This document shows, piece by piece, positions 1 through 64,000 of a stretch of DNA of 64,000 nt; the first letter of the stretch is position 1; each line of letters opens with the position of its first letter. The notes below the pieces were generated by a model, which made no database searches, was not told the DNA's origin, and was given only the letters and a program-made list of their open reading frames with translations. The translations under genes were made by a program, and so were the position numbers. Origin of the DNA: Candidatus Aenigmatarchaeota archaeon (lineage in GTDB: Archaea > Aenigmatarchaeota > Aenigmatarchaeia > QMZS01). Where the stretch lies: positions 146,167 to 210,166 of the forward strand of contig JAFGCN010000009.1 of NCBI GenBank assembly GCA_016932615.1, in the 5' to 3' direction.

Positions 1-3000
1 ATTATGCAGAGATAAATACGACAATACTCTACAAGGCGAACATAGATGCCTTAAAGTTCAACTGGAACGGGACAAACTATACGATTTATGATGAAGACCT
101 GATCTTGGGGCTTAACTTCAACAATGTTTCTGAAATTGGAGAGAATGACTCCTTAGCGGTGGATGTTTCTCACTACCGAAACGACGGCACGATTTACGGC
201 GCAAACTACACAGAAGGGAAGTACAATCTGGGATTGCAGTTTGACGGAACGGGTGACTATGTTGATTGCGGGAATGATTCGAGTCTTGGTCCTACAGGGA
301 ATCTAACCTTAATGTCGTGGTTATATCTTTCAAGTTTGCCTTCGGACTACAAAGGGATTATAGAGGGACAGCAGCCATATTATCGCTATTTATTGTACAT
401 CAGCGCATCGAACCGGCCAGAAATATTTGTCCAAACTGATGCAGGTGCCTATTACACTGATGAGGTGGGACATACAGAAACTCTGAATTTGGGTTGGAAT
501 CATATTGTTGGGGTCTACAATGGTACCGACTTAGCAGTATATCTGAATGGTGGGTTGTCCTATAATCGTTCTGCTTCAGGAAGCATACTGGCGGATGGTG
601 GGGGTCTAAGGATTGGGCGGTATGATGCTACAGGACATTTTTTCAACGGAACAATCGACGAAGTCCGCATATACAACCGCTCCCTCAACTCAAGCGAAAT
701 CTGGCTCCTCTACCAGTCCGAGCTTGCAAAGTACGAGCCCGACAAGTACAGGTTTTACGCAAACCTTACTGACCTTGTAAACGGGACTTACACATATTAC
801 GCCTGGGGAAACGACACTGCTGGAAACCAGGATTTCACTGATGGGGCGATGTACCGGACGCTTTATGTTGGCGCGGTTTCAAAATTTTCCGTTTACCTCA
901 ACGCCCCTGCAAACGACACGAACACCAGCAACAATATGCCGGACTTCAACTTCACAGTCAATGGGTCCAAACTGACCTATTCCTGTACTCTTTTCGTGAA
1001 CGAAAGCAGCTATGGAATGAATGCCTCAGTCCAGAACAACACCCCCACAATTATCACCGCAGATGACTTCCTTCCTGACGGGCTTCTTGAGTGGTATATC
1101 AACTGTACCTCTGCAGGTATTGTCAACCTTAGTGAAATAAGGCAAATCACCGTTGACAATACCACCCCGGTGACCACAGCGAGTGCAGTAAATAACGACT
1201 CAACACCTTACACTTTCAACACTTGGACAAGCTCGAACTACGTGAATGTTACGCTTAACTGCAATGACGGAAGCGGCTTTGGGTGTGACACGACGATGTT
1301 CTGCACTGATACGACGAATACCTGCACGCCTGTCTGGCTTTACGGTTCGTGGAGCTACCGGACGCCGATATCGATATCCAACACAGCGGAGAATCTGACG
1401 GATTATCAGGTCAGGATTGACCTGAACTCGTCGAATGTAGGTTTGGGGTTCAATTGGACGGAGGACATGAACGCGACAAGGTTCACTTATTATAATTCGA
1501 CATCCGGCACCGAAACCGAATGCTCCTACTGGATAGAATCCTGGAACGCAACAACCCAGAATGCAACTATCTGGGTCAAGGTGCCGTTCCTTGAGAAAGA
1601 CACGAGCACGACAGTATATATGTATTACAACAATAGCGGCGTGAGTACAACAAGCAGTGCGGATAGTACCTTCCTCCTGTTTGATGATTTTAACGACGCC
1701 AGTCTCGACACGGACAAGTGGCAGTCTTATTCTTGCGGTGCAGGTTCGGTATCTGAAACTGGAGGTTATCTGCGACTGGTCCAGGGAGGAAGCAATAGTG
1801 CCCGTCCATACCTGAGATCAAAGAATGAGATTTCTTATGATGACCTTATAATCGAGTATAAAGGTATGCTTGAGGATGGAGATGGATCCAATGCCGGCCA
1901 GGTGGGGTCTTTGTTGCATTGGGACGGGTTGGGGGGAGGAACGTATTGCGTTCCAAACAATGGCTTTAGAATTTATATGGATGAGGCAATAACCACGTTC
2001 CGAATGTCAAGAGATATCGGCGCATCTGAAACGGATCTGGACTATTATGGGTATTATGCGAATACCTCATGGCATGATTATTCGTTTTCCTACTTTGACG
2101 ATGATTTGGAGGGCAAAATTGATGGGTCGAGTTTGATAACTGCGTCAGACAGCACCTCTTTTAGCAACCGTTATGTCGGCTTTTTAGGTAGAGAGGCACA
2201 ATCAAGTTCAAGGATAGATGATGTCCGTGTCCGCAAATACGCCTCACCCGAACCATCATCCTCAGTCGGCTCGGAGGAGTCTCCGTCCAATATCCATATA
2301 AGTGACGAAGGCGTCTCATATATACGATTCCGCTCAAACGACACTTTGGGAAATGTCGAGTCGATAAAAAACGAAACCATAAGGATAGACACCATTGCGC
2401 CTGTCCTGAACTTCACTGACCCAACAGAGGACAACGCGACAATAATCAACCGAAACTGGACAGAGGCAAATATCTCAATCGAAGAGCCAAACCCCGACAA
2501 TTTCGTGTTTAACTGGAACGGCACCAACCACACGTTTGACGCCGATGCAGGAAATGGATCAATTACCTATTCCGGCGACAATGAAGACCTTGTCCTGGCA
2601 TTGAACTTCAACGAGGGCACAGGAAACACGACAGAGGACTTCTCAAATTACGGCAACAACGGGACTTTCAAGGGTACTGGAGAGCCTGCCTGGACGACGG
2701 ATGGGAGGTTCGGTTCGGCTTTGAAGTTTGATGGTGTGGATGATTATGTTGTCGTCGGTGAGGATAAACTCGATAATTCCTCTCAAGGGACTGCTGAAGC
2801 ATGGATTAAATTGGAGGGTTTGACTGCCGCAAGTTATAAAATTCTGGGTTACGGGGGGGACGCAGATAATTCGGGTGTTTTTGGTTTGGAGATAAGGAAT
2901 ACTGGCGGCAATTGTTATTTCGGTTTTGTCGATCGGGAGGGTCCGGCCACCGATTTGGATATAACTCGTGGCAGTACGGTTCTAACAACGGAGGTATGGT

Positions 3001-5327
3001 ATCATGTCGTTTGGTGGTCGAACGGAACTGTCTGGAGGTTATATGTGAACGGAAAAGAAGAGACGTTAACTGATATAAATGGCGATGGTAAGAATGACGG
3101 TGATTGGTTTGCCGACGTGAATACTGTCGGTTCGCCGTCTTATACCTCAATAGGTGCCGTATTTTGGGACAGGGCCTGGCTGGATTTTATTAACGGCACA
3201 ATCGACGACGTCAGAATCTACAATCGTTCCTTAACCGCAGAGGAAATAATGCTCCACTACGAATCCTCATTACAGAAATACTCTGACACTCAATGGCAGT
3301 TCTACTCAAACATAACAGGATTAACCGAGGGCACCTACACTTACTATGGCTGGGCGAATGACACTCTGGGAAGCGGAGCTTACACAATCAACTACACCGA
3401 GACAAGCCCAAGATACCTTTATGTTGATATGACTGCCCCAACTCTGCTCCTTCTAACCCTAAACGACACCTCACCCGTAGCAGCAGGAAACGTAACCTTC
3501 ACACTTGACTTCTCCGAAGCCATGAACGAGACTGTAAACCCGACAGTGAAGATAAAGAACTCAAGCGAATATACGATAACCGCCCTCGGCTGGTTTAACT
3601 CCACAAGATGGGTTGGCTGGTACAACTTCACTACAGGGACAGGTGACGGAAACTACACAATCAACGTCACCGCAGCAGAAGACCTGGCAGGAAACACGAT
3701 GGAGGAAGACACTAGCAACTCTTTCATTCTGGACACCACCGCCCCGACAGTCCAAATCGTTTCGCCAGAAAACACAACTTACGGAATAACTTCAGTCGAC
3801 CTCAACTACACGGCAACCGATTCCGGCTCTGGAATTTCCGCCTGCTGGTACTCGCTTGATGGAGAAGCCAACCAAACCTTAACCGACTGCGCAAACACAA
3901 CTCTTTCCGACCTCTCGGATGGCGAGCATAACCTAACCGTATGGGCAAACGACACTGCAGGAAACCTGGGCTTTGACACAGTATACTTCAATGTCTCTAC
4001 CCTGGACCTTTACCTTTCGAAGTCTTTTGTGCCCGACCTTCTGGTATCTTATGAAGTGGAAAACCTGAATGTCACAACTACCCTGAAAATCAACAAATCC
4101 TCAACTGAGGTAAGCTTCTTCAACTTCACCGATGAAGTGCCTTGGGACTTCTCGCTTGACCAGTCGTCAATACGCCTTGTCCTGAAAAAGTACAGCCCAT
4201 ACTCTGAAACTAACGTGACGGAAAACGTGACGATAGATATAATTGACCTGCCGGGCGAAAACAACACCCGGATTGAGATAAACTGCTCGAACACAAGCGC
4301 ATGTTTTGGCTCGTACCTCTCAGAAAACGACTCTCTTGTCCTGACTTACCTAATGAACTCCTCAGCGCTTGAGCCAGACTCCTCGCGCTCGACGATAACA
4401 ACTGGAAACATCAGCAGTCCGGACGGAAGCCACGCAAACAGGACGCTTAACACCACCATCACCTGTGCGGAAGTGGTTCTCAGGGGATATAAGGACCTCA
4501 CCGTAGACCTGGCAAACCCACAGAACATCTCTGCAAGAATTGTCGTGACTTCCATTGGCGGGACCGTAGGGAACATTCTGTTTTCGGATTACCTTCCAGA
4601 GGGCTCGACAATCTACGACCTGCAGGTTTACTGGTACAATGGCACTTACAATGCTCTCACTGAAAGCGACGACTACAATGTCACCGTTGATAGCGTGACT
4701 CTACCAGGCAATTACGATGGGGAGGTTTATATCTACAACTTCACGGTGGCAGGGGTTACCTGGCCGGGGCAGCTTGGAAACAACGAGTCAATAATTATCA
4801 ACTACTCGTTCTGGGTGCTTGGAGGCGGGCAGTGGGACCTTCCGACAATAATCTCCGCCTATGACCCCATCTACAACAGGACTGTCAAGACGGAAATGTA
4901 CGCAAACGCAAATGTGCCTTCATTTGACGTAATCCTGGAGATACTTACAAAGAAAGTCGAGCCGGGAGAGCTTGCAAAGGGGCTTCTTCGGATAATAAAT
5001 GTGGGCGGGCCAAGGGCCAAGGTAGATGTCTATTCGAATTACGCAATAAAGACCTTTGAGGGGAGGACAATAAACGAGAAAAGCGAGACTCTTGCCGTCG
5101 TGGAGCAGAAGGAAAAGCTCCTTGAGCTGGAAGTGCCGGAAAGCACGGAGTCAGGAAAGTATGTCTTCGAAAGCTACGTTTCCTATGTCGGAAGGGAGGC
5201 GCTATCAACTGAAACTTTTGAAGTCATAGGCGAGGAAAAGCCGGGATTCCTTAAGGAATATGGGCTTTACATCCTTATCGGGCTTCTGGTCGCCATAAAC
5301 CTTGTCGTGCTTATGAGGAAGAAATAA
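1..5327 (+). CDS. Giant N-glycosylated surface protein, 5'-partial. Two LamG/concanavalin-A-like jelly-roll modules, Big/PKD-like repeats, and a C-terminal TM anchor (LYILIGLLVAINLVVLMRKK).
   Basis: The reading frame is open from nt 3 to the window edge with no stop. The listed start at 105 is TTG. The upstream peptide FNWNGTNYTIYDEDLILGLNFN repeats the internal module FNWNGTNHTF...DEDLVLALNFNEGTGN, and the LamG-type motifs (G..FDGVDDYV ... DDVRIYNRSL) occur twice. N-x-S/T density is very high. Confidence 0.7.
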   Translation, partial: YAEINTTILYKANIDALKFNWNGTNYTIYDEDLILGLNFNNVSEIGENDSLAVDVSHYRNDGTIYGANYTEGKYNLGLQFDGTGDYVDCGNDSSLGPTGNLTLMSWLYLSSLPSDYKGIIEGQQPYYRYLLYISASNRPEIFVQTDAGAYYTDEVGHTETLNLGWNHIVGVYNGTDLAVYLNGGLSYNRSASGSILADGGGLRIGRYDATGHFFNGTIDEVRIYNRSLNSSEIWLLYQSELAKYEPDKYRFYANLTDLVNGTYTYYAWGNDTAGNQDFTDGAMYRTLYVGAVSKFSVYLNAPANDTNTSNNMPDFNFTVNGSKLTYSCTLFVNESSYGMNASVQNNTPTIITADDFLPDGLLEWYINCTSAGIVNLSEIRQITVDNTTPVTTASAVNNDSTPYTFNTWTSSNYVNVTLNCNDGSGFGCDTTMFCTDTTNTCTPVWLYGSWSYRTPISISNTAENLTDYQVRIDLNSSNVGLGFNWTEDMNATRFTYYNSTSGTETECSYWIESWNATTQNATIWVKVPFLEKDTSTTVYMYYNNSGVSTTSSADSTFLLFDDFNDASLDTDKWQSYSCGAGSVSETGGYLRLVQGGSNSARPYLRSKNEISYDDLIIEYKGMLEDGDGSNAGQVGSLLHWDGLGGGTYCVPNNGFRIYMDEAITTFRMSRDIGASETDLDYYGYYANTSWHDYSFSYFDDDLEGKIDGSSLITASDSTSFSNRYVGFLGREAQSSSRIDDVRVRKYASPEPSSSVGSEESPSNIHISDEGVSYIRFRSNDTLGNVESIKNETIRIDTIAPVLNFTDPTEDNATIINRNWTEANISIEEPNPDNFVFNWNGTNHTFDADAGNGSITYSGDNEDLVLALNFNEGTGNTTEDFSNYGNNGTFKGTGEPAWTTDGRFGSALKFDGVDDYVVVGEDKLDNSSQGTAEAWIKLEGLTAASYKILGYGGDADNSGVFGLEIRNTGGNCYFGFVDREGPATDLDITRGSTVLTTEVWYHVVWWSNGTVWRLYVNGKEETLTDINGDGKNDGDWFADVNTVGSPSYTSIGAVFWDRAWLDFINGTIDDVRIYNRSLTAEEIMLHYESSLQKYSDTQWQFYSNITGLTEGTYTYYGWANDTLGSGAYTINYTETSPRYLYVDMTAPTLLLLTLNDTSPVAAGNVTFTLDFSEAMNETVNPTVKIKNSSEYTITALGWFNSTRWVGWYNFTTGTGDGNYTINVTAAEDLAGNTMEEDTSNSFILDTTAPTVQIVSPENTTYGITSVDLNYTATDSGSGISACWYSLDGEANQTLTDCANTTLSDLSDGEHNLTVWANDTAGNLGFDTVYFNVSTLDLYLSKSFVPDLLVSYEVENLNVTTTLKINKSSTEVSFFNFTDEVPWDFSLDQSSIRLVLKKYSPYSETNVTENVTIDIIDLPGENNTRIEINCSNTSACFGSYLSENDSLVLTYLMNSSALEPDSSRSTITTGNISSPDGSHANRTLNTTITCAEVVLRGYKDLTVDLANPQNISARIVVTSIGGTVGNILFSDYLPEGSTIYDLQVYWYNGTYNALTESDDYNVTVDSVTLPGNYDGEVYIYNFTVAGVTWPGQLGNNESIIINYSFWVLGGGQWDLPTIISAYDPIYNRTVKTEMYANANVPSFDVILEILTKKVEPGELAKGLLRIINVGGPRAKVDVYSNYAIKTFEGRTINEKSETLAVVEQKEKLLELEVPESTESGKYVFESYVSYVGREALSTETFEVIGEEKPGFLKEYGLYILIGLLVAINLVVLMRKK

Positions 5328-5873
5328 ATGGGCGCGCACACTTTCCAGGGGGTTTTTGTAAGGGCGTTTTCGGCATTTTTGCTTTTTACAATTGTCTGCG
5401 CACAGGCCGCCTTCGCGGAAAGTATCTGCGCGCTAGAGCTTTCAAAGGAATCCTATCTTGAAGGAGACGACCTGGCCGCGATTCTCACCATAGACACGGA
5501 AAATGCAGAAAATGAATCCTCCTACTTTTTAAGCTACCGCATAGAGAAGGGGGGCGCAAAAAGCCCAATTTTCCAGAAAAGCCAGACTCTTTCAATCAAG
5601 GGCGAGCGGACGATTGTCATCGAGCAAAAGCTTGGCTTAGACTACCCGTCAGGGAAGTATTTCTTTATCGCTGACGTCAAGGGTCCGGACGGTGAAGCAA
5701 CCCTTGAAAAAAGCTTTTCTATTGGAAAAGAGGGAAACAGCACACCCCTGGTTGCCATAGCTTTAGCCCTTTTGGCAGTTCTCACCGTTATTGCCTATTT
5801 AAAATCCAGAAAACCACCCACATTATCACAAGAGGCGCAAGAGGGCTTGGCACAAGGGAATATATATAAGTAG
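5328..5873 (+). CDS. Small secreted or membrane-anchored protein with an N-terminal signal peptide and a C-terminal TM.
   Basis: The ATG overlaps the stop of the upstream giant gene (aaATGg). The N-terminal hydrophobic stretch ends in AQAAFA, and there is a C-terminal TM (LVAIALALLAVLTVIAYL). Confidence 0.5.
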   Translation: MGAHTFQGVFVRAFSAFLLFTIVCAQAAFAESICALELSKESYLEGDDLAAILTIDTENAENESSYFLSYRIEKGGAKSPIFQKSQTLSIKGERTIVIEQKLGLDYPSGKYFFIADVKGPDGEATLEKSFSIGKEGNSTPLVAIALALLAVLTVIAYLKSRKPPTLSQEAQEGLAQGNIYK

Positions 5874-5885
5874 AGTAGTTGTATT

Positions 5886-8800
5886 ATGGAGCAAAGACTC
5901 ATACTCTCTTTTGCCATTCTGTTGTCATTAGCTCTTATTCTGCCACCGGCACTTGCATTTGTTGGCCCCGTTTCTTACCTTACCGAGACGGTTTATGCAG
6001 ATTACTACGCGAATGGCACCGCTTCGTCTGACACATTTGCGCAGTGCAATGATAATGTAAACCCCTGTAAGTTCGGGTTTGTCGAAGTGGCGCTTCCTAA
6101 CGCTAATGACACGCTCCAGACCGTCAGGGTGACTCTTTCAGGCACGACAGGGACAAACCTTGCGCAGGCAAGAGGATATCAGGGAACCGTCACTTCATAT
6201 CCGACAATCTGGGGCAAGACCAAGATCTATGTAAATGATACCGTTTTCGGGGCAGACCAAAATTATTACAAGATTACTGACGGCGACCTTGCGCCTGCAA
6301 TAGTGCTGAATGTTACAAGCTACACGAATGACCGTGGCGGGTATGACTTTTATGATTATGACAATATCGGTCCCGGTGGGTCGAACAATACGATGAACTT
6401 CACGATTACTGCCTACAACCCTTCAACATCCACGGGGCTTGATGCAGTCACTATACTGATTCTGTTTGACACGGACACGAATGGCGGCGCTGATTCCCTG
6501 AACATTACCTCTGCCACGCCGGGAACTGTCCAGGATTCTGACAGCGACGGGTACAATGATCGCATAAACTGGACGGGCACAATTGCTGCATCAGGCACAC
6601 AGCAGTTTAATATCTCTGCAACGCTTATCGAAACAGTAAATATTGCAAATGGGGTCACAAACCTCACGCTTGACTACAACAACTCCCAAAAGGGGCTTAA
6701 GGCAATTTATAATAAGACTTCTGCCCTTACGGGCATAACAATAACCGCAGCTACTGCCCGGGGCTCCATCCGGCAGGGAATCGACATGGCCGAAAGAAGC
6801 GGCGGAGGCATATGGGATGCAAGGGGCTTTATCCACGTGCTGTCTTCGAACTCAAGCCAGGTGGGTGCAGGGACGATGCTCACATATAACATTTCCGATT
6901 GGCAGATTTACAATGTAAGTGTTACCACGGGTAACATGGACAATCTCCTCCAGAGCGGAACCTACACCCCTGCAAACTTTACTGCTAATTACGGGCGGCT
7001 TTATACCGATTCTGCTACGTTTTCCAGCAATAACTCTCGTGTCCAGATTGATGGAAATAAGCCGTACCTTGCCTCGTCATTTAACTGGAGTGTTTACTGG
7101 AATGATACTTACAAGTACTATGTTTCATACATAAACACGACTCTTGACCTTCCCACGCTTTACAAGGTCGACCAGATTCCTTCCCTTAGCTTGGGGGGAT
7201 ACCTGCTTGTGGGCTCTGCGACAACTGTCAATGTCACCTACATAAGCGAGTATCAGGGTGACATGGAAGCGACAATAAAGAACATGACTATCTTAAGCGT
7301 TGTGCCCAGGAACACGACACTGGGTGCGCAGAGAACCCCTCTTAACATCACGAACACCACAATTGTCGTTTCCTGGTGGAACACGACTTCCCTTGCCTGG
7401 GAAACAATAAAAACCGGAAATGGGACAAGCGACGGCGTTACCGTTACAATAACCCAGCCAAGCGGAGGGAGCAACGGTCTTGTCCAGGTCACTATTGCAA
7501 ACTTCAGCCAGACCAAGATTAACAAATACCTTGCCCAGGGAGAGAAAATACAGCTCTTCTATGGGGTTGACGATTCTACGGACCTTGAAACGGGAGACTC
7601 CTTCCAGTTTAGCGCAAACTCGACCATTACCTCCCTAAGCGGTACACCTGAGACAGAAGCGCCAAGCCCCCAGACTATAGCAAGCTCCGGCAGGCAACTT
7701 GTCGGTTACAAGGACTTGTTTGTCGCAAATCCTGCTACCCCGACCCTTGTTAACGGAACTTTGGTAGTTCAGGTTTTTGGAGGGGACATATCGAATATAA
7801 AGTTTATTGATTACGTCCCTAACGGAACAAACTTCAGCTGCTCTACAAATGCGATACTTTTCTACAATTCCACAGACGGAAGCACCTGGGCAACCTCTAC
7901 AGACATTTCCGTAAATGATACCGGCTACCTGACGCTTGCCGACGGCACGGTAGTCAGGTCCTGCGAGTACACAAGCGCAAATGGCCTTGGCTGGACCCTT
8001 GGAAGCAGCAAGGCGGTTAGGGTCATGTACCAGGTAAACATCACAAGCCCTGGGCTTTATGAGGTTCCAATGGGAATCGCTGGTTTCGACCCTGCCACAG
8101 GGCAAGGCATAAGCACTACCGTCTACGGTGTAGTGAGGATAAGCGTCCCTGAACCGGAAGTTCCGCCGATTATCACAGAGGGTGGCTTTTTGGTGGCCAA
8201 ATCAGTCCAGGTCGGAAACCCCGTTGTCTGGGTGAAGAGCTTTGAAGTGTTCAGTCCCAACTCCAAGTTTGTTGATGCTGAATTCTCAACTGAGGTCTTT
8301 GAGGACACCACTGCAGGTTATGTTTCCTATATTGACGAAATGGGTCAGGAAAAGAAAGAGGAGGTGGCTTTTGTCACAAAGGACGGAAAGCGCCAGATGG
8401 TCTGGTCAACAAAACTCTACCCTCAAGAGACAAGGAACTATGACCTGAGGATACTTACCCCTCCGGTTCTTGAAACTGACAGGGATATTGAGGTTCTTGG
8501 GGTTATTGAGGAGAAAATGGTTGAGCTAAGGATGTCTGTCTTCATGAGGAGCATGGCGCAGGAAGAGTACACCGATGTTCAGCTTAACCTGCCAATTTCC
8601 GCTTCAAGTGTCCTGAGCATAACTGATGGTGAAGGAAACCCTATTTCTTACACCGGTGACAGCACGATAAAGGCAATTATCCCTTCCTTTGGCCCTCAGG
8701 CCATAAAGGAATTGGTTATCCGTTACAAGCAGTCCTACCCAAAAATCATTGTAACTCCTAACCGGGACAGGTATGACCCCAACTCCATAGTCAGCCTAGA

Positions 8801-9194
8801 TATACTCGTCATTCATGGTGGCGAGGAAGTAAACTACCCTTACCTTGAAACAGAGGTTTACACTCCTGACCGGGATACAGTTTACGCAAACATACAGCAG
8901 CTTGACAAGCTTGAGCCGATAACAAAAACAAGCCTGTCCGAGAGTTTTACCGTGCCTTTAAACGCTCCTGCTGGAAGGTATATTGCAGAGAGCCGGCTTA
9001 GAAGCGACATGGCCACGCTTGCAACCGGCACAGGAAATTTTTATGTCGGGGGAGGCGGAAGCGCTGTGGGGAGCTGGATGGGTTACATTATGCTTCTTTT
9101 GGCGCTGGGCATACTCTACTTTGGCGTTAAGAGGATACGCAGCGAGACCCGCAGGGTCTCAGAGAGTAGCATTCCTGCGAGCCAGAATGCATAG
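5886..9194 (+). CDS. Large surface glycoprotein (paralog family A). Signal peptide, many N-x-S/T sequons, C-terminal TM anchor.
   Basis: Signal peptide MEQRLILSFAILLSLALILPPALA and C-terminal TM MGYIMLLLALGILYFGV. The N-terminal region is alignable with the 20493..23522(-) protein (VSYLTETV...FVEVALPNANDTLQTVRVTLSGTTGTNL...DSDSDGYNDRINW). Confidence 0.65.
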   Translation: MEQRLILSFAILLSLALILPPALAFVGPVSYLTETVYADYYANGTASSDTFAQCNDNVNPCKFGFVEVALPNANDTLQTVRVTLSGTTGTNLAQARGYQGTVTSYPTIWGKTKIYVNDTVFGADQNYYKITDGDLAPAIVLNVTSYTNDRGGYDFYDYDNIGPGGSNNTMNFTITAYNPSTSTGLDAVTILILFDTDTNGGADSLNITSATPGTVQDSDSDGYNDRINWTGTIAASGTQQFNISATLIETVNIANGVTNLTLDYNNSQKGLKAIYNKTSALTGITITAATARGSIRQGIDMAERSGGGIWDARGFIHVLSSNSSQVGAGTMLTYNISDWQIYNVSVTTGNMDNLLQSGTYTPANFTANYGRLYTDSATFSSNNSRVQIDGNKPYLASSFNWSVYWNDTYKYYVSYINTTLDLPTLYKVDQIPSLSLGGYLLVGSATTVNVTYISEYQGDMEATIKNMTILSVVPRNTTLGAQRTPLNITNTTIVVSWWNTTSLAWETIKTGNGTSDGVTVTITQPSGGSNGLVQVTIANFSQTKINKYLAQGEKIQLFYGVDDSTDLETGDSFQFSANSTITSLSGTPETEAPSPQTIASSGRQLVGYKDLFVANPATPTLVNGTLVVQVFGGDISNIKFIDYVPNGTNFSCSTNAILFYNSTDGSTWATSTDISVNDTGYLTLADGTVVRSCEYTSANGLGWTLGSSKAVRVMYQVNITSPGLYEVPMGIAGFDPATGQGISTTVYGVVRISVPEPEVPPIITEGGFLVAKSVQVGNPVVWVKSFEVFSPNSKFVDAEFSTEVFEDTTAGYVSYIDEMGQEKKEEVAFVTKDGKRQMVWSTKLYPQETRNYDLRILTPPVLETDRDIEVLGVIEEKMVELRMSVFMRSMAQEEYTDVQLNLPISASSVLSITDGEGNPISYTGDSTIKAIIPSFGPQAIKELVIRYKQSYPKIIVTPNRDRYDPNSIVSLDILVIHGGEEVNYPYLETEVYTPDRDTVYANIQQLDKLEPITKTSLSESFTVPLNAPAGRYIAESRLRSDMATLATGTGNFYVGGGGSAVGSWMGYIMLLLALGILYFGVKRIRSETRRVSESSIPASQNA

Positions 9195-9230
9195 AATAGT
9201 TTGGCCCAGGGAAAGTGAAATAGTGGTAAG

Positions 9231-9566
9231 ATGATAGATATAACGGGCTACGTGGCTCTTTTTGGGATAGACCTGTTCAATATTGCGCTGAGTAAGCTGG
9301 TCCTCATAATGTGCGTGATTGTCCTTCTGTTTCTTTTCGTCCTTGAAGCGGAATTCCGCCAGATAAGGAAACTTGCAAAAAAGATGGACGATGAGGAGCT
9401 GATACTTTCAAGGGACTTGAGGGAGCTTAGAGACTCGGTTAAGGAGCTTGGGTCATTTATGAGCGAGAACTACGGCATCGAAAAGCCGCTGGGAAATTCC
9501 TCAGAAAAGACAAAATCCGAAGAAGAGCAAAAGCCGCATGAGGATGCGCATAAAGAGGGGTCATGA
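9231..9566 (+). CDS. Small membrane protein with two N-terminal TM segments and a coiled-coil tail. First copy of a tandem paralog pair.
   Basis: Hydrophobic N-terminus, then EFRQIRKLAKKMDDEELILSRDLRELRDSVKEL. The ATGA overlap with the next gene suggests a co-translated pair. Confidence 0.45.
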   Translation: MIDITGYVALFGIDLFNIALSKLVLIMCVIVLLFLFVLEAEFRQIRKLAKKMDDEELILSRDLRELRDSVKELGSFMSENYGIEKPLGNSSEKTKSEEEQKPHEDAHKEGS

Positions 9567-9856
9567 TTATGGAAGACAACACCATAATGGTTTTTTTGGG
9601 GGTAATGTTCTGCACGCTGATATACGGCGCCTACAATGGGCTGGTTGTGCAGTATCCAAATGTTCTCCTCATACTCCTTGGGGCGGTCATAGTGTACCTT
9701 TTCCTCCTCGAAACAGAGCTAAAACAGCTTAAAAAAATCGCATTCAAGATGGATGATGAGGAATCGATGTTCACCAAGTCTGTGGGCGAGCTCAAGGCGG
9801 AAATAGAGTCCCTTAAAGAAACCGCGGTTTCCTCGAAAATGCATTCCAGGCGCTAA
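9563..9856 (+). CDS. Small membrane protein, paralog of 9231..9566.
   Basis: Same architecture and a shared motif (LKQLKKIAFKMDDEESMFTKSVGELKAEIESLKE, compared with RQIRKLAKKMDDEELILSRDLRELRDSVKEL). Confidence 0.45.
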   Translation: MIMEDNTIMVFLGVMFCTLIYGAYNGLVVQYPNVLLILLGAVIVYLFLLETELKQLKKIAFKMDDEESMFTKSVGELKAEIESLKETAVSSKMHSRR

Positions 9857-9872
9857 GAGCGGGGCTTTTGGC

Positions 9873-9898
9873 GATATAATTAAAAATGCATTTTTATT
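9873..9898 (+). promoter_or_regulatory. TATA-like A/T-rich box (gatataattaaaaatgcatttttatt) immediately upstream of the giant ATPase-fusion gene.
   Basis: The only A/T box in the short gap before the ATG at 9899. Confidence 0.3.
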
Positions 9899-12800
9899 AT
9901 GGCTAAAAGCACTACAAGTGTAATTGCTGTCTTTTTCATGTTCCTTTTGGCGGCAGTGCTCGAGGTTGGCCTCATATATTCCTTTGGGGGAGTGCAGCAA
10001 TCATTTACCCTGGACCTCAACACCTCTCTATTAAACTATTCTCTAAGCAGGTTCAGCGATGCCTCCACGACGCAGGAATTTGATTTCCAGAATGAGTCAG
10101 ATTACCATGCTTTCTATGTATCCCTTCCGAAAAATTCAACCGTGAGCGCATTTTCCCTGAACCTTACGGGGCTGATAACTACCGTTTACATAAGGGATGT
10201 GGTTTACCTTTCAGGCGTTGAAGTTGGGCATATGAGGGGGCTTTCAATCGGAAACGTCGTTGGTGGCTTGGAAAATGAGATTGTGTCCGGGCGGAGCACA
10301 GTGTCCCAAGCGCTTCCAAGCTTATTTGTAATCAACGGAAGCAGTGGGAGCAACATCTGGAATTACTCGCTTAGCCCTGTTTATGAGGTTGGCTCGACTG
10401 TTGTTGGAAATGTCACGGACAGTTCCGGAAACGAAGTAGTTTTTGGCTCTTCAAACAAGAAAGTGATGCTTTTGTCCTCTTCCGGCTCTCTTCTTTGGGA
10501 ATACGAGACGGGAAACGAAGTTTCCTCTGTTGCAATAGATTCACTTGGCTATTCCACAAACTACGTTGTTGCAGGCTCCAAGGACGAGAAGGTTTACGTC
10601 CTTAATTCCACAGGCGGGGTTTTGTGGAACTACTCGACAAATTCCTCCATTGCTTCAATCGCAGTAGGAGACCTTACCTCAGATGAGGGCAGGGAAATCG
10701 CAGTGGGCACAGGCACAAGAATAGTTATCCTTAACCGGACCGGGAGCAGGGTCTTTGAGTACAACTGGGCAAAAAGCATAAGCGCGCTTGCAGTCGGAAA
10801 TATCTCGGATGATGCTGGCGATGAGCTTGTGATTGGAGATATGGATTATCAGGTGGCGGCTTTTTCGGTAAGCGACTCAAACCTAACACTTCTCTGGAAT
10901 TATACTGCGGGGGCGCAGGTAAACAGCGTTTCGATTGGCGAAGCGGTAACCGACTTTTCCGGGAATGAAGTCGTTGCAGGAACCCATGAACCGAAGGTTT
11001 ATGCTTTCTCCAATAATGGGACAAAGATTTGGGAGTTTGTCACTCAGACTTTTGTTTTTACTGTTGCAATCGGAAACGTGACTGAAGATTCCGGAAACGA
11101 GGTTGGGGCTGGAGATGGCCACCTGTATATTTTCAACTTCGATTATTTCCCGACTAACCTGAAGCTTGATATCGGAAATGACTCTGTTGCGGACTGGAAC
11201 TCAAGCTATGTAAAACTCCGGTCTTCAGAGATTGCAAACGGCACCTCAGTAGTATCTGCAATAAACAGCTACCTTCAGAACAACTGCTCGCCCGATGCTT
11301 CCGGAAACTGCCTTGTCCCAATGGTTTTTCACTCGGACTTTAAGGGCAAGCTTAACCTGTCGGCTCTTAACGTGGTGTACTTCTACAATACCTCCTCTCT
11401 TTTTTCAAAGCCATTCGCAAATGTCTGGTCAAGGACCAGCGGAGTTTCTTCCGGAGAGCAGGTTGGAAACAGGACATACAACCTTTCATTTTCAGGAGTC
11501 CCTGCTGAAAATGTTTCCATAAGCTACCTGGCCGTTGACCCGAACGCGACAAGGTGCGATTTTAACAGAACGGCAAGGGCAGTTACAACCGTTTCTGGAA
11601 CTAAGGTGTGCGATATATCCTCGACGCCGCTTTTTTTCGCTGCAAACCAGTCGATAGACACTCCGGCAAGCACCTACTTTTTCTGGTATGAAGGTATGGG
11701 ATATGGAATCCCAATAGATATCCAAAACTCGACGGGATATTATTCTACCGGAGGGGCTCCCGAAAACTATAATTGGGCAGTCAACCTCAGCGTTAACGGG
11801 ACCAGCGAAGAATTTACAAACATTATACTCAACTGGACGGTAAACTATACGGGAATCAAGGGAGAAGAATTTCTGAAGGTAATGGACGCTTCCGCCTGCG
11901 ACCTGACACCAAACTTCACACAGGATGACTGCGACTCGGCAAGCCCGGCATACAACTTTACGAAAAACTGCACGAATTTCAACTACACTGTTTGCAAGAA
12001 GTACCTTGGCACGGCAATGTTTTTCAAGTGGGTACAGAGTGCGCTTCCCGCCTCCAGCCAGTCAATTTATGTTGCCGGCGGCTCGTATAACCTGAGGCCA
12101 AACCTGACCAATATGTCTGTTACCCCCAACTCAACCCTGTGGGGAGGAAACCTCACCTTCTCGGTTTATGTAAACGATACAGAGTCTGATTTTGTCAATG
12201 TAACTCTATGGGTAAAGAACCTGACCAACTGGTCAAGGGTCGCATCACTTATCACTACTGGCGGGCTTTTGGAATTCAATGTTTCCTCGAACAAGAGCTG
12301 GGTTGGAAATGCGGAATACCTGTTTGAGTACTACGACTATAATTCCACAGCCCCGGAGGGAATCCACTTTCCTGCAAACTCCACTTCAGGAAACCTTACT
12401 GTTGAAAGGCATCTTGCAGAGCTGGTCTATGATTCTTTTTCGCAGGGGAACGGCACGACTCTTTTTCGAAACAGCTCCACAGAGCTAGTATTGTTTGTAA
12501 ATGACACCAACCTTTCCGAAGGTGTGCCTTTCGCTTCCTGCGCACTCTGGGTGGGCGGGATGCTTTCAGGCACAAACCTTACAAACTCCAGCGGCTACTG
12601 CAGGATAGCTCTTCACCCCAATCAAAGCTTTAGCCCTGGACAGAAGAATTGGATAATGGGGATTTTAAGTGACCCTTCCTATGAGGATGCCAATTCGACA
12701 GGCCTTGACATTACGCTTCGTGGATGGATTCGGCCGAATGTAACAAACTCAGAAAACTTTTCCTATTATCGCGGGATTGCTTCGGTTTTCAGGGCCGAGT

Positions 12801-15800
12801 TGCTGGATGAGTTCGGCGGGATTGTTTCAACCGACCAGTACAGTTGTGCCTTTGACCTTAATGCTACAGGAATTGGGTCAAATAATACTCTGCTGGGAAA
12901 CTGCTCTGTTTACTATTCTGCGGGCTGCCTTGGAATAGATTCTGCAGTTGGCCAAAAACAACTTGGCGTGCAGATTGCCCGAACCGGGGGCGAGGATTAT
13001 TACAATATTTCTTCTGCAAGCGCAGGGCGAACGGTTATTCTCAGGGACCGCCTGAATCTCTCAATTGTCAGCCCAGAGGACCAGAATTATTATGTGGGGG
13101 AATTTGTTAACCTTACTGCTGTTGTGAATGACTCCTGTACAGTGCTTAGCGGGGTGTCGCTCAACTGGACGCTTGTGAGAAAGAGCGTTTTGAACGTAAC
13201 CTTCTCAGACCTTAGCGGGCAGGAACGGCAGAATTACACAGTGGTCCTTCCAGGGTCGCTTTTTTCTTCAGGGGGCTACAACCTCTCGGACTGGCGGGTA
13301 AACAATACGCATCTTTTGTTTGACGGAAGCGAAGTTCCGTTTTCCATTTACCAGTGGACAACTGCTTTCAAGACAACCGAGAACAAGAGCAAGATTTACA
13401 TGGATGATTACTCGGAGATTGTTTTTCGCGTGAACCTGTCTGCATGGCAGAGCAAGACTTATACTCTTAACCTGACCTGGCAGGAGCCGGTTCAGTATGG
13501 GAATCTAACTTACAATCTATTTAATGCAGATTTTGGCACAGGAAACTTTTCGGACTGGAGCCCTTCGATTTGCAACCGGATTGTTGGATGCAATGGAGAA
13601 GTTTCTTTTGACGGGAACGTAAGTTACGCGAATATTTCTGCAAATGACGGCTATACGGTGCTCAGCCAGAACCTGCCCGGATTCAACTTTTCTGAGCAGT
13701 TTTACATAAGGTACAAGGCCTGGGGGGACTTTAATTCCACGATGTACCCTGGGCAATTCTACATCCTTTTGGGGAACTATTCCTGCAACCTTACTTCGGA
13801 AATAAGGGCTCTGGCAGACGGGACTGGATATGTCTCCCTGCCTGAAAACTGGACGCTTTCCAACTGCACTGGTGCTTCAATTTCCTCTGCAAATAATGTT
13901 TCGATAGTGCTTCTCGACTTAGGCGACGGAGGTGGCGACCCGTCGAACGTCAATGCGCTTATCGACTATGTCTGCTTTGGAAACTCAAGCGGATCCTGCA
14001 TCGACTTTGATGAGGGGCAGTCACTTGCTCGGTCGCTTAACACAAAGAAGGAATTGGGCCTGGCAAGCAATTACACCTTTAGTGGAATGGATGAGGTCGG
14101 AAGGAGGAAGATTCTGGCGGAAGCGACTAGGGAATATTACTTGTCTGCAACATTAGGCACGCTTTTCAACCTCACGGGATTTTCAAAGCTCCAGGCCTTT
14201 AATGTAAGCTCGATTTATTGCACTTCAGATCCCCTCAATGGCTCAAGCTTTGTGTGCATGAGCAATGCCACTGTGGACCTTGTGGCGAAGGTTGGAAACA
14301 ATTTCACGGAAGAACCGATATACAACCACACAATTGTTTTTTCAAATAATTCCTCGTCCATTGGAAGCAACGCTTCCAATTTTGCCGGGCGGGCATACTT
14401 TGGCATGACACTTGGAAACGCGTCGAACTACACATTTTACGCAAACATTTCCTCACAGCCGGAAATTTTTTATAACTCAAGCAACTTGTCGGGCATGGAG
14501 ATATTCATACTTATCGACAGCGGGGTGACTACTGGAAACATTACGTTGAATTCAACAAGCGCAGTTGTCCAGAGTGTGGCACTCGACAGCAACTACACGC
14601 TCCCCCTTCTCTGGGAGCTCAACAATACAGGTCTCAGCGGCATGTATGACATTCGCGTAAGCACGAATAATATTTCCGGGATAGCTGTCTCCCCGGTAGT
14701 CTGCCTTCCACTGGCATCAGGGATGAACTGCACAAGGAACGTCAATGTAACCGTAACTTACCTGACGGCTCCGGGAAATTATACCTTGGTTTTCAATGCC
14801 AGCTGGCAGAATGGGGACGCAAGCAGGTCGAACACCACGAAAGGCCTTACGCTGGCTGTTGAAACTAGCAAGAAGGTCCGCTTTGAGGAAGAAAACGCGA
14901 CGCTTAACGTTCCAGTGACGACAACTGGCGCAATAAACCTTACTCTTTTGAACTATGGAAATATAAACCTCAGCAGCGTCTATTTCAACCTTTCCGGCAC
15001 GGATACAGAAGCAGTTATCAACTGGAGCAGCTTTTCAGCCAACTACACTAACCTGTCGCTTGGCGGCTCGTACAACCTGACTCTTCAGTTCCAGATTCCT
15101 GCAAATGCGACTACCCGGGAATACTGGCTTAATGTTACCGCCACGATACCGGGGTGCACAGGGAACTGCTCGGCGACTCTTCCTTTCATTTTGAACGTGA
15201 CGCCCCTTGACTGGAACATTGCGCCGGAAACAAACCTGTCAAAGGTAGTCGGGCTTAAGCAGGAGCTTAACAAATTTGGCGAGCTTGAGATTACAAATAC
15301 CCTTAACAGCACACTTGACTTCAACCTGACAATCACGCCAAATAACGGCACTTCTATAGAATTCCTGACGCTTAACAGAAGCATTTTCCAGACTACCTCT
15401 CAGGTAACCGTTGGGCCTGTTTCTTCCAGAGTAGTGGAAATTTTTTACAACACCAGCATTTCGCCAAACACTACCGGCACATACAACTACACGCTTCTTT
15501 TGGAGAGTAATGTGGCTAACATTACTCCTGCTTCAAGGTCGCTTGGGCTTTATTTTGAGGTCATAAACTTTACCGTAGACATTTACTCTCCGACAGAGTT
15601 AAGCCCCGCGGGCCAGCCAGACCCAGTCGAAGCAAATGAAACCCTGGTGATAGATGTCGAGGCAAAGCTGGGGGCGACTCCGCTTTCGAACAATATTTCC
15701 TGGAATGTTTCCGTGGGCGGGCAGGTGTGCCAGAACACGAGTGCCCCAGAGTACAATACTTCCACAAGCAGGTGGATTCTCCGCTGCGCTTACCCAGACA

Positions 15801-18800
15801 TCCCCCTAAATCCCATATACAATGACCTTGAGGTCACGGGAACTTATGAACTTCTTGGAGTTGACCTGTCGGACGTGGAGGAAAATGCCGTAATCTACAA
15901 GGATGTTCTTGAGCCATGGTTTTCGAATGTCAGCGCTTCTTTTGTCAATATGCTTTCTAACTTAAGCGAGGTTTCCTTTGAGGTGAACGTGACAGACAAC
16001 AAAAACATTTCCTCTGTCTGGGCGGTAGTCACCCGGCCGGATGGCGTGAATATCTCGCTTGGGGCAGGAAATTATTCTGCAACCCCAAGGTCATTTGGGG
16101 ATTTCGACAGCTACAAATATACATTTACAATGCACAACCCGAACCTGAACGGAGACTACGACATAACTGTCTATGCAATAGACACCGAAGCCCACCAGAA
16201 CAGCACAACCGGCTGGTTTGATGTATTTATCCCTGTGCAGGTCTGGGGAAACTTTACCAATTCGAAAGGAGAAGCCATAAGCGCGAACATGAGCTTTTAC
16301 AGGAGCGGATACAACCAGACACTGCCCTACCGAATGGAAAACAAAACCCTTGCAGGCGCTCCTTACAACTGGACGCTTCACAAGCGGCTTTATGACGTCA
16401 AGCTTAACATGTTTGGGCATGAGATGGTGGTGGCTGGCGCCGACTTCAACATAACGCAGAATGATACCCAAAATCCGTTTTTGTTCGACTATTTTGCAAA
16501 CAAGTCCTCGGAAGACATCTCGAATATCCTTCTGCCTGACACCGCAAACCGCCAGAGCATCCTTCTTGCCTTTGCACTTGAAAGTGACCTTAACCTTACG
16601 GGCGCAAACTTCTCGGTGCGCTACGGAGATGCCCTGAATGCAGGAAGCTTCTCGGAGGACCTTCTTGAGGTTTTCGTCTGCGAGGACTGGAATTACACTG
16701 CCAGGACGTGCAACTCCGGGGAATTCTCATATCTTGCCGGGACGTCTGCACTGTCTTCCTCGAACCCGGACATTTCCGCAAATGTGTTTAACTTCTCTTC
16801 AAGCCACCTTTCGGCATACGCAATCGCAGAAAGCTCATACCCATACAAGTGGGGAGTTGCTCCGGACTCGCCATCAACCCCTCCTGCGGCATCTGGTTCC
16901 AGTAGCAGCAGCGATTCCGGGGAGGATAGCGGCCCTGTAGTCGTGTGCGGAAACGGCGTCTGTGAGCTAGGGGAAAACTCCGACAACTGCCCAGAGGACT
17001 GCTCAAAGGATTTCCCTCTTGAGGTTGACACAAACCTTGGCGATGTCCGCCTTTTCCCGGGAGAAGGAAGGCAGTATTGGATATCACTGAAAAATAATTT
17101 CGGAAAAAACCTTTCAGTTTCTCTATCCTTAAGCGAAAACCTGCTGGAGTTTGTTTCGCTGGATGTGGATTCGCTTAACGTGACCGCTCACGAAAAGAAA
17201 ATACTTAACCTTTCGCTGAATGCCCCGCAAAACATAAGTGTTGGAACTTATGGAGGTTACGTAGTTCTCATGTCTGGAGAGTCGAAGCTAAGCCTTCCGG
17301 TCACCATAAGGATACTTGAGCTTCCGGCGGCTACTTTCACGGTGAACGTCAACATGAGGTCTGCCCAGATTGCTCCTGACGGAAAGCTAGAGTTCAATGT
17401 GCAGCTTACAAACCTTGGAGAGAAGGAGCTTTACCCAATAACGCTCACCTACTATGTAAAAGACCCGCAAAACAACGAAGTTTTCAGGTCCAACCGGACA
17501 AATATCACGCTTCAGACAACTGTCCTCGTGTCCGAAAGCTTTCCGATGAACCTGAGCGAAGAAGGAACTTACACGCTTGAGGTGTGGGCTAATTATTATG
17601 GAAAGAATATAGATATGGGTGTGGTGACTTTTGATGTCTTAAGGCCCCTTTTCCAGTCCCCTCTTACAGTGGGGCTTATTGTACTCGTTTTGGCGCTTAT
17701 CTGCCTTGTCCTTGGAACTTACCTGTACAGATACTACCGCATGTGGAGAAAGGAGAAGGAAAAGCAGCAGAGGTACCTTTACCCTCTTGACTATAATACT
17801 ATCCCAAAGGAGGGCTTCAACGTCGGAAAGTTTGCCGCAAGGGACAATGTGTTTTATTATGATCCTAGAGACCTTTCAACCCACCTGATAGCTGCAGGAG
17901 CAACGGGCTCGGGAAAGTCAGTTGCCGCTTCCCTTTTTGCCGAGGAAGCGCTTGACAAGAAGATTCCGGTAATCGTCTTTGACCCGACCAGCCAGTGGAC
18001 AGGGTTTGTAAAGCCGTGCAAGGACAATAACCTTCTCAGCAGGTACCCTCGATTTGGGATGACCGAGTTTGACATAAAGTCCTATCCGGGCCTTATCTAT
18101 GATGTCGAAACTCCGACTTTCAATCTGGATATAAAGAAGTTCATAAACCCGGGGGAGATTACCGTCTTCTGCCTGGGACGGCTTAAGCCTGGTGAATATG
18201 ATGTTGCCGTAAACAACATAATAGCCACTCTTTTCAAGGAGAGCTGGGAGGAGAGCACTGAGCTTAAGGTCATCCTTGTCTTTGATGAGGTGCACCGGCT
18301 TTTGGAAAAGTACGGCGGCTCTGGCGGCTACGTTGCTCTTGAAAAGGCTGCAAGGGAGTTCAGGAAGTGGGGAATCGGCGTAATCATGTGTTCCCAGGTC
18401 CTGGCAGATTTCAAGGAGGCAATAGCCGGTAACGTACTCACAGAAATTCAGCTTAACACCAAATCCCTTACAGATATCGACAAGGTTAAGACAAAGTACG
18501 GTGAGAAGTATGCTGAGAGGATTGCAAGAATGGGCGTCGGGGCCGGGCTTGTGCAGCACCCGAAGTACAATAACGGAAAGCCCTTCTTTATCGAGTTCAG
18601 GCCGACAAAGCATAACCCCCACAAGATTACCGATGAGGAGCTCGCATTATACAAGAATTACACGGAGCGGCTTGACAAGCTGTCAGCGAAGATAGAGGAG
18701 ATGAAGAAAAATGGAGTCTATACGGAGAACTATGAGATAGACTACAAGCTTGCCGTGGACAAGCTAAAAAGAGGAAACTTCAGGATGTCTGAAATATATA

Positions 18801-18835
18801 TTTCGTCCCTTGAAAGGGCCCTTGAAAAAGTATGA
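9899..18835 (+). CDS. Giant single-pass membrane protein. N-terminal signal anchor, ~2550-aa glycosylated ectodomain with beta-propeller-like repeats, TM helix, and a C-terminal cytoplasmic P-loop ATPase of the HerA/FtsK superfamily (DUF87-like).
   Basis: N-terminal anchor MAKSTTSVIAVFFMFLLAAVLEV. Repeated LWxY/VxxGSxD propeller-like units. TM LTVGLIVLVLALICLVLGTYLY followed by RYYRMWRKEKEKQQR (positive-inside). Walker A AAGATGSGKS (~nt 17895-17925) and Walker B ILVFDEVH (~nt 18270-18293), which are typical of HerA/DUF87/VirB4-type ATPases. Confidence 0.75.
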   Translation: MAKSTTSVIAVFFMFLLAAVLEVGLIYSFGGVQQSFTLDLNTSLLNYSLSRFSDASTTQEFDFQNESDYHAFYVSLPKNSTVSAFSLNLTGLITTVYIRDVVYLSGVEVGHMRGLSIGNVVGGLENEIVSGRSTVSQALPSLFVINGSSGSNIWNYSLSPVYEVGSTVVGNVTDSSGNEVVFGSSNKKVMLLSSSGSLLWEYETGNEVSSVAIDSLGYSTNYVVAGSKDEKVYVLNSTGGVLWNYSTNSSIASIAVGDLTSDEGREIAVGTGTRIVILNRTGSRVFEYNWAKSISALAVGNISDDAGDELVIGDMDYQVAAFSVSDSNLTLLWNYTAGAQVNSVSIGEAVTDFSGNEVVAGTHEPKVYAFSNNGTKIWEFVTQTFVFTVAIGNVTEDSGNEVGAGDGHLYIFNFDYFPTNLKLDIGNDSVADWNSSYVKLRSSEIANGTSVVSAINSYLQNNCSPDASGNCLVPMVFHSDFKGKLNLSALNVVYFYNTSSLFSKPFANVWSRTSGVSSGEQVGNRTYNLSFSGVPAENVSISYLAVDPNATRCDFNRTARAVTTVSGTKVCDISSTPLFFAANQSIDTPASTYFFWYEGMGYGIPIDIQNSTGYYSTGGAPENYNWAVNLSVNGTSEEFTNIILNWTVNYTGIKGEEFLKVMDASACDLTPNFTQDDCDSASPAYNFTKNCTNFNYTVCKKYLGTAMFFKWVQSALPASSQSIYVAGGSYNLRPNLTNMSVTPNSTLWGGNLTFSVYVNDTESDFVNVTLWVKNLTNWSRVASLITTGGLLEFNVSSNKSWVGNAEYLFEYYDYNSTAPEGIHFPANSTSGNLTVERHLAELVYDSFSQGNGTTLFRNSSTELVLFVNDTNLSEGVPFASCALWVGGMLSGTNLTNSSGYCRIALHPNQSFSPGQKNWIMGILSDPSYEDANSTGLDITLRGWIRPNVTNSENFSYYRGIASVFRAELLDEFGGIVSTDQYSCAFDLNATGIGSNNTLLGNCSVYYSAGCLGIDSAVGQKQLGVQIARTGGEDYYNISSASAGRTVILRDRLNLSIVSPEDQNYYVGEFVNLTAVVNDSCTVLSGVSLNWTLVRKSVLNVTFSDLSGQERQNYTVVLPGSLFSSGGYNLSDWRVNNTHLLFDGSEVPFSIYQWTTAFKTTENKSKIYMDDYSEIVFRVNLSAWQSKTYTLNLTWQEPVQYGNLTYNLFNADFGTGNFSDWSPSICNRIVGCNGEVSFDGNVSYANISANDGYTVLSQNLPGFNFSEQFYIRYKAWGDFNSTMYPGQFYILLGNYSCNLTSEIRALADGTGYVSLPENWTLSNCTGASISSANNVSIVLLDLGDGGGDPSNVNALIDYVCFGNSSGSCIDFDEGQSLARSLNTKKELGLASNYTFSGMDEVGRRKILAEATREYYLSATLGTLFNLTGFSKLQAFNVSSIYCTSDPLNGSSFVCMSNATVDLVAKVGNNFTEEPIYNHTIVFSNNSSSIGSNASNFAGRAYFGMTLGNASNYTFYANISSQPEIFYNSSNLSGMEIFILIDSGVTTGNITLNSTSAVVQSVALDSNYTLPLLWELNNTGLSGMYDIRVSTNNISGIAVSPVVCLPLASGMNCTRNVNVTVTYLTAPGNYTLVFNASWQNGDASRSNTTKGLTLAVETSKKVRFEEENATLNVPVTTTGAINLTLLNYGNINLSSVYFNLSGTDTEAVINWSSFSANYTNLSLGGSYNLTLQFQIPANATTREYWLNVTATIPGCTGNCSATLPFILNVTPLDWNIAPETNLSKVVGLKQELNKFGELEITNTLNSTLDFNLTITPNNGTSIEFLTLNRSIFQTTSQVTVGPVSSRVVEIFYNTSISPNTTGTYNYTLLLESNVANITPASRSLGLYFEVINFTVDIYSPTELSPAGQPDPVEANETLVIDVEAKLGATPLSNNISWNVSVGGQVCQNTSAPEYNTSTSRWILRCAYPDIPLNPIYNDLEVTGTYELLGVDLSDVEENAVIYKDVLEPWFSNVSASFVNMLSNLSEVSFEVNVTDNKNISSVWAVVTRPDGVNISLGAGNYSATPRSFGDFDSYKYTFTMHNPNLNGDYDITVYAIDTEAHQNSTTGWFDVFIPVQVWGNFTNSKGEAISANMSFYRSGYNQTLPYRMENKTLAGAPYNWTLHKRLYDVKLNMFGHEMVVAGADFNITQNDTQNPFLFDYFANKSSEDISNILLPDTANRQSILLAFALESDLNLTGANFSVRYGDALNAGSFSEDLLEVFVCEDWNYTARTCNSGEFSYLAGTSALSSSNPDISANVFNFSSSHLSAYAIAESSYPYKWGVAPDSPSTPPAASGSSSSSDSGEDSGPVVVCGNGVCELGENSDNCPEDCSKDFPLEVDTNLGDVRLFPGEGRQYWISLKNNFGKNLSVSLSLSENLLEFVSLDVDSLNVTAHEKKILNLSLNAPQNISVGTYGGYVVLMSGESKLSLPVTIRILELPAATFTVNVNMRSAQIAPDGKLEFNVQLTNLGEKELYPITLTYYVKDPQNNEVFRSNRTNITLQTTVLVSESFPMNLSEEGTYTLEVWANYYGKNIDMGVVTFDVLRPLFQSPLTVGLIVLVLALICLVLGTYLYRYYRMWRKEKEKQQRYLYPLDYNTIPKEGFNVGKFAARDNVFYYDPRDLSTHLIAAGATGSGKSVAASLFAEEALDKKIPVIVFDPTSQWTGFVKPCKDNNLLSRYPRFGMTEFDIKSYPGLIYDVETPTFNLDIKKFINPGEITVFCLGRLKPGEYDVAVNNIIATLFKESWEESTELKVILVFDEVHRLLEKYGGSGGYVALEKAAREFRKWGIGVIMCSQVLADFKEAIAGNVLTEIQLNTKSLTDIDKVKTKYGEKYAERIARMGVGAGLVQHPKYNNGKPFFIEFRPTKHNPHKITDEELALYKNYTERLDKLSAKIEEMKKNGVYTENYEIDYKLAVDKLKRGNFRMSEIYISSLERALEKV

Positions 18836-18875
18836 TGCCGAAATGCCGAAATAACCGCGACAACTCCTATCTTGA

Positions 18876-20441
18876 GTGGGTTGTTGGCGGATTTTGATTA
18901 TGTCTGGAGAAGAATCTTCCGGGGGAAGCGGCGGAGACGATAACGTTATCTCCGCAGAAGAGTTCAGGGACCTTGAGTCTGATGAAAAGAAAAGCGAAAG
19001 CCAAAAGGGAGGGCTCTTTGGCATGTTTAAAAAGACCCCCCCGCCTTCAGCTTCCGTGCCTCACGTCGGAGGCGGAGATTCGGAAAAAGACCCTTTGGTT
19101 GAAGTGAGCATGAAAGTCGAGCGCCTCTCAAGTCGGTTTGAGATGCTTGAGGAGGCAAGAAAGCATACTGACGAGCGCCTGTTTGAAATGGCTGAGAAGA
19201 TTGGCGAGCTTCGCTCAACAGTTGTCGAGCGAGACAGGGCGTTCAATGATATCGCCTCCAAGTTCGAAAGGATTTCTGACATTACCGAGGGCCTTGAGCC
19301 GGACAAAATCAGAAAGGACCTTGCAAAAAAAGACCAGCAGATTGAGCAGGTCAAAGCCCAGGTCGAGTCGGACTCGGAGAAAATTGCTGTTTCTCTCAAG
19401 AAAATCAAGGACATGAATGACATAATTGACCAGATAAAGGGCTTTAAGGACCTGGTGTCTGTTGCCGACGAGCTTGGAAAGAAGATAAAAATCGTGGAAG
19501 GCCTCAAGGCGGAAACCGAAAAGACCGCAGGGAAGTTTGAGAGCCGGCTTTACCAGTTTAATGAGTCCCTCAGCCGCTTACAGGGAAGCATCACTAAGGT
19601 TGAGGCAAACGACGAAACCTTGAAGGAGCTTTTGAGAACTGTCGATGCCCTTTCGCTTCGCGTCGAAAAGGCGCTTAGCAAAACAGACTTTGATTCAAGC
19701 GAGAAAGCGCTTGACAGCAAGTTTTCTGAGCTAAGGTTTGACACTGAGTCTAAGCTCCAGAAGGTCCTGGATGCTTTTAAGAAGGTGGATGAAGTGACGG
19801 GCGAAGCCGCTTACAAGGCGCTTAACAAAAAAATCGATGACTTTCAGAGGGATTACTCCCAGTACAAAAAAGACCTCGAGGCGCGGCTTTTGAAAATGCC
19901 TGCTTCCTCAAAATCCTCTGCCCAGATTGCTGCTTCCCCGGATGGCGGTTATGAAGAGGACATTCCTGACAAGAAGCTGGGCGAGGGTGGGGTTTTTGGA
20001 GACACTGAATTAATGCTTGTCGAGAAAATGAAGAAGATGATAGAGGATAACAACGAAAAACACAGCCAGCACATGGCGGACCTTGAGCTGAGGATTCTGG
20101 AGCTTTCGAAAAGCGTTTACCATAGGATAGAAAGGCGCGTGGTTAAGGAATCTAAGACTACGAGAGATGCAGTCAGAAACCTGGTAGCTTCCGGGTCTGA
20201 AGAATCTGGATTTTTTTCAAAGCGCGCTTCTATCCCGGTTCAGGCCCGCCCGGATGAGCCGATCCTGGATATGTCCTCCCTGGTAAAGGATATTTATTTC
20301 TACCTTGACTCAGGCAACTATTCCGAAGCCAAGGCAGGGTTCATAAAACTGCTCTCGATCTACGAGCGCCAAGAGTCCAGCAACCCATTTATCCTTGCAA
20401 AAATAACCGACCTTCACAAAAGGATAAAGCAGATTAGCTAA
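18876..20441 (+). CDS. Acidic coiled-coil protein directly downstream of the giant ATPase gene, possibly in the same operon.
   Basis: E/K-rich heptad-like sequence throughout. The listed start at 18876 is GTG; an ATG at 18900 (MSGEESSGG) is an alternative start. Confidence 0.55.
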   Translation: MGCWRILIMSGEESSGGSGGDDNVISAEEFRDLESDEKKSESQKGGLFGMFKKTPPPSASVPHVGGGDSEKDPLVEVSMKVERLSSRFEMLEEARKHTDERLFEMAEKIGELRSTVVERDRAFNDIASKFERISDITEGLEPDKIRKDLAKKDQQIEQVKAQVESDSEKIAVSLKKIKDMNDIIDQIKGFKDLVSVADELGKKIKIVEGLKAETEKTAGKFESRLYQFNESLSRLQGSITKVEANDETLKELLRTVDALSLRVEKALSKTDFDSSEKALDSKFSELRFDTESKLQKVLDAFKKVDEVTGEAAYKALNKKIDDFQRDYSQYKKDLEARLLKMPASSKSSAQIAASPDGGYEEDIPDKKLGEGGVFGDTELMLVEKMKKMIEDNNEKHSQHMADLELRILELSKSVYHRIERRVVKESKTTRDAVRNLVASGSEESGFFSKRASIPVQARPDEPILDMSSLVKDIYFYLDSGNYSEAKAGFIKLLSIYERQESSNPFILAKITDLHKRIKQIS

Positions 20442-20492
20442 ACCCGGGGGGTTTCCCTGCTTTTCTTACCCTTTTTAAACAATTCCATATCG

Positions 20493-23400
20493 CTATTTCC
20501 GGGATATCTTTTTTATCTCTTCATCCAGCGTTTTTCTGCGGTAAATTTTTTTGCAGGCGATTACAAGAGCGATGACAAGCAGCATCAGGAAAATTAACCA
20601 GGGCAACTCCATATTTTCCGAGCAGTTTATTTCGATTTTTTCCTCTGAGGCAAGTATTGTCTTAAAGCCGGACCTGTAGAATGCGTAAAGAGTGTAGTTT
20701 CCGGTTTCACACTTGAAGAGAGGTATCTTAAGCTCTGTTCGGGTTGGAATATTTTCAAGAGCCATAATATCTGCGTAGATGAGCCCTTTTGACTCGCCCG
20801 GGCCAACTAATTCAATCTCAAGGTAGCCGTGCGTATCCTGCGGGACAACTATCATGTTTCCGGAAATATCTTCCCTGCATTGGTAGCTTTTCCGGTCAAG
20901 ATTGATTATTATCTTTGGAGGCCTTTCCCAGGTGGTGAGGTTTACGGTTACGTTCTCGCCTGCTTTGATGAGTGGTATCTGGACGGTTATCTCCCCGTTT
21001 CTGAAGGTATAGTTATAGTTACAAGCTATCACATCATCGGCATAGCTGATAAAGGTCACATTTTCGTAATCAAGCTTTGCAAAGTTTTCGAGCGTGATAA
21101 GTGTGTTGAACTTTATGCTTCCGTTTGTTATGCTTATCATCTCTGAGTCTCTTTTCACTTCGAGCACCGGGGCAGTTACTGCCTCCACGAAGTAGGTCTG
21201 CGTTTCGTTTTTTCCAATTTCGACAAGGAAGTCTATGCGCCCTTTTTCGTAGAGGTGGGCGATTTCATGAGTGCTCTGGCCTTCCGAGAGCTTTATGTGA
21301 GAGCTAAGTATTTCCGGAAGCACTTTTGTGGAGTATCCCTGCTTTACGCTTCTCTCGTTTGGGTTTTTGACTTCAATTGACTTGAGCCACTTTACCGGAA
21401 CCCCCACCTGGACTCCAAACTTCTCCCAGGAACTTTCCTTTACTATCAGGTTTTTAAGTGTCCAGTGCTCGCGGCGCACGGTTGTTTGGACGTCTTCAAA
21501 GAAATAGCTGTCTTCGTAATAGTTGTAGCCATATGCCCGGGTTATGAGCGTGCTGGTTCCAAGAGGAAGTTCAGCAAAGTAGGTTATTGTGACCTTGTCG
21601 TCATGCTGCAGCGTGAATGTTTCTGTCGGAGGGGAAACAATTTCCGCAATGTACTCCCTGTAGCTTTGGTTTTCAATTCTTTTTATCCCTCCCTCACGTA
21701 GGCTTGCGTTCAGAAGGTAAAATATGTTGTTTCTTTCAAGGACAATCTTTATTTTTCTCGTGTCCAGCTCGGAATTTTCCGGGGAGTAAATGAAAAAGAC
21801 CGGGCTTCTTAGGCCTTTGCTTCCGGTGTCAACTACTTTGTACGTTACATTGTTGAAAAGAAGAGATTCAGTGATGAACAAGTCCTGGGCGTCGAGCCGC
21901 ATTATCTCTAGAATGGGTTTTAAGGGCATACCTGTCCCACCGCCTCCGCCTCCTGAAGAGGGCGGCTTTCCTGTACCGGGTACAAGGATTTCCCTAAGGA
22001 GTGTCTTTTTGACGGGAGTTCCGCTGAGCGTTTTTGCTGTGGCTTCTTCCGTGAAGAAGTATGTGGCTGTAGACTCCTGATTTCCTTTTGCAAGCGTATA
22101 CTGCAAATAGACTACTGAGTTAAGGTCCAGGGATAGGTTTTTGACAGTTATTTCGTAATTCCCGGAGTTGATGTTGACGCTTGAGATGTTTAGTTCTGTT
22201 ATGTTTGAGCCATCCCGTTTGAATGCAGCAAGGTCTGACAAATCCCACTCGCTGCTATAGGTCGTGTTGAAAATGGCTTCCCCGAGCTTTAGGTTTGCGT
22301 GTCCAATGTGCCGTATTTCGTCAGTTACACCCAACAAAACGCCGTCATCATTGTTCTGAATGAGGTTAATTCTTTTGTCGATAGCTATGTCCATCTGGTA
22401 GAGTGTTGGCATAGCCATGGCCTCTTCCACAATCCCCCGGTAAATCGAGCTGCCCCACATAACTTTCCAGTCAAAGAAGGCGGAGTAGTATATGTTTTTG
22501 CTTATGGACTCGTCGAATGCTCCTCCCGAAGGAACATCAGTGTAGTATTCGCTTGTGTACGCCGTGTCGCCAGGGACAAGGTTAGTGCTTGTCGCGCCTT
22601 CTGCTGCTGGGGTGTCCGAGCCGATCTCATAAAGGGACCAGCCGTCAACAATGTAGACTGTTCCGTATGCGATGTTTTTCATAAACCCCCTGACCGTCCA
22701 GTTCATTTTTGGCGTTATCTGCACGCCCTGCCTTATGTTTGCCCGGGAGTACCTGTTTGAAATGGTCGTTCCGCTAAAGGTCGTTCCCTGGGTATAATTT
22801 GTGCTGGTCTGGCTGGAGTCGGTATCCACGCTTAGAAGGTCTGCCTCGTAGTTATGCCCCCCGCTTATGTTTGCCACTATCGTGATGTTTGCGGACCGGT
22901 GCAGGTTTCCAAGCCACGCAGCTTTATCGTTGTAGCCGTCAAGGTCGCTGTCGGATATCTGCACGGCCCCGTTCGTGGCATTGGCTTCAAAAATGTGCAT
23001 GGAGTCCGCCTGAAAATAGGTGTTTCTTCTGGCCTGAAAGGTCAGGGACACGTCGTTCATCGGGTCAGTTGCGTTCAGCATTATGAAGAAGGTAACTGTG
23101 TTCTCTCCGGGGCCAAGGTCACTTCCCCCAAGGAAGTTAGAAATGTTCATTTGCAGGGAGATGTTTTTGCTTGAGTTGAACCAGTAGCTTGTCGTGGCGT
23201 TGCTTGCATTAGTGAATACATAAAGTTTCGTCCGGTCACCCGCTAGGGGAGAAGCTGCAACGGCTGCAAAAGAAGTAGTGTTCTGAAGATTTGTGCCGTT
23301 TGTCGAAGAAAGCGTTATGACAATGTTCTGCAGGACATCCCGGTTGTTTGCAAGCTCGACTTCAACACTTCCGATATTACTTTCCGAAATGGTTGTTCCG

Positions 23401-23522
23401 TCATAATTCACGCTTTTTGCCACTTTTTCTATCAAGTATGAGGTGGGGTTTGCGTAAACAGTGTTAAGGGCAAGCAGCCCGACAATAAGGATAAAAACGG
23501 CTCTTAAAGCGCCATTTGCCAT
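20493..23522 (-). CDS. Large surface glycoprotein (paralog family A, inverted copy). Signal peptide, Gly run, C-terminal TM.
   Basis: Signal MANGALRAVFILIVGLLALNTVYA and C-terminal TM LPWLIFLMLLVIALVIA. The N-terminus parallels the 5886..9194 protein (TSYLIEKV...SVEVELANNRDVLQNIVITLSSTNGTNL...DSDLDGYNDKAAW). Confidence 0.65.
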   Translation of the reverse strand: MANGALRAVFILIVGLLALNTVYANPTSYLIEKVAKSVNYDGTTISESNIGSVEVELANNRDVLQNIVITLSSTNGTNLQNTTSFAAVAASPLAGDRTKLYVFTNASNATTSYWFNSSKNISLQMNISNFLGGSDLGPGENTVTFFIMLNATDPMNDVSLTFQARRNTYFQADSMHIFEANATNGAVQISDSDLDGYNDKAAWLGNLHRSANITIVANISGGHNYEADLLSVDTDSSQTSTNYTQGTTFSGTTISNRYSRANIRQGVQITPKMNWTVRGFMKNIAYGTVYIVDGWSLYEIGSDTPAAEGATSTNLVPGDTAYTSEYYTDVPSGGAFDESISKNIYYSAFFDWKVMWGSSIYRGIVEEAMAMPTLYQMDIAIDKRINLIQNNDDGVLLGVTDEIRHIGHANLKLGEAIFNTTYSSEWDLSDLAAFKRDGSNITELNISSVNINSGNYEITVKNLSLDLNSVVYLQYTLAKGNQESTATYFFTEEATAKTLSGTPVKKTLLREILVPGTGKPPSSGGGGGGTGMPLKPILEIMRLDAQDLFITESLLFNNVTYKVVDTGSKGLRSPVFFIYSPENSELDTRKIKIVLERNNIFYLLNASLREGGIKRIENQSYREYIAEIVSPPTETFTLQHDDKVTITYFAELPLGTSTLITRAYGYNYYEDSYFFEDVQTTVRREHWTLKNLIVKESSWEKFGVQVGVPVKWLKSIEVKNPNERSVKQGYSTKVLPEILSSHIKLSEGQSTHEIAHLYEKGRIDFLVEIGKNETQTYFVEAVTAPVLEVKRDSEMISITNGSIKFNTLITLENFAKLDYENVTFISYADDVIACNYNYTFRNGEITVQIPLIKAGENVTVNLTTWERPPKIIINLDRKSYQCREDISGNMIVVPQDTHGYLEIELVGPGESKGLIYADIMALENIPTRTELKIPLFKCETGNYTLYAFYRSGFKTILASEEKIEINCSENMELPWLIFLMLLVIALVIACKKIYRRKTLDEEIKKISRK

Positions 23523-23579
23523 AATACATTTAAGTTTTTGATTAATCTATATCCGCGCATATATGCTCTCTAAGCGGTT

Positions 23580-24677
23580 ATGTACTTTGTAAGGTTATTT
23601 ATGGGCTCTATGAAGGGCGGCATGCTTGAATGGGTGATTGGCCCTCCTCTTCTGGTGTTTATAGGCATATTTATCCTCTCGATGATAGGCGCGGCGTATG
23701 TACGCACTCTGGCGGCGGGACCTCCAATAGAAGTACAGACTTATGCAGAGTACAGGTGGATGAATATTTTACCCTCTTCTGCCCTTTCCGTGCTTACCGC
23801 TAATGAGTATTCCCAGGAGGCGCTTGAGGCGCTTGCTCTTTGCAAGGAGGTAACCACGCCGCTGATACTTCCCAGAGCGCGATTTATCGAATATTTTTCG
23901 GGAAATGATGAAATAAACGCCGCTTCTTTGGGGGCGCTGGACAGGCAGCTTCAGGTTTTGGAGAGCTCTTATAACCGCGGCTCTGAGGTTAAGCGGGAAT
24001 TCAAAATGATAAAGGATTCTCAGGGGCTTGTTTTGGTTTATGGCCTTGACCGGATGCTTTCTGACGCTGAATCGGGATATGGGTCGCTTGTGACAGTTTA
24101 TCCGGAGGACTACCCCTACAAGTGCTCTCAGATGGGCCTTCCGGTTTTCTCGAACGAGGAGGAAAACGCAAGGGTTTCCGTGGTTGTCTGCTGCCTGGAT
24201 ATAAGGGGCTGCTCAGATTATTTTGCAACTCCCGGAAGGGACGAGTGCAGCCCAAAAGACCCCTGCGGCGTTGGCCCCTGCAGAATCATCCAGCCGGTTG
24301 GAGAGGAGAGAGCGTGCGTCTTCAATGCCCCGCCCAAGGTGACCTTTGCCATGCGGATTTTGGGAGATACCGCATGGAGGGAAGGGGAGAAATTTTCGCT
24401 TGAGTTTGCAAAAGGCACGGAGAAAACAGTTGAGTTTCAGGCAACAGCGCTTGAAGACTCATCCGTGAAATTTATCACTCTTGATTATGGGGATAGTGTT
24501 CCGGAATCCAGGACAGGAAACACTCCTCCGGCTGCAGGAACTCCCATAAGCCCGGAAACTTATAGCTTTTCGCACACCTACCAGAACCCCGGCACTTACA
24601 CGGCAAAACTCAGGATTGAGGATGACGGCGGGAATGTAGTGGTTCGCGATATGGAGCTTGAGATTGATTCAATATGA
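23580..24677 (+). CDS. Membrane-anchored protein with a C-terminal PKD-like domain. The N-terminus resembles an archaeal class III (prepilin-like) signal peptide.
   Basis: MKGG followed by the hydrophobic helix LLVFIGIFILSMIGAAYV. C-terminal PKD signature YSFSHTYQNPGTYTAKLRIEDDGGN. Confidence 0.5.
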   Translation: MYFVRLFMGSMKGGMLEWVIGPPLLVFIGIFILSMIGAAYVRTLAAGPPIEVQTYAEYRWMNILPSSALSVLTANEYSQEALEALALCKEVTTPLILPRARFIEYFSGNDEINAASLGALDRQLQVLESSYNRGSEVKREFKMIKDSQGLVLVYGLDRMLSDAESGYGSLVTVYPEDYPYKCSQMGLPVFSNEEENARVSVVVCCLDIRGCSDYFATPGRDECSPKDPCGVGPCRIIQPVGEERACVFNAPPKVTFAMRILGDTAWREGEKFSLEFAKGTEKTVEFQATALEDSSVKFITLDYGDSVPESRTGNTPPAAGTPISPETYSFSHTYQNPGTYTAKLRIEDDGGNVVVRDMELEIDSI

Positions 24678-24760
24678 GGGAGAGTGCTGTTTTTGGAAAA
24701 TCTGGGGCCAGTTGGGCGGACAGAACCGGGAGTGGGTGGTTTTCTGGAAAGGGATGCCGC

Positions 24761-26416
24761 ATGAAAGGGGTTGCGGTTTCAGCCCAGCTTATGCTTATCC
24801 TGACGCTGGTCTTCCTGGGAACCATGATTCTTCTTGGAACCAGCACCAGCTCTACTCCAGTTTACTACAAAAATCTTGCAGAGAGCAAGTTTGCTGACCT
24901 TCTCATGAAGTATGAGCTCATAAAATCAAACATCAGGGATTCCCTTGAGGGAGAGTCGAGCCGGATGTTTTCTGCAATGGGCGATTATCCAATAGAGTGG
25001 TCCACAGTTGAAAGCGCTGCGCCTAGTGATGACGAGTGGTCCATCCTCTATAAGGAGAAGCTTTCAAGTGCCGCTCAGGGCTACCTTAACTCAGCGTCAA
25101 ACTCGGACTTCGAGTGGATAGAAATTTCGGAGAAGGAAAGCACAGTTACCTATGACTCTTCTGGCCCCAAGGTCGAATGGCACTATAAGTACAACATTAA
25201 TATTCAGAACGTGATTCCGGATGAGGATATAGCCAACAAGATAAACTCCGAGGAGGAGGTTTCAATAACCTATGATGATTTTCTGAATCTTGATGGCGCG
25301 TGGCACTGCGCAAAGGATTACTTTGCCAAATCTGCCTCCAGCGAAGGGGCTTTTTACTTTACTGAAATGTCCGACTACTTTTTAAACCAGGGCCTCGGGC
25401 AAAAGCTTAACCAGATAAAGCCGGATTCCTGCAGCGGCTTTAAGACCACCATGTCTGTTTTTAATGGAATTTCCTGCCCCGGTGGAACCTGCAGGCAGAG
25501 CCAAATGAAGCCCGTAGGGATAATCCTTCTAATAGAGCCATCCGGAAGCGGCAGGGGCGCTGTTTCGTTTATTCACAGGTATTCCAATTTCGCGGCGGGA
25601 AGCCCAAGCGCTTCCGGCGCTACAGGGCAGCCGTGCTCTCTTGGCTCCGAGTGCGGTACCCTGGACTGCGTGGGAGAGGTTTGCGGCAAGTGTCTGGAGG
25701 CATTTGAAAATTCGCTTTGCTCTCCTTCGGGCACTGGCCACCCCCCGGCAACTCACCGTTGCTACCGTGTTCTTTCCGGCTCGGGCAGCTATGAATACCG
25801 CTGCCTTCAGAACAAAGCATCCATTGGGCTTACGGACGGAACAAGGTGGTTTTTGAGCGGGCAGTCAATAAAGGTGAACTGCGCCCTGGAGGACGGGAGG
25901 TTTGAGGTCGGCGTCAGCGGCGCAACGTCAGACACAATTTCCGTTTCAAAAGTTTTGTTCAATGGAGTTGAGGTTAGCAGCGGAACGCAGAAAATAGAGC
26001 TTTGCGACACGGACGAAGTGCCTCCCGTGAACGGCCGGATTGAGGTTTACCTGGAGGAGGGAGGAGATGCCTACCGCGCTTTTGAGACGGGCGTGAGGTT
26101 TGCATTAAGTGAATGCGAAGATGAGGTTTCAAGCAAGCTTGGGGAGTATGTGTACAGCTTTGGCGAATCGGACTATGAAGAACTTCGCCGTGGAATAGAA
26201 ACGGCGGTGCGGGATGTTGCAAGGGGGGCTTCCTGCGAGGGATACAGGGTTTATGTGTCTGAAGTTATGTTTTCCTGCGGCTCTGATATAAGCGCCTGCT
26301 CCGGGACCACCACCTGGGACAGGGAGAAATATTCTCCTGTTACTGTGGAGTTTGAGGATGAAAGCACAGGCAATGTGGCGTTTCGGTCAACTTATATTAT
26401 CTCATATTCACCTTAG
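24761..26416 (+). CDS. Pilin-like or secreted Cys-rich protein. The ORF is open from 24674, but 24761 is the more plausible start.
   Basis: MKG followed by a hydrophobic helix (VAVSAQLMLILTLVFLGTMILLG) matches the archaeal class III signal pattern [K/R]G-hydrophobic. Many cysteines in the mature part. Convergent with the secretion ATPase gene. Confidence 0.5.
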   Translation: MKGVAVSAQLMLILTLVFLGTMILLGTSTSSTPVYYKNLAESKFADLLMKYELIKSNIRDSLEGESSRMFSAMGDYPIEWSTVESAAPSDDEWSILYKEKLSSAAQGYLNSASNSDFEWIEISEKESTVTYDSSGPKVEWHYKYNINIQNVIPDEDIANKINSEEEVSITYDDFLNLDGAWHCAKDYFAKSASSEGAFYFTEMSDYFLNQGLGQKLNQIKPDSCSGFKTTMSVFNGISCPGGTCRQSQMKPVGIILLIEPSGSGRGAVSFIHRYSNFAAGSPSASGATGQPCSLGSECGTLDCVGEVCGKCLEAFENSLCSPSGTGHPPATHRCYRVLSGSGSYEYRCLQNKASIGLTDGTRWFLSGQSIKVNCALEDGRFEVGVSGATSDTISVSKVLFNGVEVSSGTQKIELCDTDEVPPVNGRIEVYLEEGGDAYRAFETGVRFALSECEDEVSSKLGEYVYSFGESDYEELRRGIETAVRDVARGASCEGYRVYVSEVMFSCGSDISACSGTTTWDREKYSPVTVEFEDESTGNVAFRSTYIISYSP

Positions 26417-26419
26417 ATT

Positions 26420-26575
26420 ATGGAAATGTCTGCAAAGCTTGTGGTCGAAATCGTGCTTTTCCTGATTGTGATTTCAGTAGTCCTGTATGTTTTCATAGAT
26501 AAGATGATTCTTGGGGGCACGAACTCCATATTCGGCATTGGCGCGGACTGGCTCAAAAAGGTTTTTAACGTTTAG
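26420..26575 (+). CDS. Possible small single-TM protein (51 aa), not in the ORF track.
   Basis: The ATG at 26420 opens a frame MEMSAKLVVEIVLFLIVISVVLYVFIDKMILGG... that runs to a TAG. It lies immediately downstream of the pilin-like gene. Support is weak. Confidence 0.2.
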   Translation: MEMSAKLVVEIVLFLIVISVVLYVFIDKMILGGTNSIFGIGADWLKKVFNV

Positions 26576-26638
26576 CTTGCTTAGTGAAATTTATAAGAAG
26601 GGCTGTTGGATGTTGGCTGCAGGTGCCTCTACAAGCAA

Positions 26639-28921
26639 CTATTCAAAGGGGTTTTCAGTAAGGGGATTTACGCCATGCCCTTCAGTTTTTATATACTCCT
26701 TGAACCAGGCAAGCCACCTTTGGTAAATCTCCTTTGTGTCAAGCGTTCCGGTCTCTTTCTTTACATTCTCGCTCATGATGTGAAACATGTTGTTGGAGAG
26801 CACTACCGTGTTTGCCTCCATAAGCTCCGGGTTGTTTGTCTGGATTGCCATATCGGCAACGGTTTTCATCACGTTTGCCCTCAAGGTAATGTTTCCCCAG
26901 ACAGAATCCCACTCGTTTCTCCACTCCTTTACGTTTCGGGCGATTGAGTTTATAAGCTCGCTTTCGCCTGCAAGAAGGGTCGGCGTCGGCTCAAGCTCGT
27001 CGGTCTTTGCATTGTACTCCATCAGGTTTATGAACCCTTTTTCCTTTGCGGGGTCGGACTGCCAGTGCTTTCGGACCTCGGTTATCTCGACAGTCCTCCT
27101 GAATGACCTCATCCCGTCAGCGGATTTCAGCGAGTTGTTGATTACCACCAGGTCAGTTGCCTTAAATGAAGTGGGCGGGACTTTTAGGTCGTTAACGACC
27201 CTGTCGAAGAGCCCGAATGCGCTGTCGCCGTGGATGGTTCCTGCAACGACGTTAGCCATAGCGCCGATACGCATTGCCTCGTAAAGGGCCAGGGCCTCCT
27301 TGCTTCTTACCTCACCGATAATAAGGCAGGAGTCTCCAAGACGAAGCGATACTCGAAGGGCTTCTTCTGCAGGGAGCTCTGTTTCAACCATAGTAATTAC
27401 TGACCTTGATTTGAGCCGGGTGACATTGTAGCCAAGCTCCCTGAATTTGGTGAGGGGAAGCTCAAGCGTGTCCTCGACAGAGATTATCCTTTTGTTTTTC
27501 ATTATCTGCGTGATGATAGCCGCCAAAAGAGAGGTTTTTCCGGCGCTTCTGGTTCCACCAACAAGTAGAGTCCTTCCGCCGTCGACAATAAACCATAATA
27601 GGCCTGCGGCAAGGGGAGTCATCATCTTCTGCGTAAGGAAAAGCGGCATTGTCCAGGGCCTTTCACGGTGCCGCCTTAGCGCAAAGCCAAGGCCCCCCGG
27701 GGATAGCGACTGCATTATCGCGCAAATCCTTGCCCGGCCGCCGGGGATGGAAAGCTCAGTGTCGAGAACAGGGTTTGCCTCATCAAGCGGCCGGCCGGAG
27801 GAAAGGCGAAGGCGGGTGGCGAGAAGCTCTGCGTCTTCGGGAGTGAGAACGATGTTTGTCCTGCATTCGCCGAACTTTCCGTGCAGAAGGTAGATTGGAG
27901 AAGTGCCTGGCGGGGCGTTTACGTAAACATCCTGCACGTTGTCGTCAGAAAGTATAAGCTCCAGTATCCCGATTCCTGCAGTGTACCTGACAAGAACCCT
28001 TGCAATAATCTTGAGGCGGTCATCTTCCAAAGTCATGTTGTCCTGTGACGCGATTTCCCTGAGCATGTCAAGCCCGATGTTGTAGAAGCTTTGCCTTACC
28101 TCTTCGGAAGCAAGCTCTTCACGCTCCATTGGGCGGTGGTTTGCCATGTACCTCCTTGCCTTGTCGAGAAGATTGTATTCGTCCTCCTCAAGCCGGAATT
28201 CTATTGGCACGAGCTGGTAAAGGCACCTCACTTCCCGGGGTATTCTATATATCTCGACTTTTGCGTCAGTTACCTTGTAGCTGTCAATAAGCTCCGACTG
28301 GTCGGGAGGCGTTGCCATGTATTTCGTGTAGGTGAACCTCGGCCTTACTGAAGGTATGAATAGCTGCCGGTAGATAGTCCTCTCGCCTACCTTGTAGCCA
28401 GGAAGAAGGTCCTGGGCTTTTCTTATGAGCTTTGTCTCCTCGAGGAGGTCTCTTAGAGGAATGAGCGCATTATTAAGGTAGTGGGCATAGCAATCTTTGC
28501 ATATTCCTTTTGTCCTTTCAGAGAGGACTTTCAGATGGCGTATTTTTCGTATTAGCTTTACATAAGCGCCTACCGGGTCGGACTTCAGCTTTATCAGCAC
28601 GAGGTTTCGGAGAAAATCCAGCCGCTCGGAAACGCACCTGTCGCACTTGGTTGTCACAAGGTTTCCATAAGAAGTAGTCTTGAGGTCGCGGGTCGACCTT
28701 TCGATTGCCCTTGCGATTTCGACAAGCATCTGGGTCTGCTCAAAGTCGTACTCGTATTCCCTGTCCTTTACAAGTATGATTGCATTTGCATCCTTTACTG
28801 CCATTAGGTGGTTTATTACGGCGGACATGCATTGGGGGAAGTCCTCTATGGAAGAGCTGTAGATGCACTTCATGCAGTCGATTTTAAGAATATTGTTTTT
28901 GAAAGTGTACTCGCAGGGCAT
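26639..28921 (-). CDS. Secretion/pilus assembly ATPase of the GspE/VirB11/FlaI family, with an N-terminal Cys-rich (zinc-ribbon-like) extension.
   Basis: Walker A GGTRSAGKTS and the conserved core of type II/IV secretion NTPases. The N-terminus contains a CxxC...CxxC arrangement (MPCEYTF..CMKC...CDRC). Confidence 0.75.
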   Translation of the reverse strand: MPCEYTFKNNILKIDCMKCIYSSSIEDFPQCMSAVINHLMAVKDANAIILVKDREYEYDFEQTQMLVEIARAIERSTRDLKTTSYGNLVTTKCDRCVSERLDFLRNLVLIKLKSDPVGAYVKLIRKIRHLKVLSERTKGICKDCYAHYLNNALIPLRDLLEETKLIRKAQDLLPGYKVGERTIYRQLFIPSVRPRFTYTKYMATPPDQSELIDSYKVTDAKVEIYRIPREVRCLYQLVPIEFRLEEDEYNLLDKARRYMANHRPMEREELASEEVRQSFYNIGLDMLREIASQDNMTLEDDRLKIIARVLVRYTAGIGILELILSDDNVQDVYVNAPPGTSPIYLLHGKFGECRTNIVLTPEDAELLATRLRLSSGRPLDEANPVLDTELSIPGGRARICAIMQSLSPGGLGFALRRHRERPWTMPLFLTQKMMTPLAAGLLWFIVDGGRTLLVGGTRSAGKTSLLAAIITQIMKNKRIISVEDTLELPLTKFRELGYNVTRLKSRSVITMVETELPAEEALRVSLRLGDSCLIIGEVRSKEALALYEAMRIGAMANVVAGTIHGDSAFGLFDRVVNDLKVPPTSFKATDLVVINNSLKSADGMRSFRRTVEITEVRKHWQSDPAKEKGFINLMEYNAKTDELEPTPTLLAGESELINSIARNVKEWRNEWDSVWGNITLRANVMKTVADMAIQTNNPELMEANTVVLSNNMFHIMSENVKKETGTLDTKEIYQRWLAWFKEYIKTEGHGVNPLTENPFE

Positions 28922-29020
28922 AACTAGATAGATATAATTTATGATTTAGTGAACTTTATGCCTCTGCCCCACTTCAGGGGTTTTCCCGAAGGGCACACTT
29001 GTTTTGCATCTGGATAATGG

Positions 29021-29032
29021 ATAATATATAAA
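29021..29032 (+). promoter_or_regulatory. TATA-like box (ataaTATATAAA) upstream of the 29048 coiled-coil gene, in a divergent intergenic region shared with the secretion ATPase gene.
   Basis: An A/T box ~20-25 nt upstream of the ATG, consistent with archaeal leaderless transcripts. Confidence 0.3.
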
Positions 29033-29047
29033 TGGCTAAAACATATT

Positions 29048-29452
29048 ATGGGTGATAATGCTCAGGATGCTTTAGTTCTTCAAGAGCTTGTCCGGCGGGC
29101 CAACAGCCACACTCAGCGGCTCAGGACTCTTGACGAGCAATTCAGGACATTCAACACGAAATTCGAGACAATCGACCAGCAAAAGCTAAAGACAGAGTCT
29201 CTTGTTTCGGAGAGGTTTTCAAAGGTGGAAAAGCAACTTTCAGAAATCGAGCAAACGCTTGCCGAGTTAAAAAATGACCTCCTTAAAGTCCACGAAAAGG
29301 AAAAGCTGTTCGCAAAGAAAACTGAAGTAGAGGAGCTTTCTGAGCTGATAAATCTTTTGTCCCCGATTAAGCACGAGTTCGTGACATGGAATGAATTCAA
29401 TCGGGAGATGAAAAAACTTAAAGCTGACGATGCACTTACCGTTCGGTCATAA
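29048..29452 (+). CDS. Small coiled-coil protein.
   Basis: Heptad-rich E/K/L sequence. Divergent from the ATPase gene, with a TATA-like box upstream. Confidence 0.45.
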   Translation: MGDNAQDALVLQELVRRANSHTQRLRTLDEQFRTFNTKFETIDQQKLKTESLVSERFSKVEKQLSEIEQTLAELKNDLLKVHEKEKLFAKKTEVEELSELINLLSPIKHEFVTWNEFNREMKKLKADDALTVRS

Positions 29453-30299
29453 GGGTGAAGAAACCGGGACTATCCCGATAGAGGATGTAAAGCGTCTCAA
29501 GTCCCAGGGAAAGGCAGACAGAGAGATAATAGTAGAGTTGAAAAAGCAGGGCCACTCTTTCGAGTCGATAGAAAAGGCGATGCTTCAGGTTTTAAGAAAC
29601 AGCCCCGGCCAGCAGCCGCTTCAGGGCGGCATGAACCCCGGGATGAACCCGGGAATGGCTCCCCGGCCAGGAATGGGCCCTGGAGGTCCGCCTCAGCAGA
29701 GGGGGCCAATGGGGCCTCCAATGGGCGGCCAGCAGGGATTCCAGGGAGGGGGCGGACCCGGAATGGCTGGCGCAAGGCTGCCTTACCCTCAGCAGGGTAT
29801 GCAGGGGGGACCGCCTCAGGGAATGGTGCAGCGTCCAATGGGCATGGCTCCCCAGCAGATGCCGCCCCAGGCGCCAAACCTTGCGACAAGGGAAACGCTG
29901 ATGCCTCAGCCGAATATGAATATCCAGGTTGGTGGCGGCGTTGTCCCTTTGGAGGCAGAGGCAGGGAACCCGACAGACATAATAGAGGAGGTTGTCGAAG
30001 GAGTCGTCGAGGAAAAGTTCGAGAAGGCCGACCAGAAGTTTGAGTTTTTGAATAAGGAGCTTGGCAAGATTCGCGAGGAAAACGAGTCCCTGAAAAACCT
30101 GATGCTTTCTTCCCTTCAGAAGAGGGACAAGAATCTGGACGAGCTTAAGCAGAGCTTATCCGCAACCAAGGAGGAGCTTGAAGATATGGTCATAAAATGC
30201 AACGCGCTTGAAAAGGCATTCAAGCAGTTCCTGCCGGAGCTTGCGGAAAAGGTGCGAACGCAAAATACTGAGAAGAAGGTTGAAACGACTCCGCAATAG
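29430..30299 (+). CDS. Protein with a low-complexity G/P/Q/M-rich (prion-like) segment and a C-terminal coiled coil.
   Basis: GMNPGMNPGMAPRPGMGPGGPPQQRGPMGPPMGGQQGFQGGGGPGMAG... followed by EKFEKADQKFEFLNKELGKIREENESLKN. The start overlaps the upstream gene by 23 nt. Confidence 0.45.
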   Translation: MHLPFGHKGEETGTIPIEDVKRLKSQGKADREIIVELKKQGHSFESIEKAMLQVLRNSPGQQPLQGGMNPGMNPGMAPRPGMGPGGPPQQRGPMGPPMGGQQGFQGGGGPGMAGARLPYPQQGMQGGPPQGMVQRPMGMAPQQMPPQAPNLATRETLMPQPNMNIQVGGGVVPLEAEAGNPTDIIEEVVEGVVEEKFEKADQKFEFLNKELGKIREENESLKNLMLSSLQKRDKNLDELKQSLSATKEELEDMVIKCNALEKAFKQFLPELAEKVRTQNTEKKVETTPQ

Positions 30300-30345
30300 T
30301 TATCCCTATAGAAAGAATCAAATACAATACTTTTGAGGATATATT

Positions 30346-31929
30346 ATGGTTGATTTTGGACGTCCTGAACTTGGCTTTAGGTTTCACCATGCTGTGGAAA
30401 TACTAAATGACGCAATCAGAAACGAGCCCGCCCTTAGGAAATTCAGGGAAAAGAATTTTATCGTGAAAGACGAAACTATCCTGAATCATGACCATCAACT
30501 AAATGAGATGTGCAAGGTCTTGGGTTATTCTTATCTGCCCCATAATGCTAATAAGGTAGTTTCTGAGATATGGAATATTTACGGTGCCGTATTTGAGTTT
30601 GTAGATCACTTCGAGCGGGATGGCTACTCCAAGGCAGGGGGACCTTCAGACGTTTTATGGAAAACCGACTCGGTTAATGTACTTTCCGAACTGCGCCAGC
30701 GCCTTGCTGGAGAGGGAATTACAGAGCAGCACCTCACTGCCGCCCTTTCCGGTTTTGGGGGGCATGGCGGCGGAGGTGGAGGGGGCGCCGCTCCGGCTGG
30801 CTCGAACCCGGCAGAAGGCGCGGCGCATGAAGCAAAAAACGCAGCGGAAAAAGCTGAGGAAGCTGCGGAAAAGGTAGAGGAAGAAGAAAAGAAGCTCGAG
30901 CTTGATGAGAAGAAAATTAAGGAAGAGGAAGAAGAGCTTAAGAAAACATTTGACAGCATAGAAAAGCACAAGCTGCACAACCTCGAGCAAAAGGAGATAA
31001 AGGAAATCGAATCGGGGGGCAAGAGGTCCTTTAGGAGGTTTTCTCTAGGTACTGTCCGTTTGATGAGCAAGATTCACTTCGACGCGTTTTTGACTCTTGG
31101 AGGAATGCTTTTTGGAGGATACCTGACTGTCGGGGGCTACTTTGTGATGGGTCTTCCCGTCTTTATTGCCTCTGCGCTTATCGGGTGGAGGAACGGATAC
31201 TTCCGCAACATTGTAAACTCATTTTTGAGGCCTGCAGGGGACTTTGCGATGAGCAGCATTCCGCTTTCGATACTTGTGTTTATTGCTGGCTGGTACTTCG
31301 TGAGGTTTTTCACAATGGCGGCAAATATCGAGATGTTTGACACCTTCCAGTTTTCCCTCATTGCTTTTGCTAATACCTTATTTTTGATTTACCTTTGGGT
31401 TGGAGCGACTCCCAAGGACACATTGCCAGTAATGTTGCCAAGAAAAGAGCCAGCGCCGTCGGGTTCCGGTGGAGGAACTCCTGCTTCGGCAAGCCCGGCA
31501 GATAAGAGGGGCGCCGAAGAGAAGACTGAGGATGGAGTGAATGGGGGTTCTGAAGGAGGGTCTAAGGAGGGTGGACCTCCAGTGGTCAGGAGACTTGGTG
31601 GAACCTCCAAGAGTGTGGGTTCAGATGCTTATTTGGACCAGCAGGACATATCCCCCGAAGAAAGGGCGCTTAGGGAACAGGAAATAGAGAACAAAATGCA
31701 GAGGGAGATGCGTGATTTCAATAATGAGCAGGAGAAGCGTACAGAGCAGAAAATGGAGTCTGCCTTTGCGGGTCTTGAAATGATGGAAAAACAGGCAGAG
31801 GAAGAGAAAAAGCTTGAGGAAGAGCGGCTCAAGAAGGAGCGAGAGGCATTTAGGGAAGAAAAGGAAATGGTAGACAAAACAGTTTCGGAGGCAAGGAGAG
31901 CGCAAAGGTCTCCTAACTCCGGGTGGTGA
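30346..31929 (+). CDS. Membrane protein with about four central TM helices, flanked by a Gly run and K/E-rich coiled-coil tails.
   Basis: GGHGGGGGGGAAP, EEEKKLELDEKKIKEEEEELKK, and the TM cluster FLTLGGMLFGGYLTVGGYFVMGLPVFIASALIGW...LSILVFIAGWYFV. Confidence 0.45.
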   Translation: MVDFGRPELGFRFHHAVEILNDAIRNEPALRKFREKNFIVKDETILNHDHQLNEMCKVLGYSYLPHNANKVVSEIWNIYGAVFEFVDHFERDGYSKAGGPSDVLWKTDSVNVLSELRQRLAGEGITEQHLTAALSGFGGHGGGGGGGAAPAGSNPAEGAAHEAKNAAEKAEEAAEKVEEEEKKLELDEKKIKEEEEELKKTFDSIEKHKLHNLEQKEIKEIESGGKRSFRRFSLGTVRLMSKIHFDAFLTLGGMLFGGYLTVGGYFVMGLPVFIASALIGWRNGYFRNIVNSFLRPAGDFAMSSIPLSILVFIAGWYFVRFFTMAANIEMFDTFQFSLIAFANTLFLIYLWVGATPKDTLPVMLPRKEPAPSGSGGGTPASASPADKRGAEEKTEDGVNGGSEGGSKEGGPPVVRRLGGTSKSVGSDAYLDQQDISPEERALREQEIENKMQREMRDFNNEQEKRTEQKMESAFAGLEMMEKQAEEEKKLEEERLKKEREAFREEKEMVDKTVSEARRAQRSPNSGW

Positions 31930-31931
31930 CT

Positions 31932-33728
31932 ATGGTAGACCAAACCGTTTTCATTGTGGGGGGCGTAGTTTTTGTCGTAATCTTAGTTTACCTTATTTCC
32001 ATACGGGACCGGCTATATTTCAAAAAGACCGATGCTGATTCCTACTGGAGAGGCGCGGGAAGAGAGCCATATAACCGGTCGCTTCCGAACGCAACAATCT
32101 GCGGCATTATAATTTCGCTTTGCACGATGCTTTTTTTGAACTACTTCCATGACTGGAACGGGCTTGGGGGGATGGTTGTAATTGACGCAGTCCTTGTTTT
32201 GCTTGTCGCTTACCCCGCGAGAAATCCCCTTCTTGCTGTTGGCGTCTTGGCTGCTTTTGTCCTTCCTGTCGGCTACTTTGGCTACGGTACTTATGCTGAA
32301 TATATAATCACGCCCCTGACAGAAGCGACGGGAGTCGAAAATTTCGATGAGCTGAAAACAATGACCTCGCACACGCTTCACTGCACACTTCTCATAATGA
32401 CCGACCAGCAGGCATACGATGAGGAGTGCGTGATGAATGACCAGCAAAAGGAGGTCGAGCAGCAGCCCGAAGACCTGGGGCTTGAAGTTACCGGCAAAAG
32501 AATCTTCCCTGAAAAGGAAATCGCTGCCGGCGACCCGATTGAGATTTCCCTTGAGTTTGAAAACCAGGGCGGCTATGAGGCAAAAAACGTGGAGATTTCG
32601 GTAGACACGACTGAAGACGTGAAATTCAGGGTCTGCGAGGAAGAGGTATTCAAGGAAGTCCTAAGTAAGCCGAGCCAGAAACACGAGCTTGTAAGGCCGA
32701 CCGAGAACGGCCAATACCGGCTTATTGGCAAGGTTTCTGACCCCTGGATGATTGACAACTGCACATACGCAAAAAACAAGCCGTTTATAACCGCGAAAAT
32801 GAGGACCCTTTTCTCGTATGACTATGAGACTGAGGCAAAGCTGCCTCTTGAGATAATAAAGAGTTTGAATGAAACCCACCAGTATAATGTTGTTACTGCA
32901 AAGGAAGCGGCAGCTCCGATGGCAATTCTCATGCACACTACAACTCCTCTTTCCGCGGAAGACACCGACTACAATTACCGTATAATACAGGTGCGGCTCC
33001 AGAAGGACTATGACGGCGGAACGATAACTTTCAGGGGCAAGTATGACACTATGGACAGCATCTACCGGGTTGGCGATGGGGCTTTGGATACACTTTACAA
33101 AGCATATGAGGATTACCCCGAAAACCCCATTTCATCTGAGTGGAAATGGATTAAGGGTTCTGAGTATTATGACTTCTGCGTTGACAAGGCAGACCCCACA
33201 AAGAGGATTTCCGCAAAAGACGCGCTTGACTGCGCAAGTGAGCATTATCAGTCATGTCAGGATGGTGAAGACCCTGCAAAAACAATTGCCGCAACCGATG
33301 CAGAGGACTGCCACAATAAGCGGGGAACGCCGGTGATAATTACCGGAGAGCCGATTTACAAGGCAAGGGCGCAAATGGAAAGGTCCGGGACGGTTATGGA
33401 TGAAGTGACAATTACTTGCGCGGGCGGCGACAACTGCCAATACCTTGCGCTAAGCTGCAATGGCCAGGCAAGCGAAGAAGAAGGAACCGGCGGCTGCATC
33501 TGCCAGGACGGGGTATGCACGATCAAGTATGTTGGCGGCAAAGGAGACCTCAGGCTGGAAAAGAAGGGCGACCCGGAAATATTATACGGGCGGCTGAAGG
33601 TTGAGGTCACTGGGTTCCCTGACGATGGCCTGTCCAATACAATCACAGTAGATCTCCGGGCAAAGGCGACGTATAATGTGCTTTACGATGACGCAACCAC
33701 TATGACTATTATAAGCCCCCACCAGTAA
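31932..33728 (+). CDS. Membrane protein with about four N-terminal TM helices and a large Cys-rich extracytoplasmic domain.
   Basis: The ORF-track start at 31923 is GTG. The ATG at 31932 sits 2 nt after the upstream stop. Cys-rich C-terminus (CAGGDNCQYLALSCNGQASEEEGTGGCICQDGVC). Confidence 0.5.
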   Translation: MVDQTVFIVGGVVFVVILVYLISIRDRLYFKKTDADSYWRGAGREPYNRSLPNATICGIIISLCTMLFLNYFHDWNGLGGMVVIDAVLVLLVAYPARNPLLAVGVLAAFVLPVGYFGYGTYAEYIITPLTEATGVENFDELKTMTSHTLHCTLLIMTDQQAYDEECVMNDQQKEVEQQPEDLGLEVTGKRIFPEKEIAAGDPIEISLEFENQGGYEAKNVEISVDTTEDVKFRVCEEEVFKEVLSKPSQKHELVRPTENGQYRLIGKVSDPWMIDNCTYAKNKPFITAKMRTLFSYDYETEAKLPLEIIKSLNETHQYNVVTAKEAAAPMAILMHTTTPLSAEDTDYNYRIIQVRLQKDYDGGTITFRGKYDTMDSIYRVGDGALDTLYKAYEDYPENPISSEWKWIKGSEYYDFCVDKADPTKRISAKDALDCASEHYQSCQDGEDPAKTIAATDAEDCHNKRGTPVIITGEPIYKARAQMERSGTVMDEVTITCAGGDNCQYLALSCNGQASEEEGTGGCICQDGVCTIKYVGGKGDLRLEKKGDPEILYGRLKVEVTGFPDDGLSNTITVDLRAKATYNVLYDDATTMTIISPHQ

Positions 33729-33735
33729 GTATAAT

Positions 33736-34098
33736 ATGGCTGAAGATTCCGTCGAGGGCTACAAGCAGGCAATACTTGTGAGGACTGACCTGAAGATGGG
33801 AAAGGGAAAGATTGCCGCCCAGGCGTCGCACGCAAGTCTGGCTGCCTATGAAAAGGTGGATTCCAGAATAAAGCGCAAATGGAAGGCGCAGGGCTGCAAG
33901 AAGATTGTTCTTAAGGTGAATGGCGAAAAAGAGCTTTTGGCTTTTCGGCGCATGGCGGGAGAGAGGGGCCTGCCAAATGAGCTGATAATGGACGCGGGCC
34001 TGACTCAGATACCTTCTTCAACAATAACCTGCCTTGGGATAGGGCCTGCCGAGGAGGAAAGAGTTGATAAACTGGTCGGCAATTTGAAGCTATTGTAG
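33736..34098 (+). CDS. pth2: Peptidyl-tRNA hydrolase, archaeal/eukaryotic type (Pth2).
   Basis: LVRTDLKMGKGKIAAQASHASLAAY...KIVLKV...GLTQIP..TITCLGIGP is the Pth2 family signature, and the ~120-aa size fits. Confidence 0.8.
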   Translation: MAEDSVEGYKQAILVRTDLKMGKGKIAAQASHASLAAYEKVDSRIKRKWKAQGCKKIVLKVNGEKELLAFRRMAGERGLPNELIMDAGLTQIPSSTITCLGIGPAEEERVDKLVGNLKLL

Positions 34099-34107
34099 GA
34101 TAATTTT

Positions 34108-34824
34108 ATGCTATACCTGATTGGAGCGGGGCTGTGGGATGAGGGAGACATAGCCCTCAAAGGTCTTGAAGCTGCCCGGAAGTGCAGCAGGGTTTATTTT
34201 GAGAGGTACACAAGCTTGTGGAAGGGAGACCTTGAAAAGATTGGGCTGAAGGCAGAGGATTTTGCCAGGCCTGACATGGAGGATAATATGTCAAAACTCA
34301 TTGGCGAGGCAAAGGAAAAAGATGTATGTGTTCTCGTGCCGGGTGACCCCCTGATTGCCACGACGCACTCGTCAATCATTACTGAAGCCAGAAAGGAGGG
34401 CGTTAAGGTGGAAGTAATCCACTCAAGCTCCATATTTTCAGCCCTTGGCGAGACGGGCCTGCAGGTCTACAAGTTTGGCAGGACTGCCACGATTCCCCAC
34501 TACGAGACCGATGCGCCATATAAGATTTTGGAGCAGAACCTGTGGATAGGGGCGCACTCTCTCTTTTTGCTGGATATTCAGGGCCAGGAGCTTATGAAGT
34601 GCTCGGAAGGGCTAAAGAAGCTTCTTGAGATGGAGGGGCGGGGCAAAAAGGGCATAATCTCCGAGGACACGGAAGTGCTTGTCTTTTGCAGGGCAGGAAG
34701 CCCCGAAAAAGCGCTGAAGTGGGGCAAAGTCCGGGATTTTCTTGATTTTGACTGCACATTATGCGTGATTATTGTCCCGGGGCCGCTTCATTTTGCTGAG
34801 AGGGAGTACTTAGAGCAGCTTTAA
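34108..34824 (+). CDS. dph5: Diphthine synthase, the EF-2 diphthamide biosynthesis methyltransferase (tetrapyrrole-methylase fold).
   Basis: MLYLIGAGLWDEGDIALKGLEAARKCSRVYFERYTS is the characteristic N-terminus of diphthine synthases. Confidence 0.8.
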   Translation: MLYLIGAGLWDEGDIALKGLEAARKCSRVYFERYTSLWKGDLEKIGLKAEDFARPDMEDNMSKLIGEAKEKDVCVLVPGDPLIATTHSSIITEARKEGVKVEVIHSSSIFSALGETGLQVYKFGRTATIPHYETDAPYKILEQNLWIGAHSLFLLDIQGQELMKCSEGLKKLLEMEGRGKKGIISEDTEVLVFCRAGSPEKALKWGKVRDFLDFDCTLCVIIVPGPLHFAEREYLEQL

Positions 34825-34861
34825 AGATGGGGTTTTAAGTTTATTTCCTAACCTACTTTAT

Positions 34862-35126
34862 GCCCCTGTAGTCTAGCTCGGTCCAGGATATCGCCCTTTC
34901 GAGCAGGCCCTTCTTTGAAAAGGAGGCCTGGCGCACCCAAGAAAACATATTTCAAGGGATGGGAAAGGTTTGAGGCCGAACAGGCCGATGACAAGGAGAC
35001 AGGCGGAGACCCGGGGTCATTCCTTCTTTTAGAAAAAGAAGGTCTGACAACTCCAAGAAAAGGAGGTTACCGCTTCGCGAAATTCAGACGTGAAGTGGGT
35101 AGGGAATTCAAATCCCGGCAGGGGCA
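34862..35126 (+). tRNA. tRNA-Glu(UUC) with two long introns: ~99 nt after position 37 of the anticodon loop (34902..35000), and ~91 nt in the T-arm between the T-stem and T-loop (35016..35106).
   Basis: Acceptor GCCCCTG (34862-34868) pairs with CAGGGGC (35119-35125). Anticodon stem TCGCC/GGCGG with loop CTTTCG|..|A. T-stem CCGGG (35011-15) pairs with CCCGG (35114-18), with the canonical T-loop TTCAAAT. Discriminator A. The pairings were found by eye only. Confidence 0.6.
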
Positions 35127-35167
35127 AATTTCAAATTCAGTCTTTTAAACTAAATAGTGATTTATAG

Positions 35168-35359
35168 ATGGAAGGAACAGTAAAATTCTTCAATGTAATG
35201 AAGAACTTTGGGTTCATAAGCGGTGAAGACGGAAAGGACTACTTTGTTCACTCAAGCGCGTTGAAAGAAGGCACTATGCTTGGCGAGGGAGACAAGGTTT
35301 CTTTTGAGCCGGTACGAGGCGACAAAGGAATGAAGGCAGAAAAAGTTCAGAAATTATAG
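35168..35359 (+). CDS. csp: Cold-shock domain protein (CspA family).
   Basis: GTVKFFNVMKNFGFISGEDGKDYFVHSSAL...EGDKVSFEPVRGDKGMKA aligns with the CspA RNP1/RNP2 motifs (KGFGFI, VFVHF). Confidence 0.75.
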   Translation: MEGTVKFFNVMKNFGFISGEDGKDYFVHSSALKEGTMLGEGDKVSFEPVRGDKGMKAEKVQKL

Positions 35360-35570
35360 TTCTAGTGCGGAAATATAGTTTTGAGACAAATGAGTTTAGT
35401 TTTGGTTTTTGCAGGTTTTTTGAAGTATTGGGTTTTGGCTCGTCCCTGAAGGACGGGGTTTTGTCAGCCCGTGGGCAAATGGTTGCCTGTCCAGTTTGCA
35501 TTATCTGCCTTGAATTTTCGACAAAAAACGACATAATGCGCGTTTAAATACCCTCGGGCACGGTCTGATT

Positions 35571-36065
35571 ATGGAAGAAAAAACTTCTGGAGGGGATTTT
35601 CCGGTTCCGGCAGCTGAAAGGCCAGAGAGCCCGAAGTACGCCTCCCAGAGTTCGGATGCTGAAGAACTTATGAAACAGATTATCGCTCTGAAGAATGAAA
35701 TGGTTGACTACTGGGCTGACCGGAGGGGGGACGCTTCGGACGTAATCGGGAAGTTTTTTGGTGAAAGAGAGTACGGGTATGTTTTTACGGACAGAAGGGG
35801 ATCACCTTTGGGCTATTACACCATAAAGGTCGATTCAACAGGCAGGATCGTGGGCTACCGGGACGGGATTTCCGAAAATTCGGTCATGGTAGTTGAGGTT
35901 CCTTACGACCTTACGCGGGATATTGTCGAGGACATTTATGAGGATTCCAGATTCCCGAGGGATTGGATTTCGGCGACGATGAAGAAGGCTCCAAAGGTCG
36001 TTTCGGGGCTCAGGAAGGGCAAGGTAAAGGTTCGATCCGCTTCCCACTACAAGGGCAGAATCTAG
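35571..36065 (+). CDS. Hypothetical protein.
   Basis: ORF with plausible coding composition and no recognisable motif. Confidence 0.4.
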   Translation: MEEKTSGGDFPVPAAERPESPKYASQSSDAEELMKQIIALKNEMVDYWADRRGDASDVIGKFFGEREYGYVFTDRRGSPLGYYTIKVDSTGRIVGYRDGISENSVMVVEVPYDLTRDIVEDIYEDSRFPRDWISATMKKAPKVVSGLRKGKVKVRSASHYKGRI

Positions 36066-36104
36066 GTTGGGGGTCTGGTTTGTTAAATAGCAGCGAGTAT
36101 TATT

Positions 36105-36788
36105 ATGGCTAGGAGAATTCCGGCAATTTCTGCTAAAACGGCATTTCCTGCAATACTTGCCCTTGTTTTTATCCTGGCGGCATCCTTTTGCATCCAGATG
36201 TACAACGAAAATGCGCCTTTTCCAGGCATTTCGAAAACCCCTTCGGGCACAGATGACCTGAAAAATGGCCTTGGCAATGGAGAAACTTCTTCCAGCGGCC
36301 AGAATTCTGGAGAATCGGGTGAAGAAGGCGATGAAGATGATGAAGAGGAAGAAGAAGGAGATGATAGTAGAGGCACTGGGGGAGCTCCCGGCGGAGGCGG
36401 AGGAGCTTCGGGTGATGGCGGCGGAGGTGGCGGCGCACCTTCAGCAATAATAAACTTTACTAATATCGAAGACCCGGACCCGAAAATCAGGGTAATTTCC
36501 TCCTACAAGTGCGGCTCTGACATATGTTTTCAGGTAAAGGCCGCAGACGACAACCTTGTGGATATTTCCATGTCGGGGCTTGAAACCTATATAAACAGCG
36601 AACCGGTGTCCCCTATCGACTGGGAGGGTGGTGTAAGCGGCTCTTCGTGCATTTCAACGGAATTTCTTGAGCCGGGGCAGAGCTGTTTTGGCAAGATACT
36701 TTCCGCAGAGTGCCTTTCAACGGACATCTTCAGGGTTATTATTCCACTGGGCTTCGAGGCCTGGTCATATATATCCGAATGCGGCTGA
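36105..36788 (+). CDS. Secreted or membrane-anchored protein with acidic and Gly-rich low-complexity regions.
   Basis: N-terminal TM/signal, then GEEGDEDDEEEEEGDD and GGGGGASGDGGGGGGAP, then a C-terminal Cys-containing domain. Confidence 0.4.
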   Translation: MARRIPAISAKTAFPAILALVFILAASFCIQMYNENAPFPGISKTPSGTDDLKNGLGNGETSSSGQNSGESGEEGDEDDEEEEEGDDSRGTGGAPGGGGGASGDGGGGGGAPSAIINFTNIEDPDPKIRVISSYKCGSDICFQVKAADDNLVDISMSGLETYINSEPVSPIDWEGGVSGSSCISTEFLEPGQSCFGKILSAECLSTDIFRVIIPLGFEAWSYISECG

Positions 36789-36833
36789 TTTTGCCCAAAA
36801 AACTAGAATTAAGAACTTTTCAATTTAAGTTAT

Positions 36834-37108
36834 GCCGAGGTGGCGGAGCGGTTAACGCGCCTGGCTTGAGTGAAGCTTTTCTTTCCAAAGAAAAGCCCCA
36901 TGCGCAAAAGAAAGGATTATTCGAAAAAGCCCCGGGCTTTTTCATAAATCCGGCGCACTTAAAGCCTAGGAAACCAGGTTCCCACAAGGAGCGCAGGTAA
37001 AGACTTTCTTTTAGAAAAAGAAAGTCCTTAACGTCAAAGAAAACCAAATTCGCATATCACCGCGAAGTTGGCTGATTGGCGGTCTGCAATCGAATCCTGC
37101 CCTCGGCG
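36834..37108 (+). tRNA. tRNA-Ser(UGA)-like type II tRNA with two long introns: ~102 nt at the anticodon-loop 37/38 site (36871..36972) and ~91 nt in the T-arm/T-loop (36999..37089).
   Basis: Acceptor GCCGAGG (36834-40) pairs with CCTCGGC (37101-07). D-arm GCG/AGCGGTTAA/CGC. Anticodon stem CCTGG (36860-64) pairs with CCAGG (36974-78), with loop CTTGAG|..|A. Variable arm TTCCCACAAGGAGC. T-stem GCAGG (36993-97) pairs with CCTGC (37096-37100), with the T-loop T|..|TCGAAT. Discriminator G. Confidence 0.55.
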
Positions 37109-37128
37109 ATTATATTTCTCTCTAAATT

Positions 37129-37698
37129 ATGGACGACACAGAAAGAGCCATTGGCGTGCTAAAGCTGGGGGGAGTTATCGCTTACCCAACGGACACAGTC
37201 TACGGCCTTGGTGCAAACATCTTTGATGAGAATGCCATCAGGCGCGTTTTTGAAGTTAAAAGAAGGCCGCTTGGTAAGCCCATTTCGGTCATGGTTTCAG
37301 GCATTGAGATGCTTGAGCGGGTCGCTTACCTGTCGCCTGAAAACCGCAGTATTGCCAAAGAGCTTCTTCCGGGGCCGGTAACACTCATACTTCCTGCGAC
37401 AGAATTTGTCTCGACCCTTCTGACGGGCGGCACGGGGACAATCGGGGTGCGCTGGATTGAAAGCGATACAGTAAACAAAATTATCCTTGGCGCGGGCTTT
37501 CCGATAACAGCAACTTCGGCAAACTTGGCTGGAGGGTCGGACGCAAAGACGCCTGAAGAGCTGGCCGTGGAGCCGGATTTTGTTTTAACCGGAAACTGCG
37601 GGCTTGGGCAGCCCTCGACAGTGGTTGACCTGGTCGGAAAAAGAATCCTGAGGGAAGGCGCAGGGCTTGAAAAGGTAAAGCAGGCCTTAGAAGAATAG
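37129..37698 (+). CDS. tsaC: L-threonylcarbamoyladenylate synthase (YrdC/Sua5 domain, t6A biosynthesis).
   Basis: LKLGGVIAYPTDTVYGLGANIFDENAIRRVFEVKRRPLGKPISVMV is the YrdC signature. Confidence 0.75.
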   Translation: MDDTERAIGVLKLGGVIAYPTDTVYGLGANIFDENAIRRVFEVKRRPLGKPISVMVSGIEMLERVAYLSPENRSIAKELLPGPVTLILPATEFVSTLLTGGTGTIGVRWIESDTVNKIILGAGFPITATSANLAGGSDAKTPEELAVEPDFVLTGNCGLGQPSTVVDLVGKRILREGAGLEKVKQALEE

Positions 37699-37728
37699 AA
37701 GGTCTATTTTTAAATTGCAGATTAACTT

Positions 37729-38382
37729 ATGGCGAAAAGGCGCGTTCATGCAAAGGCAGAAACAGGTACTTTGAAAGAGCAGGAGGAAAAGCCAAAAAAA
37801 CCAAACAACCTGAAAATTGCCTTGTTGGGCCTGCTTGTGTTTATAATTATTTTTGGAGCATTTTTTATGGCAGGAAAAACCGCGCCTGGAAACGAAAATG
37901 CAGCCAAAAGAGTGCTTCTTGAGACTAATATGGGAAACATCACGATAGAGCTTTATTCCAATATGCCGATAACTGCCGGAAACTTCGAGAACCTTGTCAA
38001 AAATGGCACTTATGATGGGACAGTATTTCACAGGGTCATAGCCGACTTTATGATTCAGGGCGGCGACCCTACAGGAACCGGCTACGGCGACCCGAAGATT
38101 CCAAAAATCCAGGATGAGTTCGTGAACGGAAGCACAAATGTCAGGGGAACCATTTCAATGGCAAACACAGGCCAGCCGAATTCCGGCTCAAGCCAGTTTT
38201 TCATAAACCTTGTTGACAATACCTTTCTAGACTGGGACAAGCCCCCTGCATCGAGCAGGCACCCGGTTTTCGGAAAAGTCGTCGAGGGTATGGACGTCGT
38301 GGACAAAATTGGAAAAGTCCAGACCGGTCCTGGCGACAGGCCGGCAAATGAAGTCAAAATCATCCGCGCTACCGTAATTTAG
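37729..38382 (+). CDS. ppiB: Cyclophilin-type peptidyl-prolyl cis-trans isomerase with an N-terminal membrane anchor.
   Basis: HRVIADFMIQGGDPTGTGYGD...ISMANTGQPNSGSSQFFINL...HPVFGKVVEGMDVVDKI are the cyclophilin core motifs. N-terminal TM LKIALLGLLVFIIIFGAFFMA. Confidence 0.8.
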   Translation: MAKRRVHAKAETGTLKEQEEKPKKPNNLKIALLGLLVFIIIFGAFFMAGKTAPGNENAAKRVLLETNMGNITIELYSNMPITAGNFENLVKNGTYDGTVFHRVIADFMIQGGDPTGTGYGDPKIPKIQDEFVNGSTNVRGTISMANTGQPNSGSSQFFINLVDNTFLDWDKPPASSRHPVFGKVVEGMDVVDKIGKVQTGPGDRPANEVKIIRATVI

Positions 38383-38503
38383 CTTATTTTGGGCTTAAAC
38401 GACCTCAATTGGAAAGGATGAGTGCTGGGTCTGCCAAAACTGCGCCCAATTGTAAGGGAGAAGCTAAAGGAGATAAATTTGAAGATTTAACAGGTCTGCC
38501 AGT

Positions 38504-39214
38504 TTAGCGAAGTACTGCTCTTAGTGGCTCTCTGTGGGAATATGTTTGGTCAAGGAGAGCTATGCCACCATTAAATTTGGAAGCTGTTTCTGGAGCGTAA
38601 ATGAATGACAGTTCCTCCCCGTAAGGCCCCGGCTTTTTAACCACCTGTTCTGATAGATCTGCCAATGTACCGAAGAGGCATAAGGTCTGCAAGGCAGTTT
38701 TTCCTTTTGAATGACCGCATCTTTTTGAACTTTCTTCAGGCCTGCTTAAGGCCACCTGGTCTTTTGAGAAGTTGGAATACCCCCTACCCCCAAAACTATG
38801 CAGCATATCTAATGGAGGGGCGTATTCCTCGCTACTATTCAAGGCACCCACCAGATAGGTATTTGTACCCTTTGCAAGGAGTATGCCTTCAAGGCCAGGA
38901 TAGTCTTTGTTTCTTAGGGCATCAATGCTAGGTTTCACTAGGTCCAAAACCTGTTTTTTTAGCATATCTGTGCTTCCTTCTAGCAATTCCAATACGGGCT
39001 TTCCCTCAAAGGCACTAAGGTTAACGAGTTCTCTGGGAGTAAGAAATGCTTCACAACCATAATCTTCCCAAGTAAAGGTATCGGTCAGATGTCCTCCTCC
39101 CCACTCCAGTTGTGGCTTGGAAGAATCTTTGCAAGAGAACATGCGCTCGTAAGATTCCGTCTTGGGGAAGGCGATACCAACAAACTCGTACTGAACACCC
39201 TTTGATTTCATCAT
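38504..39214 (-). CDS. Hypothetical protein.
   Basis: Long ORF with an ATG start and no recognised motif. Confidence 0.4.
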   Translation of the reverse strand: MMKSKGVQYEFVGIAFPKTESYERMFSCKDSSKPQLEWGGGHLTDTFTWEDYGCEAFLTPRELVNLSAFEGKPVLELLEGSTDMLKKQVLDLVKPSIDALRNKDYPGLEGILLAKGTNTYLVGALNSSEEYAPPLDMLHSFGGRGYSNFSKDQVALSRPEESSKRCGHSKGKTALQTLCLFGTLADLSEQVVKKPGPYGEELSFIYAPETASKFNGGIALLDQTYSHREPLRAVLR

Positions 39215-39347
39215 AACTTAATCCTGAATGCAGGTATAAATGGTGTCTTGGATTTGTGTTTCTGGCGTAACTTTTTTGTATTTGACTTATCGTGTCGCGG
39301 GATTGGAAGGCGAACCTGTTAAATTTGAATATTCTGACTAATGTTAT

Positions 39348-39446
39348 GCCCTAGTAGCTCAGCTGGTTGAAGCTTGCCTTCAGGCTTCCGGCAAAGAGCG
39401 CGGGTTTCGTAAACCCGAGGTCGGGGGTTCGATCCCCCCCTAGGGC
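39348..39446 (+). tRNA. tRNA-Thr(CGU)-like gene, 99 nt. The canonical cloverleaf is interrupted by a ~25-nt insertion (non-canonical intron) inside the D-loop.
   Basis: Acceptor GCCCTAG/CTAGGGC. D-stem GCTC...GAGC separated by 35 nt instead of ~10. Anticodon arm CGGGT-TTCGTAA-ACCCG (U33, anticodon CGT, A37). Variable loop AGGTC. T-arm GGGGG-TTCGATC-CCCCC. A Leu(CAG) type-II fold was considered and is less consistent. Confidence 0.55.
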
Positions 39447-39556
39447 TATAATGTTTATCATGAGGACATTTCACCCGTAATGCTCCCGTTATGCAATCAT
39501 CTTCGAAAGTCCGAAATGATATATAACGTTTGAGGCAGTTATGATTATAGGATAAA

Positions 39557-42500
39557 ATGTCCAAAATATTTTTCGATGGGGGCAGTATTTCAAAAATTTT
39601 CCTTGCCTTCCTATTTGCGTTTTCACTTAATATTGCCTCGGTATCTGCGGCTTCTATATCAGGCCAATTTGAAGTGTCTGACACTATTACAAACCTAGGC
39701 ACTGTGGACTCAAGCAGGATTTCAAATATAATTTTGGACCGGGGGAGCGATGTGGTCTGGAGGGTATACCCTACGGGATACTGGAACTTGGGAGAATATC
39801 ACTTCTATGCAAAACTGGACAAGGTTTCAGGTAAGATTTACCTCCTTGCAAATTCTTCAAGCGAAGGCTCAGCCCTGGGTGTCATGATGCCTTCCATAAA
39901 TCTGCAGGATCGTTTTGGCCTTAGCCAGACCCCAGACTACACGCATTTTTGCGCTCAATATGATTCCACAAAGACTCTTTCTTATGATGTGCTTGCTCAG
40001 ACGGTTACAAGCCTAGCCTCCAGTGGTGCAATAGGGTCCGGAGCAACTCTATCAAAGGCACCGGTTTACAAAAGCAACTTCACGGACGGAGTTTATGTGC
40101 TCGGGTACTACATTTCTGCTTCTGAATTCGATGCTACCTCAAACAGCTTCCACAACTGGCCTTGGGGCACTGGAAGTGACGCATGCAAGTACTCAATTCT
40201 CTTTCCGATATGCGAATATAGCGAGGGTTCTGTAAGTGTGACCTTCAATATCGATAGCAGCCCAAGAAACTACCTGGTGTATGGTAGCCTATACAATGAC
40301 AACAATGAGAATACTTATTACCGGTATAATGGCGTCACATGGTTGCAGCGAAGCTACTGGGGACTGACCAATCAGGTAAGGTATGGCTCTTCTTCGGGCT
40401 ATCCCCAGCAAATAGAATTGTATGCAAGCAAGACCTGGTCAACAGTACACCCTTCAACTTGGATAGTGCTCGATACTGATTCAGTCAGTGTAACTGGAAC
40501 TCTGGCTGGGCAGGGCCCAACCAGTGTCAATGAAGCTGAAGCCCCAGACGTGCTTTACAAATTTAGCGTCACGAAAGCACCTCTTGATTGGCTTGAGGGC
40601 TCGGTGAGGAGAACAATAATAATAAACAACAGCGAGAGTTCCGAGGATCTTGCAAATTATCCTGTGTTGCTGCAGGTTCCTTATGATTTTTTCATGAGGC
40701 AGGATTATGGCGACCTTAGGTTTACTGACCTTGGCGAAAGCCCGTTAAATTACTGGATAGAGTCTTACAACGTAAGCTCTGCCGTTGTGTGGGTAAAGAT
40801 TCCATCAATTCCTGCTGGTGGAGAGACATCCATTTATATGTATTATGGTAACTCGACTCTCACGAACATTGGCAATGGCAACTTGGTTTTCCCTTTCTTT
40901 GAGGATTTCAATGACGGAAGTCTGGATCCATACTGGACCAAAGTCAATTCAGAGGCCAATATTTTTGAGAATAATGGGTATCTGGAGACTCCGGAATGCG
41001 GGGTTCCGGGAGAGGCAGACTGCAAATATGGATATGCTTTTGTTTACATGAACGCCGCTTCCAATGGAATCAGTATTAATCAGCCATTCAGGATAAAGCT
41101 GAAGACCTGGAACAAGGAGGACAGCGCTGGCGGTGAAGGGGCAGGAACTTTCATGTTCCGGGAAGTGCCTTACGTTGGAATTAACCCTAATGCAGTCTAT
41201 TTTTTGCATGGTGACCGGAATAATTATCCGGGGTTCTATGAAGGCCATGATGGGCCACTGAGTTTTGGAATTTACTCGCCGATGCAGGATAGGTGGATTT
41301 CTGAAGAATTCCTATATGACGGGAGTGGAATGGGTCTTTGGTTTGACGGGACAAAAAGAAGCACCACTGCATGGGCTTCTGCTGAGGGGTACGTTTCTCT
41401 TGGAAATTCAATAGGCAGCGATTCCTATTCGACAGACAACAATAAATGGGACGACCTATTCATGATGCAGGTGGCATCAAAAGAGCCAGTCGTGAAGCTT
41501 GGAGATATTGAAACTGGCGATGGAACAGAGGAACCCATTCAGAACATAATTTCCGCAAATATTTTGCTTTTTGATGAGGAATATAACCCACTATATTCCA
41601 GTATTGGTCAAGAAGAATCCACCGCATATTTGACTTTGAAAAAACCGCATTACTTAGATATCTTAGTCAATGGTACCGTTTCTACAGATTCGCAGATTAG
41701 TGTAGAACTTTATCAGGGGAGCACGCTTAAATTTTCGGAAGACTTGGACACAATAATACAGCAGGAGGGTTCATATGCCTATATAAAATCGGGTGAGATT
41801 TTCTCTGTTCCGGAAAGCGCAGGCATTGGCTCTGGATATAAATTAGTGGTTAAGCTGGGAGATTATGTATTGAATCAGGAGGTTTATCTTACTCCTTTTG
41901 AGGCTGTGCCGATTGATGTTTTTGGCCAGGAATATCCTGTGGCTGGAGAGGTCAGGTATTATGATATAAAGCCCTATGAGTTGAGCCATAACGGGAATGA
42001 AGTGGTGATTGCCTACCCGATTTTTGAGCAGCAATATTTCGAAAGCCTTAGTGATGAAGGATTTGGTGTTTCCGACCCGGAAAGAGTTAAAGCCTTGGTG
42101 CAAAAGCTGTCCGTGCTTGAGTTAGTGGGTTTGACGGAAGTTGCGGCAAAATATCCAAATGCCCGGTTTGTGGTTTTTAACGGGTTGAAAGGAGATGCTG
42201 AAGTAATCTCTCAGGTAGAAGGAAACATAAAGTCCGCAAGAGCATCAAACAAAAAGCCGCTCATAGTTGGTGCGATACCCCATGCAACCCAAACCTACAG
42301 CAATATAGTCACTACTAAGGCATACCGATCTTCATATATGAGTTATGCTTTGGCTTCTTCCATTAATGTTCTCAGAACCTGGGGAGGCGAAGACAGAGAA
42401 ACTTTTGTTTCAAGGCATTATCGGGGTGAAGAATACTTCCTTGCTTTAAATTCGACTGGAAAGTATTCAAAAGAAAGCTTTGGTGACCGGACCGAATCTC

Positions 42501-45500
42501 AGCCGGCGATGCTTGTGGCAATAGACGAAAATCCACTGCTTCAGGTGTCTCCTGCGATTGGCAATGACGCTAGAGATGAGGCTGGAAAGGATAATTATGA
42601 CTATTACCGAATTGGGACCTTAATTCCTCTAGGACATACCTATTACTTAGGTCTTGAAGCAGGAAAGTTCCCCCTTGCAGAGTTTAGCCTGAATCCTTCG
42701 ATGGCAGGATTAAAGTTTGGAAGAACCATTTTTAACTTCGGTCTTGAATTTGGAATAAATGCCGAGAGGACAGAAGACCGTGGGAAGATTTATGCCTATT
42801 TGGATATTGGTGCCATAATTACGGGTTTCCATGAAGAGTGGGACCTTTGGAAGGGAGCTATTAATGTGAATACGATTGACCAGGATGTCCAGCAGGGGGT
42901 TGACGATATTTGCGATATAGATACAGTTGTTCTTGGAAAAGTTGGAGATATTGAAATTGAAAATACCAACCTTAGAGGCATAATGACTTCTTTCAAGGAC
43001 ATTGTACTCTTCCTGTTTGTCCCAGAACCTGTGATTGCCAGGAATGAATTCCTGAGGTATGGATTTGAGCCTAGCAGTGTTCATACCTTGCTGGCAGATA
43101 CAACAAAGACGATGGCAACGCATAATCAGCCTGTTTCAGACACGGTTGTCTATGAGGCAGACAATTATCCTTCCAAGATGAGCCTGAATAATGCTGCAAT
43201 GAATCTTGCTGCCTTTGTCATAGACCTTGTGGAGTTTGGTGAGGGTGTGCTTCCGGTTGAGATTGAGCCAAGCCTCGAGGGTAAGATGCATATGGAGAAC
43301 TATCTCGGGTCTTCAGATAGCATCAATTCAATAATAGTTTCTGAAGACGTTGCTCTCACCTTGAGAGGTCTTGCCGTAGATGTTATTGAAGATCCTTGGG
43401 CAGATGTTCCTAGTGACATTAAAGATGTCGCTGGATACCTTAAAGATGAAACTTTTAAGTCCGTTGATGTCTTTGAGGAGATAACTCTTTCCGGATACGA
43501 GTATATCTCGGTAAGTATGGAGTATTTGGAATATAGCAGGTATGAAGATTTCGCAAGTGGGTTAGTGGAAGAATACCTCTACTATGAGTCCCTTGAGATG
43601 GAGTATATGGAGGTCTGGACCTCAAAAGTCAAGGTCAAGACAGGAACCATAGATTACGAGAAAATCAAGAAATACCTGAAATGGGTTAAGATTATTGCTG
43701 CAGGACTCGATGCATGGCTTCAGTACGAAGAGGCACAGAAGGTTGCAGGGTTCAATTCCAACCAGCTTTACTATATGGGTGACCCATACCTTACCGGTTA
43801 TGATGACCCGGTTTACAGCTTTTCGGTGGACGCTTTGCCTGAGCAGGTGCAAATACACATAAGGTCTGAGCCAAGGTTGATGGAGGTTATGGACACAAGT
43901 ATGATTTATCCAAGCGTGACCGAACTCGAGATACCAGATATGACTGCAAAAGTGCTGGTAGAAGATTATACTCCCTACACAGGAGCCCCTCAGACGCCAA
44001 GTTTCATAATCTCAATATTTCACCCCAGAAATCAGGAGATCTACAATATTTCCTATGGGCTCTTAAGTCCCCAGAATTTTGAAAATGTAGACCTTGCAAT
44101 GGGGGCTCTGGTTGTCGGTGAGGAGAGCCTTCCGGGCTTGATACCAGAATATGAATACTATCCGAAAGAAAGCCTGGTTTCCAGCACGGAAGATGTTGCA
44201 AATTATGCCCATACTGTGATCATGCTGTTCCCAACTAAGTATTACTCAGACAAGCACTTGGACTACTACAAGGATGTCTGGCTTAACTTCAGTGTTATGA
44301 CTCGTTCTACAGAGCTAAATACTGAGCTTCAAGTGTATCCAAATGTAGTGGTCACAGAAAGAGGTTCTGAGACTAAGGTTACTCTGCGTCTAGTCAATGA
44401 TATACTTTCCGGTGAAAATACCGCAGTAAATGTTACCTTTAGGGTGCCCGAAGGGATACTGCTTGGGGGAGGCGACCTAGAGAATGTGGTGCTTGGCAAT
44501 ACCCCCTCTGATTACAGCAGGGACTTTTTGTATGAAGTAAGCATTCCCGCAAGCACGGAGCTAGGGGCGTATTATATAAATATGAACCTTTCTGGATATG
44601 AAGGTTCGGAAAGGATTTACAGGGACTATGCGCTTCCAGTTATTGTTACTCGCAGGGACTTGGTGGACAATAATCTGCTTGAGTGGACAGTTCCTCCCAG
44701 GATGCAGATGGGAGTCGAGAATAAAGTTTCAGTGAAGGTAAGAAACGACGGAGAAATTAAAAATGTAGCCCTTCCAGTGAGACTTTTTCTAAACGATGAG
44801 CTAATTGATACACAAACAATAGGCATTATTGGTCCTGGCGAAGTTGTTGAACTGAACTTTACCGTTGTTCCTGAGCTAACTGGTCTAAGCAACCTTACCA
44901 TTGCAGTGGTTTCAGCGCCCAACGAGTTTGAGCTTGAAAACAACATTAAGTCGGCATTGGTTGAAGTGTCTGAGGATATATGCCCTCCAATGATAACTCT
45001 CGCCACACCTTCAGATGGAGCCGTTTACTTCCTCAACCAGCAGGTCCTTGCCGATTACGAATGCACCGACGCTCTCAGCGGAGTCACCTCATGCACGGGA
45101 GCGGTTGAACTCGGAAGCCTAATTGACACTGCAAGCCTTGGCATTAAGTCCTTTACGGTTGCTTCAGCAGATAATGCGGGTAACACTGCAGAAAAAACTG
45201 TCTCCTACAGCGTCCAGTATTCTTACAGCGGAATCCTCAGGCCAATTGACCCCGATGGCACAAGTGTCTTCAAGCTCGGAAGCACGGTTCCGGTAAAGTT
45301 TAAGCTAACTGACGCTAGTGGGAACTTTGTTAAGACTGCGGTTGCAAAAATTTACCTGTCTAAAATAAGCAATGGCGTTATGGGAACAGAGGTTGATGCT
45401 GTGTCTACAAGCCAGGCTTCGACGGGAAACCTGTTTAGGTATGATGAAACTGCTAACCAATACGTGTTTAATCTTGCTACAAAATCTATGACGGTTGGAA

Positions 45501-45565
45501 CCTGGAAGATAAGAATTTTGCTGGATGATGGCACTTCCCGGTATGTAACCCTGGGCCTCAGGTAA
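39557..45565 (+). CDS. Giant secreted surface protein (2002 aa) with a signal peptide. It shares a jelly-roll-type module with the first giant protein and has Big-like domains near the C-terminus. No C-terminal TM.
   Basis: Signal MSKIF...LAFLFAFSLNIASVSA. The module IYMYYGNSTLTN...FPFFEDFNDGSLDPYW parallels VYMYYNNSGVST...FLLFDDFNDASLDTDKW in the 1..5327 protein. Confidence 0.7.
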   Translation: MSKIFFDGGSISKIFLAFLFAFSLNIASVSAASISGQFEVSDTITNLGTVDSSRISNIILDRGSDVVWRVYPTGYWNLGEYHFYAKLDKVSGKIYLLANSSSEGSALGVMMPSINLQDRFGLSQTPDYTHFCAQYDSTKTLSYDVLAQTVTSLASSGAIGSGATLSKAPVYKSNFTDGVYVLGYYISASEFDATSNSFHNWPWGTGSDACKYSILFPICEYSEGSVSVTFNIDSSPRNYLVYGSLYNDNNENTYYRYNGVTWLQRSYWGLTNQVRYGSSSGYPQQIELYASKTWSTVHPSTWIVLDTDSVSVTGTLAGQGPTSVNEAEAPDVLYKFSVTKAPLDWLEGSVRRTIIINNSESSEDLANYPVLLQVPYDFFMRQDYGDLRFTDLGESPLNYWIESYNVSSAVVWVKIPSIPAGGETSIYMYYGNSTLTNIGNGNLVFPFFEDFNDGSLDPYWTKVNSEANIFENNGYLETPECGVPGEADCKYGYAFVYMNAASNGISINQPFRIKLKTWNKEDSAGGEGAGTFMFREVPYVGINPNAVYFLHGDRNNYPGFYEGHDGPLSFGIYSPMQDRWISEEFLYDGSGMGLWFDGTKRSTTAWASAEGYVSLGNSIGSDSYSTDNNKWDDLFMMQVASKEPVVKLGDIETGDGTEEPIQNIISANILLFDEEYNPLYSSIGQEESTAYLTLKKPHYLDILVNGTVSTDSQISVELYQGSTLKFSEDLDTIIQQEGSYAYIKSGEIFSVPESAGIGSGYKLVVKLGDYVLNQEVYLTPFEAVPIDVFGQEYPVAGEVRYYDIKPYELSHNGNEVVIAYPIFEQQYFESLSDEGFGVSDPERVKALVQKLSVLELVGLTEVAAKYPNARFVVFNGLKGDAEVISQVEGNIKSARASNKKPLIVGAIPHATQTYSNIVTTKAYRSSYMSYALASSINVLRTWGGEDRETFVSRHYRGEEYFLALNSTGKYSKESFGDRTESQPAMLVAIDENPLLQVSPAIGNDARDEAGKDNYDYYRIGTLIPLGHTYYLGLEAGKFPLAEFSLNPSMAGLKFGRTIFNFGLEFGINAERTEDRGKIYAYLDIGAIITGFHEEWDLWKGAINVNTIDQDVQQGVDDICDIDTVVLGKVGDIEIENTNLRGIMTSFKDIVLFLFVPEPVIARNEFLRYGFEPSSVHTLLADTTKTMATHNQPVSDTVVYEADNYPSKMSLNNAAMNLAAFVIDLVEFGEGVLPVEIEPSLEGKMHMENYLGSSDSINSIIVSEDVALTLRGLAVDVIEDPWADVPSDIKDVAGYLKDETFKSVDVFEEITLSGYEYISVSMEYLEYSRYEDFASGLVEEYLYYESLEMEYMEVWTSKVKVKTGTIDYEKIKKYLKWVKIIAAGLDAWLQYEEAQKVAGFNSNQLYYMGDPYLTGYDDPVYSFSVDALPEQVQIHIRSEPRLMEVMDTSMIYPSVTELEIPDMTAKVLVEDYTPYTGAPQTPSFIISIFHPRNQEIYNISYGLLSPQNFENVDLAMGALVVGEESLPGLIPEYEYYPKESLVSSTEDVANYAHTVIMLFPTKYYSDKHLDYYKDVWLNFSVMTRSTELNTELQVYPNVVVTERGSETKVTLRLVNDILSGENTAVNVTFRVPEGILLGGGDLENVVLGNTPSDYSRDFLYEVSIPASTELGAYYINMNLSGYEGSERIYRDYALPVIVTRRDLVDNNLLEWTVPPRMQMGVENKVSVKVRNDGEIKNVALPVRLFLNDELIDTQTIGIIGPGEVVELNFTVVPELTGLSNLTIAVVSAPNEFELENNIKSALVEVSEDICPPMITLATPSDGAVYFLNQQVLADYECTDALSGVTSCTGAVELGSLIDTASLGIKSFTVASADNAGNTAEKTVSYSVQYSYSGILRPIDPDGTSVFKLGSTVPVKFKLTDASGNFVKTAVAKIYLSKISNGVMGTEVDAVSTSQASTGNLFRYDETANQYVFNLATKSMTVGTWKIRILLDDGTSRYVTLGLR

Positions 45566-45600
45566 GCATTGCGTTTTGAGTTTGTTTGGGACCATGCAGT
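45566..45600 (+). terminator. Oligo-T tract (gcgttttgagtttgtttggg) after the 2002-aa gene, a possible archaeal intrinsic terminator.
   Basis: A T-run immediately after the stop, followed by a convergent gene downstream. Confidence 0.25.
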
Positions 45601-45651
45601 ATGTTTGATGAACCTGAAATGTCTCTCCGGGTTTTCTTTTGGGCAATATCC

Positions 45652-46305
45652 CTATTGCTTGAGCTCTGCCCGCCTCTGATTTTTTCTTGCAGGAAGAAAG
45701 CGCCTGAAAAAATTACGGATGTAACCGATTATAATTACCAGCGCAAGTATTCCCCAGAGGTTTGAAAGCAAAATTTCAGAAATTGCTGACAGTGCTTCGG
45801 TCTTTGGCACTGCGTTTATGACTTCGACAACTTTTGCAAATATCCAGGCGACAATTATCGTGCTTATCCCTGCCGCAATAGGTGACACCATCCACCAGCT
45901 TTTTTCATACCTTCTTGAAAGGTAATCCGTGTAGCCAAAAAACAGGGAAAATGCGAAAAACCAGTTTAAGTTTGCAGCCAGAAAGTCAGCCATTGACATC
46001 ACAAAGCTGCTCTGGAGGAGCGTGTTCATTATCCGCATGATAAATATCCCGAATGCCAGGAGGACTATCCCGATTATGCTTGCAAGAAACGGCCCGATTA
46101 TGCTGAGATCTCCAAACCAGTAGCACGTACCGGAAATCCCGCAATTTCTGATCCGTTTCTTTGCTCTCGCGCCGATGTCTTCGGCCTCTTCGCCAAGTTC
46201 CTTTGCCCGCCTTTCCATGACATTGCCAAACTCATCGCCCCATTCGTTCCATTCCCTTTCGGTTTTGCCAAAAACTTTTTTCGGCCGGGGAGATTTATTT
46301 TCCAT
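45652..46305 (-). CDS. Integral membrane protein, hypothetical.
   Basis: Several hydrophobic helices after a charged N-terminus. Confidence 0.4.
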   Translation of the reverse strand: MENKSPRPKKVFGKTEREWNEWGDEFGNVMERRAKELGEEAEDIGARAKKRIRNCGISGTCYWFGDLSIIGPFLASIIGIVLLAFGIFIMRIMNTLLQSSFVMSMADFLAANLNWFFAFSLFFGYTDYLSRRYEKSWWMVSPIAAGISTIIVAWIFAKVVEVINAVPKTEALSAISEILLSNLWGILALVIIIGYIRNFFRRFLPARKNQRRAELKQ

Positions 46306-46327
46306 CGTCCTATAATAGTATATATAC

Positions 46328-47137
46328 TTATCTAGAGAATACCCTCCTGAGAAGGATTATGGCCAGAAATATGGAGAGGTTAACGAGGACAATGGTTCCG
46401 GATACCGCAAAGTCAAAGTAGTATGCGGCCACAAGCCCCAAAACAACGGAAAGCACGGCGATTGCAGCAGATGAGATGAGGGTATTTCTGAAGCTGAGCT
46501 TTAGCTGCAGTGCAGAGGTGGCGGGCATAATTATCAGGGCTGAAGCGAGAAGAAGTCCAACAACCCTCATTGAGCTTACGACGGTTACTGCGGTAAGAGC
46601 GATAAGGGCAGTGTTCAGGGCATCAACTTTCACGCCAGAGGTTCTTGCCGAATCTTCGTCAAAAGTAAGGTAGACAAGCTCGCGGTAGAAAAGCGCGATA
46701 ACTCCGATTACGCAGGCGGAAAGAAACACTGAGAGCAGGACCTCCTCGCTTCTTATAGACAGGATGCTTCCGAAAAGGTAGCTTAGAATGTCCACGTTGA
46801 ACCCGCCTGCAATGCTTGCAATGAATACGCCTATTCCAAGGCCCGCATGGCTTACCATGCCTATTGCAGCGTCCCCGTACAGCCGGGCTTTTTCCCTAAG
46901 CTTCAGGATTCCAAGTGAACCGATTACCCCGAAAATCAGGGCACCAAAAAAAGGCATTATGTTGAAAAGAAGCCCGGTTGCAATGCCTCCAAATGATATG
47001 TGAGCAATCCCGTCACCCATAAGGGCGTACCTCCTGAGGACCAGGAAAACGCCAAGAAGAGAGCAGGCAATGGCGATAACTATCCCGGTTAAAAATGCCT
47101 TTTGCATAAACCCATATCCGATAATTTCGAAAACCAT
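46328..47137 (-). CDS. znuB: Zinc/manganese ABC transporter permease (ZnuB/TroCD family).
   Basis: Polytopic membrane protein typical of ABC-3 permeases. The ORF-track start at 47158 is TTG, and the ATG (MVFEIIGYG) at 47137 is more likely. Forms an operon with znuC and znuA. Confidence 0.7.
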   Translation of the reverse strand: MVFEIIGYGFMQKAFLTGIVIAIACSLLGVFLVLRRYALMGDGIAHISFGGIATGLLFNIMPFFGALIFGVIGSLGILKLREKARLYGDAAIGMVSHAGLGIGVFIASIAGGFNVDILSYLFGSILSIRSEEVLLSVFLSACVIGVIALFYRELVYLTFDEDSARTSGVKVDALNTALIALTAVTVVSSMRVVGLLLASALIIMPATSALQLKLSFRNTLISSAAIAVLSVVLGLVAAYYFDFAVSGTIVLVNLSIFLAIILLRRVFSR

Positions 47138-47139
47138 AT

Positions 47140-47889
47140 TCAGCCCCTGTGAAGGCAAAGCATATGCTCGCCTTCCGAAAGCTTGTGCCCGTGCTTTTTG
47201 TCATAGACGCAGAAGTCCTTGTGGCTTCCGTAGAACTCGAGCGTCTGGTTCAAGCTTGCAACCTTTGTGACGTGGCGTGTGATTCTTCCAATGTCATGCG
47301 ATACCAGGACGATTGTTATGCCCTTGGAATTAAGTTTTCCCAAAAGCCGGTAGAAGTTTTCCTGCGACTTTATGTCAACGCCGGTCGTCGGCTCGTCGAG
47401 AAAAAGTATTTCCGGCTTCGAAACAATGGCCCTTGCGATGAACACCCTCTGCTGCTGCCCTCCTGAAAGCTCCCCTATTCTTCTTTTCGAGTAGCCGTCC
47501 ATGTCGACGGTTTTAAGCGCAGCCATCAGCGTCTCTTTTTCCTGTTTGCCAAGAACCTTTGGAAAGCGCATTTTTGACAGGAGCCCCATGGCGGCAACTT
47601 CTATTACGGTTGCGGGAAAGTTAGGGTCTATGCTCGTCGCTTTCTGCGGGACGTACCCGATTTTGCTCCATCCGGAGAAGTTTGAGATGCTATCGCCAAA
47701 GAGCTTTATTGAGCCCTTTTGGAGCTTGTAGAGCCCGAGCATTAGCTTCAGGAGGGTTGTTTTTCCGGAGCCGTTCGGGCCGATAAGCCCCACAAAATCG
47801 CCCTTGTAAATCTCCAGGGAAATGTCTGACAAGACTTTAAGTTTTCCAAATTTAAAATCCACCCCCTTCACCTCAACTAATGGCCCCAT
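47140..47889 (-). CDS. znuC: Zinc/manganese ABC transporter ATP-binding protein.
   Basis: Walker A GPNGSGKTTLLK, signature LSGGQQQRV, Walker B ILFLDEPT. Confidence 0.75.
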   Translation of the reverse strand: MGPLVEVKGVDFKFGKLKVLSDISLEIYKGDFVGLIGPNGSGKTTLLKLMLGLYKLQKGSIKLFGDSISNFSGWSKIGYVPQKATSIDPNFPATVIEVAAMGLLSKMRFPKVLGKQEKETLMAALKTVDMDGYSKRRIGELSGGQQQRVFIARAIVSKPEILFLDEPTTGVDIKSQENFYRLLGKLNSKGITIVLVSHDIGRITRHVTKVASLNQTLEFYGSHKDFCVYDKKHGHKLSEGEHMLCLHRG

Positions 47890-47895
47890 ATTGAT

Positions 47896-48876
47896 TTAGC
47901 TGCACTCAAGAGCAATCCTTAGCGACTCAAGGTTTTTTTCCATAATTGATAGGAAGGTTTCTCCATTAGCCAGCTCTTCCTTGCTGATGGTCTGGCCAGG
48001 GCTTAGCACAAGGGTACTTGCGCCCATTTCCTTTGCAAGAGTCTCCGACAGCCGTGGGTCGGTGTTCTTCTCGAAAAGGACATATTCAAGCCCATTTTCC
48101 TCTGCAAGCTTTGCAATTTCCTCGATTCTTTTGGGGCTTGGCTCACTGTCCGGAGATATGCCGTAAACAGAAAATATGGTGAAGTTATACCGTTTTGCAA
48201 GGTAGGAGTATGCGTTATGCCCCCCGGTTATGATTGCCTTTTTCCGGCAGTTCCCTAGCGTAGCGGAATAATTCTGGTCAAGTGAGAGCAGCTTTTTCTT
48301 GTACTCTGCGGCATTTTCAAGGTAATATTTTGACCTTTCCGGGTTTTTTTCTGACAACTTGGCGGCTATCTCATCCACAATCCGGGCGTCGTTTTCAAAG
48401 TCCAGCCATATGTGGGGATCATACTCTCCGTGCTCGTGGTCGCTGTGTTTTTCTCCCCCCTCTTCCACGGAAGGCTCTTCTTCATGCCCGCTGGCTTCTT
48501 CAGAGGATATCAGGACTGAAACTTTGCTTGCCTCTATGGCAGTCAGGTTTGGGTTTTCAAGGCCTCCAAGAATATCTTCTGCCCAGGGTTCCATGCCAGG
48601 CCCAATGTAGATAAACAGGTCCGAATTTTCTATTTTTGCAATGTCTCCCGGGCGGGGGTCGAAGTGGTGCACGTCGGTTCCAGGAGGAAGTATAAGAGTC
48701 ACCTCCAGGTCTTTCCCGCCAACCACTTTTGCAAACTCGTACAGGGGAAAAATGGTGGAGCTTGCCCTGATTTTTCCGCTTTCTTCTCCAGCGGTTTGGT
48801 AAACGCACCCCGAAAGCAGAATGGTAGCCAGCAATACTGCCAGTATATTCAGCTTTCCAAGGCGATTCATAAACAT
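47896..48876 (-). CDS. znuA: Periplasmic-type metal-binding protein of a Zn/Mn ABC transporter (ZnuA/TroA family) with a His/Glu-rich loop.
   Basis: Lipoprotein-like N-terminus (LLSGCVY). His-rich insertion SGHEEEPSVEEGGEKHSDHEHGEYDPH, which is typical of ZnuA. Cluster A-1 fold motifs. Confidence 0.7.
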   Translation of the reverse strand: MFMNRLGKLNILAVLLATILLSGCVYQTAGEESGKIRASSTIFPLYEFAKVVGGKDLEVTLILPPGTDVHHFDPRPGDIAKIENSDLFIYIGPGMEPWAEDILGGLENPNLTAIEASKVSVLISSEEASGHEEEPSVEEGGEKHSDHEHGEYDPHIWLDFENDARIVDEIAAKLSEKNPERSKYYLENAAEYKKKLLSLDQNYSATLGNCRKKAIITGGHNAYSYLAKRYNFTIFSVYGISPDSEPSPKRIEEIAKLAEENGLEYVLFEKNTDPRLSETLAKEMGASTLVLSPGQTISKEELANGETFLSIMEKNLESLRIALECS

Positions 48877-48918
48877 CCTTCAAAATAAGATATTAGTGAT
48901 TATCGGGCGAATATTTAC

Positions 48919-49644
48919 ATGCGTAAGCCCCTTTTGCTTGCCTTTTTGCTTATTGCTGCGGCTTTTCCGGCAATGGCGGAGGACTACTATGCGGACGTCC
49001 AGATTAAGGTCTGGCATGCTGGAGAGGTCGAAATATCGGGCACGACAAACCATCCGACCCTTGCTCCCGGAGTTTACCAGAACTTCACAAGCAAGTCCGG
49101 CAGCATGTGGGTTTTGAACATAACCCTCCCGGAGACTTTTTCCGAGTATGTTTATGATGTTGAGCTTCCGCAAAAATCTCAGGTAAATTACCTGTCGGTA
49201 CCCAAAAATATCCGGATGGAGACGCGTGACGGTGCGCTTCATCTTATCGGCTCGGGCATGGACCAGAAGTTTTTCGTGGTTGTGCAGTACAGCTATGATG
49301 GCACCCCTCCACCCCAACCTCCAAGCCCAGTAGTGCCTCTGGCTATTTTTGCGCTTGTAATTGCGGGAATCGTGGTGCACTACAGGTTCAAGATAAAGAA
49401 AATAAAATTGGTGCCTCCGAAAATCAGGAAGGGCTATAACCCTCTCGCGCTTACTGAGCGGCAAAAGGAAATTCTTGACTTTATCGAAAAGGCAGGAAAC
49501 GCCACGACACAGGCAAAGCTTCAGGCGGGGACAAATATTCCCAAGGCATCGCTTTCCCGAAATATAGATGCGCTCGTAAAGAAGGGAATTCTGAAGCGGG
49601 AACGGAAGGGGATGACAATGGTTGTTTATTTTAGTGAGGAATAA
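48919..49644 (+). CDS. Membrane-anchored transcription regulator: N-terminal signal plus extracytoplasmic domain, one TM, and a C-terminal MarR/TrmB-like winged helix.
   Basis: Signal MRKPLLLAFLLIAAAFPAMA. TM LAIFALVIAGIVVHYRF. C-terminal LTERQKEILDFIEKAGNATTQAKLQAGTNIPKASLSRNIDALVKKGILKRERKG. Divergent from znuA. Confidence 0.5.
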   Translation: MRKPLLLAFLLIAAAFPAMAEDYYADVQIKVWHAGEVEISGTTNHPTLAPGVYQNFTSKSGSMWVLNITLPETFSEYVYDVELPQKSQVNYLSVPKNIRMETRDGALHLIGSGMDQKFFVVVQYSYDGTPPPQPPSPVVPLAIFALVIAGIVVHYRFKIKKIKLVPPKIRKGYNPLALTERQKEILDFIEKAGNATTQAKLQAGTNIPKASLSRNIDALVKKGILKRERKGMTMVVYFSEE

Positions 49645-49818
49645 GCATTAACCTTTTCCGGCATATTTCGCACTATTCCGCATTTTTTCAGGGAACTTAT
49701 ATGGGCTGTTCCGCCGAAGTGGGCTTATGCCTGCCGCCCGATGCCGGAAGCGAAAAGAAATGGGCCATAGCAAATAGCGCATATCAGGCAAGTGGGCGGA
49801 AAGGCATGTAAGAAAAAT

Positions 49819-50415
49819 ATGAAAGGAATAAGTATGTTGGGCGCAGTAGCCCTGTTGGTGGTAGGTTCAGTGCTGGTAATGGGCGTGTCGATGGCTGACG
49901 GAACTGAAAACTCTGTCGGAAACACCTGGAGAGCAGAGGCAGTGCAGGCAGTAGAAGACAATAACTTTGACGCCTGGAAAGCCGCTATGCTTGGCGGCCT
50001 GACTGTTGAGAGATTCAACGGTATTGTGCAGAGGTTCCAGGGTAGGTCTGAGATGAAGGCACAGATGCAGGAAAGGGAAACCGCTGTTCGTGAAGCCCTT
50101 GAGCAAGAAGACTACGAGGCCTGGAAGGCGGCAGTTGATTCCTTTGGAAAAGGAAGAAACGTCTCTGAAATGGTGTCCGAGGAAGAGTTTGCAACAATAG
50201 TCGAGATATACAAGGCAAGGGAAGCGGGAGACTACACGACTGCAAGAACCCTCATGGAGGAAAGCGGCCTTGGCCTGCTCCCCGGAATCGGCTCTGTTAT
50301 GGGCATGAGCAGAGAGATGGGAGCTAAGGGCCAGGGAATCGGAATGGGCGGCAAGGGCGAGCGCGAAATGAAGCGAGACCGTGACTGCACTGGCCTTGGA
50401 AGGGACTTTGAGTAA
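49819..50415 (+). CDS. Secreted or membrane-anchored protein, hypothetical.
   Basis: MKGISMLGAVALLVVGSVLVMGVSMA signal. The ORF-track start at 49792 is GTG, and the ATG at 49819 is preferred. Confidence 0.4.
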   Translation: MKGISMLGAVALLVVGSVLVMGVSMADGTENSVGNTWRAEAVQAVEDNNFDAWKAAMLGGLTVERFNGIVQRFQGRSEMKAQMQERETAVREALEQEDYEAWKAAVDSFGKGRNVSEMVSEEEFATIVEIYKAREAGDYTTARTLMEESGLGLLPGIGSVMGMSREMGAKGQGIGMGGKGEREMKRDRDCTGLGRDFE

Positions 50416-50514
50416 GAAGCAGCTTTTCTCTAGACCGAAGCGATTTTGTTTTCTTTTTTGTTTTTATTGCAGACCTTATCTGGAGCTGATTTGTATATTT
50501 GCAATAATTAGAGG

Positions 50515-51342
50515 TTAACTAGTTATTACTTTGAGAGCCCATTTCGCTAATGCAAATAGAATCAATAAAACTGTGAGAATCGCGGTGATTGTTATGGCAA
50601 TAAGATACACGATGGGTGTTGCGAAGGGATTATTTCCTAATTGTATTCCCCAAAAATTATTCGCAAAGTAATTGACGTATCTGCACAAGTGAGGGGATTG
50701 TGCTGATACAATTAGACCTAGAGAAGCAAAGAAGATTATTGCAGAAATAAAAGCAGAAAGAAACAATAGGATGAATGTGTGCTTGGTGATAATTTCTTCC
50801 AGGCTGCAATTATAGCGAAGATAGAGGATGATACATGCAAGGATAAGGCCCATTATGAAGGTTGGTATGGAATAAAAGATGGACAGTACCACCAATTGTG
50901 GGAAATCTAACTCAAAAAATACCTTTTTGCACATAGGCGAAACGAAGTGAGATGCATTTTGGGGGTTAATTAAATCCTCATAGATATCTGAGGCGTAAGG
51001 GGTATTTAAATGATAAATTGCAGTAAAACTTTCTGGGGTTTCATTGAAGCTACATTGAGAATAGGTTTTGTTATGTCCAAGGTACACTAAACTGAAGCAC
51101 TCATAGCCATCATACTGGGTGAAGTAGATATAACCTGAACCAATACAGGTTAGGGAAAGTATGATGAATAGGTACGCAATTATACGTTCCCCGGATATGT
51201 TTGACCAGTGATTATTGGCAGAATTTTTATCTGAGGCCCTCTTGTGGCTTACCGTAAGTTCATCAGAAATACCGGTCAGAGATAAATTCAGACGATTTGG
51301 CGAGGGCTTTTTTATTCCAACATGTTTAGTTTCCTTAACCAT
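50515..51342 (-). CDS. Integral membrane protein, hypothetical.
   Basis: Multiple hydrophobic helices and an aromatic-rich sequence. Confidence 0.4.
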   Translation of the reverse strand: MVKETKHVGIKKPSPNRLNLSLTGISDELTVSHKRASDKNSANNHWSNISGERIIAYLFIILSLTCIGSGYIYFTQYDGYECFSLVYLGHNKTYSQCSFNETPESFTAIYHLNTPYASDIYEDLINPQNASHFVSPMCKKVFFELDFPQLVVLSIFYSIPTFIMGLILACIILYLRYNCSLEEIITKHTFILLFLSAFISAIIFFASLGLIVSAQSPHLCRYVNYFANNFWGIQLGNNPFATPIVYLIAITITAILTVLLILFALAKWALKVITS

Positions 51343-51468
51343 AATTAACTTCTGCTATGAGATATACTTTCCAAAATCTGTAGGGCTCTAGGGATACAGG
51401 AAAATCGTTTCTGTAGTGTAAACTGCCCAAAATACCCGTTCCACCTTGTTCCGCCTAACCTATTTATA

Positions 51469-52242
51469 TTGTTCCGGCCCATTTTTGGAATGGAAAAGAC
51501 GGAAAAAGGGACGAGAAAATGCTTCTCCGGCGACAAAATCATTTCGCTTAAGAATGTCTGGAAGGTTTATAAGATGGGTGAAGTCCTCGTGCCTGCATTA
51601 AAGGACGTTACCGTGGATATACATGAAGGCGACTTTGTCGCAATAGTCGGCGCTTCTGGTTCCGGGAAATCGACTATGATGAATATGGTCGGCTGCCTTG
51701 ACACGCCAACAAAGGGGGAAGTTTATTTAAAGTCAAAGAACATAAGCAAGATGCCTGAGTCTGAGCTTGCCTCGCTTCGGGGACGGGCAATTGGGTTTAT
51801 ATTTCAGCAATATAACTTAATGCCCCACATGACCGCTTACGAAAATGTAATTCTCCCACTTGAGTTTCACGGTTATGATGATGAAACTGCCCACAAAAGG
51901 GTTGTTGGGGTCTTGAACCTGGTCGGGCTTGCAGGCAAGATGTATAATCGCCCTTCGCAGATGTCGGGCGGAGAGCAGCAGAGAGTGTCGATTGCTCGCT
52001 GCCTTGTAACAGACCCTGATATAATACTTGCAGATGAGCCGACAGGAGCTCTTGACAGTGTGAGGGGAAAAGAAGTCCTTACCCTTTTGCAGAAGCTTTG
52101 GAAAGAAAAAGGAAAGACGGTTATTATGGTTACGCATGACTTGAATCTTGCGCGCATGGCTTGTTCGGTTATAGAGCTGAAAGACGGTGAGATAGTTTCG
52201 TCAGGGCCGCTCAAGGAGGCCTTGCGGAGGACTGCAGCATGA
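51469..52242 (+). CDS. ABC transporter ATP-binding protein of the MacB/LolD type.
   Basis: Walker A GASGSGKSTMMN, signature MSGGEQQRVSIAR, Walker B ILADEPTGALD. The true start may lie slightly downstream (ATG at 51490). Confidence 0.75.
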   Translation: MFRPIFGMEKTEKGTRKCFSGDKIISLKNVWKVYKMGEVLVPALKDVTVDIHEGDFVAIVGASGSGKSTMMNMVGCLDTPTKGEVYLKSKNISKMPESELASLRGRAIGFIFQQYNLMPHMTAYENVILPLEFHGYDDETAHKRVVGVLNLVGLAGKMYNRPSQMSGGEQQRVSIARCLVTDPDIILADEPTGALDSVRGKEVLTLLQKLWKEKGKTVIMVTHDLNLARMACSVIELKDGEIVSSGPLKEALRRTAA

Positions 52243-53669
52243 AAACTCATCCTATTTTGTTTGGCTTAATAATTGTCTTTTTGCAGTTTTGCGCGGTTTT
52301 TGCAGCCCCGACTTCGGGGGCAAGCATTGTAGATTATAATGAGAGAAGCATAATTTCAGTTAGTCTAGTCAACCAGGACCCGGACCCTGCAATATCGGGA
52401 GACATAATTGAAGTGCGTATAGGCATTGAAAATAAGGGCGGGGAAGCAGTAAATGACCTTATGGTGGAGGTAGTTCCAACTTATCCGTTTGAGCTTGTTT
52501 CAGGCGAAACCGGCCTGCTGAACGCAGGGACGATCAATGGCTACCAGCAGAATTCCGAGATGAAAATTCTCAAATACCGCCTGAGGGTTAACCGGGAGGC
52601 ATCAGCCGGCTCTTATGAGCTTAAAGTAAGGTTCTATGAAGAGGGCTCTGGGCAAGTTTCGGAAAGGACCTTTTCGATTGACATTCAGAGCAGAGAAAGC
52701 GCAGAAGTAATCTATATAGATAAGACCGTCCTTATCCCGGGAAAGATGAGCACCATGACGTTTACGATAAACAATGTGGGGAGTTCGCCGCTTCGCGACC
52801 TGAACTTCAAGTGGTCGAACCCTGATAAAATAATACTTCCTGTTGGAAGCGATAATGCAAAGTATGTCCGGTACATTGATGTAGGCGAAAGCGCAGAGCT
52901 TGAGTATCAGGTCATAGCCGACACGAATGCAGATGTCGGGCTTTACGAGCTTGACTTGTGCCTTTCATATACCGACCCGCTCACAGGCAGTGAAAAGACC
53001 ATCTCGACACTTGCGGGAGTGTATGTTGGTGGGGAAACCGATTTTGATGTGGCTTTTTCTGAAAGCTCAAGCGGAACAACTTCATTTAGTATTGCAAACA
53101 TAGGAAATAATCCTGCATATTCGGTTTCTGTCATAGTCCCAAGCCAAAGGTCCTGGAGTGTTCAGGGCCCAAACTCGGTAATAATAGGAAACCTCAACAA
53201 GGGGGATTATACCGTTGCAAGCTTTACGCTCCAGCAGAGCGGCTCAACAATGCAGATGCCTAATGGAACAAGGGGGGTTGGAATGGCGAACGCAACGACT
53301 GACGGAATCGCTGCACAGGATAGGGACCGCAACATGACGGCTTTCCAGAACCGGACAATGCAGGCACAGTCCAGCACGATTCTCCTTCAGGTTGCCTACA
53401 CAGATACTCTGGGAGAGAGGAGGATTCTTGACAAAGAGGTCCAGATGGCTTCACAAAGTAGCGGCAACACGACCTTTGCAATGGCCCGCACAGCAGGCAG
53501 GAATGGCACATACCCACAATCGCAAGGGGGTCTTGGAAACTATGTCTGGCTGATATCTGGCTTTATCGTTCTGGCAGGGGGCTTTTTTCTTTACAGGAGG
53601 CACAAGAAGAAAAAACAGGCGTCCATTGAGTTTAAGGAGGGTAATTTTCTTTCCAAAAAGAAGAAATAG
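52239..53669 (+). CDS. Surface protein with a signal peptide and a C-terminal TM/basic anchor. It is the middle gene of the ABC triad.
   Basis: Signal MKTHPILFGLIIVFLQFCAVFA. C-terminal YVWLISGFIVLAGGFFLYRRHKKKKQ. Start overlaps the upstream stop by ATGA. Confidence 0.5.
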   Translation: MKTHPILFGLIIVFLQFCAVFAAPTSGASIVDYNERSIISVSLVNQDPDPAISGDIIEVRIGIENKGGEAVNDLMVEVVPTYPFELVSGETGLLNAGTINGYQQNSEMKILKYRLRVNREASAGSYELKVRFYEEGSGQVSERTFSIDIQSRESAEVIYIDKTVLIPGKMSTMTFTINNVGSSPLRDLNFKWSNPDKIILPVGSDNAKYVRYIDVGESAELEYQVIADTNADVGLYELDLCLSYTDPLTGSEKTISTLAGVYVGGETDFDVAFSESSSGTTSFSIANIGNNPAYSVSVIVPSQRSWSVQGPNSVIIGNLNKGDYTVASFTLQQSGSTMQMPNGTRGVGMANATTDGIAAQDRDRNMTAFQNRTMQAQSSTILLQVAYTDTLGERRILDKEVQMASQSSGNTTFAMARTAGRNGTYPQSQGGLGNYVWLISGFIVLAGGFFLYRRHKKKKQASIEFKEGNFLSKKKK

Positions 53670-53684
53670 CCCTTTCAAAATAAG

Positions 53685-54932
53685 ATGAAATTCAGGAAGT
53701 GTTTCAAGCACGCTTTTAATATGGTAGTGCACAGCAAGCTTAGAAGCTGGCTAACCATAATAGGAATTGTAATTGGCGTTGGGTCTGTTGTCGCGATTCT
53801 TGCATTAAGCGAAGGAATGCAGGAGTCGATGAATGACCGGCTCGGGGCGCTTGGAGGCGACATACTTACGCTTTCTGCCGGCTACTCGAGAGGAAGCAGC
53901 ATGATGGGCGGCAGGGAAGGGCCTGATGGCAGCTTTGGCGGAAGCGGAGGCGCAACGGCAACTGACGATGAGCCGGTAATCGACCGCTCGGACGTTCAGG
54001 CGCTTAAGTCAATACCGGACATCGCAATAATCAGCCCAACTATCAGGGGAAATGTCAAGGTATCCTATTTAGGAAAATCCGGGTCTGTTTCCCTTACGGG
54101 CGTTGACCAGGCAGTCTGGTCGAAGATAACCACCGCTGAGATAAGGGATGGCAGAATGCTTGACTCGGCAGACCAAAACGTCATCGTAATCGGCTCCCGG
54201 CTTGCGGACTCTTACTTCAGCCAGCCGCTTGGGATAAGCAAGTCCATAACTATCGAGGGAAGCTCTTTTAGGATTGTCGGGATTCTTGATGACGAGAGTA
54301 ACAGCATCTATATGCCAATGCAGATGGCATACCAGGTTCTTGAGGACAAGGATTACGGAGTTTACGATTCGGTTACTATTAAGATAAAGGACGAGGAAAC
54401 CTTGAACGAAACAATGGAGAAAATCACCAGCAAGCTTATGCTGGTCCGGCATGTTAATGAACGGACCAAGGACTTCACGCTTTCTTCAAGCAAGCAGATG
54501 CAGGCAACTCGCGCTGAGATGATGAGTTCCATGACAATTTTCCTGACAGCCATTGCGGCAGTTTCACTGATTGTCGGCGCGGTAGGGATAGCAAATACGA
54601 TGTTTACCTCAGTTCTCGAAAAGACAAAGGAGATTGGGATAATGAAGGCCATAGGGGCAAGAAACTCGGACATAATGATGATTTTCGTGCTGGACTCTGC
54701 AATTATCGGCTTTGTCGGCGGGGCGCTTGGCCTGCTTCTTGGAATGGCGGCTTCGATGGCCTTTCCGACACTGATGGGCGAGACAATGATGTTTCGCTCA
54801 GGCGGCGTGGTTTCCATGAGGATAATTATTCTTGCCTTGGGGGTTTCTGTTCTTATTGGTGTTTTGTCAGGGCTTATTCCAGCTTACCAGGCGTCCAAAT
54901 TAAAGCCGGTGGATGCACTGAGGTATGAGTAG
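53685..54932 (+). CDS. ABC transporter permease of the FtsX/MacB family.
   Basis: N-terminal TM, a large periplasmic domain, and a C-terminal FtsX-like four-helix bundle with the conserved GIANTM..EKTKEIGIMKAIGA motif. Confidence 0.7.
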   Translation: MKFRKCFKHAFNMVVHSKLRSWLTIIGIVIGVGSVVAILALSEGMQESMNDRLGALGGDILTLSAGYSRGSSMMGGREGPDGSFGGSGGATATDDEPVIDRSDVQALKSIPDIAIISPTIRGNVKVSYLGKSGSVSLTGVDQAVWSKITTAEIRDGRMLDSADQNVIVIGSRLADSYFSQPLGISKSITIEGSSFRIVGILDDESNSIYMPMQMAYQVLEDKDYGVYDSVTIKIKDEETLNETMEKITSKLMLVRHVNERTKDFTLSSSKQMQATRAEMMSSMTIFLTAIAAVSLIVGAVGIANTMFTSVLEKTKEIGIMKAIGARNSDIMMIFVLDSAIIGFVGGALGLLLGMAASMAFPTLMGETMMFRSGGVVSMRIIILALGVSVLIGVLSGLIPAYQASKLKPVDALRYE

Positions 54933-55080
54933 CAGGGCAGGAAAATTTTTGGGCTGTTTTTCCGAATTGTTCCGGACCTTTCCGTGATATTTCAAAGAAC
55001 CTATATATGCCGTTCCAGACAAGTAATTTTGTGCCTGGGTCCAAGAAAGATTTTTTGGGCAAAGGCGCAGGAAAAGAAAA

Positions 55081-56280
55081 ATGATGCGAAGTGATAGTAT
55101 GGGTACAGTGCTGTTGCTGCTGACGGGCTTATGCCTTATGCAGCTTGCAATAGCAGACGAAACACTAAACCAGACGTTGGAAAACGAAACAGATGCCAAC
55201 CTCACTAATGAGGCCGGCAACGAAACAAACGAGACCGTTGACAACACGACGGTCATCACGAACGAGACTAATGAAACCAACGAGACCGCAGGCGAGTTGA
55301 CGAACGAGACAAATGAAAATTCAGGCGACCTCACAAATGAAACCGAAAACCAGACCGGCGAAATGACAGACCTGAACCAGACAGATCAAAACGATACTGC
55401 TTCTAACTTGACCGAAGCTGACATTAATGAGGCAAAGTCAATATCCTGCCCATATGGTGCGGAGGTAAGGTTCCTTGAGCTTGAAAAAAGAATTGAAAGA
55501 AACCTTCTTGTCGGCTCTGTAGTAGTAGCGGCGATAACTGAAAATGACCCCGATGCGGACGTAAGCGAACTGGTTGCAATCCTGGGCGAGATGGAAGACC
55601 TTCTTGAGGTTGTAAGAAATACCGACCGCGATGGAAACAAGCTGGAGCTTGCAAAGACCTTTGTCGACCTGAAAAAGGATGCCATAATTCTTACTATGGA
55701 GTTCAGGAAGCTTGCGCATGAGTTTATGACTCCGAAAAACCGGGAGCGCGTGATGGTTCAGGCAAGAATCGCAAATGCCACGAACTTCACTGAGATTGAC
55801 CAGCGGCTTAACCAGGCAAGGAAAAACTTTAATGCACACAAGACCGAAGAATTCCTTGGAGTGATGAATTCGAAAGACCAGGAGTTAATAAAGAGAATAA
55901 GAGAGGGATCAGTGAATATGTCCGAGATAAGAAACCAGATTATGGAGCGCTTCCAAAACCTTACCAGTGAGGAGCAGCAGGGCTTTGTTGGCAGGGCAAG
56001 GGAGATGTCTATAAAAAACAATATCGCAAAGAAGAACCTTGCTCTTGAGATGAAGCAGGACCGCCTTGAGCAACGGCTTGAGAGGACAGAGCAGTTGCAG
56101 GAGCGGGTTCGCGAAAAGATGCGGGAGTTTAATGCAACAGGCGTTAACCACACGGCACTGATGGAGCAGCTTCAGGAAAGGGTCAGGCAGAGTGACAACC
56201 TTGGGCATGGCATGGGAAAGCAGCAGCAAGTGATGGGCGAGATGGGCGATATGCGCGGAAACGGGGTACCTGGAAGATGA
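55081..56280 (+). CDS. Secreted protein with an N-E-T sequon tandem repeat region followed by a long coiled-coil region.
   Basis: Signal peptide, NETNETNETAGELTNETNENSGDLTNETENQTGEMTDLNQTDQNDT, then the coiled-coil segment. Confidence 0.45.
   Translation: MMRSDSMGTVLLLLTGLCLMQLAIADETLNQTLENETDANLTNEAGNETNETVDNTTVITNETNETNETAGELTNETNENSGDLTNETENQTGEMTDLNQTDQNDTASNLTEADINEAKSISCPYGAEVRFLELEKRIERNLLVGSVVVAAITENDPDADVSELVAILGEMEDLLEVVRNTDRDGNKLELAKTFVDLKKDAIILTMEFRKLAHEFMTPKNRERVMVQARIANATNFTEIDQRLNQARKNFNAHKTEEFLGVMNSKDQELIKRIREGSVNMSEIRNQIMERFQNLTSEEQQGFVGRAREMSIKNNIAKKNLALEMKQDRLEQRLERTEQLQERVREKMREFNATGVNHTALMEQLQERVRQSDNLGHGMGKQQQVMGEMGDMRGNGVPGR
55236..55370 (+). repeat. Imperfect tandem codon repeat (AAC/AAT-GAG/GAA-ACN) that encodes the N-E-T sequon repeats.
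   Basis: The run acgaacgagactaatgaaaccaacgagaccgcaggcgagttgacgaacgagacaaatgaaaat... is visible directly in the sequence. Confidence 0.4.
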
Positions 56281-56507
56281 AAACAAAGCTTTTTTTGGCC
56301 CTGTTTTTGCTGGTTGCTACTGTTGCCTTTTCCGGCTGCATAGGAAGCGACACGCAGGACAATTCTGAGGTTCCTATGGAGAACAACTCCCAGCAGGTAA
56401 CTATCCAGGAAGAGCCGGCCGTAGAGCAGAATGCCGAGGTCATAGAGCAGGTGGATGCAGAATTGATGGATGACATCGATGACGTGGAAATCGGCGAAAT
56501 GGTTTAG
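56277..56507 (+). CDS. Small acidic secreted or lipoprotein-like protein.
   Basis: Signal with a lipobox-like FSGC. Acidic C-terminus (DDIDDVEIGEMV). Start overlaps the upstream stop. Confidence 0.35.
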   Translation: MKTKLFLALFLLVATVAFSGCIGSDTQDNSEVPMENNSQQVTIQEEPAVEQNAEVIEQVDAELMDDIDDVEIGEMV

Positions 56508-56514
56508 TTTCGTT

Positions 56515-57108
56515 TTAATTTAATTTCAATTTTGTTATTTTTTCTTTTGCCAGCTTTAGCTTTCCGAATTTTTTTTCGATAAAGCCCTTTAGGTCTTCAA
56601 CCCGGGAACTGGTGATTACCTCGATGCACAGGAGAGGGTTTTTGGGGTTTGGGTCAAACGTTTCTTTTTGGTTTACTGACTCAACAGTCCTCAGGAATAT
56701 CTCTGAAGCATTCATGGTCTTGAGGAGCTTTTTGGTCGTGTTTATGACGAATTCAATGTCGTAAGGTGGAATCAATCTCAGGTCAAGGTAATTCCCTTTC
56801 AGTTTTCCTGAGGTTATGCTCTTCAGGAATGCGTGCTCGGTTTCGACGGTTATGTCGACTTTCACGTCTTTTGAGCCGGCATATTTCTGCAGGAGATCAC
56901 TTGCGTCCTTTGAGGAGTATTTTTCGTCAATTGAGCCGGTGATTAGCACTCCGGGGGTTTTTAAGGTTTTTCCAAACCGTGTAAGTTCGCTGAAGTACCC
57001 GAAGCGGCAGTTTTTGAATTCCTTCGGCTTTGGGGAAAATGCCTTCTTTATCTCTTCGGGCTTTTTGTCCGGAAACCAGGCAAGCCCCCTGATAAGCTGC
57101 TGAACCAT
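56515..57108 (-). CDS. Hypothetical cytoplasmic protein.
   Basis: 197-aa ORF with an ATG start. No motif could be assigned with confidence. Confidence 0.4.
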   Translation of the reverse strand: MVQQLIRGLAWFPDKKPEEIKKAFSPKPKEFKNCRFGYFSELTRFGKTLKTPGVLITGSIDEKYSSKDASDLLQKYAGSKDVKVDITVETEHAFLKSITSGKLKGNYLDLRLIPPYDIEFVINTTKKLLKTMNASEIFLRTVESVNQKETFDPNPKNPLLCIEVITSSRVEDLKGFIEKKFGKLKLAKEKITKLKLN

Positions 57109-57140
57109 AATAAACCCCCTCCATATATATAGCGTTTGGC

Positions 57141-57407
57141 TTGTTTTGGGTATTATCTAATATATCTCACTATATTATGCCTTTGGACTGTAAGGACGGC
57201 TATGTTGGCATAGCAAAGGTAATTGGCGCAGTAGTGGTTTGCATGGTTATTTTGACCCTGCTTTTCGCTTCTGAAAACCTTGTCGTCGTCGAGAGAATCA
57301 GCGGCTACCTGGTGGTTCTTGGCATAGTTCTGGGTGTTTTCCAGTACTTTGCCCAGAAAGAAGCTTCAGAAAAGCCACAATTGCCGGGAGTTAAGAAAAG
57401 AAGATAA
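57141..57407 (+). CDS. Small membrane protein.
   Basis: Two hydrophobic helices in an 88-aa ORF. Confidence 0.3.
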   Translation: MFWVLSNISHYIMPLDCKDGYVGIAKVIGAVVVCMVILTLLFASENLVVVERISGYLVVLGIVLGVFQYFAQKEASEKPQLPGVKKRR

Positions 57408-57457
57408 TTTTTGCTTTTTTCGTATTTTGGCTTTTTGCTGTAGGTGTGGCGGGTTTC

Positions 57458-57964
57458 TTAAGCGGTGGCTTTTTGGGTGGCAAGTGAATGGAAGTAGTGG
57501 TTTGCCCTTTCAAGGTATTCCAGGACGGGGCACTTGGAGCCGTTTTTGGAGGCGTAATCTGCCGCCAGGTAAGAAGCGCCGGCGTCAACTGCAAGGTCCT
57601 GGGCAGTGTTTGAGGTAAGGCCTGTTTCTGCCACGCTCAGAATCCCGCCTGAGGCAAGGTAGTGCTCGAGGATTTCCCAGCCGATTCCAAGCGCCAGGAC
57701 CCCCGCCGCCACTTCCGCCTTGCTTACGGGAACTTCAAGGTTTTCGGCGGCCTTTACTCCAGTGTAGCCGAGGGCAGCGGCTGTTGTTCCGTGCATAAGC
57801 ACATCGTAATGTGGAACTTCCTGAAAGTATCCGCCAAGCCCGTCCAGCTCGAAAAGCCCCAGGTAGTTTGCAAGCACTGCTGCAGCCCCAAGGCCCAGAA
57901 CATATTTGTCGCTAAGCGTCTTTTCTGCCGCCCCCCTTATCTTTTGCCAGTCCATATTCAGCAC
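57458..57964 (-). CDS. Hypothetical protein.
   Basis: 168-aa ORF with Ala/Gly-rich amphipathic segments. Confidence 0.35.
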   Translation of the reverse strand: MLNMDWQKIRGAAEKTLSDKYVLGLGAAAVLANYLGLFELDGLGGYFQEVPHYDVLMHGTTAAALGYTGVKAAENLEVPVSKAEVAAGVLALGIGWEILEHYLASGGILSVAETGLTSNTAQDLAVDAGASYLAADYASKNGSKCPVLEYLERANHYFHSLATQKATA

Positions 57965-58054
57965 TACTAGTTAGTTAAATATGTTTTTATGTCCGATTTT
58001 AAACAAAATTTGGCTTACCTTACGGGTTCTTAACTGCTTCCATCAGTTTCATTT

Positions 58055-58360
58055 ATGAGACGAGCGGTTTTCGCCATTGTTTCAAAAATTCCGCCCGGAA
58101 AAGTCGCCACCTACGGCCAGATTGCAGACGCTCTTGGGACAAGTCCAAGAGCAGTTGGCCGAATTTTGAACAGTAATGAAAAGCTGGTCGAGATTCCCTG
58201 CCACAGGGTCGTGATGTCTGATGGGCGAATCGGCGGGTACAAGTGTGGAGTCGAGAGGAAGATTGAATTGCTTGAAAGTGAGGGCGTTGAGGTCAAAAAC
58301 GGGAGGGTGGATTTGGAGCGGTTTTTGCTGGCGCTGGAAGTAAACCCGAAATACGACTAG
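58055..58360 (+). CDS. MGMT-family protein consisting only of the methylguanine-DNA-methyltransferase C-terminal (DNA-binding/active-site) domain.
   Basis: ATYGQIADALG..PRAVGRIL..N...IPCHRVV contains the PCHR active-site motif. Only 101 aa, so the N-terminal domain of full-length Ogt is absent. Confidence 0.6.
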   Translation: MRRAVFAIVSKIPPGKVATYGQIADALGTSPRAVGRILNSNEKLVEIPCHRVVMSDGRIGGYKCGVERKIELLESEGVEVKNGRVDLERFLLALEVNPKYD

Positions 58361-58362
58361 GA

Positions 58363-58914
58363 TTAAAGATTCCAATATAATGCTCTTTCTTCAGTGGTTC
58401 TATCTCCCGGAAGCTTGGCCTGCACCGAAAGAGGTGGCTCTATGCAGTGAGCAGGATCGGCGCGGGCTGTCATTCTTAAAAGTTCAGTTAGGCCTTCAGA
58501 ACTTAATGTTCCGCGGCTTATAGTTCTTTTTCCATCCTCGATGGTCTCGATTGTCACGGGACCCGAATAACTCTTGAAGAGATTTTTGAAATTTCTGGAG
58601 TCACCCTTTTCGATTATTTGAGACCTACTCTCAAATTTTGCAATGGCTGAATCTGGACCTGAAAGACCTACACAAGAGATACCTCCATCTCCATCATAAA
58701 GTGCTTCAGTTTCCCGGATTATTACTCTAGGTCCTCCACCATAAACGCCTGAAGGCAATTCAATTCCAAGCGTATGTTCTTGTTTTTTTGTATCAAAGCT
58801 TGTTTCGACAGTTAGTCCATTATTTCTTGCATAATGGATAAGCTCTTCAGCACCCTCAAAATACTCTTTTTGGCTGTCTGGGACTTTTATTCCTTCTGGT
58901 AATCCTGCTAACAT
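58363..58914 (-). CDS. Hypothetical protein.
   Basis: 183-aa ORF, convergent with the MGMT-like gene. Confidence 0.35.
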   Translation of the reverse strand: MLAGLPEGIKVPDSQKEYFEGAEELIHYARNNGLTVETSFDTKKQEHTLGIELPSGVYGGGPRVIIRETEALYDGDGGISCVGLSGPDSAIAKFESRSQIIEKGDSRNFKNLFKSYSGPVTIETIEDGKRTISRGTLSSEGLTELLRMTARADPAHCIEPPLSVQAKLPGDRTTEERALYWNL

Positions 58915-58981
58915 AGTTACTATAATATAATAATTACTATAACTTTAAATACTTATTGAAGATATTGAACTTAGCTTACTT

Positions 58982-60085
58982 TCACCGTTCCCTCTCCCCC
59001 GCAATAAACTCCTCTACTCTGTCTCTCGCCTCTGAATCCGAATACTGCTCAATTGGGTGCTTCATGGTGTAAGAGGAGATTGACTTTAATGGCCCTGCAA
59101 TTTTCCGGTCAAGCCCCAGCTTGCAGCACCTAATCGCATCAATTGCAACTCCTGCGCTGTTTGGCGAGTCCTCGACTGCGAGCCGTAGCTCCACTGTTGT
59201 CGGGACATCTCCGAATTTTCTTCCCTCCATCCGGAGGTAGCAGATTTTCTCGTCTTTCTGGAAAGGCACATAATCTGACGGCCCGATGTGGATGTTTCCT
59301 TCAGGCATTGGAGTTGGAAGCTGGGACTGCACTGCTTCAGTCTTGCTCACCTTCTTACTTACAAGCCGAGCTCTTTCAAGCATGTTCAAAAAGTCAGTAT
59401 TCCCCCCAAAGTTTAATTGGTAAGTCCGGTCTAATTTTACGCCCCGGTCAGCCCAGAGCTTTGCGAGAACCCGGTGGGTAATGGTTGCTCCAACTTGCGC
59501 CTTTATGTCGTCCCCCACACAAGGTATTTTTTTCTCCTCAAACCTTTTCGCCCAAATTGGGTTTGAGGCGATAAAGACCGGCATGCAGTTAACAAAGCCG
59601 ATTCCCGCTTCAAGAGCGCAATTGGCGTAAAACTCAACGGCTTTTTGAGAGCCGACTGGAAGGTAATTTACAAGAATCTCAGCGCCCGAATCCTGAAGGG
59701 CTTTTACTACATTACAGGGCTCGGCGTCCGCCACACGGAATGCCTCGTCTTCAGGGTAGTTCATCATGTGCGGGGCAACCCCATCCAAAACAGGCCCCAT
59801 TCTGACAGGCACCTTCAGATTGGGCACATTTTTGCAAAATGTCTTGGTGTTGTTTGGCTTTGAAAAAATCGCTTCAGACAAGTCAAGCCCAACTTTTCTT
59901 TTGTCAATGTCAAAAGCTGCAACTGGCCTGACATCAGAAATTCTGTAGCCGCCAAGAACATTATGCATTAGCCCCGGCACAAGCTCGGAGTTCGAGTCGA
60001 CATTTTTGTAGTAGTAGAGCCCCTGTATTAAGCTCGAGCAGCAGTTCCCGATTCCGGAAATAGCGATTTTGATTTCCTTGCCCAT
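58982..60085 (-). CDS. ino1: Myo-inositol-1-phosphate synthase (Ino1 family).
   Basis: IKIAISGIGNCCSSLIQG...VPGLMH...VAAFDID..KVGLDLSEAIF...LPVGS...VFIASNPIWAKRF...GDDIKAQVGATITHRVLAKL...GPSDYV matches the Ino1 core essentially throughout. Confidence 0.75.
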   Translation of the reverse strand: MGKEIKIAISGIGNCCSSLIQGLYYYKNVDSNSELVPGLMHNVLGGYRISDVRPVAAFDIDKRKVGLDLSEAIFSKPNNTKTFCKNVPNLKVPVRMGPVLDGVAPHMMNYPEDEAFRVADAEPCNVVKALQDSGAEILVNYLPVGSQKAVEFYANCALEAGIGFVNCMPVFIASNPIWAKRFEEKKIPCVGDDIKAQVGATITHRVLAKLWADRGVKLDRTYQLNFGGNTDFLNMLERARLVSKKVSKTEAVQSQLPTPMPEGNIHIGPSDYVPFQKDEKICYLRMEGRKFGDVPTTVELRLAVEDSPNSAGVAIDAIRCCKLGLDRKIAGPLKSISSYTMKHPIEQYSDSEARDRVEEFIAGERER

Positions 60086-60169
60086 ATAATAACTAGCGGA
60101 AGTATTTATATATTTTACCAGCGTAAAACTTTATCCCGGTAAGCCAATATATTCTGCGCCCTACTAATT

Positions 60170-60478
60170 ATGGAAAAGCCCCTTAAGCGCCTGGCAGACC
60201 TTAACACAAAAGACTGCCTGTGGATTTACCTCCTGAGGATCCTGAAGGACGGCCCACGCCACGGCTACATATTAAGGGAAGAGGTAAACAAGCGCTTTGG
60301 CTTTATGCCGGGCACAGTCACTTCCTACAGGGTTCTGTATTCCCTGAAAGCTGATGGCTTTGTCCAGAAAAAGCCGGACGGGAGAAAAGAGATATACACT
60401 ATCACTCCAAAAGGTCTTGAAATCCTTAAAAAAGCGGTCAACTTTTACGAAAACCTCGGAAAGCTCCTGAAGAGCTAA
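60170..60478 (+). CDS. PadR-family transcriptional regulator.
   Basis: CLWIYLLRILKDGPRHGYILREEVNKRFGFMPGTVTSYRVLYSLKADGFVQKK is a PadR wHTH. Confidence 0.7.
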   Translation: MEKPLKRLADLNTKDCLWIYLLRILKDGPRHGYILREEVNKRFGFMPGTVTSYRVLYSLKADGFVQKKPDGRKEIYTITPKGLEILKKAVNFYENLGKLLKS

Positions 60479-60519
60479 CCCCCAAATTCGGAATATATAT
60501 CAAAAATCAAGCTTAGTGT

Positions 60520-61152
60520 ATGGAGGATAAGTTCTACAAGCTGCCCGTTCTTCATTACGAGTATGGTGCCCTTGAGCCGCACATTTCAAAAGACCAGCTA
60601 AAGCTTCACCACACAAAGCACCACCAGGCGTACGTCGATAACGCCAATGCGATTTTGAGGAAGATTGATTTGGCAAGGTCAGAAGACCAAAAGCTCGATA
60701 TGAAGCATGTTTGCCGGGACTTGTCGTTCAATGTCGGGGGGCACATCCTGCACAAGCTTTTCTGGGATAACCTTGCCCCGCCAAATCACCGGGCCGAAAA
60801 TCCGGTCGGGCTTATCAAGACCCTGATTGACCTTGAGTTTGGGGGTCTTGAGAGGTTCAGGAAGGAGTTTACCCAGGCAGCGCTTTCAGTGGAAGGTTCC
60901 GGCTGGGCGGTTCTCGCTTATTGCAGGGCTACAAAAAGGCCTGTGATACTCCAGGCCGAAAAGCACAACGTAAACCTTATTGCGGGCTTTCCCATTTTGT
61001 TGGTGCTCGATGTCTGGGAGCACGCGTACTACCTGGATTATGAAAATGAGAGGGGCAAGTATGTGGAGTCTTTTTGGAACCTGGTCAACTGGGATGAGGT
61101 CGCAAAACGGCTTGACGTGGTTTTGGAGGGCCAAAATGCGTGGCAGAATTAG
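60520..61152 (+). CDS. sod: Fe/Mn superoxide dismutase.
   Basis: LKLHHTKHHQAYVDNANA ... DVWEHAYYLDYENERGKYVESFWNLVNWDEV are the canonical Fe/Mn-SOD motifs and metal ligands. Confidence 0.85.
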   Translation: MEDKFYKLPVLHYEYGALEPHISKDQLKLHHTKHHQAYVDNANAILRKIDLARSEDQKLDMKHVCRDLSFNVGGHILHKLFWDNLAPPNHRAENPVGLIKTLIDLEFGGLERFRKEFTQAALSVEGSGWAVLAYCRATKRPVILQAEKHNVNLIAGFPILLVLDVWEHAYYLDYENERGKYVESFWNLVNWDEVAKRLDVVLEGQNAWQN

Positions 61153-61242
61153 GTTTTTGATTCTTGTTTTATCCCTCGTAATCGCCGCTCTGATTTCATG
61201 ATGCCTAAAGGGGCGGTCGGGAGAAATTACTGGCAGAATGAT

Positions 61243-62019
61243 TTAGTTTTTGAGTCCCAGATGCTCTGATATCCTATTGGGGAATTCACTAAAATATATC
61301 TTTTCGAGGCATATTTTTGCCTTATTGGGAATTACCTGTTGAGTATTTGCCACCAAGGTTCCTCTATAGATTCTCTTGGTGTCCTGTTCAACCAAATGCG
61401 GTATCCCCAAGCCCAAACTAATCTCGTAAAGTTTGGCTGCGGGAGCATATTTTCCCTCTGTGAGAATCTCTCTACCAAGTACTAATTTTTGGGTTTTCTG
61501 GTCTATGGAAAAATCGGTCCAATGGGCATGGTATCGCCTATGAGTGCTTGTTAAGCACCCGTCTGGATTTGCCTCAACATAGCCCAATTCAACTCCCCAA
61601 GGGATTCGGACCTTGGGCTGGGAGGATTTCTTCCTAAAAGGCAATCTTGATTCTGAGTTTCTGTCTAAGTAGACGTCGATACCATCAGGTTTGCTTAAAA
61701 GAACGCCCATACTGATGCTTTTGCCTTCTTTCATTGCAGCTTCAACTGCAGAAAATTCTTTATATGACCCAGAATCTGGTGTCAGCATTAACCCTCCAAT
61801 AGTTTCCATATCGGGCATTATAAGATATTCTGGTATAACTTCTCCAATTGTGCCCTCTAGCCAAATGCCTCTGCCTTCCTCAAAAGAGTGAGTTATCTTT
61901 CTTCCCTTAGGCGAATAGTCACTAGGGCATTTAGACTTCAGCGGGCTACTTTGGCTAAATACTTGGGCAGAATTTCCCTTCCCAAGATCTAACTCCACCA
62001 GTTCAAAGTCAGGTTCCAT
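61243..62019 (-). CDS. Hypothetical protein.
   Basis: 258-aa ORF with no motif recognised. Confidence 0.35.
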   Translation of the reverse strand: MEPDFELVELDLGKGNSAQVFSQSSPLKSKCPSDYSPKGRKITHSFEEGRGIWLEGTIGEVIPEYLIMPDMETIGGLMLTPDSGSYKEFSAVEAAMKEGKSISMGVLLSKPDGIDVYLDRNSESRLPFRKKSSQPKVRIPWGVELGYVEANPDGCLTSTHRRYHAHWTDFSIDQKTQKLVLGREILTEGKYAPAAKLYEISLGLGIPHLVEQDTKRIYRGTLVANTQQVIPNKAKICLEKIYFSEFPNRISEHLGLKN

Positions 62020-62086
62020 ATTTTACCTCATAGATATACGATATAGGTATTTAAATAAATACTACTTCTAGGTTGTCTCACTATTT

Positions 62087-62308
62087 TTAGGATATCACCT
62101 GAATTACCTTCTCCCTCCCCTTCTCCCCCCGAACAATCTCTATCCTGCTTTTACGAACCCCAAAGTGCTTTGCCAAAATTTCAATTACTGCCTTGTTTGC
62201 CTTCCCGTCAATGGCTTTTGCCCGGGTTCTTACCTTCAAAAAACCTACCTCTTCAAGAACTTCATCATTTGAGCTGTTTGGGACTACGCGGATAGTGATG
62301 CGCTTCAT
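62087..62308 (-). CDS. DUF167/YggU-family small protein.
   Basis: ITIRVVPNSSNDEV...LKVRTRAKAIDGKANKAVIEILAKHFGV...IEIVRGEKGREKVIQV matches the UPF0235 pattern. Confidence 0.6.
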   Translation of the reverse strand: MKRITIRVVPNSSNDEVLEEVGFLKVRTRAKAIDGKANKAVIEILAKHFGVRKSRIEIVRGEKGREKVIQVIS

Positions 62309-62365
62309 AAATAGTGCCTAGATTATACGGCTATTAGATTTACGTAAATCAAAAAATCTGTTAAA

Positions 62366-62653
62366 CTATTCAGGCCTCTGCTCTATTTTCGCGTTGACGC
62401 CCCTGAAAATGTTTCTGATAAGCACGATGTCCTCTATTCCCTCTACAGCCGAGTATGGAATCACTACGCCCTTCTTTTCGCCTCCAAGAATCTCTGAAAG
62501 GAAGGTTCCCCTCAAAGCTTCGACAATTATTGAGGTCACCCTGAATTTTCCCAGTTCGACCCGGAAATCCTTTACTTTGCCGCAATATTTTCCGTCAGTG
62601 GTGAAAACATCTTTTCCTACTACTTCAGAGAAAGATTTTACATTAACTGCCAT
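62366..62653 (-). CDS. PRC-barrel domain protein.
   Basis: SEVVGKDVFTTDGKYCGKVKDFRVELGKFRVTSIIV is typical of small archaeal PRC-barrel proteins. Confidence 0.55.
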   Translation of the reverse strand: MAVNVKSFSEVVGKDVFTTDGKYCGKVKDFRVELGKFRVTSIIVEALRGTFLSEILGGEKKGVVIPYSAVEGIEDIVLIRNIFRGVNAKIEQRPE

Positions 62654-62786
62654 ATATTACTAACACAGTATTTATATATTTGGTCCCTGTAACCGGAAAA
62701 CACTACGCAATGGCTTAAAATCAGGTTTTAGGCAGTTTTAGCCCTATTCCTGCAAGGAAACTAAATCTAGTTTTAAGAGGGAAATT

Positions 62787-63398
62787 ATGTGTGCGGATGA
62801 TGGGCTTGGGATTATAAGGGCTTCTAGAAAATCGGGGACGGAAAGATTCACTTTTAAAGGCCAGGAACTTGGGTTTGGGTTGCTTGAGTTTTGGCAGTGG
62901 AACTCTTCAGACCTGGTGAGCAATGCGCTGAGGGGTCAGATTGCAGAGTTTATAGTTGCAAGCGCCCTGGGCGTGTCCGGAGGAGTAAGGGGTATTTGGG
63001 ACTCTTATGACCTTGATTTTGGCCCCCTGAAGATAGAGGTAAAGTCTGCCGCATATATTCAGTCCTGGAGCCAGAAAAGGCATTCAGATATAAGGTTTGT
63101 AATAAGCCCTACTAAGGCATGGTCTGCTGAAACAAACGAGTCCGAAAAAGACTCGAGACGGCAGGCGGACTTATACATTTTTTGCCTGTTAAAGCATAAG
63201 GACAAGGAAACAATAGACCCTCTGAACCTGGACCAGTGGGATTTTTATATAGTGCCTACAAAAGCGCTAAACAGATGTTTTCCTCTTCAAAAGAGCATCT
63301 CCCTGCAGTCGCTTCTGAAGTGCAAACCCATTAAGTCCGGCTTTTCGGGCCTGAGAAATGCTGTTGAGGATTTTTCCAAAGCAAGTGGCCTAGCATGA
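62787..63398 (+). CDS. Hypothetical protein with a PD-(D/E)xK nuclease-like motif arrangement.
   Basis: Putative D...(D/E)xK core: YDLDF ... LKIEVKSAAY, with downstream conserved acidic and hydrophobic positions. No partner methyltransferase is nearby. Confidence 0.4.
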   Translation: MCADDGLGIIRASRKSGTERFTFKGQELGFGLLEFWQWNSSDLVSNALRGQIAEFIVASALGVSGGVRGIWDSYDLDFGPLKIEVKSAAYIQSWSQKRHSDIRFVISPTKAWSAETNESEKDSRRQADLYIFCLLKHKDKETIDPLNLDQWDFYIVPTKALNRCFPLQKSISLQSLLKCKPIKSGFSGLRNAVEDFSKASGLA

Positions 63399-63469
63399 AG
63401 CAAAAGCCAGGCAATCCGCATCTAATTGCCGCTTAAGCGCAGGTTTGCTTTTAAGCCCCTCTGGCCTGC

Positions 63470-63479
63470 CATTTAAATT
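63470..63479 (+). promoter_or_regulatory. TATA-like box (catTTAAATTc) upstream of the aEF-2 gene.
   Basis: Lies ~25 nt upstream of ATG 63500. Confidence 0.3.
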
Positions 63480-63499
63480 CTTTTTCTCGAAAAAGACTT

Positions 63500-64000
63500 A
63501 TGACACTGGACGAGGATGTTGTGAAGCTGATGAGGCATCAGGACCATATTCGAAATATCGGCATTATTGCCCATATTGACCATGGAAAAACCACCACTAC
63601 AGACAACCTTCTTGCGGGAGCCGGGATGATCAGCGAGGAATTGGCGGGGAAGCAGGTTTTCATGGACTTTGACAAGCAGGAGCAGGAGAGGGGAATCACT
63701 ATTTTTGCAGCTAACGCTTCCATGATTCACACCTTCAATAATGAGCAATATCTTGTCAACCTTATAGACACCCCCGGCCATGTTGACTTTGGGGCAGACG
63801 TAACAAGGGCAATGAGGGCGGTCGACGGGGCGGTTGTTGTCGTTTGCGCAGTTGAGGGGCCAATGCCCCAAACCGAGACCGTTCTCCGGCAGGCGCTTCG
63901 GGAAAGAGTAAGGCCCACACTTTTTATAAACAAGACCGATCGGCTCATACGGGAGCTTAAGCTAGGCCCTGAGGAAATGATGAAGCGGCTCCAAAGCCAC
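63500..64000 (+). CDS. fusA: Translation elongation factor 2 (aEF-2), N-terminal GTPase domain, 3'-truncated at the window edge.
   Basis: [52 protein letters not shown]...[66 protein letters not shown] carries the G1-G4 motifs of aEF-2. The frame is open to nt 64000. A TATA-like TTTAAATT sits ~25 nt upstream. Confidence 0.85.

Follow-up and report, generated by a model that had tools for sequence, protein, structure and literature searches.

Old surface-protein paralogs A and B and their neighborhood with a SPEARE-type giant ATPase gene in Aenigmarchaeota

Genes of the locus

In a MAG of Candidatus Aenigmatarchaeota, a tiny symbiotic archaeon of the DPANN group, two related surface-protein genes (here named A and B) face each other across a giant ATPase gene and several smaller genes. 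The window, i.e., the whole stretch of DNA analyzed, comprises 64,000 nucleotides (contig JAFGCN010000009.1, positions 146,167 to 210,166). Its relevant features, in window positions, are the following.

105..5327, + strand: surface protein of 1740 aa carrying two LamG domains, DUF2341, Big_13, and, at its C terminus, a transmembrane (TM) segment at 1718-1739 (Pfam, hydropathy)
5328..5873, + strand: 181-aa protein (s181) with signal peptide and C-terminal TM (hydropathy)
5886..9194, + strand: paralog A, 1102 aa, with signal peptide and C-terminal TM
5913..7172, + strand: N-terminal, membrane-distal block of A (aa 10-429) that aligns with B (BLASTP)
8205..9167, + strand: C-terminal, membrane-proximal block of A (aa 774-1094) that aligns with B (BLASTP)
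9231..9566, + strand: tm1, 111 aa, N-terminal TM followed by a cytoplasmic coiled coil (hydropathy)
9563..9856, + strand: tm2, 97 aa, tandem paralog of tm1, its start overlapping the tm1 stop by 4 nt
9899..18835, + strand: SPEARE-type giant protein, 2978 aa (Pfam, hydropathy, sequons)
17573..18835, + strand: TM and ATPase module of the giant, with Walker A GATGSGKS and Walker B VFDEVHRL
18876..20441, + strand: CC, 521-aa cytoplasmic coiled-coil protein without TM (GTG start at 18876, first ATG at 18897)
20442..20492, no strand: convergent intergenic spacer of 51 nt, in which a T-rich run comes after a small GC hairpin (pattern match only)
20493..23522, - strand: paralog B, 1009 aa, with signal peptide and C-terminal TM, convergent with CC
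23523..23579, no strand: divergent A/T-rich spacer of 57 nt between B and a PKD-domain gene at 23580 (sequence)

The open reading frames of A and B lie exactly where the initial annotation had placed them, and the genes between them are those it had described: two small TM and coiled-coil genes, a gene for a 2978-aa ATPase fusion, and one for a 521-aa coiled-coil protein. The products of A and B are 100% identical to JW727_02840 and JW727_02865, respectively, of a Candidatus Aenigmarchaeota MAG. The LamG protein gene is the first of a co-directional array; its product resembles the middle of A (aa 1372-1698 versus aa 515-822 of A; BLASTP E = 1e-10), and homologs of it adjoin giant/CC genes in many loci. 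The protein s181 is similar to the part of the LamG protein nearest the membrane and has an ortholog in locus L001 (32% identity). Furthermore, tm1 and tm2 share 39% identity over 51 aa (E = 1e-9), and in relatives tm1 orthologs are placed between A and the giant gene, with one tm copy in L001, L011, L015, and L018 and two in L003 and L014. A gene homologous to CC exists in the published locus of Nanohalococcus, the two products being 31% identical over 225 aa (E = 5e-26). Given the A/T-rich divergent spacer upstream of it, B likely has its own promoter. The window is also rich in further large surface-protein genes, and a type IV pilus-like ATPase gene adjoins B.

Hydropathy analysis of the giant revealed an N-terminal signal/TM segment (hydrophobic aa 2-32) and a TM at 2583-2612, and the C-terminal part is a cytoplasmic ATPase of the HerA/FtsK/VirB4 superfamily with a helical tail. 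Near the N terminus, aa 147-415 match a PQQ-like beta-propeller (Pfam PQQ_2, E = 1.1e-12; Beta-prop_ACSF4, E = 2.1e-24), as described for SPEARE proteins (Reva 2023, PMC10266531). Sequons number 166 before the TM and 1 after it (6.4 versus 0.28 per 100 aa), and the giant is predicted to have the SPEARE layout, that is, mostly extracytoplasmic and heavily glycosylated, with one TM near the C terminus and a cytoplasmic tail. The cytoplasmic C-terminal domain is also homologous to that of SPEARE proteins: over 409 aa, the TM and ATPase tail shares 46% identity (E = 9e-139) with the C terminus of the 9,409-aa Ca. Nanohalococcus occultus giant (CP104395.1), and identity to AOV94739.1 (AQV86_02330) of strain SG9, listed as an SG9 SPEARE protein by Hamm 2019 (PMC6642349), is 49%. 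Judged by its sequence, the bracketed giant belongs to the SPEARE kind, which has already been described. Among close relatives, the TM and ATPase module is 70-80% identical versus 42-46% for the ectodomain, and this module gave >557 matches in species genomes of many DPANN phyla.

Relationship and age of A and B

The initial annotation had reported an alignable N-terminal region in A and B. This region was recovered by BLASTP (aa 10-429 versus 8-378, 26% identity, E = 6e-27) and contains the quoted motifs SYLxE, VEVxLxN..D.LQ, TLS.T.GTNL, and DSDxDGYND...W in both proteins, but the similarity extends further, to a previously missed C-terminal block (aa 774-1094 versus 704-1009, 26% identity, E = 8e-18) that is colinear with the first. 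Because profiles of A orthologs and B orthologs align over 933 columns (19-1095 versus 20-1007, probability 100%, E = 1e-102), A and B are full-length colinear paralogs. A shared N-glycosylation-rich composition does not account for the similarity: in a shuffle control preserving local composition (20-aa blocks, 200 shuffles), z was 29 at the N terminus, 33 at the C terminus, and 2.6 in the middle. The conserved parts are the membrane-distal and membrane-proximal ends, and the TM segments of A and B show no notable conservation.

Both proteins carry the signal peptide and C-terminal TM attributed to them earlier. Hydropathy gave a signal-like N-terminal segment and a single C-terminal TM (1059-1081 in A, 969-995 in B), and the predicted cytoplasmic tail is ~20 aa in A and short in B. 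There are 35 N-glycosylation sequons in A and 28 in B. The predicted structure of A comprises about 10 beta-sandwich domains; the AF2 model is all-beta plus one C-terminal helix (pLDDT 78), and that of the N-terminal domain of A reached a pLDDT of 84 and a pTM of 0.71. According to these predictions, members of the A/B family are N-glycosylated all-beta type-I membrane proteins built as a chain of beta-sandwiches. The best of the 50 Foldseek matches listed per search were generic multi-Ig or mu-homology-like beta-sandwiches, and so no function is readable from the modeled structures.

As defined here, the family comprises proteins of about 1,000-1,140 aa with a signal peptide, a single C-terminal TM, a colinear all-beta ectodomain, and conserved N- and C-terminal blocks, all of which are found in A and B. 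Among 1.84 billion proteins, it has about 166 representatives. In the loci analyzed here, the family was seen only in those of the Aenigmarchaeota type. No match to A/B was obtained in Pfam, NCBIfam, PDB, PADLOC, or PHROGs, nor did the A/B profile match any PDB sequence at E <= 1. The family is small and uncharacterised, and it appears to be restricted to Aenigmarchaeota.

The duplication that gave rise to A and B is old. Orthologs split into separate A and B clades in a neighbor-joining tree, A-B identity is 27-31% within genomes and 26-31% between genomes, and no inverted DNA repeat was found between the two genes, even with an 11-nt seed. With a protein identity of only ~26%, no DNA repeat, separate clades, and equal identity within and between genomes, there is no sign of the recent inversion or gene conversion between the copies that had been considered initially. 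The description of the genes as inverted therefore holds for their orientation but not for the DNA.

Gene order in relatives and possible role of A and B

The conserved core across DPANN is the giant ATPase gene with the downstream coiled-coil gene: CC lies downstream of the giant in about 70 of the 80 DPANN loci sampled, and the pair is widespread without A/B. Wherever the upstream flank of a ~2,950-aa Aenigmarchaeota giant is readable (about 20 species), an A/B-family gene directly adjoins it. A, tm, and giant follow one another in this order, 0-150 nt apart, in L001, L003, L011, L014, L015, L018, L019, L021, L024, L025, L029, L032, L034, L035, L037, and L043. No A/B neighbor was seen for the 2,200-aa giant subfamily. 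Only the window's own clade, of 8 species, shows the bracket with B convergent after CC; orthologs of B occupy the same convergent position in L005/L014, L015, L016, L017, L018, L009/L019, and L020. The B-CC junction is kept while the other flank of B varies: in L009/L019 it carries ribosomal genes, and in L015, L018, and L020 it has nothing in common with the window. L011 has B-like and A-like genes in tandem upstream of the giant, and in L028, L031, L038, and L063 a B-like gene is divergent and directly upstream of the giant, with no A gene seen. Since no B gene was found within 10 kb downstream in L037 and L043, B is not an obligatory neighbor. Two basal family members, P0021 and P0022, have a LamG-type giant gene and housekeeping genes as neighbors; no ATPase gene is visible there, but both contigs end inside the LamG-type giant gene.

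The earlier proposal of a module rather than independent surface genes is borne out by the conserved adjacency to the ~2,950-aa giant and by the B-CC junction. The symmetric layout, in contrast, is no signal of co-evolution, being limited to 8 species, with B in tandem, divergent, or not seen elsewhere. We regard the bracket as a gene arrangement that is stable yet specific to one lineage and that plays no mechanistic part in itself; in practical terms, the inverted A/B layout is without DNA-level significance.

DPANN archaea live attached to host cells, and SPEARE-type giants are the leading candidates for host binding and exchange. Because related genomes keep A/B beside the giant gene, A and B are probably accessory parts of the giant's host-contact apparatus and not a special inverted DNA structure. 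We lean slightly toward viewing them as ancient paralogs tied to one SPEARE-type subfamily and acting as non-redundant structural partners of its apparatus. One transcript would cover A, the LamG adhesin gene, the genes for the small TM/coiled-coil proteins, the giant gene, and CC, and B would be transcribed separately. Both would be anchored in the membrane beside the giant protein, whose ATPase would power translocation in the apparatus, and would form its non-redundant stalk, sheath, or co-adhesin; it is the gene neighborhood that suggests an accessory stalk or co-adhesin. Conservation of the ends of A and B would be easier to reconcile with binding to a conserved partner, be it the other paralog, the giant, or the envelope of the cell itself, than with binding to variable host ligands. 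Two copies that are both retained, old, and distinct would fit non-redundant partners better than the interchangeable docking or adhesin alternatives suggested initially.

A signal peptide, a C-terminal TM anchor, many sequons, and a beta-sandwich chain are typical of archaeal S-layer glycoproteins, and the features of A and B fit an S-layer protein equally well. The two could be general envelope glycoproteins of this type in a "surface-protein island" beside LamG, DUF2341, PKD, and pilus genes, with clustering that reflects shared regulation, export, or glycosylation. The abundance of other large surface-protein genes in the window, the pilus-like ATPase beside B, and the housekeeping surroundings of P0021 and P0022 agree with this explanation. 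However, A, tm1/tm2, and the 9-kb giant gene are tightly packed, overlapping or set 12-42 nt apart, and the position of A is kept across about 16 species, down to 34-40% identity. The family is not found beside the 2,200-aa giant subfamily, the B-CC junction is constant though the other flank of B varies, and A/B have no sequence or structural match to solved S-layer proteins. We therefore consider a general S-layer role unlikely.

It is improbable that A and/or B are substrates or cargo-related factors of the ATPase, for instance proteins that it helps to export or mount, or that they form the membrane conduit with tm1/tm2, instead of being passive structural partners. Several single-pass TM proteins (A, B, tm1, tm2, and s181) do surround one single-TM ATPase, and substrate translocation is the known job of FtsK/HerA/VirB4-class ATPases. 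Yet A and B have ordinary Sec-type signal peptides and so need no dedicated exporter, their TM segments are not notably conserved, and the giant and CC core is widespread without them. Finally, the opposite orientation of homologous genes around a block could suggest inverted-duplication arms still active at the DNA level (inversion of the 11-kb block, conversion, antigenic switching), but this idea of recombining repeats or a gene-conversion pair is effectively refuted by the lack of a linking repeat, the low A/B identity, the cleanly separate clades, the lack of excess within-genome similarity, and the single block orientation in all 8 species with the bracket.

Comparison with known systems

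Ced (CedA1/A2/B) and type IV secretion systems (VirB4/VirD4) likewise have a membrane-associated P-loop ATPase of the same superfamily beside small membrane proteins, but the giant's ATPase falls far below all family-specific model cut-offs. Assignment of the giant as a VirB4/VirD4 or Ced ATPase was rejected on scores of 35.9 bits for CedD (cut-off 600), 20.8 for CedB (700), 25.1 for TraC (567), and 24.8 for VirB4_plasma (590). The neighbor genes of the giant include no VirB, Trb, or CedA homologs, and no VirB4 N-terminal domain or other T4SS/Ced components were detected.

Like the S-layer glycoproteins (Haloferax csg), A and B have a signal peptide, dense sequons, an Ig-like beta-sandwich chain, and a C-terminal TM; they are predicted to be secreted, glycosylated, and anchored, features that are generic and not diagnostic. 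Sulfolobus SlaA/SlaB are also two envelope proteins encoded in one neighborhood, whereas A and B are paralogous and both anchored. Unlike in S-layer systems, A stands in an operon-like array with a giant ATPase gene, and no S-layer protein is among the top 50 Foldseek matches by E-value that each search listed. The best matches listed were the integrin alpha "leg" and the MG chains of alpha-2-macroglobulin/CD109, beta-sandwich strings like A, with TM-scores of 0.09-0.2 and 7-10% identity that indicate generic domain-type likeness only. Integrin alpha shares with A the type-I membrane topology and a short cytoplasmic tail, but A has no thioester domain, beta-propeller head, or MIDAS domain.

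The closest comparison is with SPEARE proteins. The giant has the published order of signal peptide, PQQ-like beta-propeller, adhesin-like ectodomain, TM, cytoplasmic VirB4/TraG/HerA-like ATPase, and helical tail (PMC6642349, PMC10266531), and similar cytoplasmic domains in Aenigmarchaeota were already noted by Hamm et al. 2019 (PMC6642349). The SPEARE ectodomain is described as carrying one or more laminin-G domains (Hamm 2019, PMC6642349); the 2978-aa giant gave no LamG match, and it is the separate protein encoded upstream (105..5327) that has two Laminin_G_3 domains. A further set of domains ascribed to SPEARE proteins, whose presence is disputed by Reva 2023 (PMC10266531), gave no Pfam match in the giant either. 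The second short ATPase of the same family reported directly downstream (Reva 2023, PMC10266531) is absent, CC directly following the giant; such tandem short ATPases were seen only in other lineages (L042, L064, L067, L068, and L094). The A/B paralogs and tm1/tm2 are absent from the accounts in PMC6642349 and PMC10266531. The giant genes of the window and of Nanohalococcus both have a coiled-coil gene downstream, the two being homologous, and the window giant is three times shorter than the 9,409-aa protein.

SPEARE-type giants have so far been treated as single giant polypeptides in Nanohaloarchaeota. Beyond the view of A and B as structural partners, we tentatively raise the possibility, itself rather doubtful, that A, B, tm1/tm2, the LamG adhesin, the giant, and CC form one multi-component machine at the cell-cell contact site of DPANN archaea. 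Such a machine would serve secretion or uptake and be unrelated to T4SS/Ced in composition, an A/B hetero-oligomer would form the extracellular stalk or sheath around the giant's ectodomain, and the Aenigmarchaeota locus would be a "split" version of the single 6,000-9,400-aa Nanohaloarchaeota SPEARE proteins. If so, it would provide a tractable parts list for the contact apparatus. Compared with the single-polypeptide SPEARE systems, one Aenigmarchaeota subfamily adds fixed separate partners, namely, A/B, a LamG adhesin, and one or two proteins of the tm1/tm2 type, and the locus thereby replaces the vague notion of a "giant adhesin" with a set of candidate subunits.

Gene content around paralogs A and B

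All genes from 105 to 20441 of the window are co-directional, and the gene for the second of the two paralogs, B, is convergent with the last of them. The arrangement is as follows.

105..5327 (+), LamG/DUF2341/Big surface protein of 1740 aa, first of the co-directional genes
5328..5873 (+), 181-aa protein with signal peptide and TM, between the LamG protein and A
5886..9194 (+), paralog A, 1102 aa
9231..9566 (+) and 9563..9856 (+), tm1 and tm2, small TM plus coiled-coil genes overlapping by 4 nt
9899..18835 (+), giant gene, 2978 aa
18876..20441 (+), CC, coiled-coil gene, 521 aa
20493..23522 (-), paralog B, 1009 aa, convergent with CC, 51 nt apart
23580..33728, type IV pilus/archaellum-like block adjoining B

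A is 100% identical to JW727_02840 and B to JW727_02865 (221-kb contig; Candidatus Aenigmarchaeota, DPANN, metagenome-assembled genome [MAG]). On its outer side, B has a divergently oriented PKD-domain gene as its neighbor, 57 nt away. This gene, whose product has an N-terminal TM, opens the pilus-like block, together with a 580-aa TM protein, a minus-strand FlaI/TadA-like T2SSE ATPase of 760 aa (85 to 87% identical in L005/L014) and a pair of multi-TM proteins of 527 and 601 aa without family match. No relative but the nearest keeps the block, which places it outside the module of A, B and the giant.

Several further features of the neighborhood were observed. The tm1 and tm2 genes are tandem paralogs (39% identity over 51 aa, E = 1e-9; 9231..9856) with a conserved common motif, LE.EF+Q.+...KK.DDEE in outline; of the relatives, L001, L011, L015 and L018 have a single copy, and L003 and L014 have two. 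Residues 1372 to 1698 of the LamG/DUF2341 protein are homologous to the middle of A (aa 515 to 822; E = 1e-10), and the 181-aa product is similar to the membrane-proximal end of both the LamG protein and giant orthologs. Domains seem to have been shuffled among the surface proteins of 105..5873 and A. Another giant surface protein of 2002 aa (39557..45565; DUF2341 plus CARDB) shares 34% identity with the 105..5327 protein in the DUF2341 region. A tRNA-Thr(CGU) was placed at 39376..39447 (72 nt) by ARAGORN versus 39348..39447 (100 nt, model positions 1 to 71) by Rfam, a mismatch that may point to an intron or a longer 5' portion. A sigma-70 promoter scan was set aside as inapplicable to archaea.

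Homology of A and B and age of the duplication

BLASTP aligned A and B in two colinear blocks, one N-terminal (A aa 10 to 429, B aa 8 to 378; 26% identity, E = 6e-27) and one C-terminal (A aa 774 to 1094, B aa 704 to 1009; 26% identity, E = 8e-18). The alignable N-terminal region described in the initial annotation was thus recovered, and the motifs quoted there are present. In a shuffle control preserving local composition, the two ends scored z = 29 and z = 33, and the middle, compared pairwise, only z = 2.6. Profile-profile alignment of 13 A-orthologs with 7 B-orthologs covered 933 columns, practically the full length of the proteins (probability 100%, E = 1e-102). Together, the shuffle scores at the ends and the end-to-end profile alignment indicate that the entire gene was duplicated and that the similarity is not a matter of composition. 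Hydropathy agreed with the earlier assignment of a signal peptide and C-terminal TM, both proteins having a signal-like N terminus and a single C-terminal TM.

A search across 5000 to 24000 found no inverted nucleotide repeat joining A to B, only short chance pairs. A tree of 22 homologs places A-orthologs (P0001 to P0013) and B-orthologs (P0014 to P0020) in separate clades, with P0021 and P0022 basal to the B side, and A-B identity in the C-terminal block is 27 to 31% within genomes versus 26 to 31% between genomes. Judged from these comparisons, the pair shows no concerted evolution, no conversion and no recent inversion, and the check for recent events between the copies that had been proposed came out negative. 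Among close relatives, A is kept better (54 to 61% identity in the C-terminal part, 55 to 62% over the full length) than B (38 to 48%), the giant ectodomain being 42 to 46% identical. The basal genes P0021 and P0022 lie among housekeeping genes, convergent to a LamG-type giant, inside which both contigs end. The 67-aa genes that follow them were considered as tm1-like and rejected, as they encode two-TM proteins.

Conservation of gene order in related archaea

A scan with the TM plus ATPase module, using one genome per species, yielded more than 557 relatives, the best 80 of which (L014 to L093) were analyzed. Among these 80, found in Aenigm-, Woese-, Pace-, Nanohalo-, Parv-, Undin- and Altiarchaeota and in Hydrothermarchaeota, A/B-family genes are limited to the Aenigmarchaeota subfamily with giants of ~2,950 aa. 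Wherever the upstream flank of such a giant is readable, an A/B-family gene directly adjoins.

Table. Position of A/B-family genes at related loci
A, tm, giant in this order: L001, L003, L011, L014, L015, L018, L019, L021, L024, L025, L029, L032, L034, L035, L037, L043
B-like gene divergent upstream, no A gene: L028, L031, L038, L063
B convergent after CC, as in the window: L005/L014, L015, L016, L017, L018, L009/L019, L020

The loci with a convergent B are the closest relatives of the window by ATPase identity (69 to 79%). L011 has B-like and A-like genes in tandem upstream, and in L037 and L043 the 10 kb downstream contain no B gene. The symmetry of the two facing genes, initially read as a signal, is therefore a clade-specific gene order without meaning at the DNA level, while the idea of a module linking A and B to the ATPase-fusion block is supported by the conserved adjacency. 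The outer flank of B varies (ribosomal genes in L009; nothing in common with the window in L015, L018 and L020), and its junction with CC is short in every case, which argues that B belongs with the giant/CC block and not with the pilus-like genes.

The giant is followed by CC in about 70 of the best 80 of the more than 557 loci. A core of a giant TM-anchored HerA-like ATPase and a cytoplasmic coiled-coil protein directly 3' is kept across many DPANN phyla (e.g., L050, L061, L088 and L094). Giants of a 2,200-aa subfamily have, directly upstream and in the position of A, a protein of ~660 aa with signal peptide and C-terminal TM (L050:125-4615, two in tandem; L054:2505-4529; L060:1644-3644; L061:2520-4529; L065:2583-4592; L084:2666-4654); these type-I proteins are unconvincing as A/B homologs (hhalign probability 38%). 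Woesearchaeota-type giants of >3,700 aa are followed by a second, short ATPase (620 to 730 aa) belonging to the same family, an arrangement already reported for nanohaloarchaea (L042, L064, L067 and L068 at about 11100-13500; L094:10001-11872). In L009/L019, the giant open reading frame (ORF) is split at about 3565-3712 and the CC ORF at about 12100-12200, which may be due to frameshift, assembly error or decay. The complete Aenigmarchaeota chromosome CP070801.1 (L044:9506-11248) carries the ATPase module as ORFs of 287 and 293 aa with no giant ectodomain upstream. Five DPANN-type ATPase contigs (L024, L056, L058, L067, L068) come from MAGs labeled Methanosarcinales, Heimdallarchaeota or Methanobacteriota and may be symbiont contigs mis-binned with host bins.

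Nature of A and B and kinship of the giant with SPEARE proteins

Scans of Pfam, NCBIfam, PADLOC and PHROGs assigned no family to A, B, tm1 or tm2, and the A/B alignment profile had no match among PDB sequences. Against 1.84 billion representative proteins, it gave 166 matches only, the weaker of which have in common just the middle domain, also present in LamG-type giants. An AlphaFold2 model of A built from 22 sequences (pLDDT 78) predicts an all-beta protein, with roughly ten beta-sandwich domains in a chain and then one TM helix; the N-terminal 445 aa were modeled separately (pLDDT 84, pTM 0.71). Foldseek matches of the full-length model (CD109, alpha-2-macroglobulin, mastigoneme, integrin alpha; TM-scores 0.09 to 0.12) are generic multi-Ig chains, and those of the N-terminal domain, mu-homology-domain-like double beta-sandwiches (target-normalized TM-score 0.41 to 0.53, rmsd 6 to 9 Å), were likewise judged generic. 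As modeled, the structure gives no readable function, its matches being to chains of MG or integrin-leg domains and to double sandwiches of the mu-homology type.

The presence of sequons (35 in A, 28 in B) and of other surface-protein genes nearby would suit general envelope or S-layer-type glycoproteins that happen to cluster here; considering the adjacency kept in the ~2,950-aa subfamily, we regard this main alternative as rather unlikely. Judging from gene neighborhood, we lean toward A and B being accessory surface proteins of a SPEARE-type contact apparatus, not redundant with each other, that would serve as stalk, sheath or co-adhesin. Neither the family and its fixed tie to one SPEARE subfamily nor the split organization, in which the LamG adhesin, A, B, tm1/2 and CC are separate, is described in the two SPEARE papers (PMC6642349, PMC10266531), and the literature searched gave no description of the former.

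The giant has an N-terminal signal/TM, a PQQ-like beta-propeller (aa 147 to 415), 166 sequons in the ectodomain versus one in the cytoplasmic part, and a TM (2583 to 2612) followed by a predicted cytoplasmic HerA/DUF87/FtsK-superfamily ATPase. Nothing else in the locus is as constrained as this ATPase module (70 to 80% identical versus 42 to 46% for the ectodomain), which would fit an active motor. A defense-system or viral ATPase was dropped, the matches being weak and at superfamily level only.

Reva et al. 2023 (PMC10266531) attribute the same architecture to nanohaloarchaeal "giant membrane-anchored extracellular proteins," named SPEARE proteins by Hamm et al. 2019 (PMC6642349), who already reported Aenigmarchaeota with similar cytoplasmic domains. 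The giant is a further member of this kind. Its C-terminal 420 aa share 46% identity with the C terminus of a 9,409-aa Ca. Nanohalococcus occultus protein (409 aa aligned, E = 9e-139) and 49% with AOV94739.1 from strain SG9. Unlike the published proteins and loci, the giant is far shorter, the LamG domains are on a separate protein, and the second short ATPase gene 3' is absent, as throughout its subfamily. The downstream coiled-coil partner, unmentioned in the available text of Reva et al. 2023, nonetheless has a homolog in the published Ca. Nanohalococcus locus (31% identity to CC over 225 aa, E = 5e-26).

Follow-up and report, generated by a model that had tools for sequence, protein, structure and literature searches.

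Archaeal tRNA genes interrupted at unusual positions have been described in several lineages. In ARMAN-2, a member of the DPANN superphylum, introns are found at tRNA positions 53/54 and 59/60, including two within a single T-arm, and its splicing endonuclease (EndA) cleaves both canonical (37/38) and 59/60 introns in vitro (PMC3239211). The defined archaeal EndA substrate is a bulge-helix-bulge (BHB) with a 3-4-3 core, cut after the second bulge base (PMC3239211). In Methanopyrus kandleri, pre-tRNA-Glu(UUC) combines a canonical intron with a D-loop intron of the HBh' type, whose removal by EndA has been obtained in vitro and is also seen in RNA-seq (PMC5829648, PMC3695527). Multi-intron tRNAs and large-scale intron transposition have been described in the Thermoproteales (Fujishima et al. 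2010, as relayed in PMC4090602 and PMC4033280), a pattern that, in those secondary accounts, implies intron gain by transposition with BHB requirements as the guide. The intron of euryarchaeal pre-tRNA-Trp houses a box C/D guide RNA directing Cm34 and Um39 (PMC4090602, PMC7994747). Finally, possession of an EndA with an extra L3 loop correlates, in DPANN, with the disruption of tRNA genes, and the tRNAs missing from DPANN genomes have been predicted to be undetected disrupted tRNA genes (PMC5829648).

The locus reported here lies in a 64-kb stretch of DNA (called the window below; G+C ~48%), and it is very likely a functional tRNA-Glu(UUC) gene of an Aenigmarchaeota (DPANN) archaeon, with two introns that an endonuclease would splice out. 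Because ARMAN-2 has introns at 53/54 and 59/60, a twice-interrupted tRNA-Glu with a T-arm intron belongs to an already known kind, and an earlier note on this DNA, which had called T-arm introns rare and known mainly from Thermoproteales and a few other archaea, needs widening on this point, as they are not confined to the Thermoproteales (PMC3239211). What takes this gene beyond the textbook case is the presence of long modular introns of a mobile family together with a conserved k-turn-like hairpin. ARMAN-2 resembles it in superphylum, in the use of T-arm sites 53/54 and 59/60, in the pairing of BHB with relaxed BHB motifs, and in being missed by standard tRNA finders. It differs in that the window host belongs to another phylum, in that the ARMAN-2 introns assayed measure 13 and 25 nt against 91-99 nt and three hairpins each in the window, and in that one window intron is canonical and bears the k-turn-like hairpin. 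The M. kandleri gene is likewise a tRNA-Glu(UUC) with one canonical and one non-canonical intron, splicing being predicted in our case, whereas its second intron sits in the D-loop, its introns are short, and their mutual relatedness is not reported. The Thermoproteales differ as TACK hyperthermophiles with an (alpha-beta)2 EndA. Moreover, unlike theirs, the present introns occupy four sites of one orthologous gene in sister clades, and the part they share is a defined 5' hairpin module.

All features of the gene lie on the forward (+) strand. Exon 1 (34862..34901, tRNA positions 1-37) comprises the 5' strand of the acceptor stem, the D-arm, the 5' strand of the anticodon stem and the anticodon UUC (34898-34900). 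It is followed by the canonical 37/38 intron 1 of 99 nt (34902..35000), delimited by ARAGORN after removal, by orthologue comparison and by the BHB layout. Exon 2 (35001..35015, positions 38-53) provides the 3' strand of the anticodon stem, the variable loop and the 5' T-stem strand CCGGG. Intron 2 (35016..35106, 91 nt) interrupts the T-arm at 53/54, between the 5' strand of the T-stem and the T-loop, as assigned by ARAGORN after removal, by folding and by the BHB layout; it folds as three hairpins (35016-35048, 35051-35065 and 35070-35098). Exon 3 (35107..35126, positions 54-73) contributes the T-loop UUCAAAU, the 3' strands of the T-stem and acceptor stem, and the discriminator A; CCA is not encoded. 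All three exons were placed by ARAGORN on the spliced product and by covariation. An A/T-rich, TATA-like box, TTTTAAGTTTATTT, can be read from the sequence at 34833..34846, 16-29 nt upstream of tRNA position 1, and is a putative archaeal promoter. A similar box, TTTAAGTTT(A/C)TTT, stands at an equal distance upstream in orthologues L002, L004, L013 and L019. We propose that the locus would be transcribed as a precursor of ~265 nt, from which EndA would remove the two BHB introns; an RtcB-type ligase would then join the three exons, and CCA would be added later.

Removal of 34902-35000 and 35016-35106 in silico yields a 75-nt tRNA-Glu(ttc) that ARAGORN recognizes, with a 7-bp acceptor stem, 5-bp anticodon stem, 5-bp T-stem, T-loop UUCAAAU and discriminator A. 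The exon and intron coordinates and the fully complementary stems given by the earlier note all proved correct when the sequence was re-read and ARAGORN was run on the 75-mer, and the identity it had proposed, tRNA-Glu(UUC), was borne out by the same program in the window and in ten further orthologues. When intron 2 alone is cut out, ARAGORN calls the gene with a 99-nt canonical intron; when intron 1 alone is cut out, the gene is still not called. In its unspliced form the locus escapes ARAGORN, and it has no Rfam match at the gathering threshold or at E<=10. tRNA-Glu(UUC) is essential, and annotation of the ARAGORN/Rfam type would make Aenigmarchaeota metagenome-assembled genomes (MAGs) appear to be without it. 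The single open reading frame (ORF) of at least 60 aa over this RNA is a 77-aa ORF starting with TTG at 34915-35148, which we rejected as coding: in orthologues the stretches free of stop codons can be as short as 28 aa, and tblastn gives fragmentary matches. The same note had listed two spurious ORFs here; spurious holds, this ORF not being conserved, but both are the one frame 34915-35148.

Orthologues were gathered from contigs encoding diphthine-synthase homologues (59-72% identity) and from genome and metagenome collections scanned with exon and junction patterns. Together with the window, 11 distinct gene versions from related MAGs and metagenomes were obtained; every one carries two inserts and gives tRNA-Glu(ttc) in ARAGORN once both are removed (11/11). 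Most lie directly downstream of dphB, and all but one of the records with exon-1 matches in the genome collection are Aenigmatarchaeota MAGs. The gene is a clean, conserved, multi-lineage example, useful for annotation and for the study of intron movement and relaxed-junction recognition.

Intron 1 stands at 37/38 in all 11 orthologues, with lengths of 48-126 nt, and in each of them its junction has the 3-4-3 core, in which the 5-bp anticodon stem serves as helix h and a 4-bp helix H is flanked by two 3-nt bulges. In the window, the 5' half of the core (34896..34902) consists of the H strand C32-U35 (34896-34899) and the bulge C36 G37 ^ A (34900-34902), with the cut after 34901. The 3' half (34995..35001) consists of the H strand GGAG (34995-98) and the bulge A C ^ A38 (34999-35001), with the cut after 35000. 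The layout of both halves is common to the 11 orthologues, all cells of the 5' half being paired (100%) and the 3' half being supported by pairing in the alignment. Across the orthologues, C32-U33-U34-U35 pairs with G-R-A-G, and the bulges read C36 G37 ^ N and A-Y ^ A38. In alignment A1, the core helices h and H of intron 1 and the stem of its k-turn-like hairpin are 100% paired; none of 500 shuffles did as well (0/500), and slid controls reached 26-55%. RNAfold and RNAalifold place H at U33-C36, a register that we rejected, as it breaks, by hand inspection, in L002-type sequences and in a tRNA-Ser. The C32-N35 register was kept because, unlike U33-C36, it pairs everywhere in the layout tables; it is also supported by the tRNA-Ser intron of L019, where CUUG pairs perfectly with CAAG.

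The place of helix h' is taken by hairpin A of intron 1 (GCAGGCCCUUCUUU...AAGGAGGCCUGGC, 34903..34932), which begins one nucleotide past the 5' splice site. It is seen in the RNAalifold consensus, where a long hairpin begins at intron base 1-2, with double changes at four pairs among five close orthologues, and has homologous modules in other introns. In the proposed processing of intron 1, the anticodon stem would act as helix h, C32-U35 and GGAG would form the 4-bp central helix, and cuts would fall after the second bulge base, with h' replaced by the module A hairpin at the 5' splice site and by the k-turn-like hairpin ahead of the 3' strand of H. With h' replaced by a hairpin inside the intron and by a k-turn-like element, these junctions predict, in a form open to testing, what a DPANN EndA, possibly with L7Ae, is able to recognize.

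The second junction is more relaxed and more variable. In the window, the 5' half of the intron-2 motif (35010..35016) is made of the H strand C48-G51 (35010-13) and the bulge G52 G53 ^ G (35014-16), and the 3' half (35101..35107) of the H strand AGGG (35101-04) and the bulge A A ^ U54 (35105-07), both as placed in the layout table. Its H consists of three Watson-Crick pairs (CCC/GGG) and one G.A mismatch, next to an h of just 2 bp. Recognition would involve a relaxed motif in competition with the T-stem. The same 53/54 arrangement, with bulges GG^N and NA^U and a 2-bp h, is found in L002, L004 and L019, where C48-G51 pairs with (A/U)GGG; H has four pairs in L002. For L004 and L019 a 54/55 register was considered and rejected, H being unpaired in it. 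In L013, intron 2 does lie at 54/55; there CCGG pairs perfectly with CCGG as H, and h' has 3 bp. Six orthologues (L010, L012, L015, L020, L022 and L023) have it at 59/60, where the T-stem plays the part of h, UUCA pairs with UGRR as H, and AA^N and AN^U form the bulges. Intron 2 therefore has the 3-4-3 core at 59/60 and 54/55 and a relaxed form of it at the window's 53/54.

The check proposed earlier, namely whether a BHB can be folded at both junctions, thus gave a positive answer, with a 3-4-3 core for intron 1 and a relaxed motif for intron 2. A strict hBHBh' is found at neither intron, as the intron ends do not form h', with L022 and L013 as partial exceptions. These introns therefore fall in the relaxed classes (hBH or HBh'-like), whose cleavage calls for an EndA of broad specificity (PMC3239211, PMC5829648). 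Folds forced into both BHBs lie 2-14 kcal/mol above the minimum free energy (MFE), 13.7 kcal/mol for the window sequence, a cost that we regard as a caveat and not as a refutation because the model takes no account of k-turns, tertiary contacts or proteins, and because the introns cross-pair artificially. For the same reason, cross-pairing of two related introns in silico, MFE folding of the whole precursor is uninformative.

Strong conservation within the introns is confined to the 3' third of intron 1. Alignment A1 gives this segment as GAARGG-U-N-UGA-(3-4 bp stem, 4-6 nt loop)-(G/U)AU-GA-N3-GRAG-AY^. Its GAAAGG in the window (34963..34968) represents the GAARGG that is nearly invariant in all orthologues. 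Downstream of it lies the k-turn-like hairpin (34971..34991), composed of UGA (34971-73), GGCC (34974-77), the loop GAACA (34978-82), GGCC (34983-86), the bulge GAU (34987-89) and GA (34990-91). On each strand the GA dinucleotide is invariant, and the pattern of UGA and stem, followed by stem, NAU and GA, recurs in all 11 genes. At the level of primary sequence only, this matches a kink-turn, in which one strand has GA immediately 5' of a Watson-Crick stem and the other has a 3-nt bulge and then GA. The C-stem covaries at three of four pairs (G-C to A-U, C-G to U-A, and C-G to G-C at the fourth). The pattern occurs once in the 64-kb window, and in 243 kb of Aenigmarchaeota DNA it is confined to tRNA-Glu intron 1. 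A looser, fixed-gap version gave 117 matches in viral contigs, all of them chance matches in phage coding DNA, the four with a 3-bp stem being about the number expected. In the literature searched, we found no description of tRNA introns of Aenigmarchaeota or of a k-turn in a tRNA-Glu intron. The earlier note mentioned neither this hairpin of intron 1 nor the relatedness of the two introns.

On balance we favour the reading of this hairpin as a true L7Ae k-turn. In our preferred view its role would be architectural, probably with L7Ae, at a three-way junction that takes the place of h': the element would most likely be bound by L7Ae and would help a long intron present a cleavable junction. 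It is possible, though rather unlikely, that the UGA...NAUGA hairpin is a regular helix with a symmetric 3x3 loop containing tandem G.A pairs, a stable clamp that positions GRAG and has no protein partner of its own. In the RNAalifold model, G92-C117, U93-A116 and U94.G115 pair around such a UGA/GAU internal loop, and the non-canonical stem is poor for a k-turn, with C.U and then A-U, A.A or G.A at the 3b.3n and 4b.4n positions. However, all four G/A positions as well as the bulge A and U are invariant, whereas in an ordinary helix one would look for covariation of the kind seen in the neighbouring stem. The outer helix of this alternative is also broken in several lineages, position 94 being A or G opposite G and L023 having G.A.

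The conserved segment also invites comparison with the euryarchaeal tRNA-Trp intron, which like intron 1 is long (~100 nt) and canonical, contains an L7Ae-type k-turn motif (k-turn-like in our case) and has a segment complementary to its own anticodon region; BHB and guide pairings are mutually exclusive in the tRNA-Trp intron and would be so in intron 1. GAARGG and the NUGA-hairpin-RUGA element could be a minimal, cis-acting, box C/D-like 'half-mer' guide for 2'-O-methylation of U34 before splicing, in which pairing with the anticodon loop would direct L7Ae, Nop5 and fibrillarin to the wobble U34, in the way that the tRNA-Trp intron acts on C34 in Euryarchaeota. The GAARGG sequence, which is complementary to C31-C36, is kept almost unchanged across the 11 lineages, while the remainder of the intron diverges. 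It ends one base short of the D-like NUGA box, and its third base (34965), the fifth nucleotide upstream of that box, could pair with U34, as the N+5 rule would have it. On the bulged strand, N-A-U-G-A corresponds to the core RUGA of box C; the opposite strand corresponds to the UGA of box D. Position-34 C/D guides for tRNAs are documented, one of them inside the tRNA-Trp intron (PMC7994747, PMC4090602).

The differences weigh more heavily. In the tRNA-Trp intron the set of boxes (C, D', C' and D) is complete and the two guides are ~10 nt long, whereas intron 1 has one k-turn-like motif, non-consensus second box halves and 6-nt complementarity. Counted by hand, this complementarity amounts to 6 (at most 7) bp, against the ~8-10 nt or more of a C/D guide, and competes with the anticodon stem and helix H. 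There is neither a second C/D or C'/D' motif nor the 12-nt spacer architecture, and the intron holds no second k-turn. After the AUGA comes a triplet that varies (CAA, CAU, UAG or AAU) where box C (RUGAUGA) has UGA as its second half, and the D-like box is U/A/G-UGA in place of CUGA. No sRNA family in Rfam matches, even at E<=10, the anticodon is invariant across orthologues and so leaves no room for covariation, and in L010, L020 and L022 GAAAGG is able to pair inside the intron. Because the pairing is limited to 6-7 bp, no second C/D motif is present and the box halves that would recruit Nop5 are not conserved, we consider the guide idea quite improbable. A complete C/D box sRNA, within intron 1 or across both introns, was also sought and rejected, as there is no C box 12 nt upstream of the D'-like box and no D box downstream; a CUGA in intron 2 was discarded as a box D, since it lies in the stem of a hairpin and lacks conservation.

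The broader proposal that intron 1 itself works in tRNA-Glu maturation, either as an L7Ae-bound k-turn that shapes the EndA junction or as a C/D-like guide that masks the anticodon and directs methylation of U34, we hold to be unlikely. If true, an intron function of this kind would be without precedent outside tRNA-Trp and likewise within DPANN, and a maturation role would explain the retention of a mobile intron in every lineage.

Apart from the conserved 3' segment, the introns of this gene resemble one another in their 5' parts. Introns 1 and 2 of the window are alike over their first ~45 nt. Across orthologues, the first 37 nt of L023 intron 1 (37/38) are near-identical to those of window intron 2 (53/54; score 69, z 11.5), and L019 intron 1 compares with window intron 2 at z 12.9. 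L013 intron 2 (54/55) is similar to L004 intron 2 (53/54; z 8.7) and to L015 intron 2 (59/60; z 6.4); all z values given for the introns come from mononucleotide shuffles of low-complexity hairpin sequence, and the weaker ones (z 3-6) are soft. Moreover, the 75-nt canonical intron of the tRNA-Ser(UGA) gene of L019 matches tRNA-Glu intron 1 of the same contig with a score of 70 (z 15). The common 5' hairpin module reads GUCA(G/U)-(CUUCUUU...AAGAAG stem)-(U/C)YGAC-AC-YCC-AAGAAA. Likeness between introns at different sites, and with an intron in tRNA-Ser, therefore points to a mobile intron family, as in the Thermoproteales. On this likeness both introns are members of one structured-intron family across 37/38, 53/54, 54/55 and 59/60 and across Glu and Ser genes, a family that would have spread between these sites and genes in this clade. 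Lengths near 100 nt, described earlier as unusual, are so indeed, yet they lie inside the known range, and the ~95-nt size follows from the modular, conserved hairpin architecture. Further copies of the intron module in the window were sought, with chance-level matches only, and the exon-1 and module-A patterns have no matches in viral contigs.

The position of intron 2 follows the diphthine synthase (DphB) clades, with 53/54 or 54/55 in the ~70% identity group and 59/60 in the ~60% group. This tracking suggests one relocation between clades, plus a 1-nt slide in L013; the different positions may also stem from independent insertions. The 11 orthologues, with four sites in one gene plus a tRNA-Ser, form a natural series that bears on the debated origin and mobility of archaeal tRNA introns.

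Evidence that these interrupted genes are maintained comes from the mature sequence itself. Among the mature sequences, of which six are distinct, each of the 126 stem cells (126/126) holds a standard pair, covering 21 of 21 stem pairs, and compensatory double changes occur at five pairs whose halves lie in different exons. Pairs 2:71 and 3:70 link exon 1 to exon 3, two pairs in the anticodon stem link exon 1 to exon 2, and one in the T-stem links exon 2 to exon 3. The covariation score of the mature tRNA was matched by none of 500 shuffles (0/500), and slid controls were 38-58% paired. A decaying or non-functional pseudogene, whose insertions are never removed, would agree with the silence of standard tRNA finders (ARAGORN, Rfam). 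Against it, eleven diverged lineages, with DphB identity down to ~59%, keep the 21 stem pairs intact, with compensatory changes on either side of the insertions, as well as the splice-junction geometry and the upstream A/T box. Insert lengths vary by indels in the 11 orthologues, and these indels never damage the exons. Full pairing and compensatory changes across the introns therefore rule out chance and leave pseudogene status highly improbable, which lends strong support to a functional spliced gene. That the inserts are self-splicing group I or II introns or remnants of transposable elements is scarcely credible, for although group I introns are known in archaea and in some bacterial tRNA genes (PMC6125680, PMC13011429), inserts of 41-126 nt are far too short for a ribozyme core, have no Rfam intron match, terminal repeats or conserved ORF, and end at junctions that fit the 3-4-3 BHB geometry.

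In the window, the gene sits between those for diphthine synthase (34108-34824) and a cold-shock protein (35168-35359), with genes for Pth2, Sua5/YrdC, a cyclophilin and a T2SSE/FlaI-type ATPase nearby. This diphthine synthase shares 100% identity with a protein encoded in a 'Candidatus Aenigmarchaeota archaeon' MAG. The window ORFs tested did not include a gene for EndA, RtcB or L7Ae. The second tRNA of the window, tRNA-Thr(CGU) at 39348-39447, is the one further intron-bearing tRNA returned by a scan for T-arm and acceptor complements. It is interrupted in the D-loop by an intron of 25-27 nt with a good HBh' motif, and this genome therefore carries non-canonical introns routinely and would be able to handle them.

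Among orthologues of the tRNA-Glu(UUC) gene on related contigs, the second intron differs in position and the first in length. In the window the second intron lies at 53/54, whereas in a sister clade (loci L010 4882-5122, L012, L015, L020, L022 and L023) it is found at 59/60, inside the T-loop; in a further relative, L013, it occupies 54/55. The first intron is shortest in L010 and L020 (48 nt), followed by 49 nt in L022, and reaches 126 nt in L023, the longest observed. At every length, from 48 to 126 nt, the k-turn-like hairpin is retained.

Introns were also found in other tRNA genes. On the related metagenomic contig L019, a tRNA-Ser(UGA) gene (3656-3812, plus strand) carries a canonical intron of 75 nt with a strict bulge-helix-bulge (BHB) core, comprising a flanking helix h of 5 bp and a central helix H of CUUG/CAAG. 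Over its first ~50 nt this intron is homologous to intron 1 of the contig's tRNA-Glu gene (score 70, z 15 against shuffles), and the k-turn hairpin is absent from the tRNA-Ser(UGA) intron. Within the window, a tRNA-Thr(CGU) gene (39348-39447, plus strand) is interrupted in its D-loop, around position 20/21, by an intron of 25-27 nt that displays a clean motif of the relaxed HBh' form, with H as GCUG/CGGC or CUGG/CCGG and a flanking h' helix of 4 bp. All 100 nt of this gene are covered by the Rfam tRNA model (58 bits). ARAGORN shortened it to 39376-39447 under default settings and wrongly named it tRNA-Arg when introns were allowed.

Upstream of tRNA-Glu, a putative promoter box (34833-34846) with the sequence TTTAAGTTT(A/C)TTT is located ~16-30 nt before position 1 and is conserved in the window and in L002, L004, L013 and L019. 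A short T-run (35143-35146) follows the gene. Judged from sequence, these two elements likely represent an archaeal promoter and terminator, which would delimit a monocistronic tRNA-Glu precursor.

In one related lineage (L007-L009 4724-4830 and L021 3224-3330; DphB identity 62-63%), the region after dphB contains no tRNA-Glu gene, and a different gene on the opposite strand lies downstream of dphB. The tRNA-Glu of this lineage must be encoded elsewhere.

At 26639-33728, upstream of pth2-dphB-tRNA-Glu, a 760-aa ATPase of the T2SSE/FlaI type, encoded on the minus strand, adjoins four plus-strand ORFs without Pfam matches, two of which (29430-30299 and 30346-31929) encode low-complexity proteins rich in Gly/Pro/Gln or Glu/Lys. 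Because L001, L002 and L004 share this arrangement of ORFs, the region is a conserved, uncharacterised cluster.

The window also contains five very large ORFs, four on the plus strand (105-5327, 1740 aa; 5886-9194, 1102 aa; 9899-18835, 2978 aa; 39557-45565, 2002 aa) and one on the minus strand (20493-23522, 1009 aa). A Pfam scan of two of them (1102 and 1009 aa) returned no match in either. Presumably, the five ORFs encode surface or adhesion proteins of a type frequent in DPANN genomes. The right-hand third (45652-63871) harbors a MarR-type regulator, a metal transporter of the ZnuABC type (46328-48876, on the minus strand) and a MacB/FtsX ABC system (51469-54932). It also carries genes for myo-inositol-1-phosphate synthase (58982-60085, on the minus strand) and for a superoxide dismutase of the Fe/Mn type (60520-61152); the dismutase hints at exposure to oxygen.

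Follow-up and report, generated by a model that had tools for sequence, protein, structure and literature searches.

Four introns in two tRNA genes, tRNA-Glu(UUC) and tRNA-Ser(UGA), were analysed in a 64 kb stretch of DNA (the window). The contig belongs to a MAG of Aenigmarchaeota (DPANN), and the diphthine synthase encoded nearby had 100% identity to an NCBI MAG protein of 'Candidatus Aenigmarchaeota'. Sequence and structure comparisons confirmed the four insertions as real, mutually related introns of the predicted splicing-endonuclease type. As a whole they are best explained, with a probability of about 0.75, as members of a lineage-specific family of long, structured bulge-helix-bulge (BHB) introns which multiplied in an Aenigmarchaeota clade, whose shared 5' module would fold back into a triple helix and whose tRNA-Glu member carries a putative K-turn guide. 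No description of such an intron family in Aenigmarchaeota was found in a literature search.

Gene structure and relatedness of the introns

With the introns left in, both genes gave no ARAGORN call and no Rfam match. Once they were removed ARAGORN called each gene as a full cloverleaf, one as tRNA-Glu(ttc) and the other, with a long variable arm, as tRNA-Ser(tga). The sequences and coordinates of the introns were as described in the initial annotation (Table 1).

The 3' end of each intron has four nt that pair with the exon upstream and so form the 4-bp central helix H, which lies between two 3-nt bulges. H was fully paired in three introns and 3/4 paired in Glu intron 2, and flanking helices were missing from both T-arm introns (Glu intron 2 and Ser intron 2). 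Efficient cleavage in the T-arm therefore presumes a broad-specificity endonuclease. Enzymes of this kind, of the (alpha-beta)2, epsilon2 and loop-bearing DPANN alpha4 types, cut relaxed BHB introns, and DPANN lineages are rich in disrupted tRNA genes and incompletely annotated (PMC5829648, PMC3239211). Like relaxed BHB introns, the family occupies non-canonical sites (53/54, 54/55 and the D-loop) and has a motif reduced to the central helix and bulges. A textbook H-bulge-h' motif was read from the sequence at 53/54 in tRNA-Ala(GGC) of a relative (CGUG-GG^U-GAAGAC...GUCUUC-CACG-AU^U), with a matching ARAGORN call. The splicing endonuclease, necessarily one of broad specificity at the T-arm sites, would cut the pre-tRNA at the bulges and RtcB would seal it. 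A Pfam scan of 30 of the 45 candidate ORFs in the window found no EndA, L7Ae, Nop5, fibrillarin or RtcB gene. The MFE folds had z scores of -2.65 (Glu intron 1), -2.54 (Ser intron 1), -5.56 (Glu intron 2) and -3.71 (Ser intron 2), with 0/200 shuffles equal for each of the last two.

Pairwise local alignments were compared with 500 dinucleotide shuffles. Glu intron 2 and Ser intron 2 aligned with z = 9.6 and Glu introns 1 and 2 with z = 5.8, with 0/500 shuffles equal in both cases. The near-identical hairpin noted earlier in these two T-arm introns, both of 91 nt, was exact over 21 nt (CYTTCTTTTAGAAAAAGAARG, at 35022-35042 and 37004-37024). No further exact copy was present in the 64 kb, where the shuffle control gave an expectation of 0.01 matches. 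The shared blocks of the initial annotation, CAAAGAAAACC/CCAAGAAAAGG, CGCGAA, GAAGTTGG/GAAGTGGG and GCGCA..AAGAAA, were each found, in equivalent positions, and represent the purine tract, the hairpin-2 stem and the linker. Plain-sequence alignment of Ser intron 1 to the other three was not significant (z ≤ 1.4).

A structure-aware covariance model of the 5' module (R1) was built with Glu intron 1 and Ser intron 1 excluded. Its matches within the window lay exclusively at the 5' ends of the four introns. Ser intron 2 scored 72.3 bits (E = 3.9e-15), Glu intron 2 45.2 bits (E = 2.5e-8) and Ser intron 1, not a seed, 27.7 bits (36871-36915, E = 6.5e-4; nhmmer E = 0.0076). The match to Glu intron 1 was weak (34902-34945, 18.3 bits, E = 0.15) and this intron was counted as a family member mainly because its orthologues match R1 (L005, a model seed, 63 bits; L029, non-seed, 42.5 bits; L009, 20 bits).

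Table 1. Features of the two tRNA genes and their introns (window positions; ^ divides the bulge as read; h, outer helix; H, central helix).
Feature	Position	Strand	Description	Basis
tRNA-Glu(UUC) gene	34862-35126	+	exons 34862-34901, 35001-35015, 35107-35126	spliced form a full cloverleaf (ARAGORN)
Glu intron 1	34902-35000	+	99 nt, position 37/38	
Glu intron 1 BHB	34902-35000	+	near-canonical; h = 5-bp anticodon stem; H CUUU/GGAG, 4/4 paired; bulges CG^A, AC^A	
Glu intron 1 5' module (diverged copy)	34906-34945	+	hairpin GGCCCUUCUUU-G-AAAAGGAGGCC 34906-34928; linker UGGCGCACCC; purine tract AAGAAAA 34939-34945	
K-turn / guide-like module, Glu intron 1	34961-34998	+		alignment of 7 tRNA-Glu orthologues and tRNA-Trp
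Guide-like stretch	34961-34969	+	GGGAAAGGU, complementary to tRNA nt 31-36	
D'-like box	34970-34973	+	UUGA	
C-stem	34974-34986	+	GGCC / loop GAACA / GGCC	
Bulge plus GA	34987-34991	+	GAU, GA	
CAA	34992-34994	+		
H(b)	34995-34998	+	GGAG, intron strand of central BHB helix	
Glu intron 2	35016-35106	+	91 nt, T-arm, position 53/54	
Glu intron 2 BHB	35016-35106	+	relaxed; H CCCG/AGGG, 3/4 paired; bulges GG^G, AA^U	
Glu intron 2 5' module (subtype A)	35017-35063	+	hairpin UCA-UU-CCUUCUUUU-AGA-AAAAGAAGG-UC-UGA, core 35022-35042; linker UCUGACAACUCC; purine tract AAGAAAA(GG) 35055-35063	
Hairpin 2 of Glu intron 2	35073-35095	+	CUUCGCG-AAAUUCAGA-CGUGAAG; holds CGCGAA and GAAGTGGG	MFE fold; homologous hairpin in L005 Glu intron 2 and window Ser intron 2
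tRNA-Ser(UGA) gene	36834-37108	+	exons 36834-36870, 36973-36998, 37090-37108	spliced form called by ARAGORN
Ser intron 1	36871-36972	+	102 nt, position 37/38	
Ser intron 1 BHB	36871-36972	+	canonical-type; h 6 bp; H CUUG/UAGG, 4/4 paired; bulges AG^U, AA^A	
Ser intron 1 5' module	36871-36915	+	hairpin GCUUUUCUU-UCCA-AAGAAAAGC 36875-36896; linker CCCAUGCGC; purine tract AAAAGAAAGG 36906-36915	
Ser intron 2	36999-37089	+	91 nt, T-loop, position 54/55	
Ser intron 2 BHB	36999-37089	+	relaxed; no h; H GCAG/CUGC, 4/4 paired; bulges GU^A, AA^U	
Ser intron 2 5' module (subtype B)	36998-37043	+	hairpin GACUUUCUUUU-AGA-AAAAGAAAGUC 37002-37026; linker CUUAACGUC; purine tract AAAGAAAA 37036-37043	
Hairpin 2 of Ser intron 2	37044-37071	+	CCAAAUUCGC-AUAUCACC-GCGAAGUUGG; holds CGCGAA and GAAGTTGG	MFE fold

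The 5' module and its mirrored purine tract

Each of the four introns starts with the same module of about 45 nt, consisting of a pyrimidine-arm/purine-arm hairpin, a linker of 9-12 nt and a purine tract. The module directly follows the 5' splice-site bulge. The 5' arm of the hairpin is all-pyrimidine and the 3' arm all-purine. Conserved linkers defined subtypes (CUYAACGUC, UCUGACAACYCC, GCCGACACCCCC and others). The domain after the module is variable: the T-arm introns have a second hairpin with an AUAUCAC loop, Ser intron 1 has a UUCGAAAAAGC.. hairpin and Glu intron 1 has a K-turn. The hairpin-2 stem and (A)UAUCAC loop of Ser intron 2 were also found in introns of relatives L005, L016, L020 and L010.

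Covariation analysis of the family alignment found 94% of cells of the module hairpin paired, with double-sided changes in 6 of 11 pairs (34 cells). The covariation score was reached by 0/500 shuffles. With one exception the changes were between U-A and C-G, so the arms remain pyrimidine and purine.

The purine tract was compared with the mirrored purine arm in 26 distinct members and the identity was 0.967. Cross-pairings gave 0.778 and a direct repeat 0.780, and none of 20,000 permutations was equal; when permutation was restricted to linker subtypes 5 of 20,000 did as well. The first A-runs agreed in length in 24 of the 26 members: (2,2) four times, (3,3) thirteen, (4,4) six and (5,5) once. 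This mirror register between tract and arm was kept in six or more different arm patterns and inside every linker subtype. In the window the match was 6/7 positions for Glu intron 1 and 7/7 for Ser intron 1. Glu intron 2 also followed the mirror rule, with A-run lengths of 2 and 5 for the mirrored arm and 2 and 4 for the tract. MFE folds left the tract unpaired in both Ser introns, placed it in a hairpin loop in Glu intron 2 and paired 4/7 of its bases in Glu intron 1.

This three-way covariation of hairpin and tract fits a putative fold-back purine-motif triple helix, that is, a three-stranded RNA helix. The module would fold back to give an antiparallel Y:R·R triple helix, a compact, nuclease-resistant core beside the splice site of a long intron. 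Such a core could aid BHB formation or make the intron, probably circular once excised, more stable. The hairpin/triplex state may be just one conformer, because many members of subtype B could instead pair their pyrimidine arm with a purine tract at the 3' end of the intron, as in the 12-bp closing helix of L020. As in the RNA major-groove triple helices of ENE/MALAT1, telomerase and riboswitch pseudoknots, a homopurine/homopyrimidine helix is combined with a third strand dictated by the purine strand, and the mirror-repeat logic is identical to that of H-DNA and designed fold-back triplexes. The natural RNA triplexes known to us are of the pyrimidine motif (U·A-U, parallel), whereas a purine third strand running antiparallel (A·A-U, G·G-C) is predicted here. 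We know of no natural all-RNA purine-motif triplex, and the in-vitro evidence known to us is mixed. Experimental support for all-RNA purine-motif triplexes is poor; one review cites findings on either side (PMC7583470).

Distribution and spread of the family

The module was present in at least 13 tRNA genes on related metagenomic and MAG Aenigmarchaeota contigs, and a single gene could hold as many as three introns. R1 gave 29 matches at E < 5e-5 in 17 related loci. In all 37 full-length match contexts inspected tRNA exon sequence lay immediately upstream, and a subtype-B 21-mer was found at 16 metagenome loci, all of them within multi-intron tRNA genes. Hosts confirmed by ARAGORN after splicing were tRNA-Glu, Ser, Trp, Ala, Val and Arg. 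Sites were in the D-loop and at 37/38, 53/54, 54/55 and about 58-60. The orientation of the module relative to transcription was constant and it always adjoined the 5' splice site.

The tRNA-Glu gene, both its introns and the dph5-tRNAGlu-CSD synteny were kept in relatives L002, L005, L010 and L029, and orthologues of Glu intron 1 shared 69-80% identity. Orthologues of tRNA-Ser in L002, L010 and L029 had two or three introns (three in L002 and L010, two in the window). The tRNA-Glu exons of L005 and L029 were identical while their T-arm introns were of subtypes A and B respectively (5' module 65% identity). In its 5' module, the T-arm intron of L029 was 96% identical to the modules of a tRNA-Ala intron (L019) and of L002 Glu intron 2. 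Nested insertions were found among the introns of relatives. Subtype A was in the T-arm in tRNA-Glu of the window and in the anticodon loop in tRNA-Ser of L002. The initial annotation's "matching positions" is too narrow a description. Because subtypes were swapped at orthologous sites, the family appears to proliferate or convert. New copies would arise by transfer or conversion between tRNA genes of a whole intron or of the 5' module alone, and only insertions able to form a BHB would survive. Spread of a mobile intron family and a conserved embedded RNA element had been offered as alternatives. They are compatible and both are supported, the first by the number of host genes and the differing subtypes at orthologous sites of close relatives, the second by compensatory pair changes and third-strand covariation.

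Most Thermoproteales introns span a few tens of nt, unlike the modular, structured introns of 75-140 nt in this family. Also unlike Thermoproteales, the host phylum is Aenigmarchaeota (DPANN), a covarying hairpin and mirror purine tract have a fixed place beside the 5' splice site, 3' modules are interchangeable, insertions can be nested and the 5' module alone can be swapped. The likeness is to the "intron transposition" phenomenon (2010, Mol Biol Evol 27:2233), which in the summary given in PMC4090602 likewise has multiple introns per gene and a pattern implying intron gain or transfer after speciation.

It is unlikely that the introns are simply selfish elements that duplicated recently, with a module merely inherited by recent common descent and lacking a structural or functional role. 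The near-identity of 5' modules in different genes and the rapid turnover indicated by subtype swapping and nested insertions would suit such an origin, as would the relative L033 (50% diphthine-synthase identity), in which the intron positions were kept and the module was absent. Neutral descent does not, however, produce coordinated three-way changes such as those seen here, in which U-A/C-G compensation maintains the hairpin and the tract mirrors the purine arm inside each linker subtype.

The mirror rule is also the exact sequence requirement of H-DNA, and purine-motif triplexes are well established in DNA and contested in RNA (PMC7583470; H-DNA is reviewed in PMC11667243). A homopurine/homopyrimidine mirror and inverted repeat could act at the DNA level, folding into H-DNA or, in single-stranded DNA (non-template strand or replication intermediate), into a fold-back triplex, with polymerase stalling and recombination or gene conversion spreading the intron or module. 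Module-only swaps between genes do suggest recombination hot spots. We regard this as quite improbable, since a mirror repeat alone suffices for H-DNA yet here a same-strand pyrimidine arm covaries too. A single-stranded fold-back requires just this, and the single strand is most obviously RNA. The fixed orientation of the module beside the 5' splice site points in the same way to an RNA-level constraint.

The K-turn of Glu intron 1 and remaining explanations

The introns had been described as unlike C/D-box sRNAs. This held in that sequence inspection found a terminal RUGAUGA/CUGA (box C/box D) pair in none of the four, Rfam C/D models gave zero matches even at E ≤ 1, and the K-turn motif was absent from the other three window introns and most family members. 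It did not hold for Glu intron 1, where a conserved D'/C'-like K-turn (UUGA / stem-loop / GAUGA) in the 3' part covaries and lies downstream of a segment able to pair with the anticodon loop. In eight aligned rows (seven tRNA-Glu and tRNA-Trp) the C-stem was 100% paired with compensatory changes in 4/4 pairs, and the UGA and AUGA next to it were invariant. The D'-like box was UUGA in 7/8 rows and AUGA in L007. The K-turn covariation score was reached by 0/500 shuffles. The same K-turn and guide arrangement was found in tRNA-Trp(CCA) of relative L024, and the guide stretch varied with the host in the same register (GGAAAGG for Glu, CCUUUC; UGGAGC for Trp, GCUCCA).

The 6-nt complementarity to nt 31-36 sets the wobble nt 34 at N+5, as in the euryarchaeal tRNA-Trp guide, so the K-turn of Glu intron 1 is a plausible guide for 2'-O-methylation of nt 34 ahead of splicing. 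In tRNA-Glu and in the relative's tRNA-Trp it would bind L7Ae. We infer this methylation, like splicing, circularisation and triplex formation, from sequence. In classical C/D RNPs efficient and specific methylation depends on both K-turns. To our knowledge tRNA-Glu(UUC) is not a known host of an intron-encoded C/D guide.

The nearest precedent is the box C/D guide encoded in the euryarchaeal pre-tRNA-Trp intron (Clouet d'Orval et al. 2001; Singh et al. 2004; cited in PMC11408192), which in the account given there guides methylation of C34 and U39. An anticodon-loop intron with a K-turn and complementarity to its own anticodon loop is common to both, as is nt 34 by the N+5 rule, also in the relative's tRNA-Trp(CCA). 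Unlike that guide, Glu intron 1 has only the internal D'/C'-type K-turn with a closed C-stem, no second guide and a complementarity of 6 bp, and its K-turn is an add-on in a family whose other members are without one. It is very improbable that the introns as a group are guide sRNAs of this kind and conserved for that reason. For all the covariation, host-specific complementarity and N+5 register of the K-turn, its recurrence in tRNA-Trp and the euryarchaeal precedent, this would account for one 3' module and not for the shared 5' module.

Chance likeness of A/T-rich low-complexity runs, or pseudogenes or assembly artefacts, was ruled out: the motifs are low-complexity purine/pyrimidine runs and Ser intron 1 is without significant plain-sequence similarity to the others, but the shuffle controls (0.01 matches expected; z = 9.6 and 5.8) and covariance-model E values down to 4e-15 exceed chance, an identical copy of the locus was found in an independent Logan assembly, and the exons and intron positions were conserved in JGI, ENA and NCBI assemblies from related organisms.

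tRNA genes of the window and their splice motifs

The tRNA-Glu(UUC) and tRNA-Ser(UGA) genes of the window each carry two long insertions, named GluI1, GluI2, SerI1 and SerI2. Precise removal of the insertions restored a standard cloverleaf in both genes, and ARAGORN called the spliced sequences as full-length tRNA-Glu(ttc) and tRNA-Ser(tga). The span marked in the initial annotation, 34902-37089, runs exactly from the first base of GluI1 to the last base of SerI2. On the unspliced 64 kb ARAGORN and Rfam reported a single tRNA, tRNA-Thr near 39.4 kb, and both missed tRNA-Glu and tRNA-Ser. No Rfam family matched the intron regions at E<=1 (or above the gathering threshold), so no known RNA family is present there. 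Matches elsewhere in the window were the tRNA-Thr and a sub-threshold match to sR3, a C/D-box sRNA family, which is probably due to chance (score 19.9 bits, gathering threshold 41, E=0.85). Two of the three window tRNAs are therefore invisible to standard finders and the third is mis-bounded by ARAGORN and full in Rfam. Missed intron-rich genes of this kind bear on the "incomplete tRNA sets" reported for DPANN genomes.

The adjoining diphthine synthase matches, at 100% identity, a protein from an NCBI MAG labelled "Candidatus Aenigmarchaeota archaeon" (221-kb contig), and the identical locus was present in an independent Logan assembly. The host is therefore a DPANN archaeon, and artefactual assembly of the genes is ruled out. 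The gene for a small cold-shock-domain protein, matched by Pfam CSD in the identical Logan copy of the locus, lies between tRNA-Glu and tRNA-Ser, both rich in introns. The gene order dph5 - tRNA-Glu - CSD is kept across the clade. The window also holds three giant ORFs, one of which begins directly after tRNA-Thr. Large surface proteins are frequent in DPANN genomes and these ORFs are guessed to encode such proteins.

Features of the window, with splice geometry of the tRNA introns and matches to the 5' module model R1 (h, outer helix; H, central helix with positions paired; ^, splice site)
Feature	Position	Size	Intron site	h	H	Bulges	R1 match (bits; E)
Giant ORF	105-5327	1740 aa
Giant ORF	9899-18835	2978 aa
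sR3 match (Rfam)	25268-25311
Diphthine synthase gene	34108-34824
tRNA-Glu(UUC) gene	34862-35126
GluI1	34902-35000	99 nt	37/38	5 bp	CUUU/GGAG (4/4)	CG^A, AC^A	34902-34945 (18.3; 0.15)
GluI2	35016-35106	91 nt	53/54	2 bp	CCCG/AGGG (3/4)	GG^G, AA^U	35017-35062 (45.2; 2.5e-8)
Cold-shock-domain protein	35168-35359	63 aa
tRNA-Ser(UGA) gene	36834-37108
SerI1	36871-36972	102 nt	37/38	6 bp	CUUG/UAGG (4/4)	AG^U, AA^A	36871-36915 (27.7; 6.5e-4)
SerI1 3' domain	36913-36955
SerI2	36999-37089	91 nt	54/55	none	GCAG/CUGC (4/4)	GU^A, AA^U	36998-37043 (72.3; 3.9e-15)
tRNA-Thr(CGU) gene	39348-39447
tRNA-Thr(CGU) intron	about 39369-39393	25 nt as read	D-loop		CUGG/CCGG
Giant ORF	39557-45565	2002 aa

Bulge-helix-bulge (BHB) geometry was applied to each junction as an outer helix h, a 4-bp central helix H, two 3-nt bulges holding the splice sites and an inner helix h'. 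The strands of H were exon bases -6 to -3 paired with the four intron bases preceding the last two. A 4-bp central helix and two 3-nt bulges on opposite strands enclosing the splice sites were found. The anticodon-loop introns GluI1 and SerI1 are predicted to be near-canonical BHB motifs. The T-arm introns GluI2 and SerI2 are predicted to be of the relaxed type because h is just 0-2 bp. Relaxed BHB motifs require a broad-specificity splicing endonuclease. Such enzymes have been reported from several DPANN lineages (PMC5829648). Cleavage by EndA, of an endonuclease type tolerant of relaxed motifs, and ligation by RtcB are predicted for these introns. EndA, RtcB, L7Ae, Nop5 and fibrillarin were all absent from the 30 window ORFs, of 45, that were compared with Pfam. 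Splicing and all later steps proposed here are predictions from sequence.

Relatedness, range and turnover of the introns

The four introns had been described in the initial annotation as related to each other, through either a mobile intron family or a conserved embedded RNA element. The relatedness was real and highly non-random, and this two-way interpretation was supported. Local alignment against dinucleotide shuffles gave z=9.6 for GluI2/SerI2 and z=5.8 for GluI1/GluI2; plain local alignment of SerI1 to the other introns was not significant. The 21-nt hairpin motif occurs in the window solely in the two T-arm introns, with 0.01 chance matches expected. A covariance model, R1, was built for the 5' module, the first 45 nt or so of the intron, and covers an 11-bp hairpin with a pyrimidine and a purine arm, a linker and a purine tract. 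The module has subtypes A (as in GluI2) and B (as in SerI2). A MAFFT alignment of all 19 seeds mis-registered several stems, so R1 was built on 12 well-aligned seeds, with GluI1 and SerI1 of the window left out. The search space was the window plus 17 loci (200 kb). Each of the four introns was matched within one base of its first nucleotide and there were no other matches in the window, which indicates one module common to all four, GluI1 being the most diverged. GluI1 orthologues in related Aenigmarchaeota loci (metagenome and MAG contigs, designated L002 to L033) scored 42.5 bits in L029 (not a seed), 20 bits in L009 and 63 bits in L005 (a seed). A generic pyrimidine/purine hairpin scan gave many chance matches in coding DNA and was useful once the linker and tract were required.

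Syntenic loci were located in JGI, ENA and NCBI assemblies through homologues of the diphthine synthase (72-58% identity). Both long introns are present in the tRNA-Glu of L002, L005, L010 and L029. The tRNA-Glu of the more distant L007 and L009 also has two introns, of which the L007 anticodon intron and the L009 T-loop intron are short. Two or three introns were found in the tRNA-Ser of relatives. The L009 Glu anticodon intron begins with an unmistakable copy of the window T-arm module (GUCAUUCCUUCUUC...GAAGGUCUGACAAC) with a kink-turn (K-turn) after it, and in L002 the subtype of the window T-arm intron was found in the tRNA-Ser anticodon loop. A metagenome scan with the subtype-B core AAAGTCCTYAACGTCAAARRA gave 16 loci, with every match inside a multi-intron tRNA gene. 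A tRNA exon lay directly upstream in all 37 full-length R1 match contexts inspected. Hosts were called by ARAGORN after motif-anchored, BHB-guided splicing, which confirmed Glu(UUC), Ser(UGA), Trp(CCA), Ala(GGC), Val(CAC) and Arg(UCU). Hosts read by eye were Ala(CGC), Lys(CUU), Thr(UGU), Asn(GUU), Ser(GGA), Ser(GCU) and two class-II (Leu-like) tRNAs. The tRNA-Ala(CGC) of L017 gave no full-length ARAGORN call after splicing and its anticodon was read by eye only. A permissive finder of cloverleaves with long loops was abandoned due to a flood of false positives. Near-identical introns are thus found in non-orthologous tRNA genes and at differing positions, in at least 13 host genes and in the D-loop and at 37/38, 53/54, 54/55 and about 58-60. 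One 437-nt gene in L021 holds three R1 module matches. The 3' end of subtype-B introns is often GUCUUC followed by four exon-complementary bases, giving a textbook H-bulge-h' motif, as read in the ARAGORN-called tRNA-Ala(GGC) of L019 (CGUG-GG^U-GAAGAC...GUCUUC-CACG-AU^U).

L033 (50% diphthine synthase identity) has three tRNA-Glu introns, one with a K-turn, and the module was undetected there by R1. A scan of GTDB genomes, in which the window's own genome is apparently not a species representative, with a subtype-A 21-mer gave one true locus, L015 of the L002 species, and four chance bacterial matches. These two results confine the family as defined to a subclade.

Close genomes differ by gain, loss or replacement of introns. 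An extra tRNA-Ser D-loop intron is present in L002 and L010 and absent from the window, the L010 copy being a family member (R1, 41 bits). The tRNA-Glu T-arm site is occupied by subtype A in the window and in L005, whose modules are 82% identical, and by subtype B in L002, L010 and L029, at 54-64% identity to the window. Between L005 and L029 the tRNA-Glu exons do not differ at all and the anticodon introns are 79% identical. The T-arm introns of these two are of subtype A and B respectively, with 65% identity and similar 3' ends (...GAAUUGGCAUGGGUA compared to ...GAAUUUGGCUAGGGUA). The L029 T-arm 5' module shares 96% identity with the one in a tRNA-Ala intron of L019. The subtype difference, the similar 3' ends and the L019 match together suggest that the moving or converting unit can be the 5' module alone.

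To our knowledge the sole well-described case of tRNA intron "transposition" is that of the Thermoproteales. Intron turnover in the present family follows the pattern described for that case, according to the summary of Fujishima et al. 2010 in PMC4090602. The host here belongs to the Aenigmarchaeota, so the family is likened by published description as an analogue and not a member. No description of intron transposition was found in the literature for Aenigmarchaeota or other DPANN. BHB introns proliferating among tRNA genes are a known kind, and the family is a second, independent case in DPANN archaea. New are the lineage, the intron length and modularity, a core whose three-way covariation predicts a purine-motif triplex, and a K-turn/guide-like add-on in tRNA-Glu. 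The copies are long enough for recognisable modules and display module swapping, nested insertions and replacement at orthologous sites, making the mechanism tractable by comparative genomics and circular-RNA sequencing.

Several relatives had 45-90 nt of extra sequence nested within the pyrimidine/purine hairpin. The sites were L010 5170-5261 (SerI2; GAAAGAA[CCTGC...GCAGG]AGTCC), L007 about 6990-7120 (GluI2), L016 about 6125-6230 and a minus-strand T-arm intron of L017. Secondary insertion, or an intron lodged within an intron, may account for them. Another short repeat, GAGGCRCCGTTYG...CGAACGAGYGTC, was seen in tRNA-Arg intron 2 of L016, tRNA-Glu intron 2 of L007 and the tRNA-Ala 3' flank in L020. 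It lies in introns and also immediately beside a tRNA gene, and is perhaps a further small element of these genomes, either mobile or structured. Short D-loop introns (about 33-40 nt) at L002 7768-7802 and in L023 tRNA-Lys have a small pyrimidine/purine hairpin (arms CCUC..GAGG and AUCCCUUU..AAAGGGAU) without a mirror tract, and may represent eroded or minimal forms related to the family. The small intron of the window tRNA-Thr(CGU) was read as G-AAGC-UUGCCUUCAG-GCUU-CCGG-CA, with an h' of 4 bp. The Rfam alignment has a 29-nt insertion; ARAGORN instead calls a truncated gene at 39376-39447. R1 did not match this intron, yet it begins GAAGC, resembling subtype B (GAAGAC).

The mirror purine tract and a candidate triple helix

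Hairpin covariation was scored on the 29 best R1 matches (25 distinct rows). Paired cells made up 94%, with double-sided changes at six of the 11 pairs (34 cells). The score was reached by none of 500 shuffles and slid controls fell to 55-69% paired. With one exception the changes were between U-A and C-G, so the 5' arm remains pyrimidine and the 3' arm purine. Nearly all of stem pairs 7-15 are U-A or C-G and have their pyrimidine in the 5' arm, giving a Watson-Crick helix with one all-purine strand.

The purine tract after the linker equals the purine arm in reversed reading order. Purine arms and tracts paired in this way were AAGAAAAG with AAAAGAAG, AAAAGAAAG with AAAGAAAA, AAAGAAAAG with AAAAGAAA, GAAAGAAGG with AAGAAAG and AAGAAAAAG with AAAAAGAAA, and in the window AAAAGAAGG with AAGAAAA (GluI2) and AAGAAAAGC with AAAAGAAAGG (SerI1). 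Mirror identity was 0.967 over 26 distinct members, compared to 0.778 for cross-pairings and 0.780 for a direct repeat. None of 20000 permutations was as good (5 of 20000 with shuffling confined to the same linker subtype). The length of the first A-run was concordant in 24 of the 26 members. Differing patterns occur within each linker subtype, which points to repeated co-variation and not one inherited state. A direct repeat of the purine arm and Watson-Crick pairing of the tract with the pyrimidine arm were both ruled out, as the asymmetric cases are all in mirror order and none in direct order. In minimum free energy folds the tract was unpaired in SerI1 and SerI2, lay in a hairpin loop in GluI2 and had four of its seven bases paired in GluI1.

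An antiparallel purine-motif triplex (A·A-U, G·G-C) is the sole physical arrangement known to us that demands a mirror purine strand, by the logic of H-DNA. The order of pyrimidine arm, loop, purine arm, linker and mirror tract is the classic fold-back triplex design. The tract is the purine strand reversed, as antiparallel binding would require, and it lies 3' of the purine arm after a linker of 9-12 nt, making a fold-back geometrically possible. In the resulting Y:R·R structure the pyrimidine arm would form Watson-Crick pairs with the purine arm, and the mirror tract would bind antiparallel. From these relations we infer that a triplex may form in the RNA. We give a probability of about one in four to the reading that the 5' module is a natural intramolecular all-RNA purine-motif triple helix, acting as the stabilising or recognition core of self-propagating protein-spliced introns. 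The triplex module might allow an intron, once excised (as a circle), to survive, to integrate again or to act as template for the conversion of other tRNA genes. If true, this would be the first natural RNA triplex of the purine-motif class. Whether RNA structures of this class occur in nature is disputed, and the three-way covariation predicts one. Evidence on purine-motif triplexes with RNA strands is conflicting according to a review (PMC7583470), and a mirror repeat acting at the DNA level, as H-DNA or single-stranded DNA, is therefore a viable alternative. The pyrimidine arm of many subtype-B members has another possible pairing partner, a third purine tract at the intron 3' end, as in the 12-bp closing helix of L020, so conformational switching is possible.

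The 3' domains and a K-turn in tRNA-Glu

The T-arm introns have a second hairpin after the module, CCAAAUUCGC-AUAUCACC-GCGAAGUUGG in SerI2 and CUUCGCG-AAAUUCAGA-CGUGAAG in GluI2. The CGCGAA and GAAGTTGG/GAAGTGGG blocks that had been noted as shared form the stem of this hairpin. The 3' end of GluI1 reads GGGAAAGGU-UUGA-GGCC-GAACA-GGCC-GAU-GA-CAA, followed by the BHB strand GGAG, and has the canonical stem, 3-nt bulge and tandem GA/GA of a K-turn, in the sequence pattern C-stem/GAU/GA opposite GA/C-stem. Seven tRNA-Glu orthologues and the tRNA-Trp(CCA) intron of L024 were aligned. Compensatory change was present at all four pairs of the C-stem, which was 100% paired, and none of 500 shuffles reached its covariation score or paired-cell count. 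The adjacent UGA and AUGA, with their GA dinucleotides, were invariant across the eight sequences. A D'-like xUGA box followed by a C'-like AUGA box is also how the internal motif of archaeal C/D RNAs is arranged. GluI1 alone had this internal C'/D' K-turn (UUGA-GGCC-loop-GGCC-GAUGA); none was found in GluI2, SerI1 or SerI2. The motif is well supported as a predicted L7Ae-binding K-turn.

It had been stated earlier that the introns do not look like C/D-box sRNAs. This holds for the terminal boxes, as box C (RUGAUGA) and box D (CUGA) are absent in all four introns and there was no Rfam C/D match at E<=1, but not for GluI1 as a whole, which has the covarying C'/D'-type K-turn. A full C/D reading of GluI1 was rejected for want of terminal boxes. 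An H/ACA reading was rejected as there was no lower stem, pocket or ACA arrangement.

A C/D guide pairs over about 10-12 nt upstream of box D/D' and the methylated nucleotide is opposite the fifth position. In GluI1 the stretch upstream of the D'-like box is complementary to host tRNA nt 31-36, just 6 bp. The stretch varies with the host with its register unchanged (GGAAAGG against CCUUUC in Glu, UGGAGC against GCUCCA in Trp), which places the fifth nucleotide upstream of the box opposite wobble nt 34 (N+5) in both hosts. For euryarchaeal tRNA-Trp, 2'-O-methylation of C34 under the guidance of the intron is established, by the account in PMC11408192. The GluI1 K-turn module is plausible as a guide for Nm34, and its presence in tRNA-Glu suggests that intron-guided wobble 2'-O-methylation may reach beyond tRNA-Trp.

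The 3' domain of SerI1 has a GCGC.../...GCGC helix around GGAUU-AUUCGA-AAAAGCCC-loop-GGGCUUUUU-CAUA-AAUCC, and is common to the SerI1 of L010 and a tRNA-Lys T-loop intron of L023. The common form is GGAUU-(A)UUCGA-AAAAGC..loop..GCUUUUU-(C/U)(A/C)UA(A/U)-AAUCC, with GA on one strand only of the internal loop. This domain may be a K-turn variant and thus a third interchangeable intron module.
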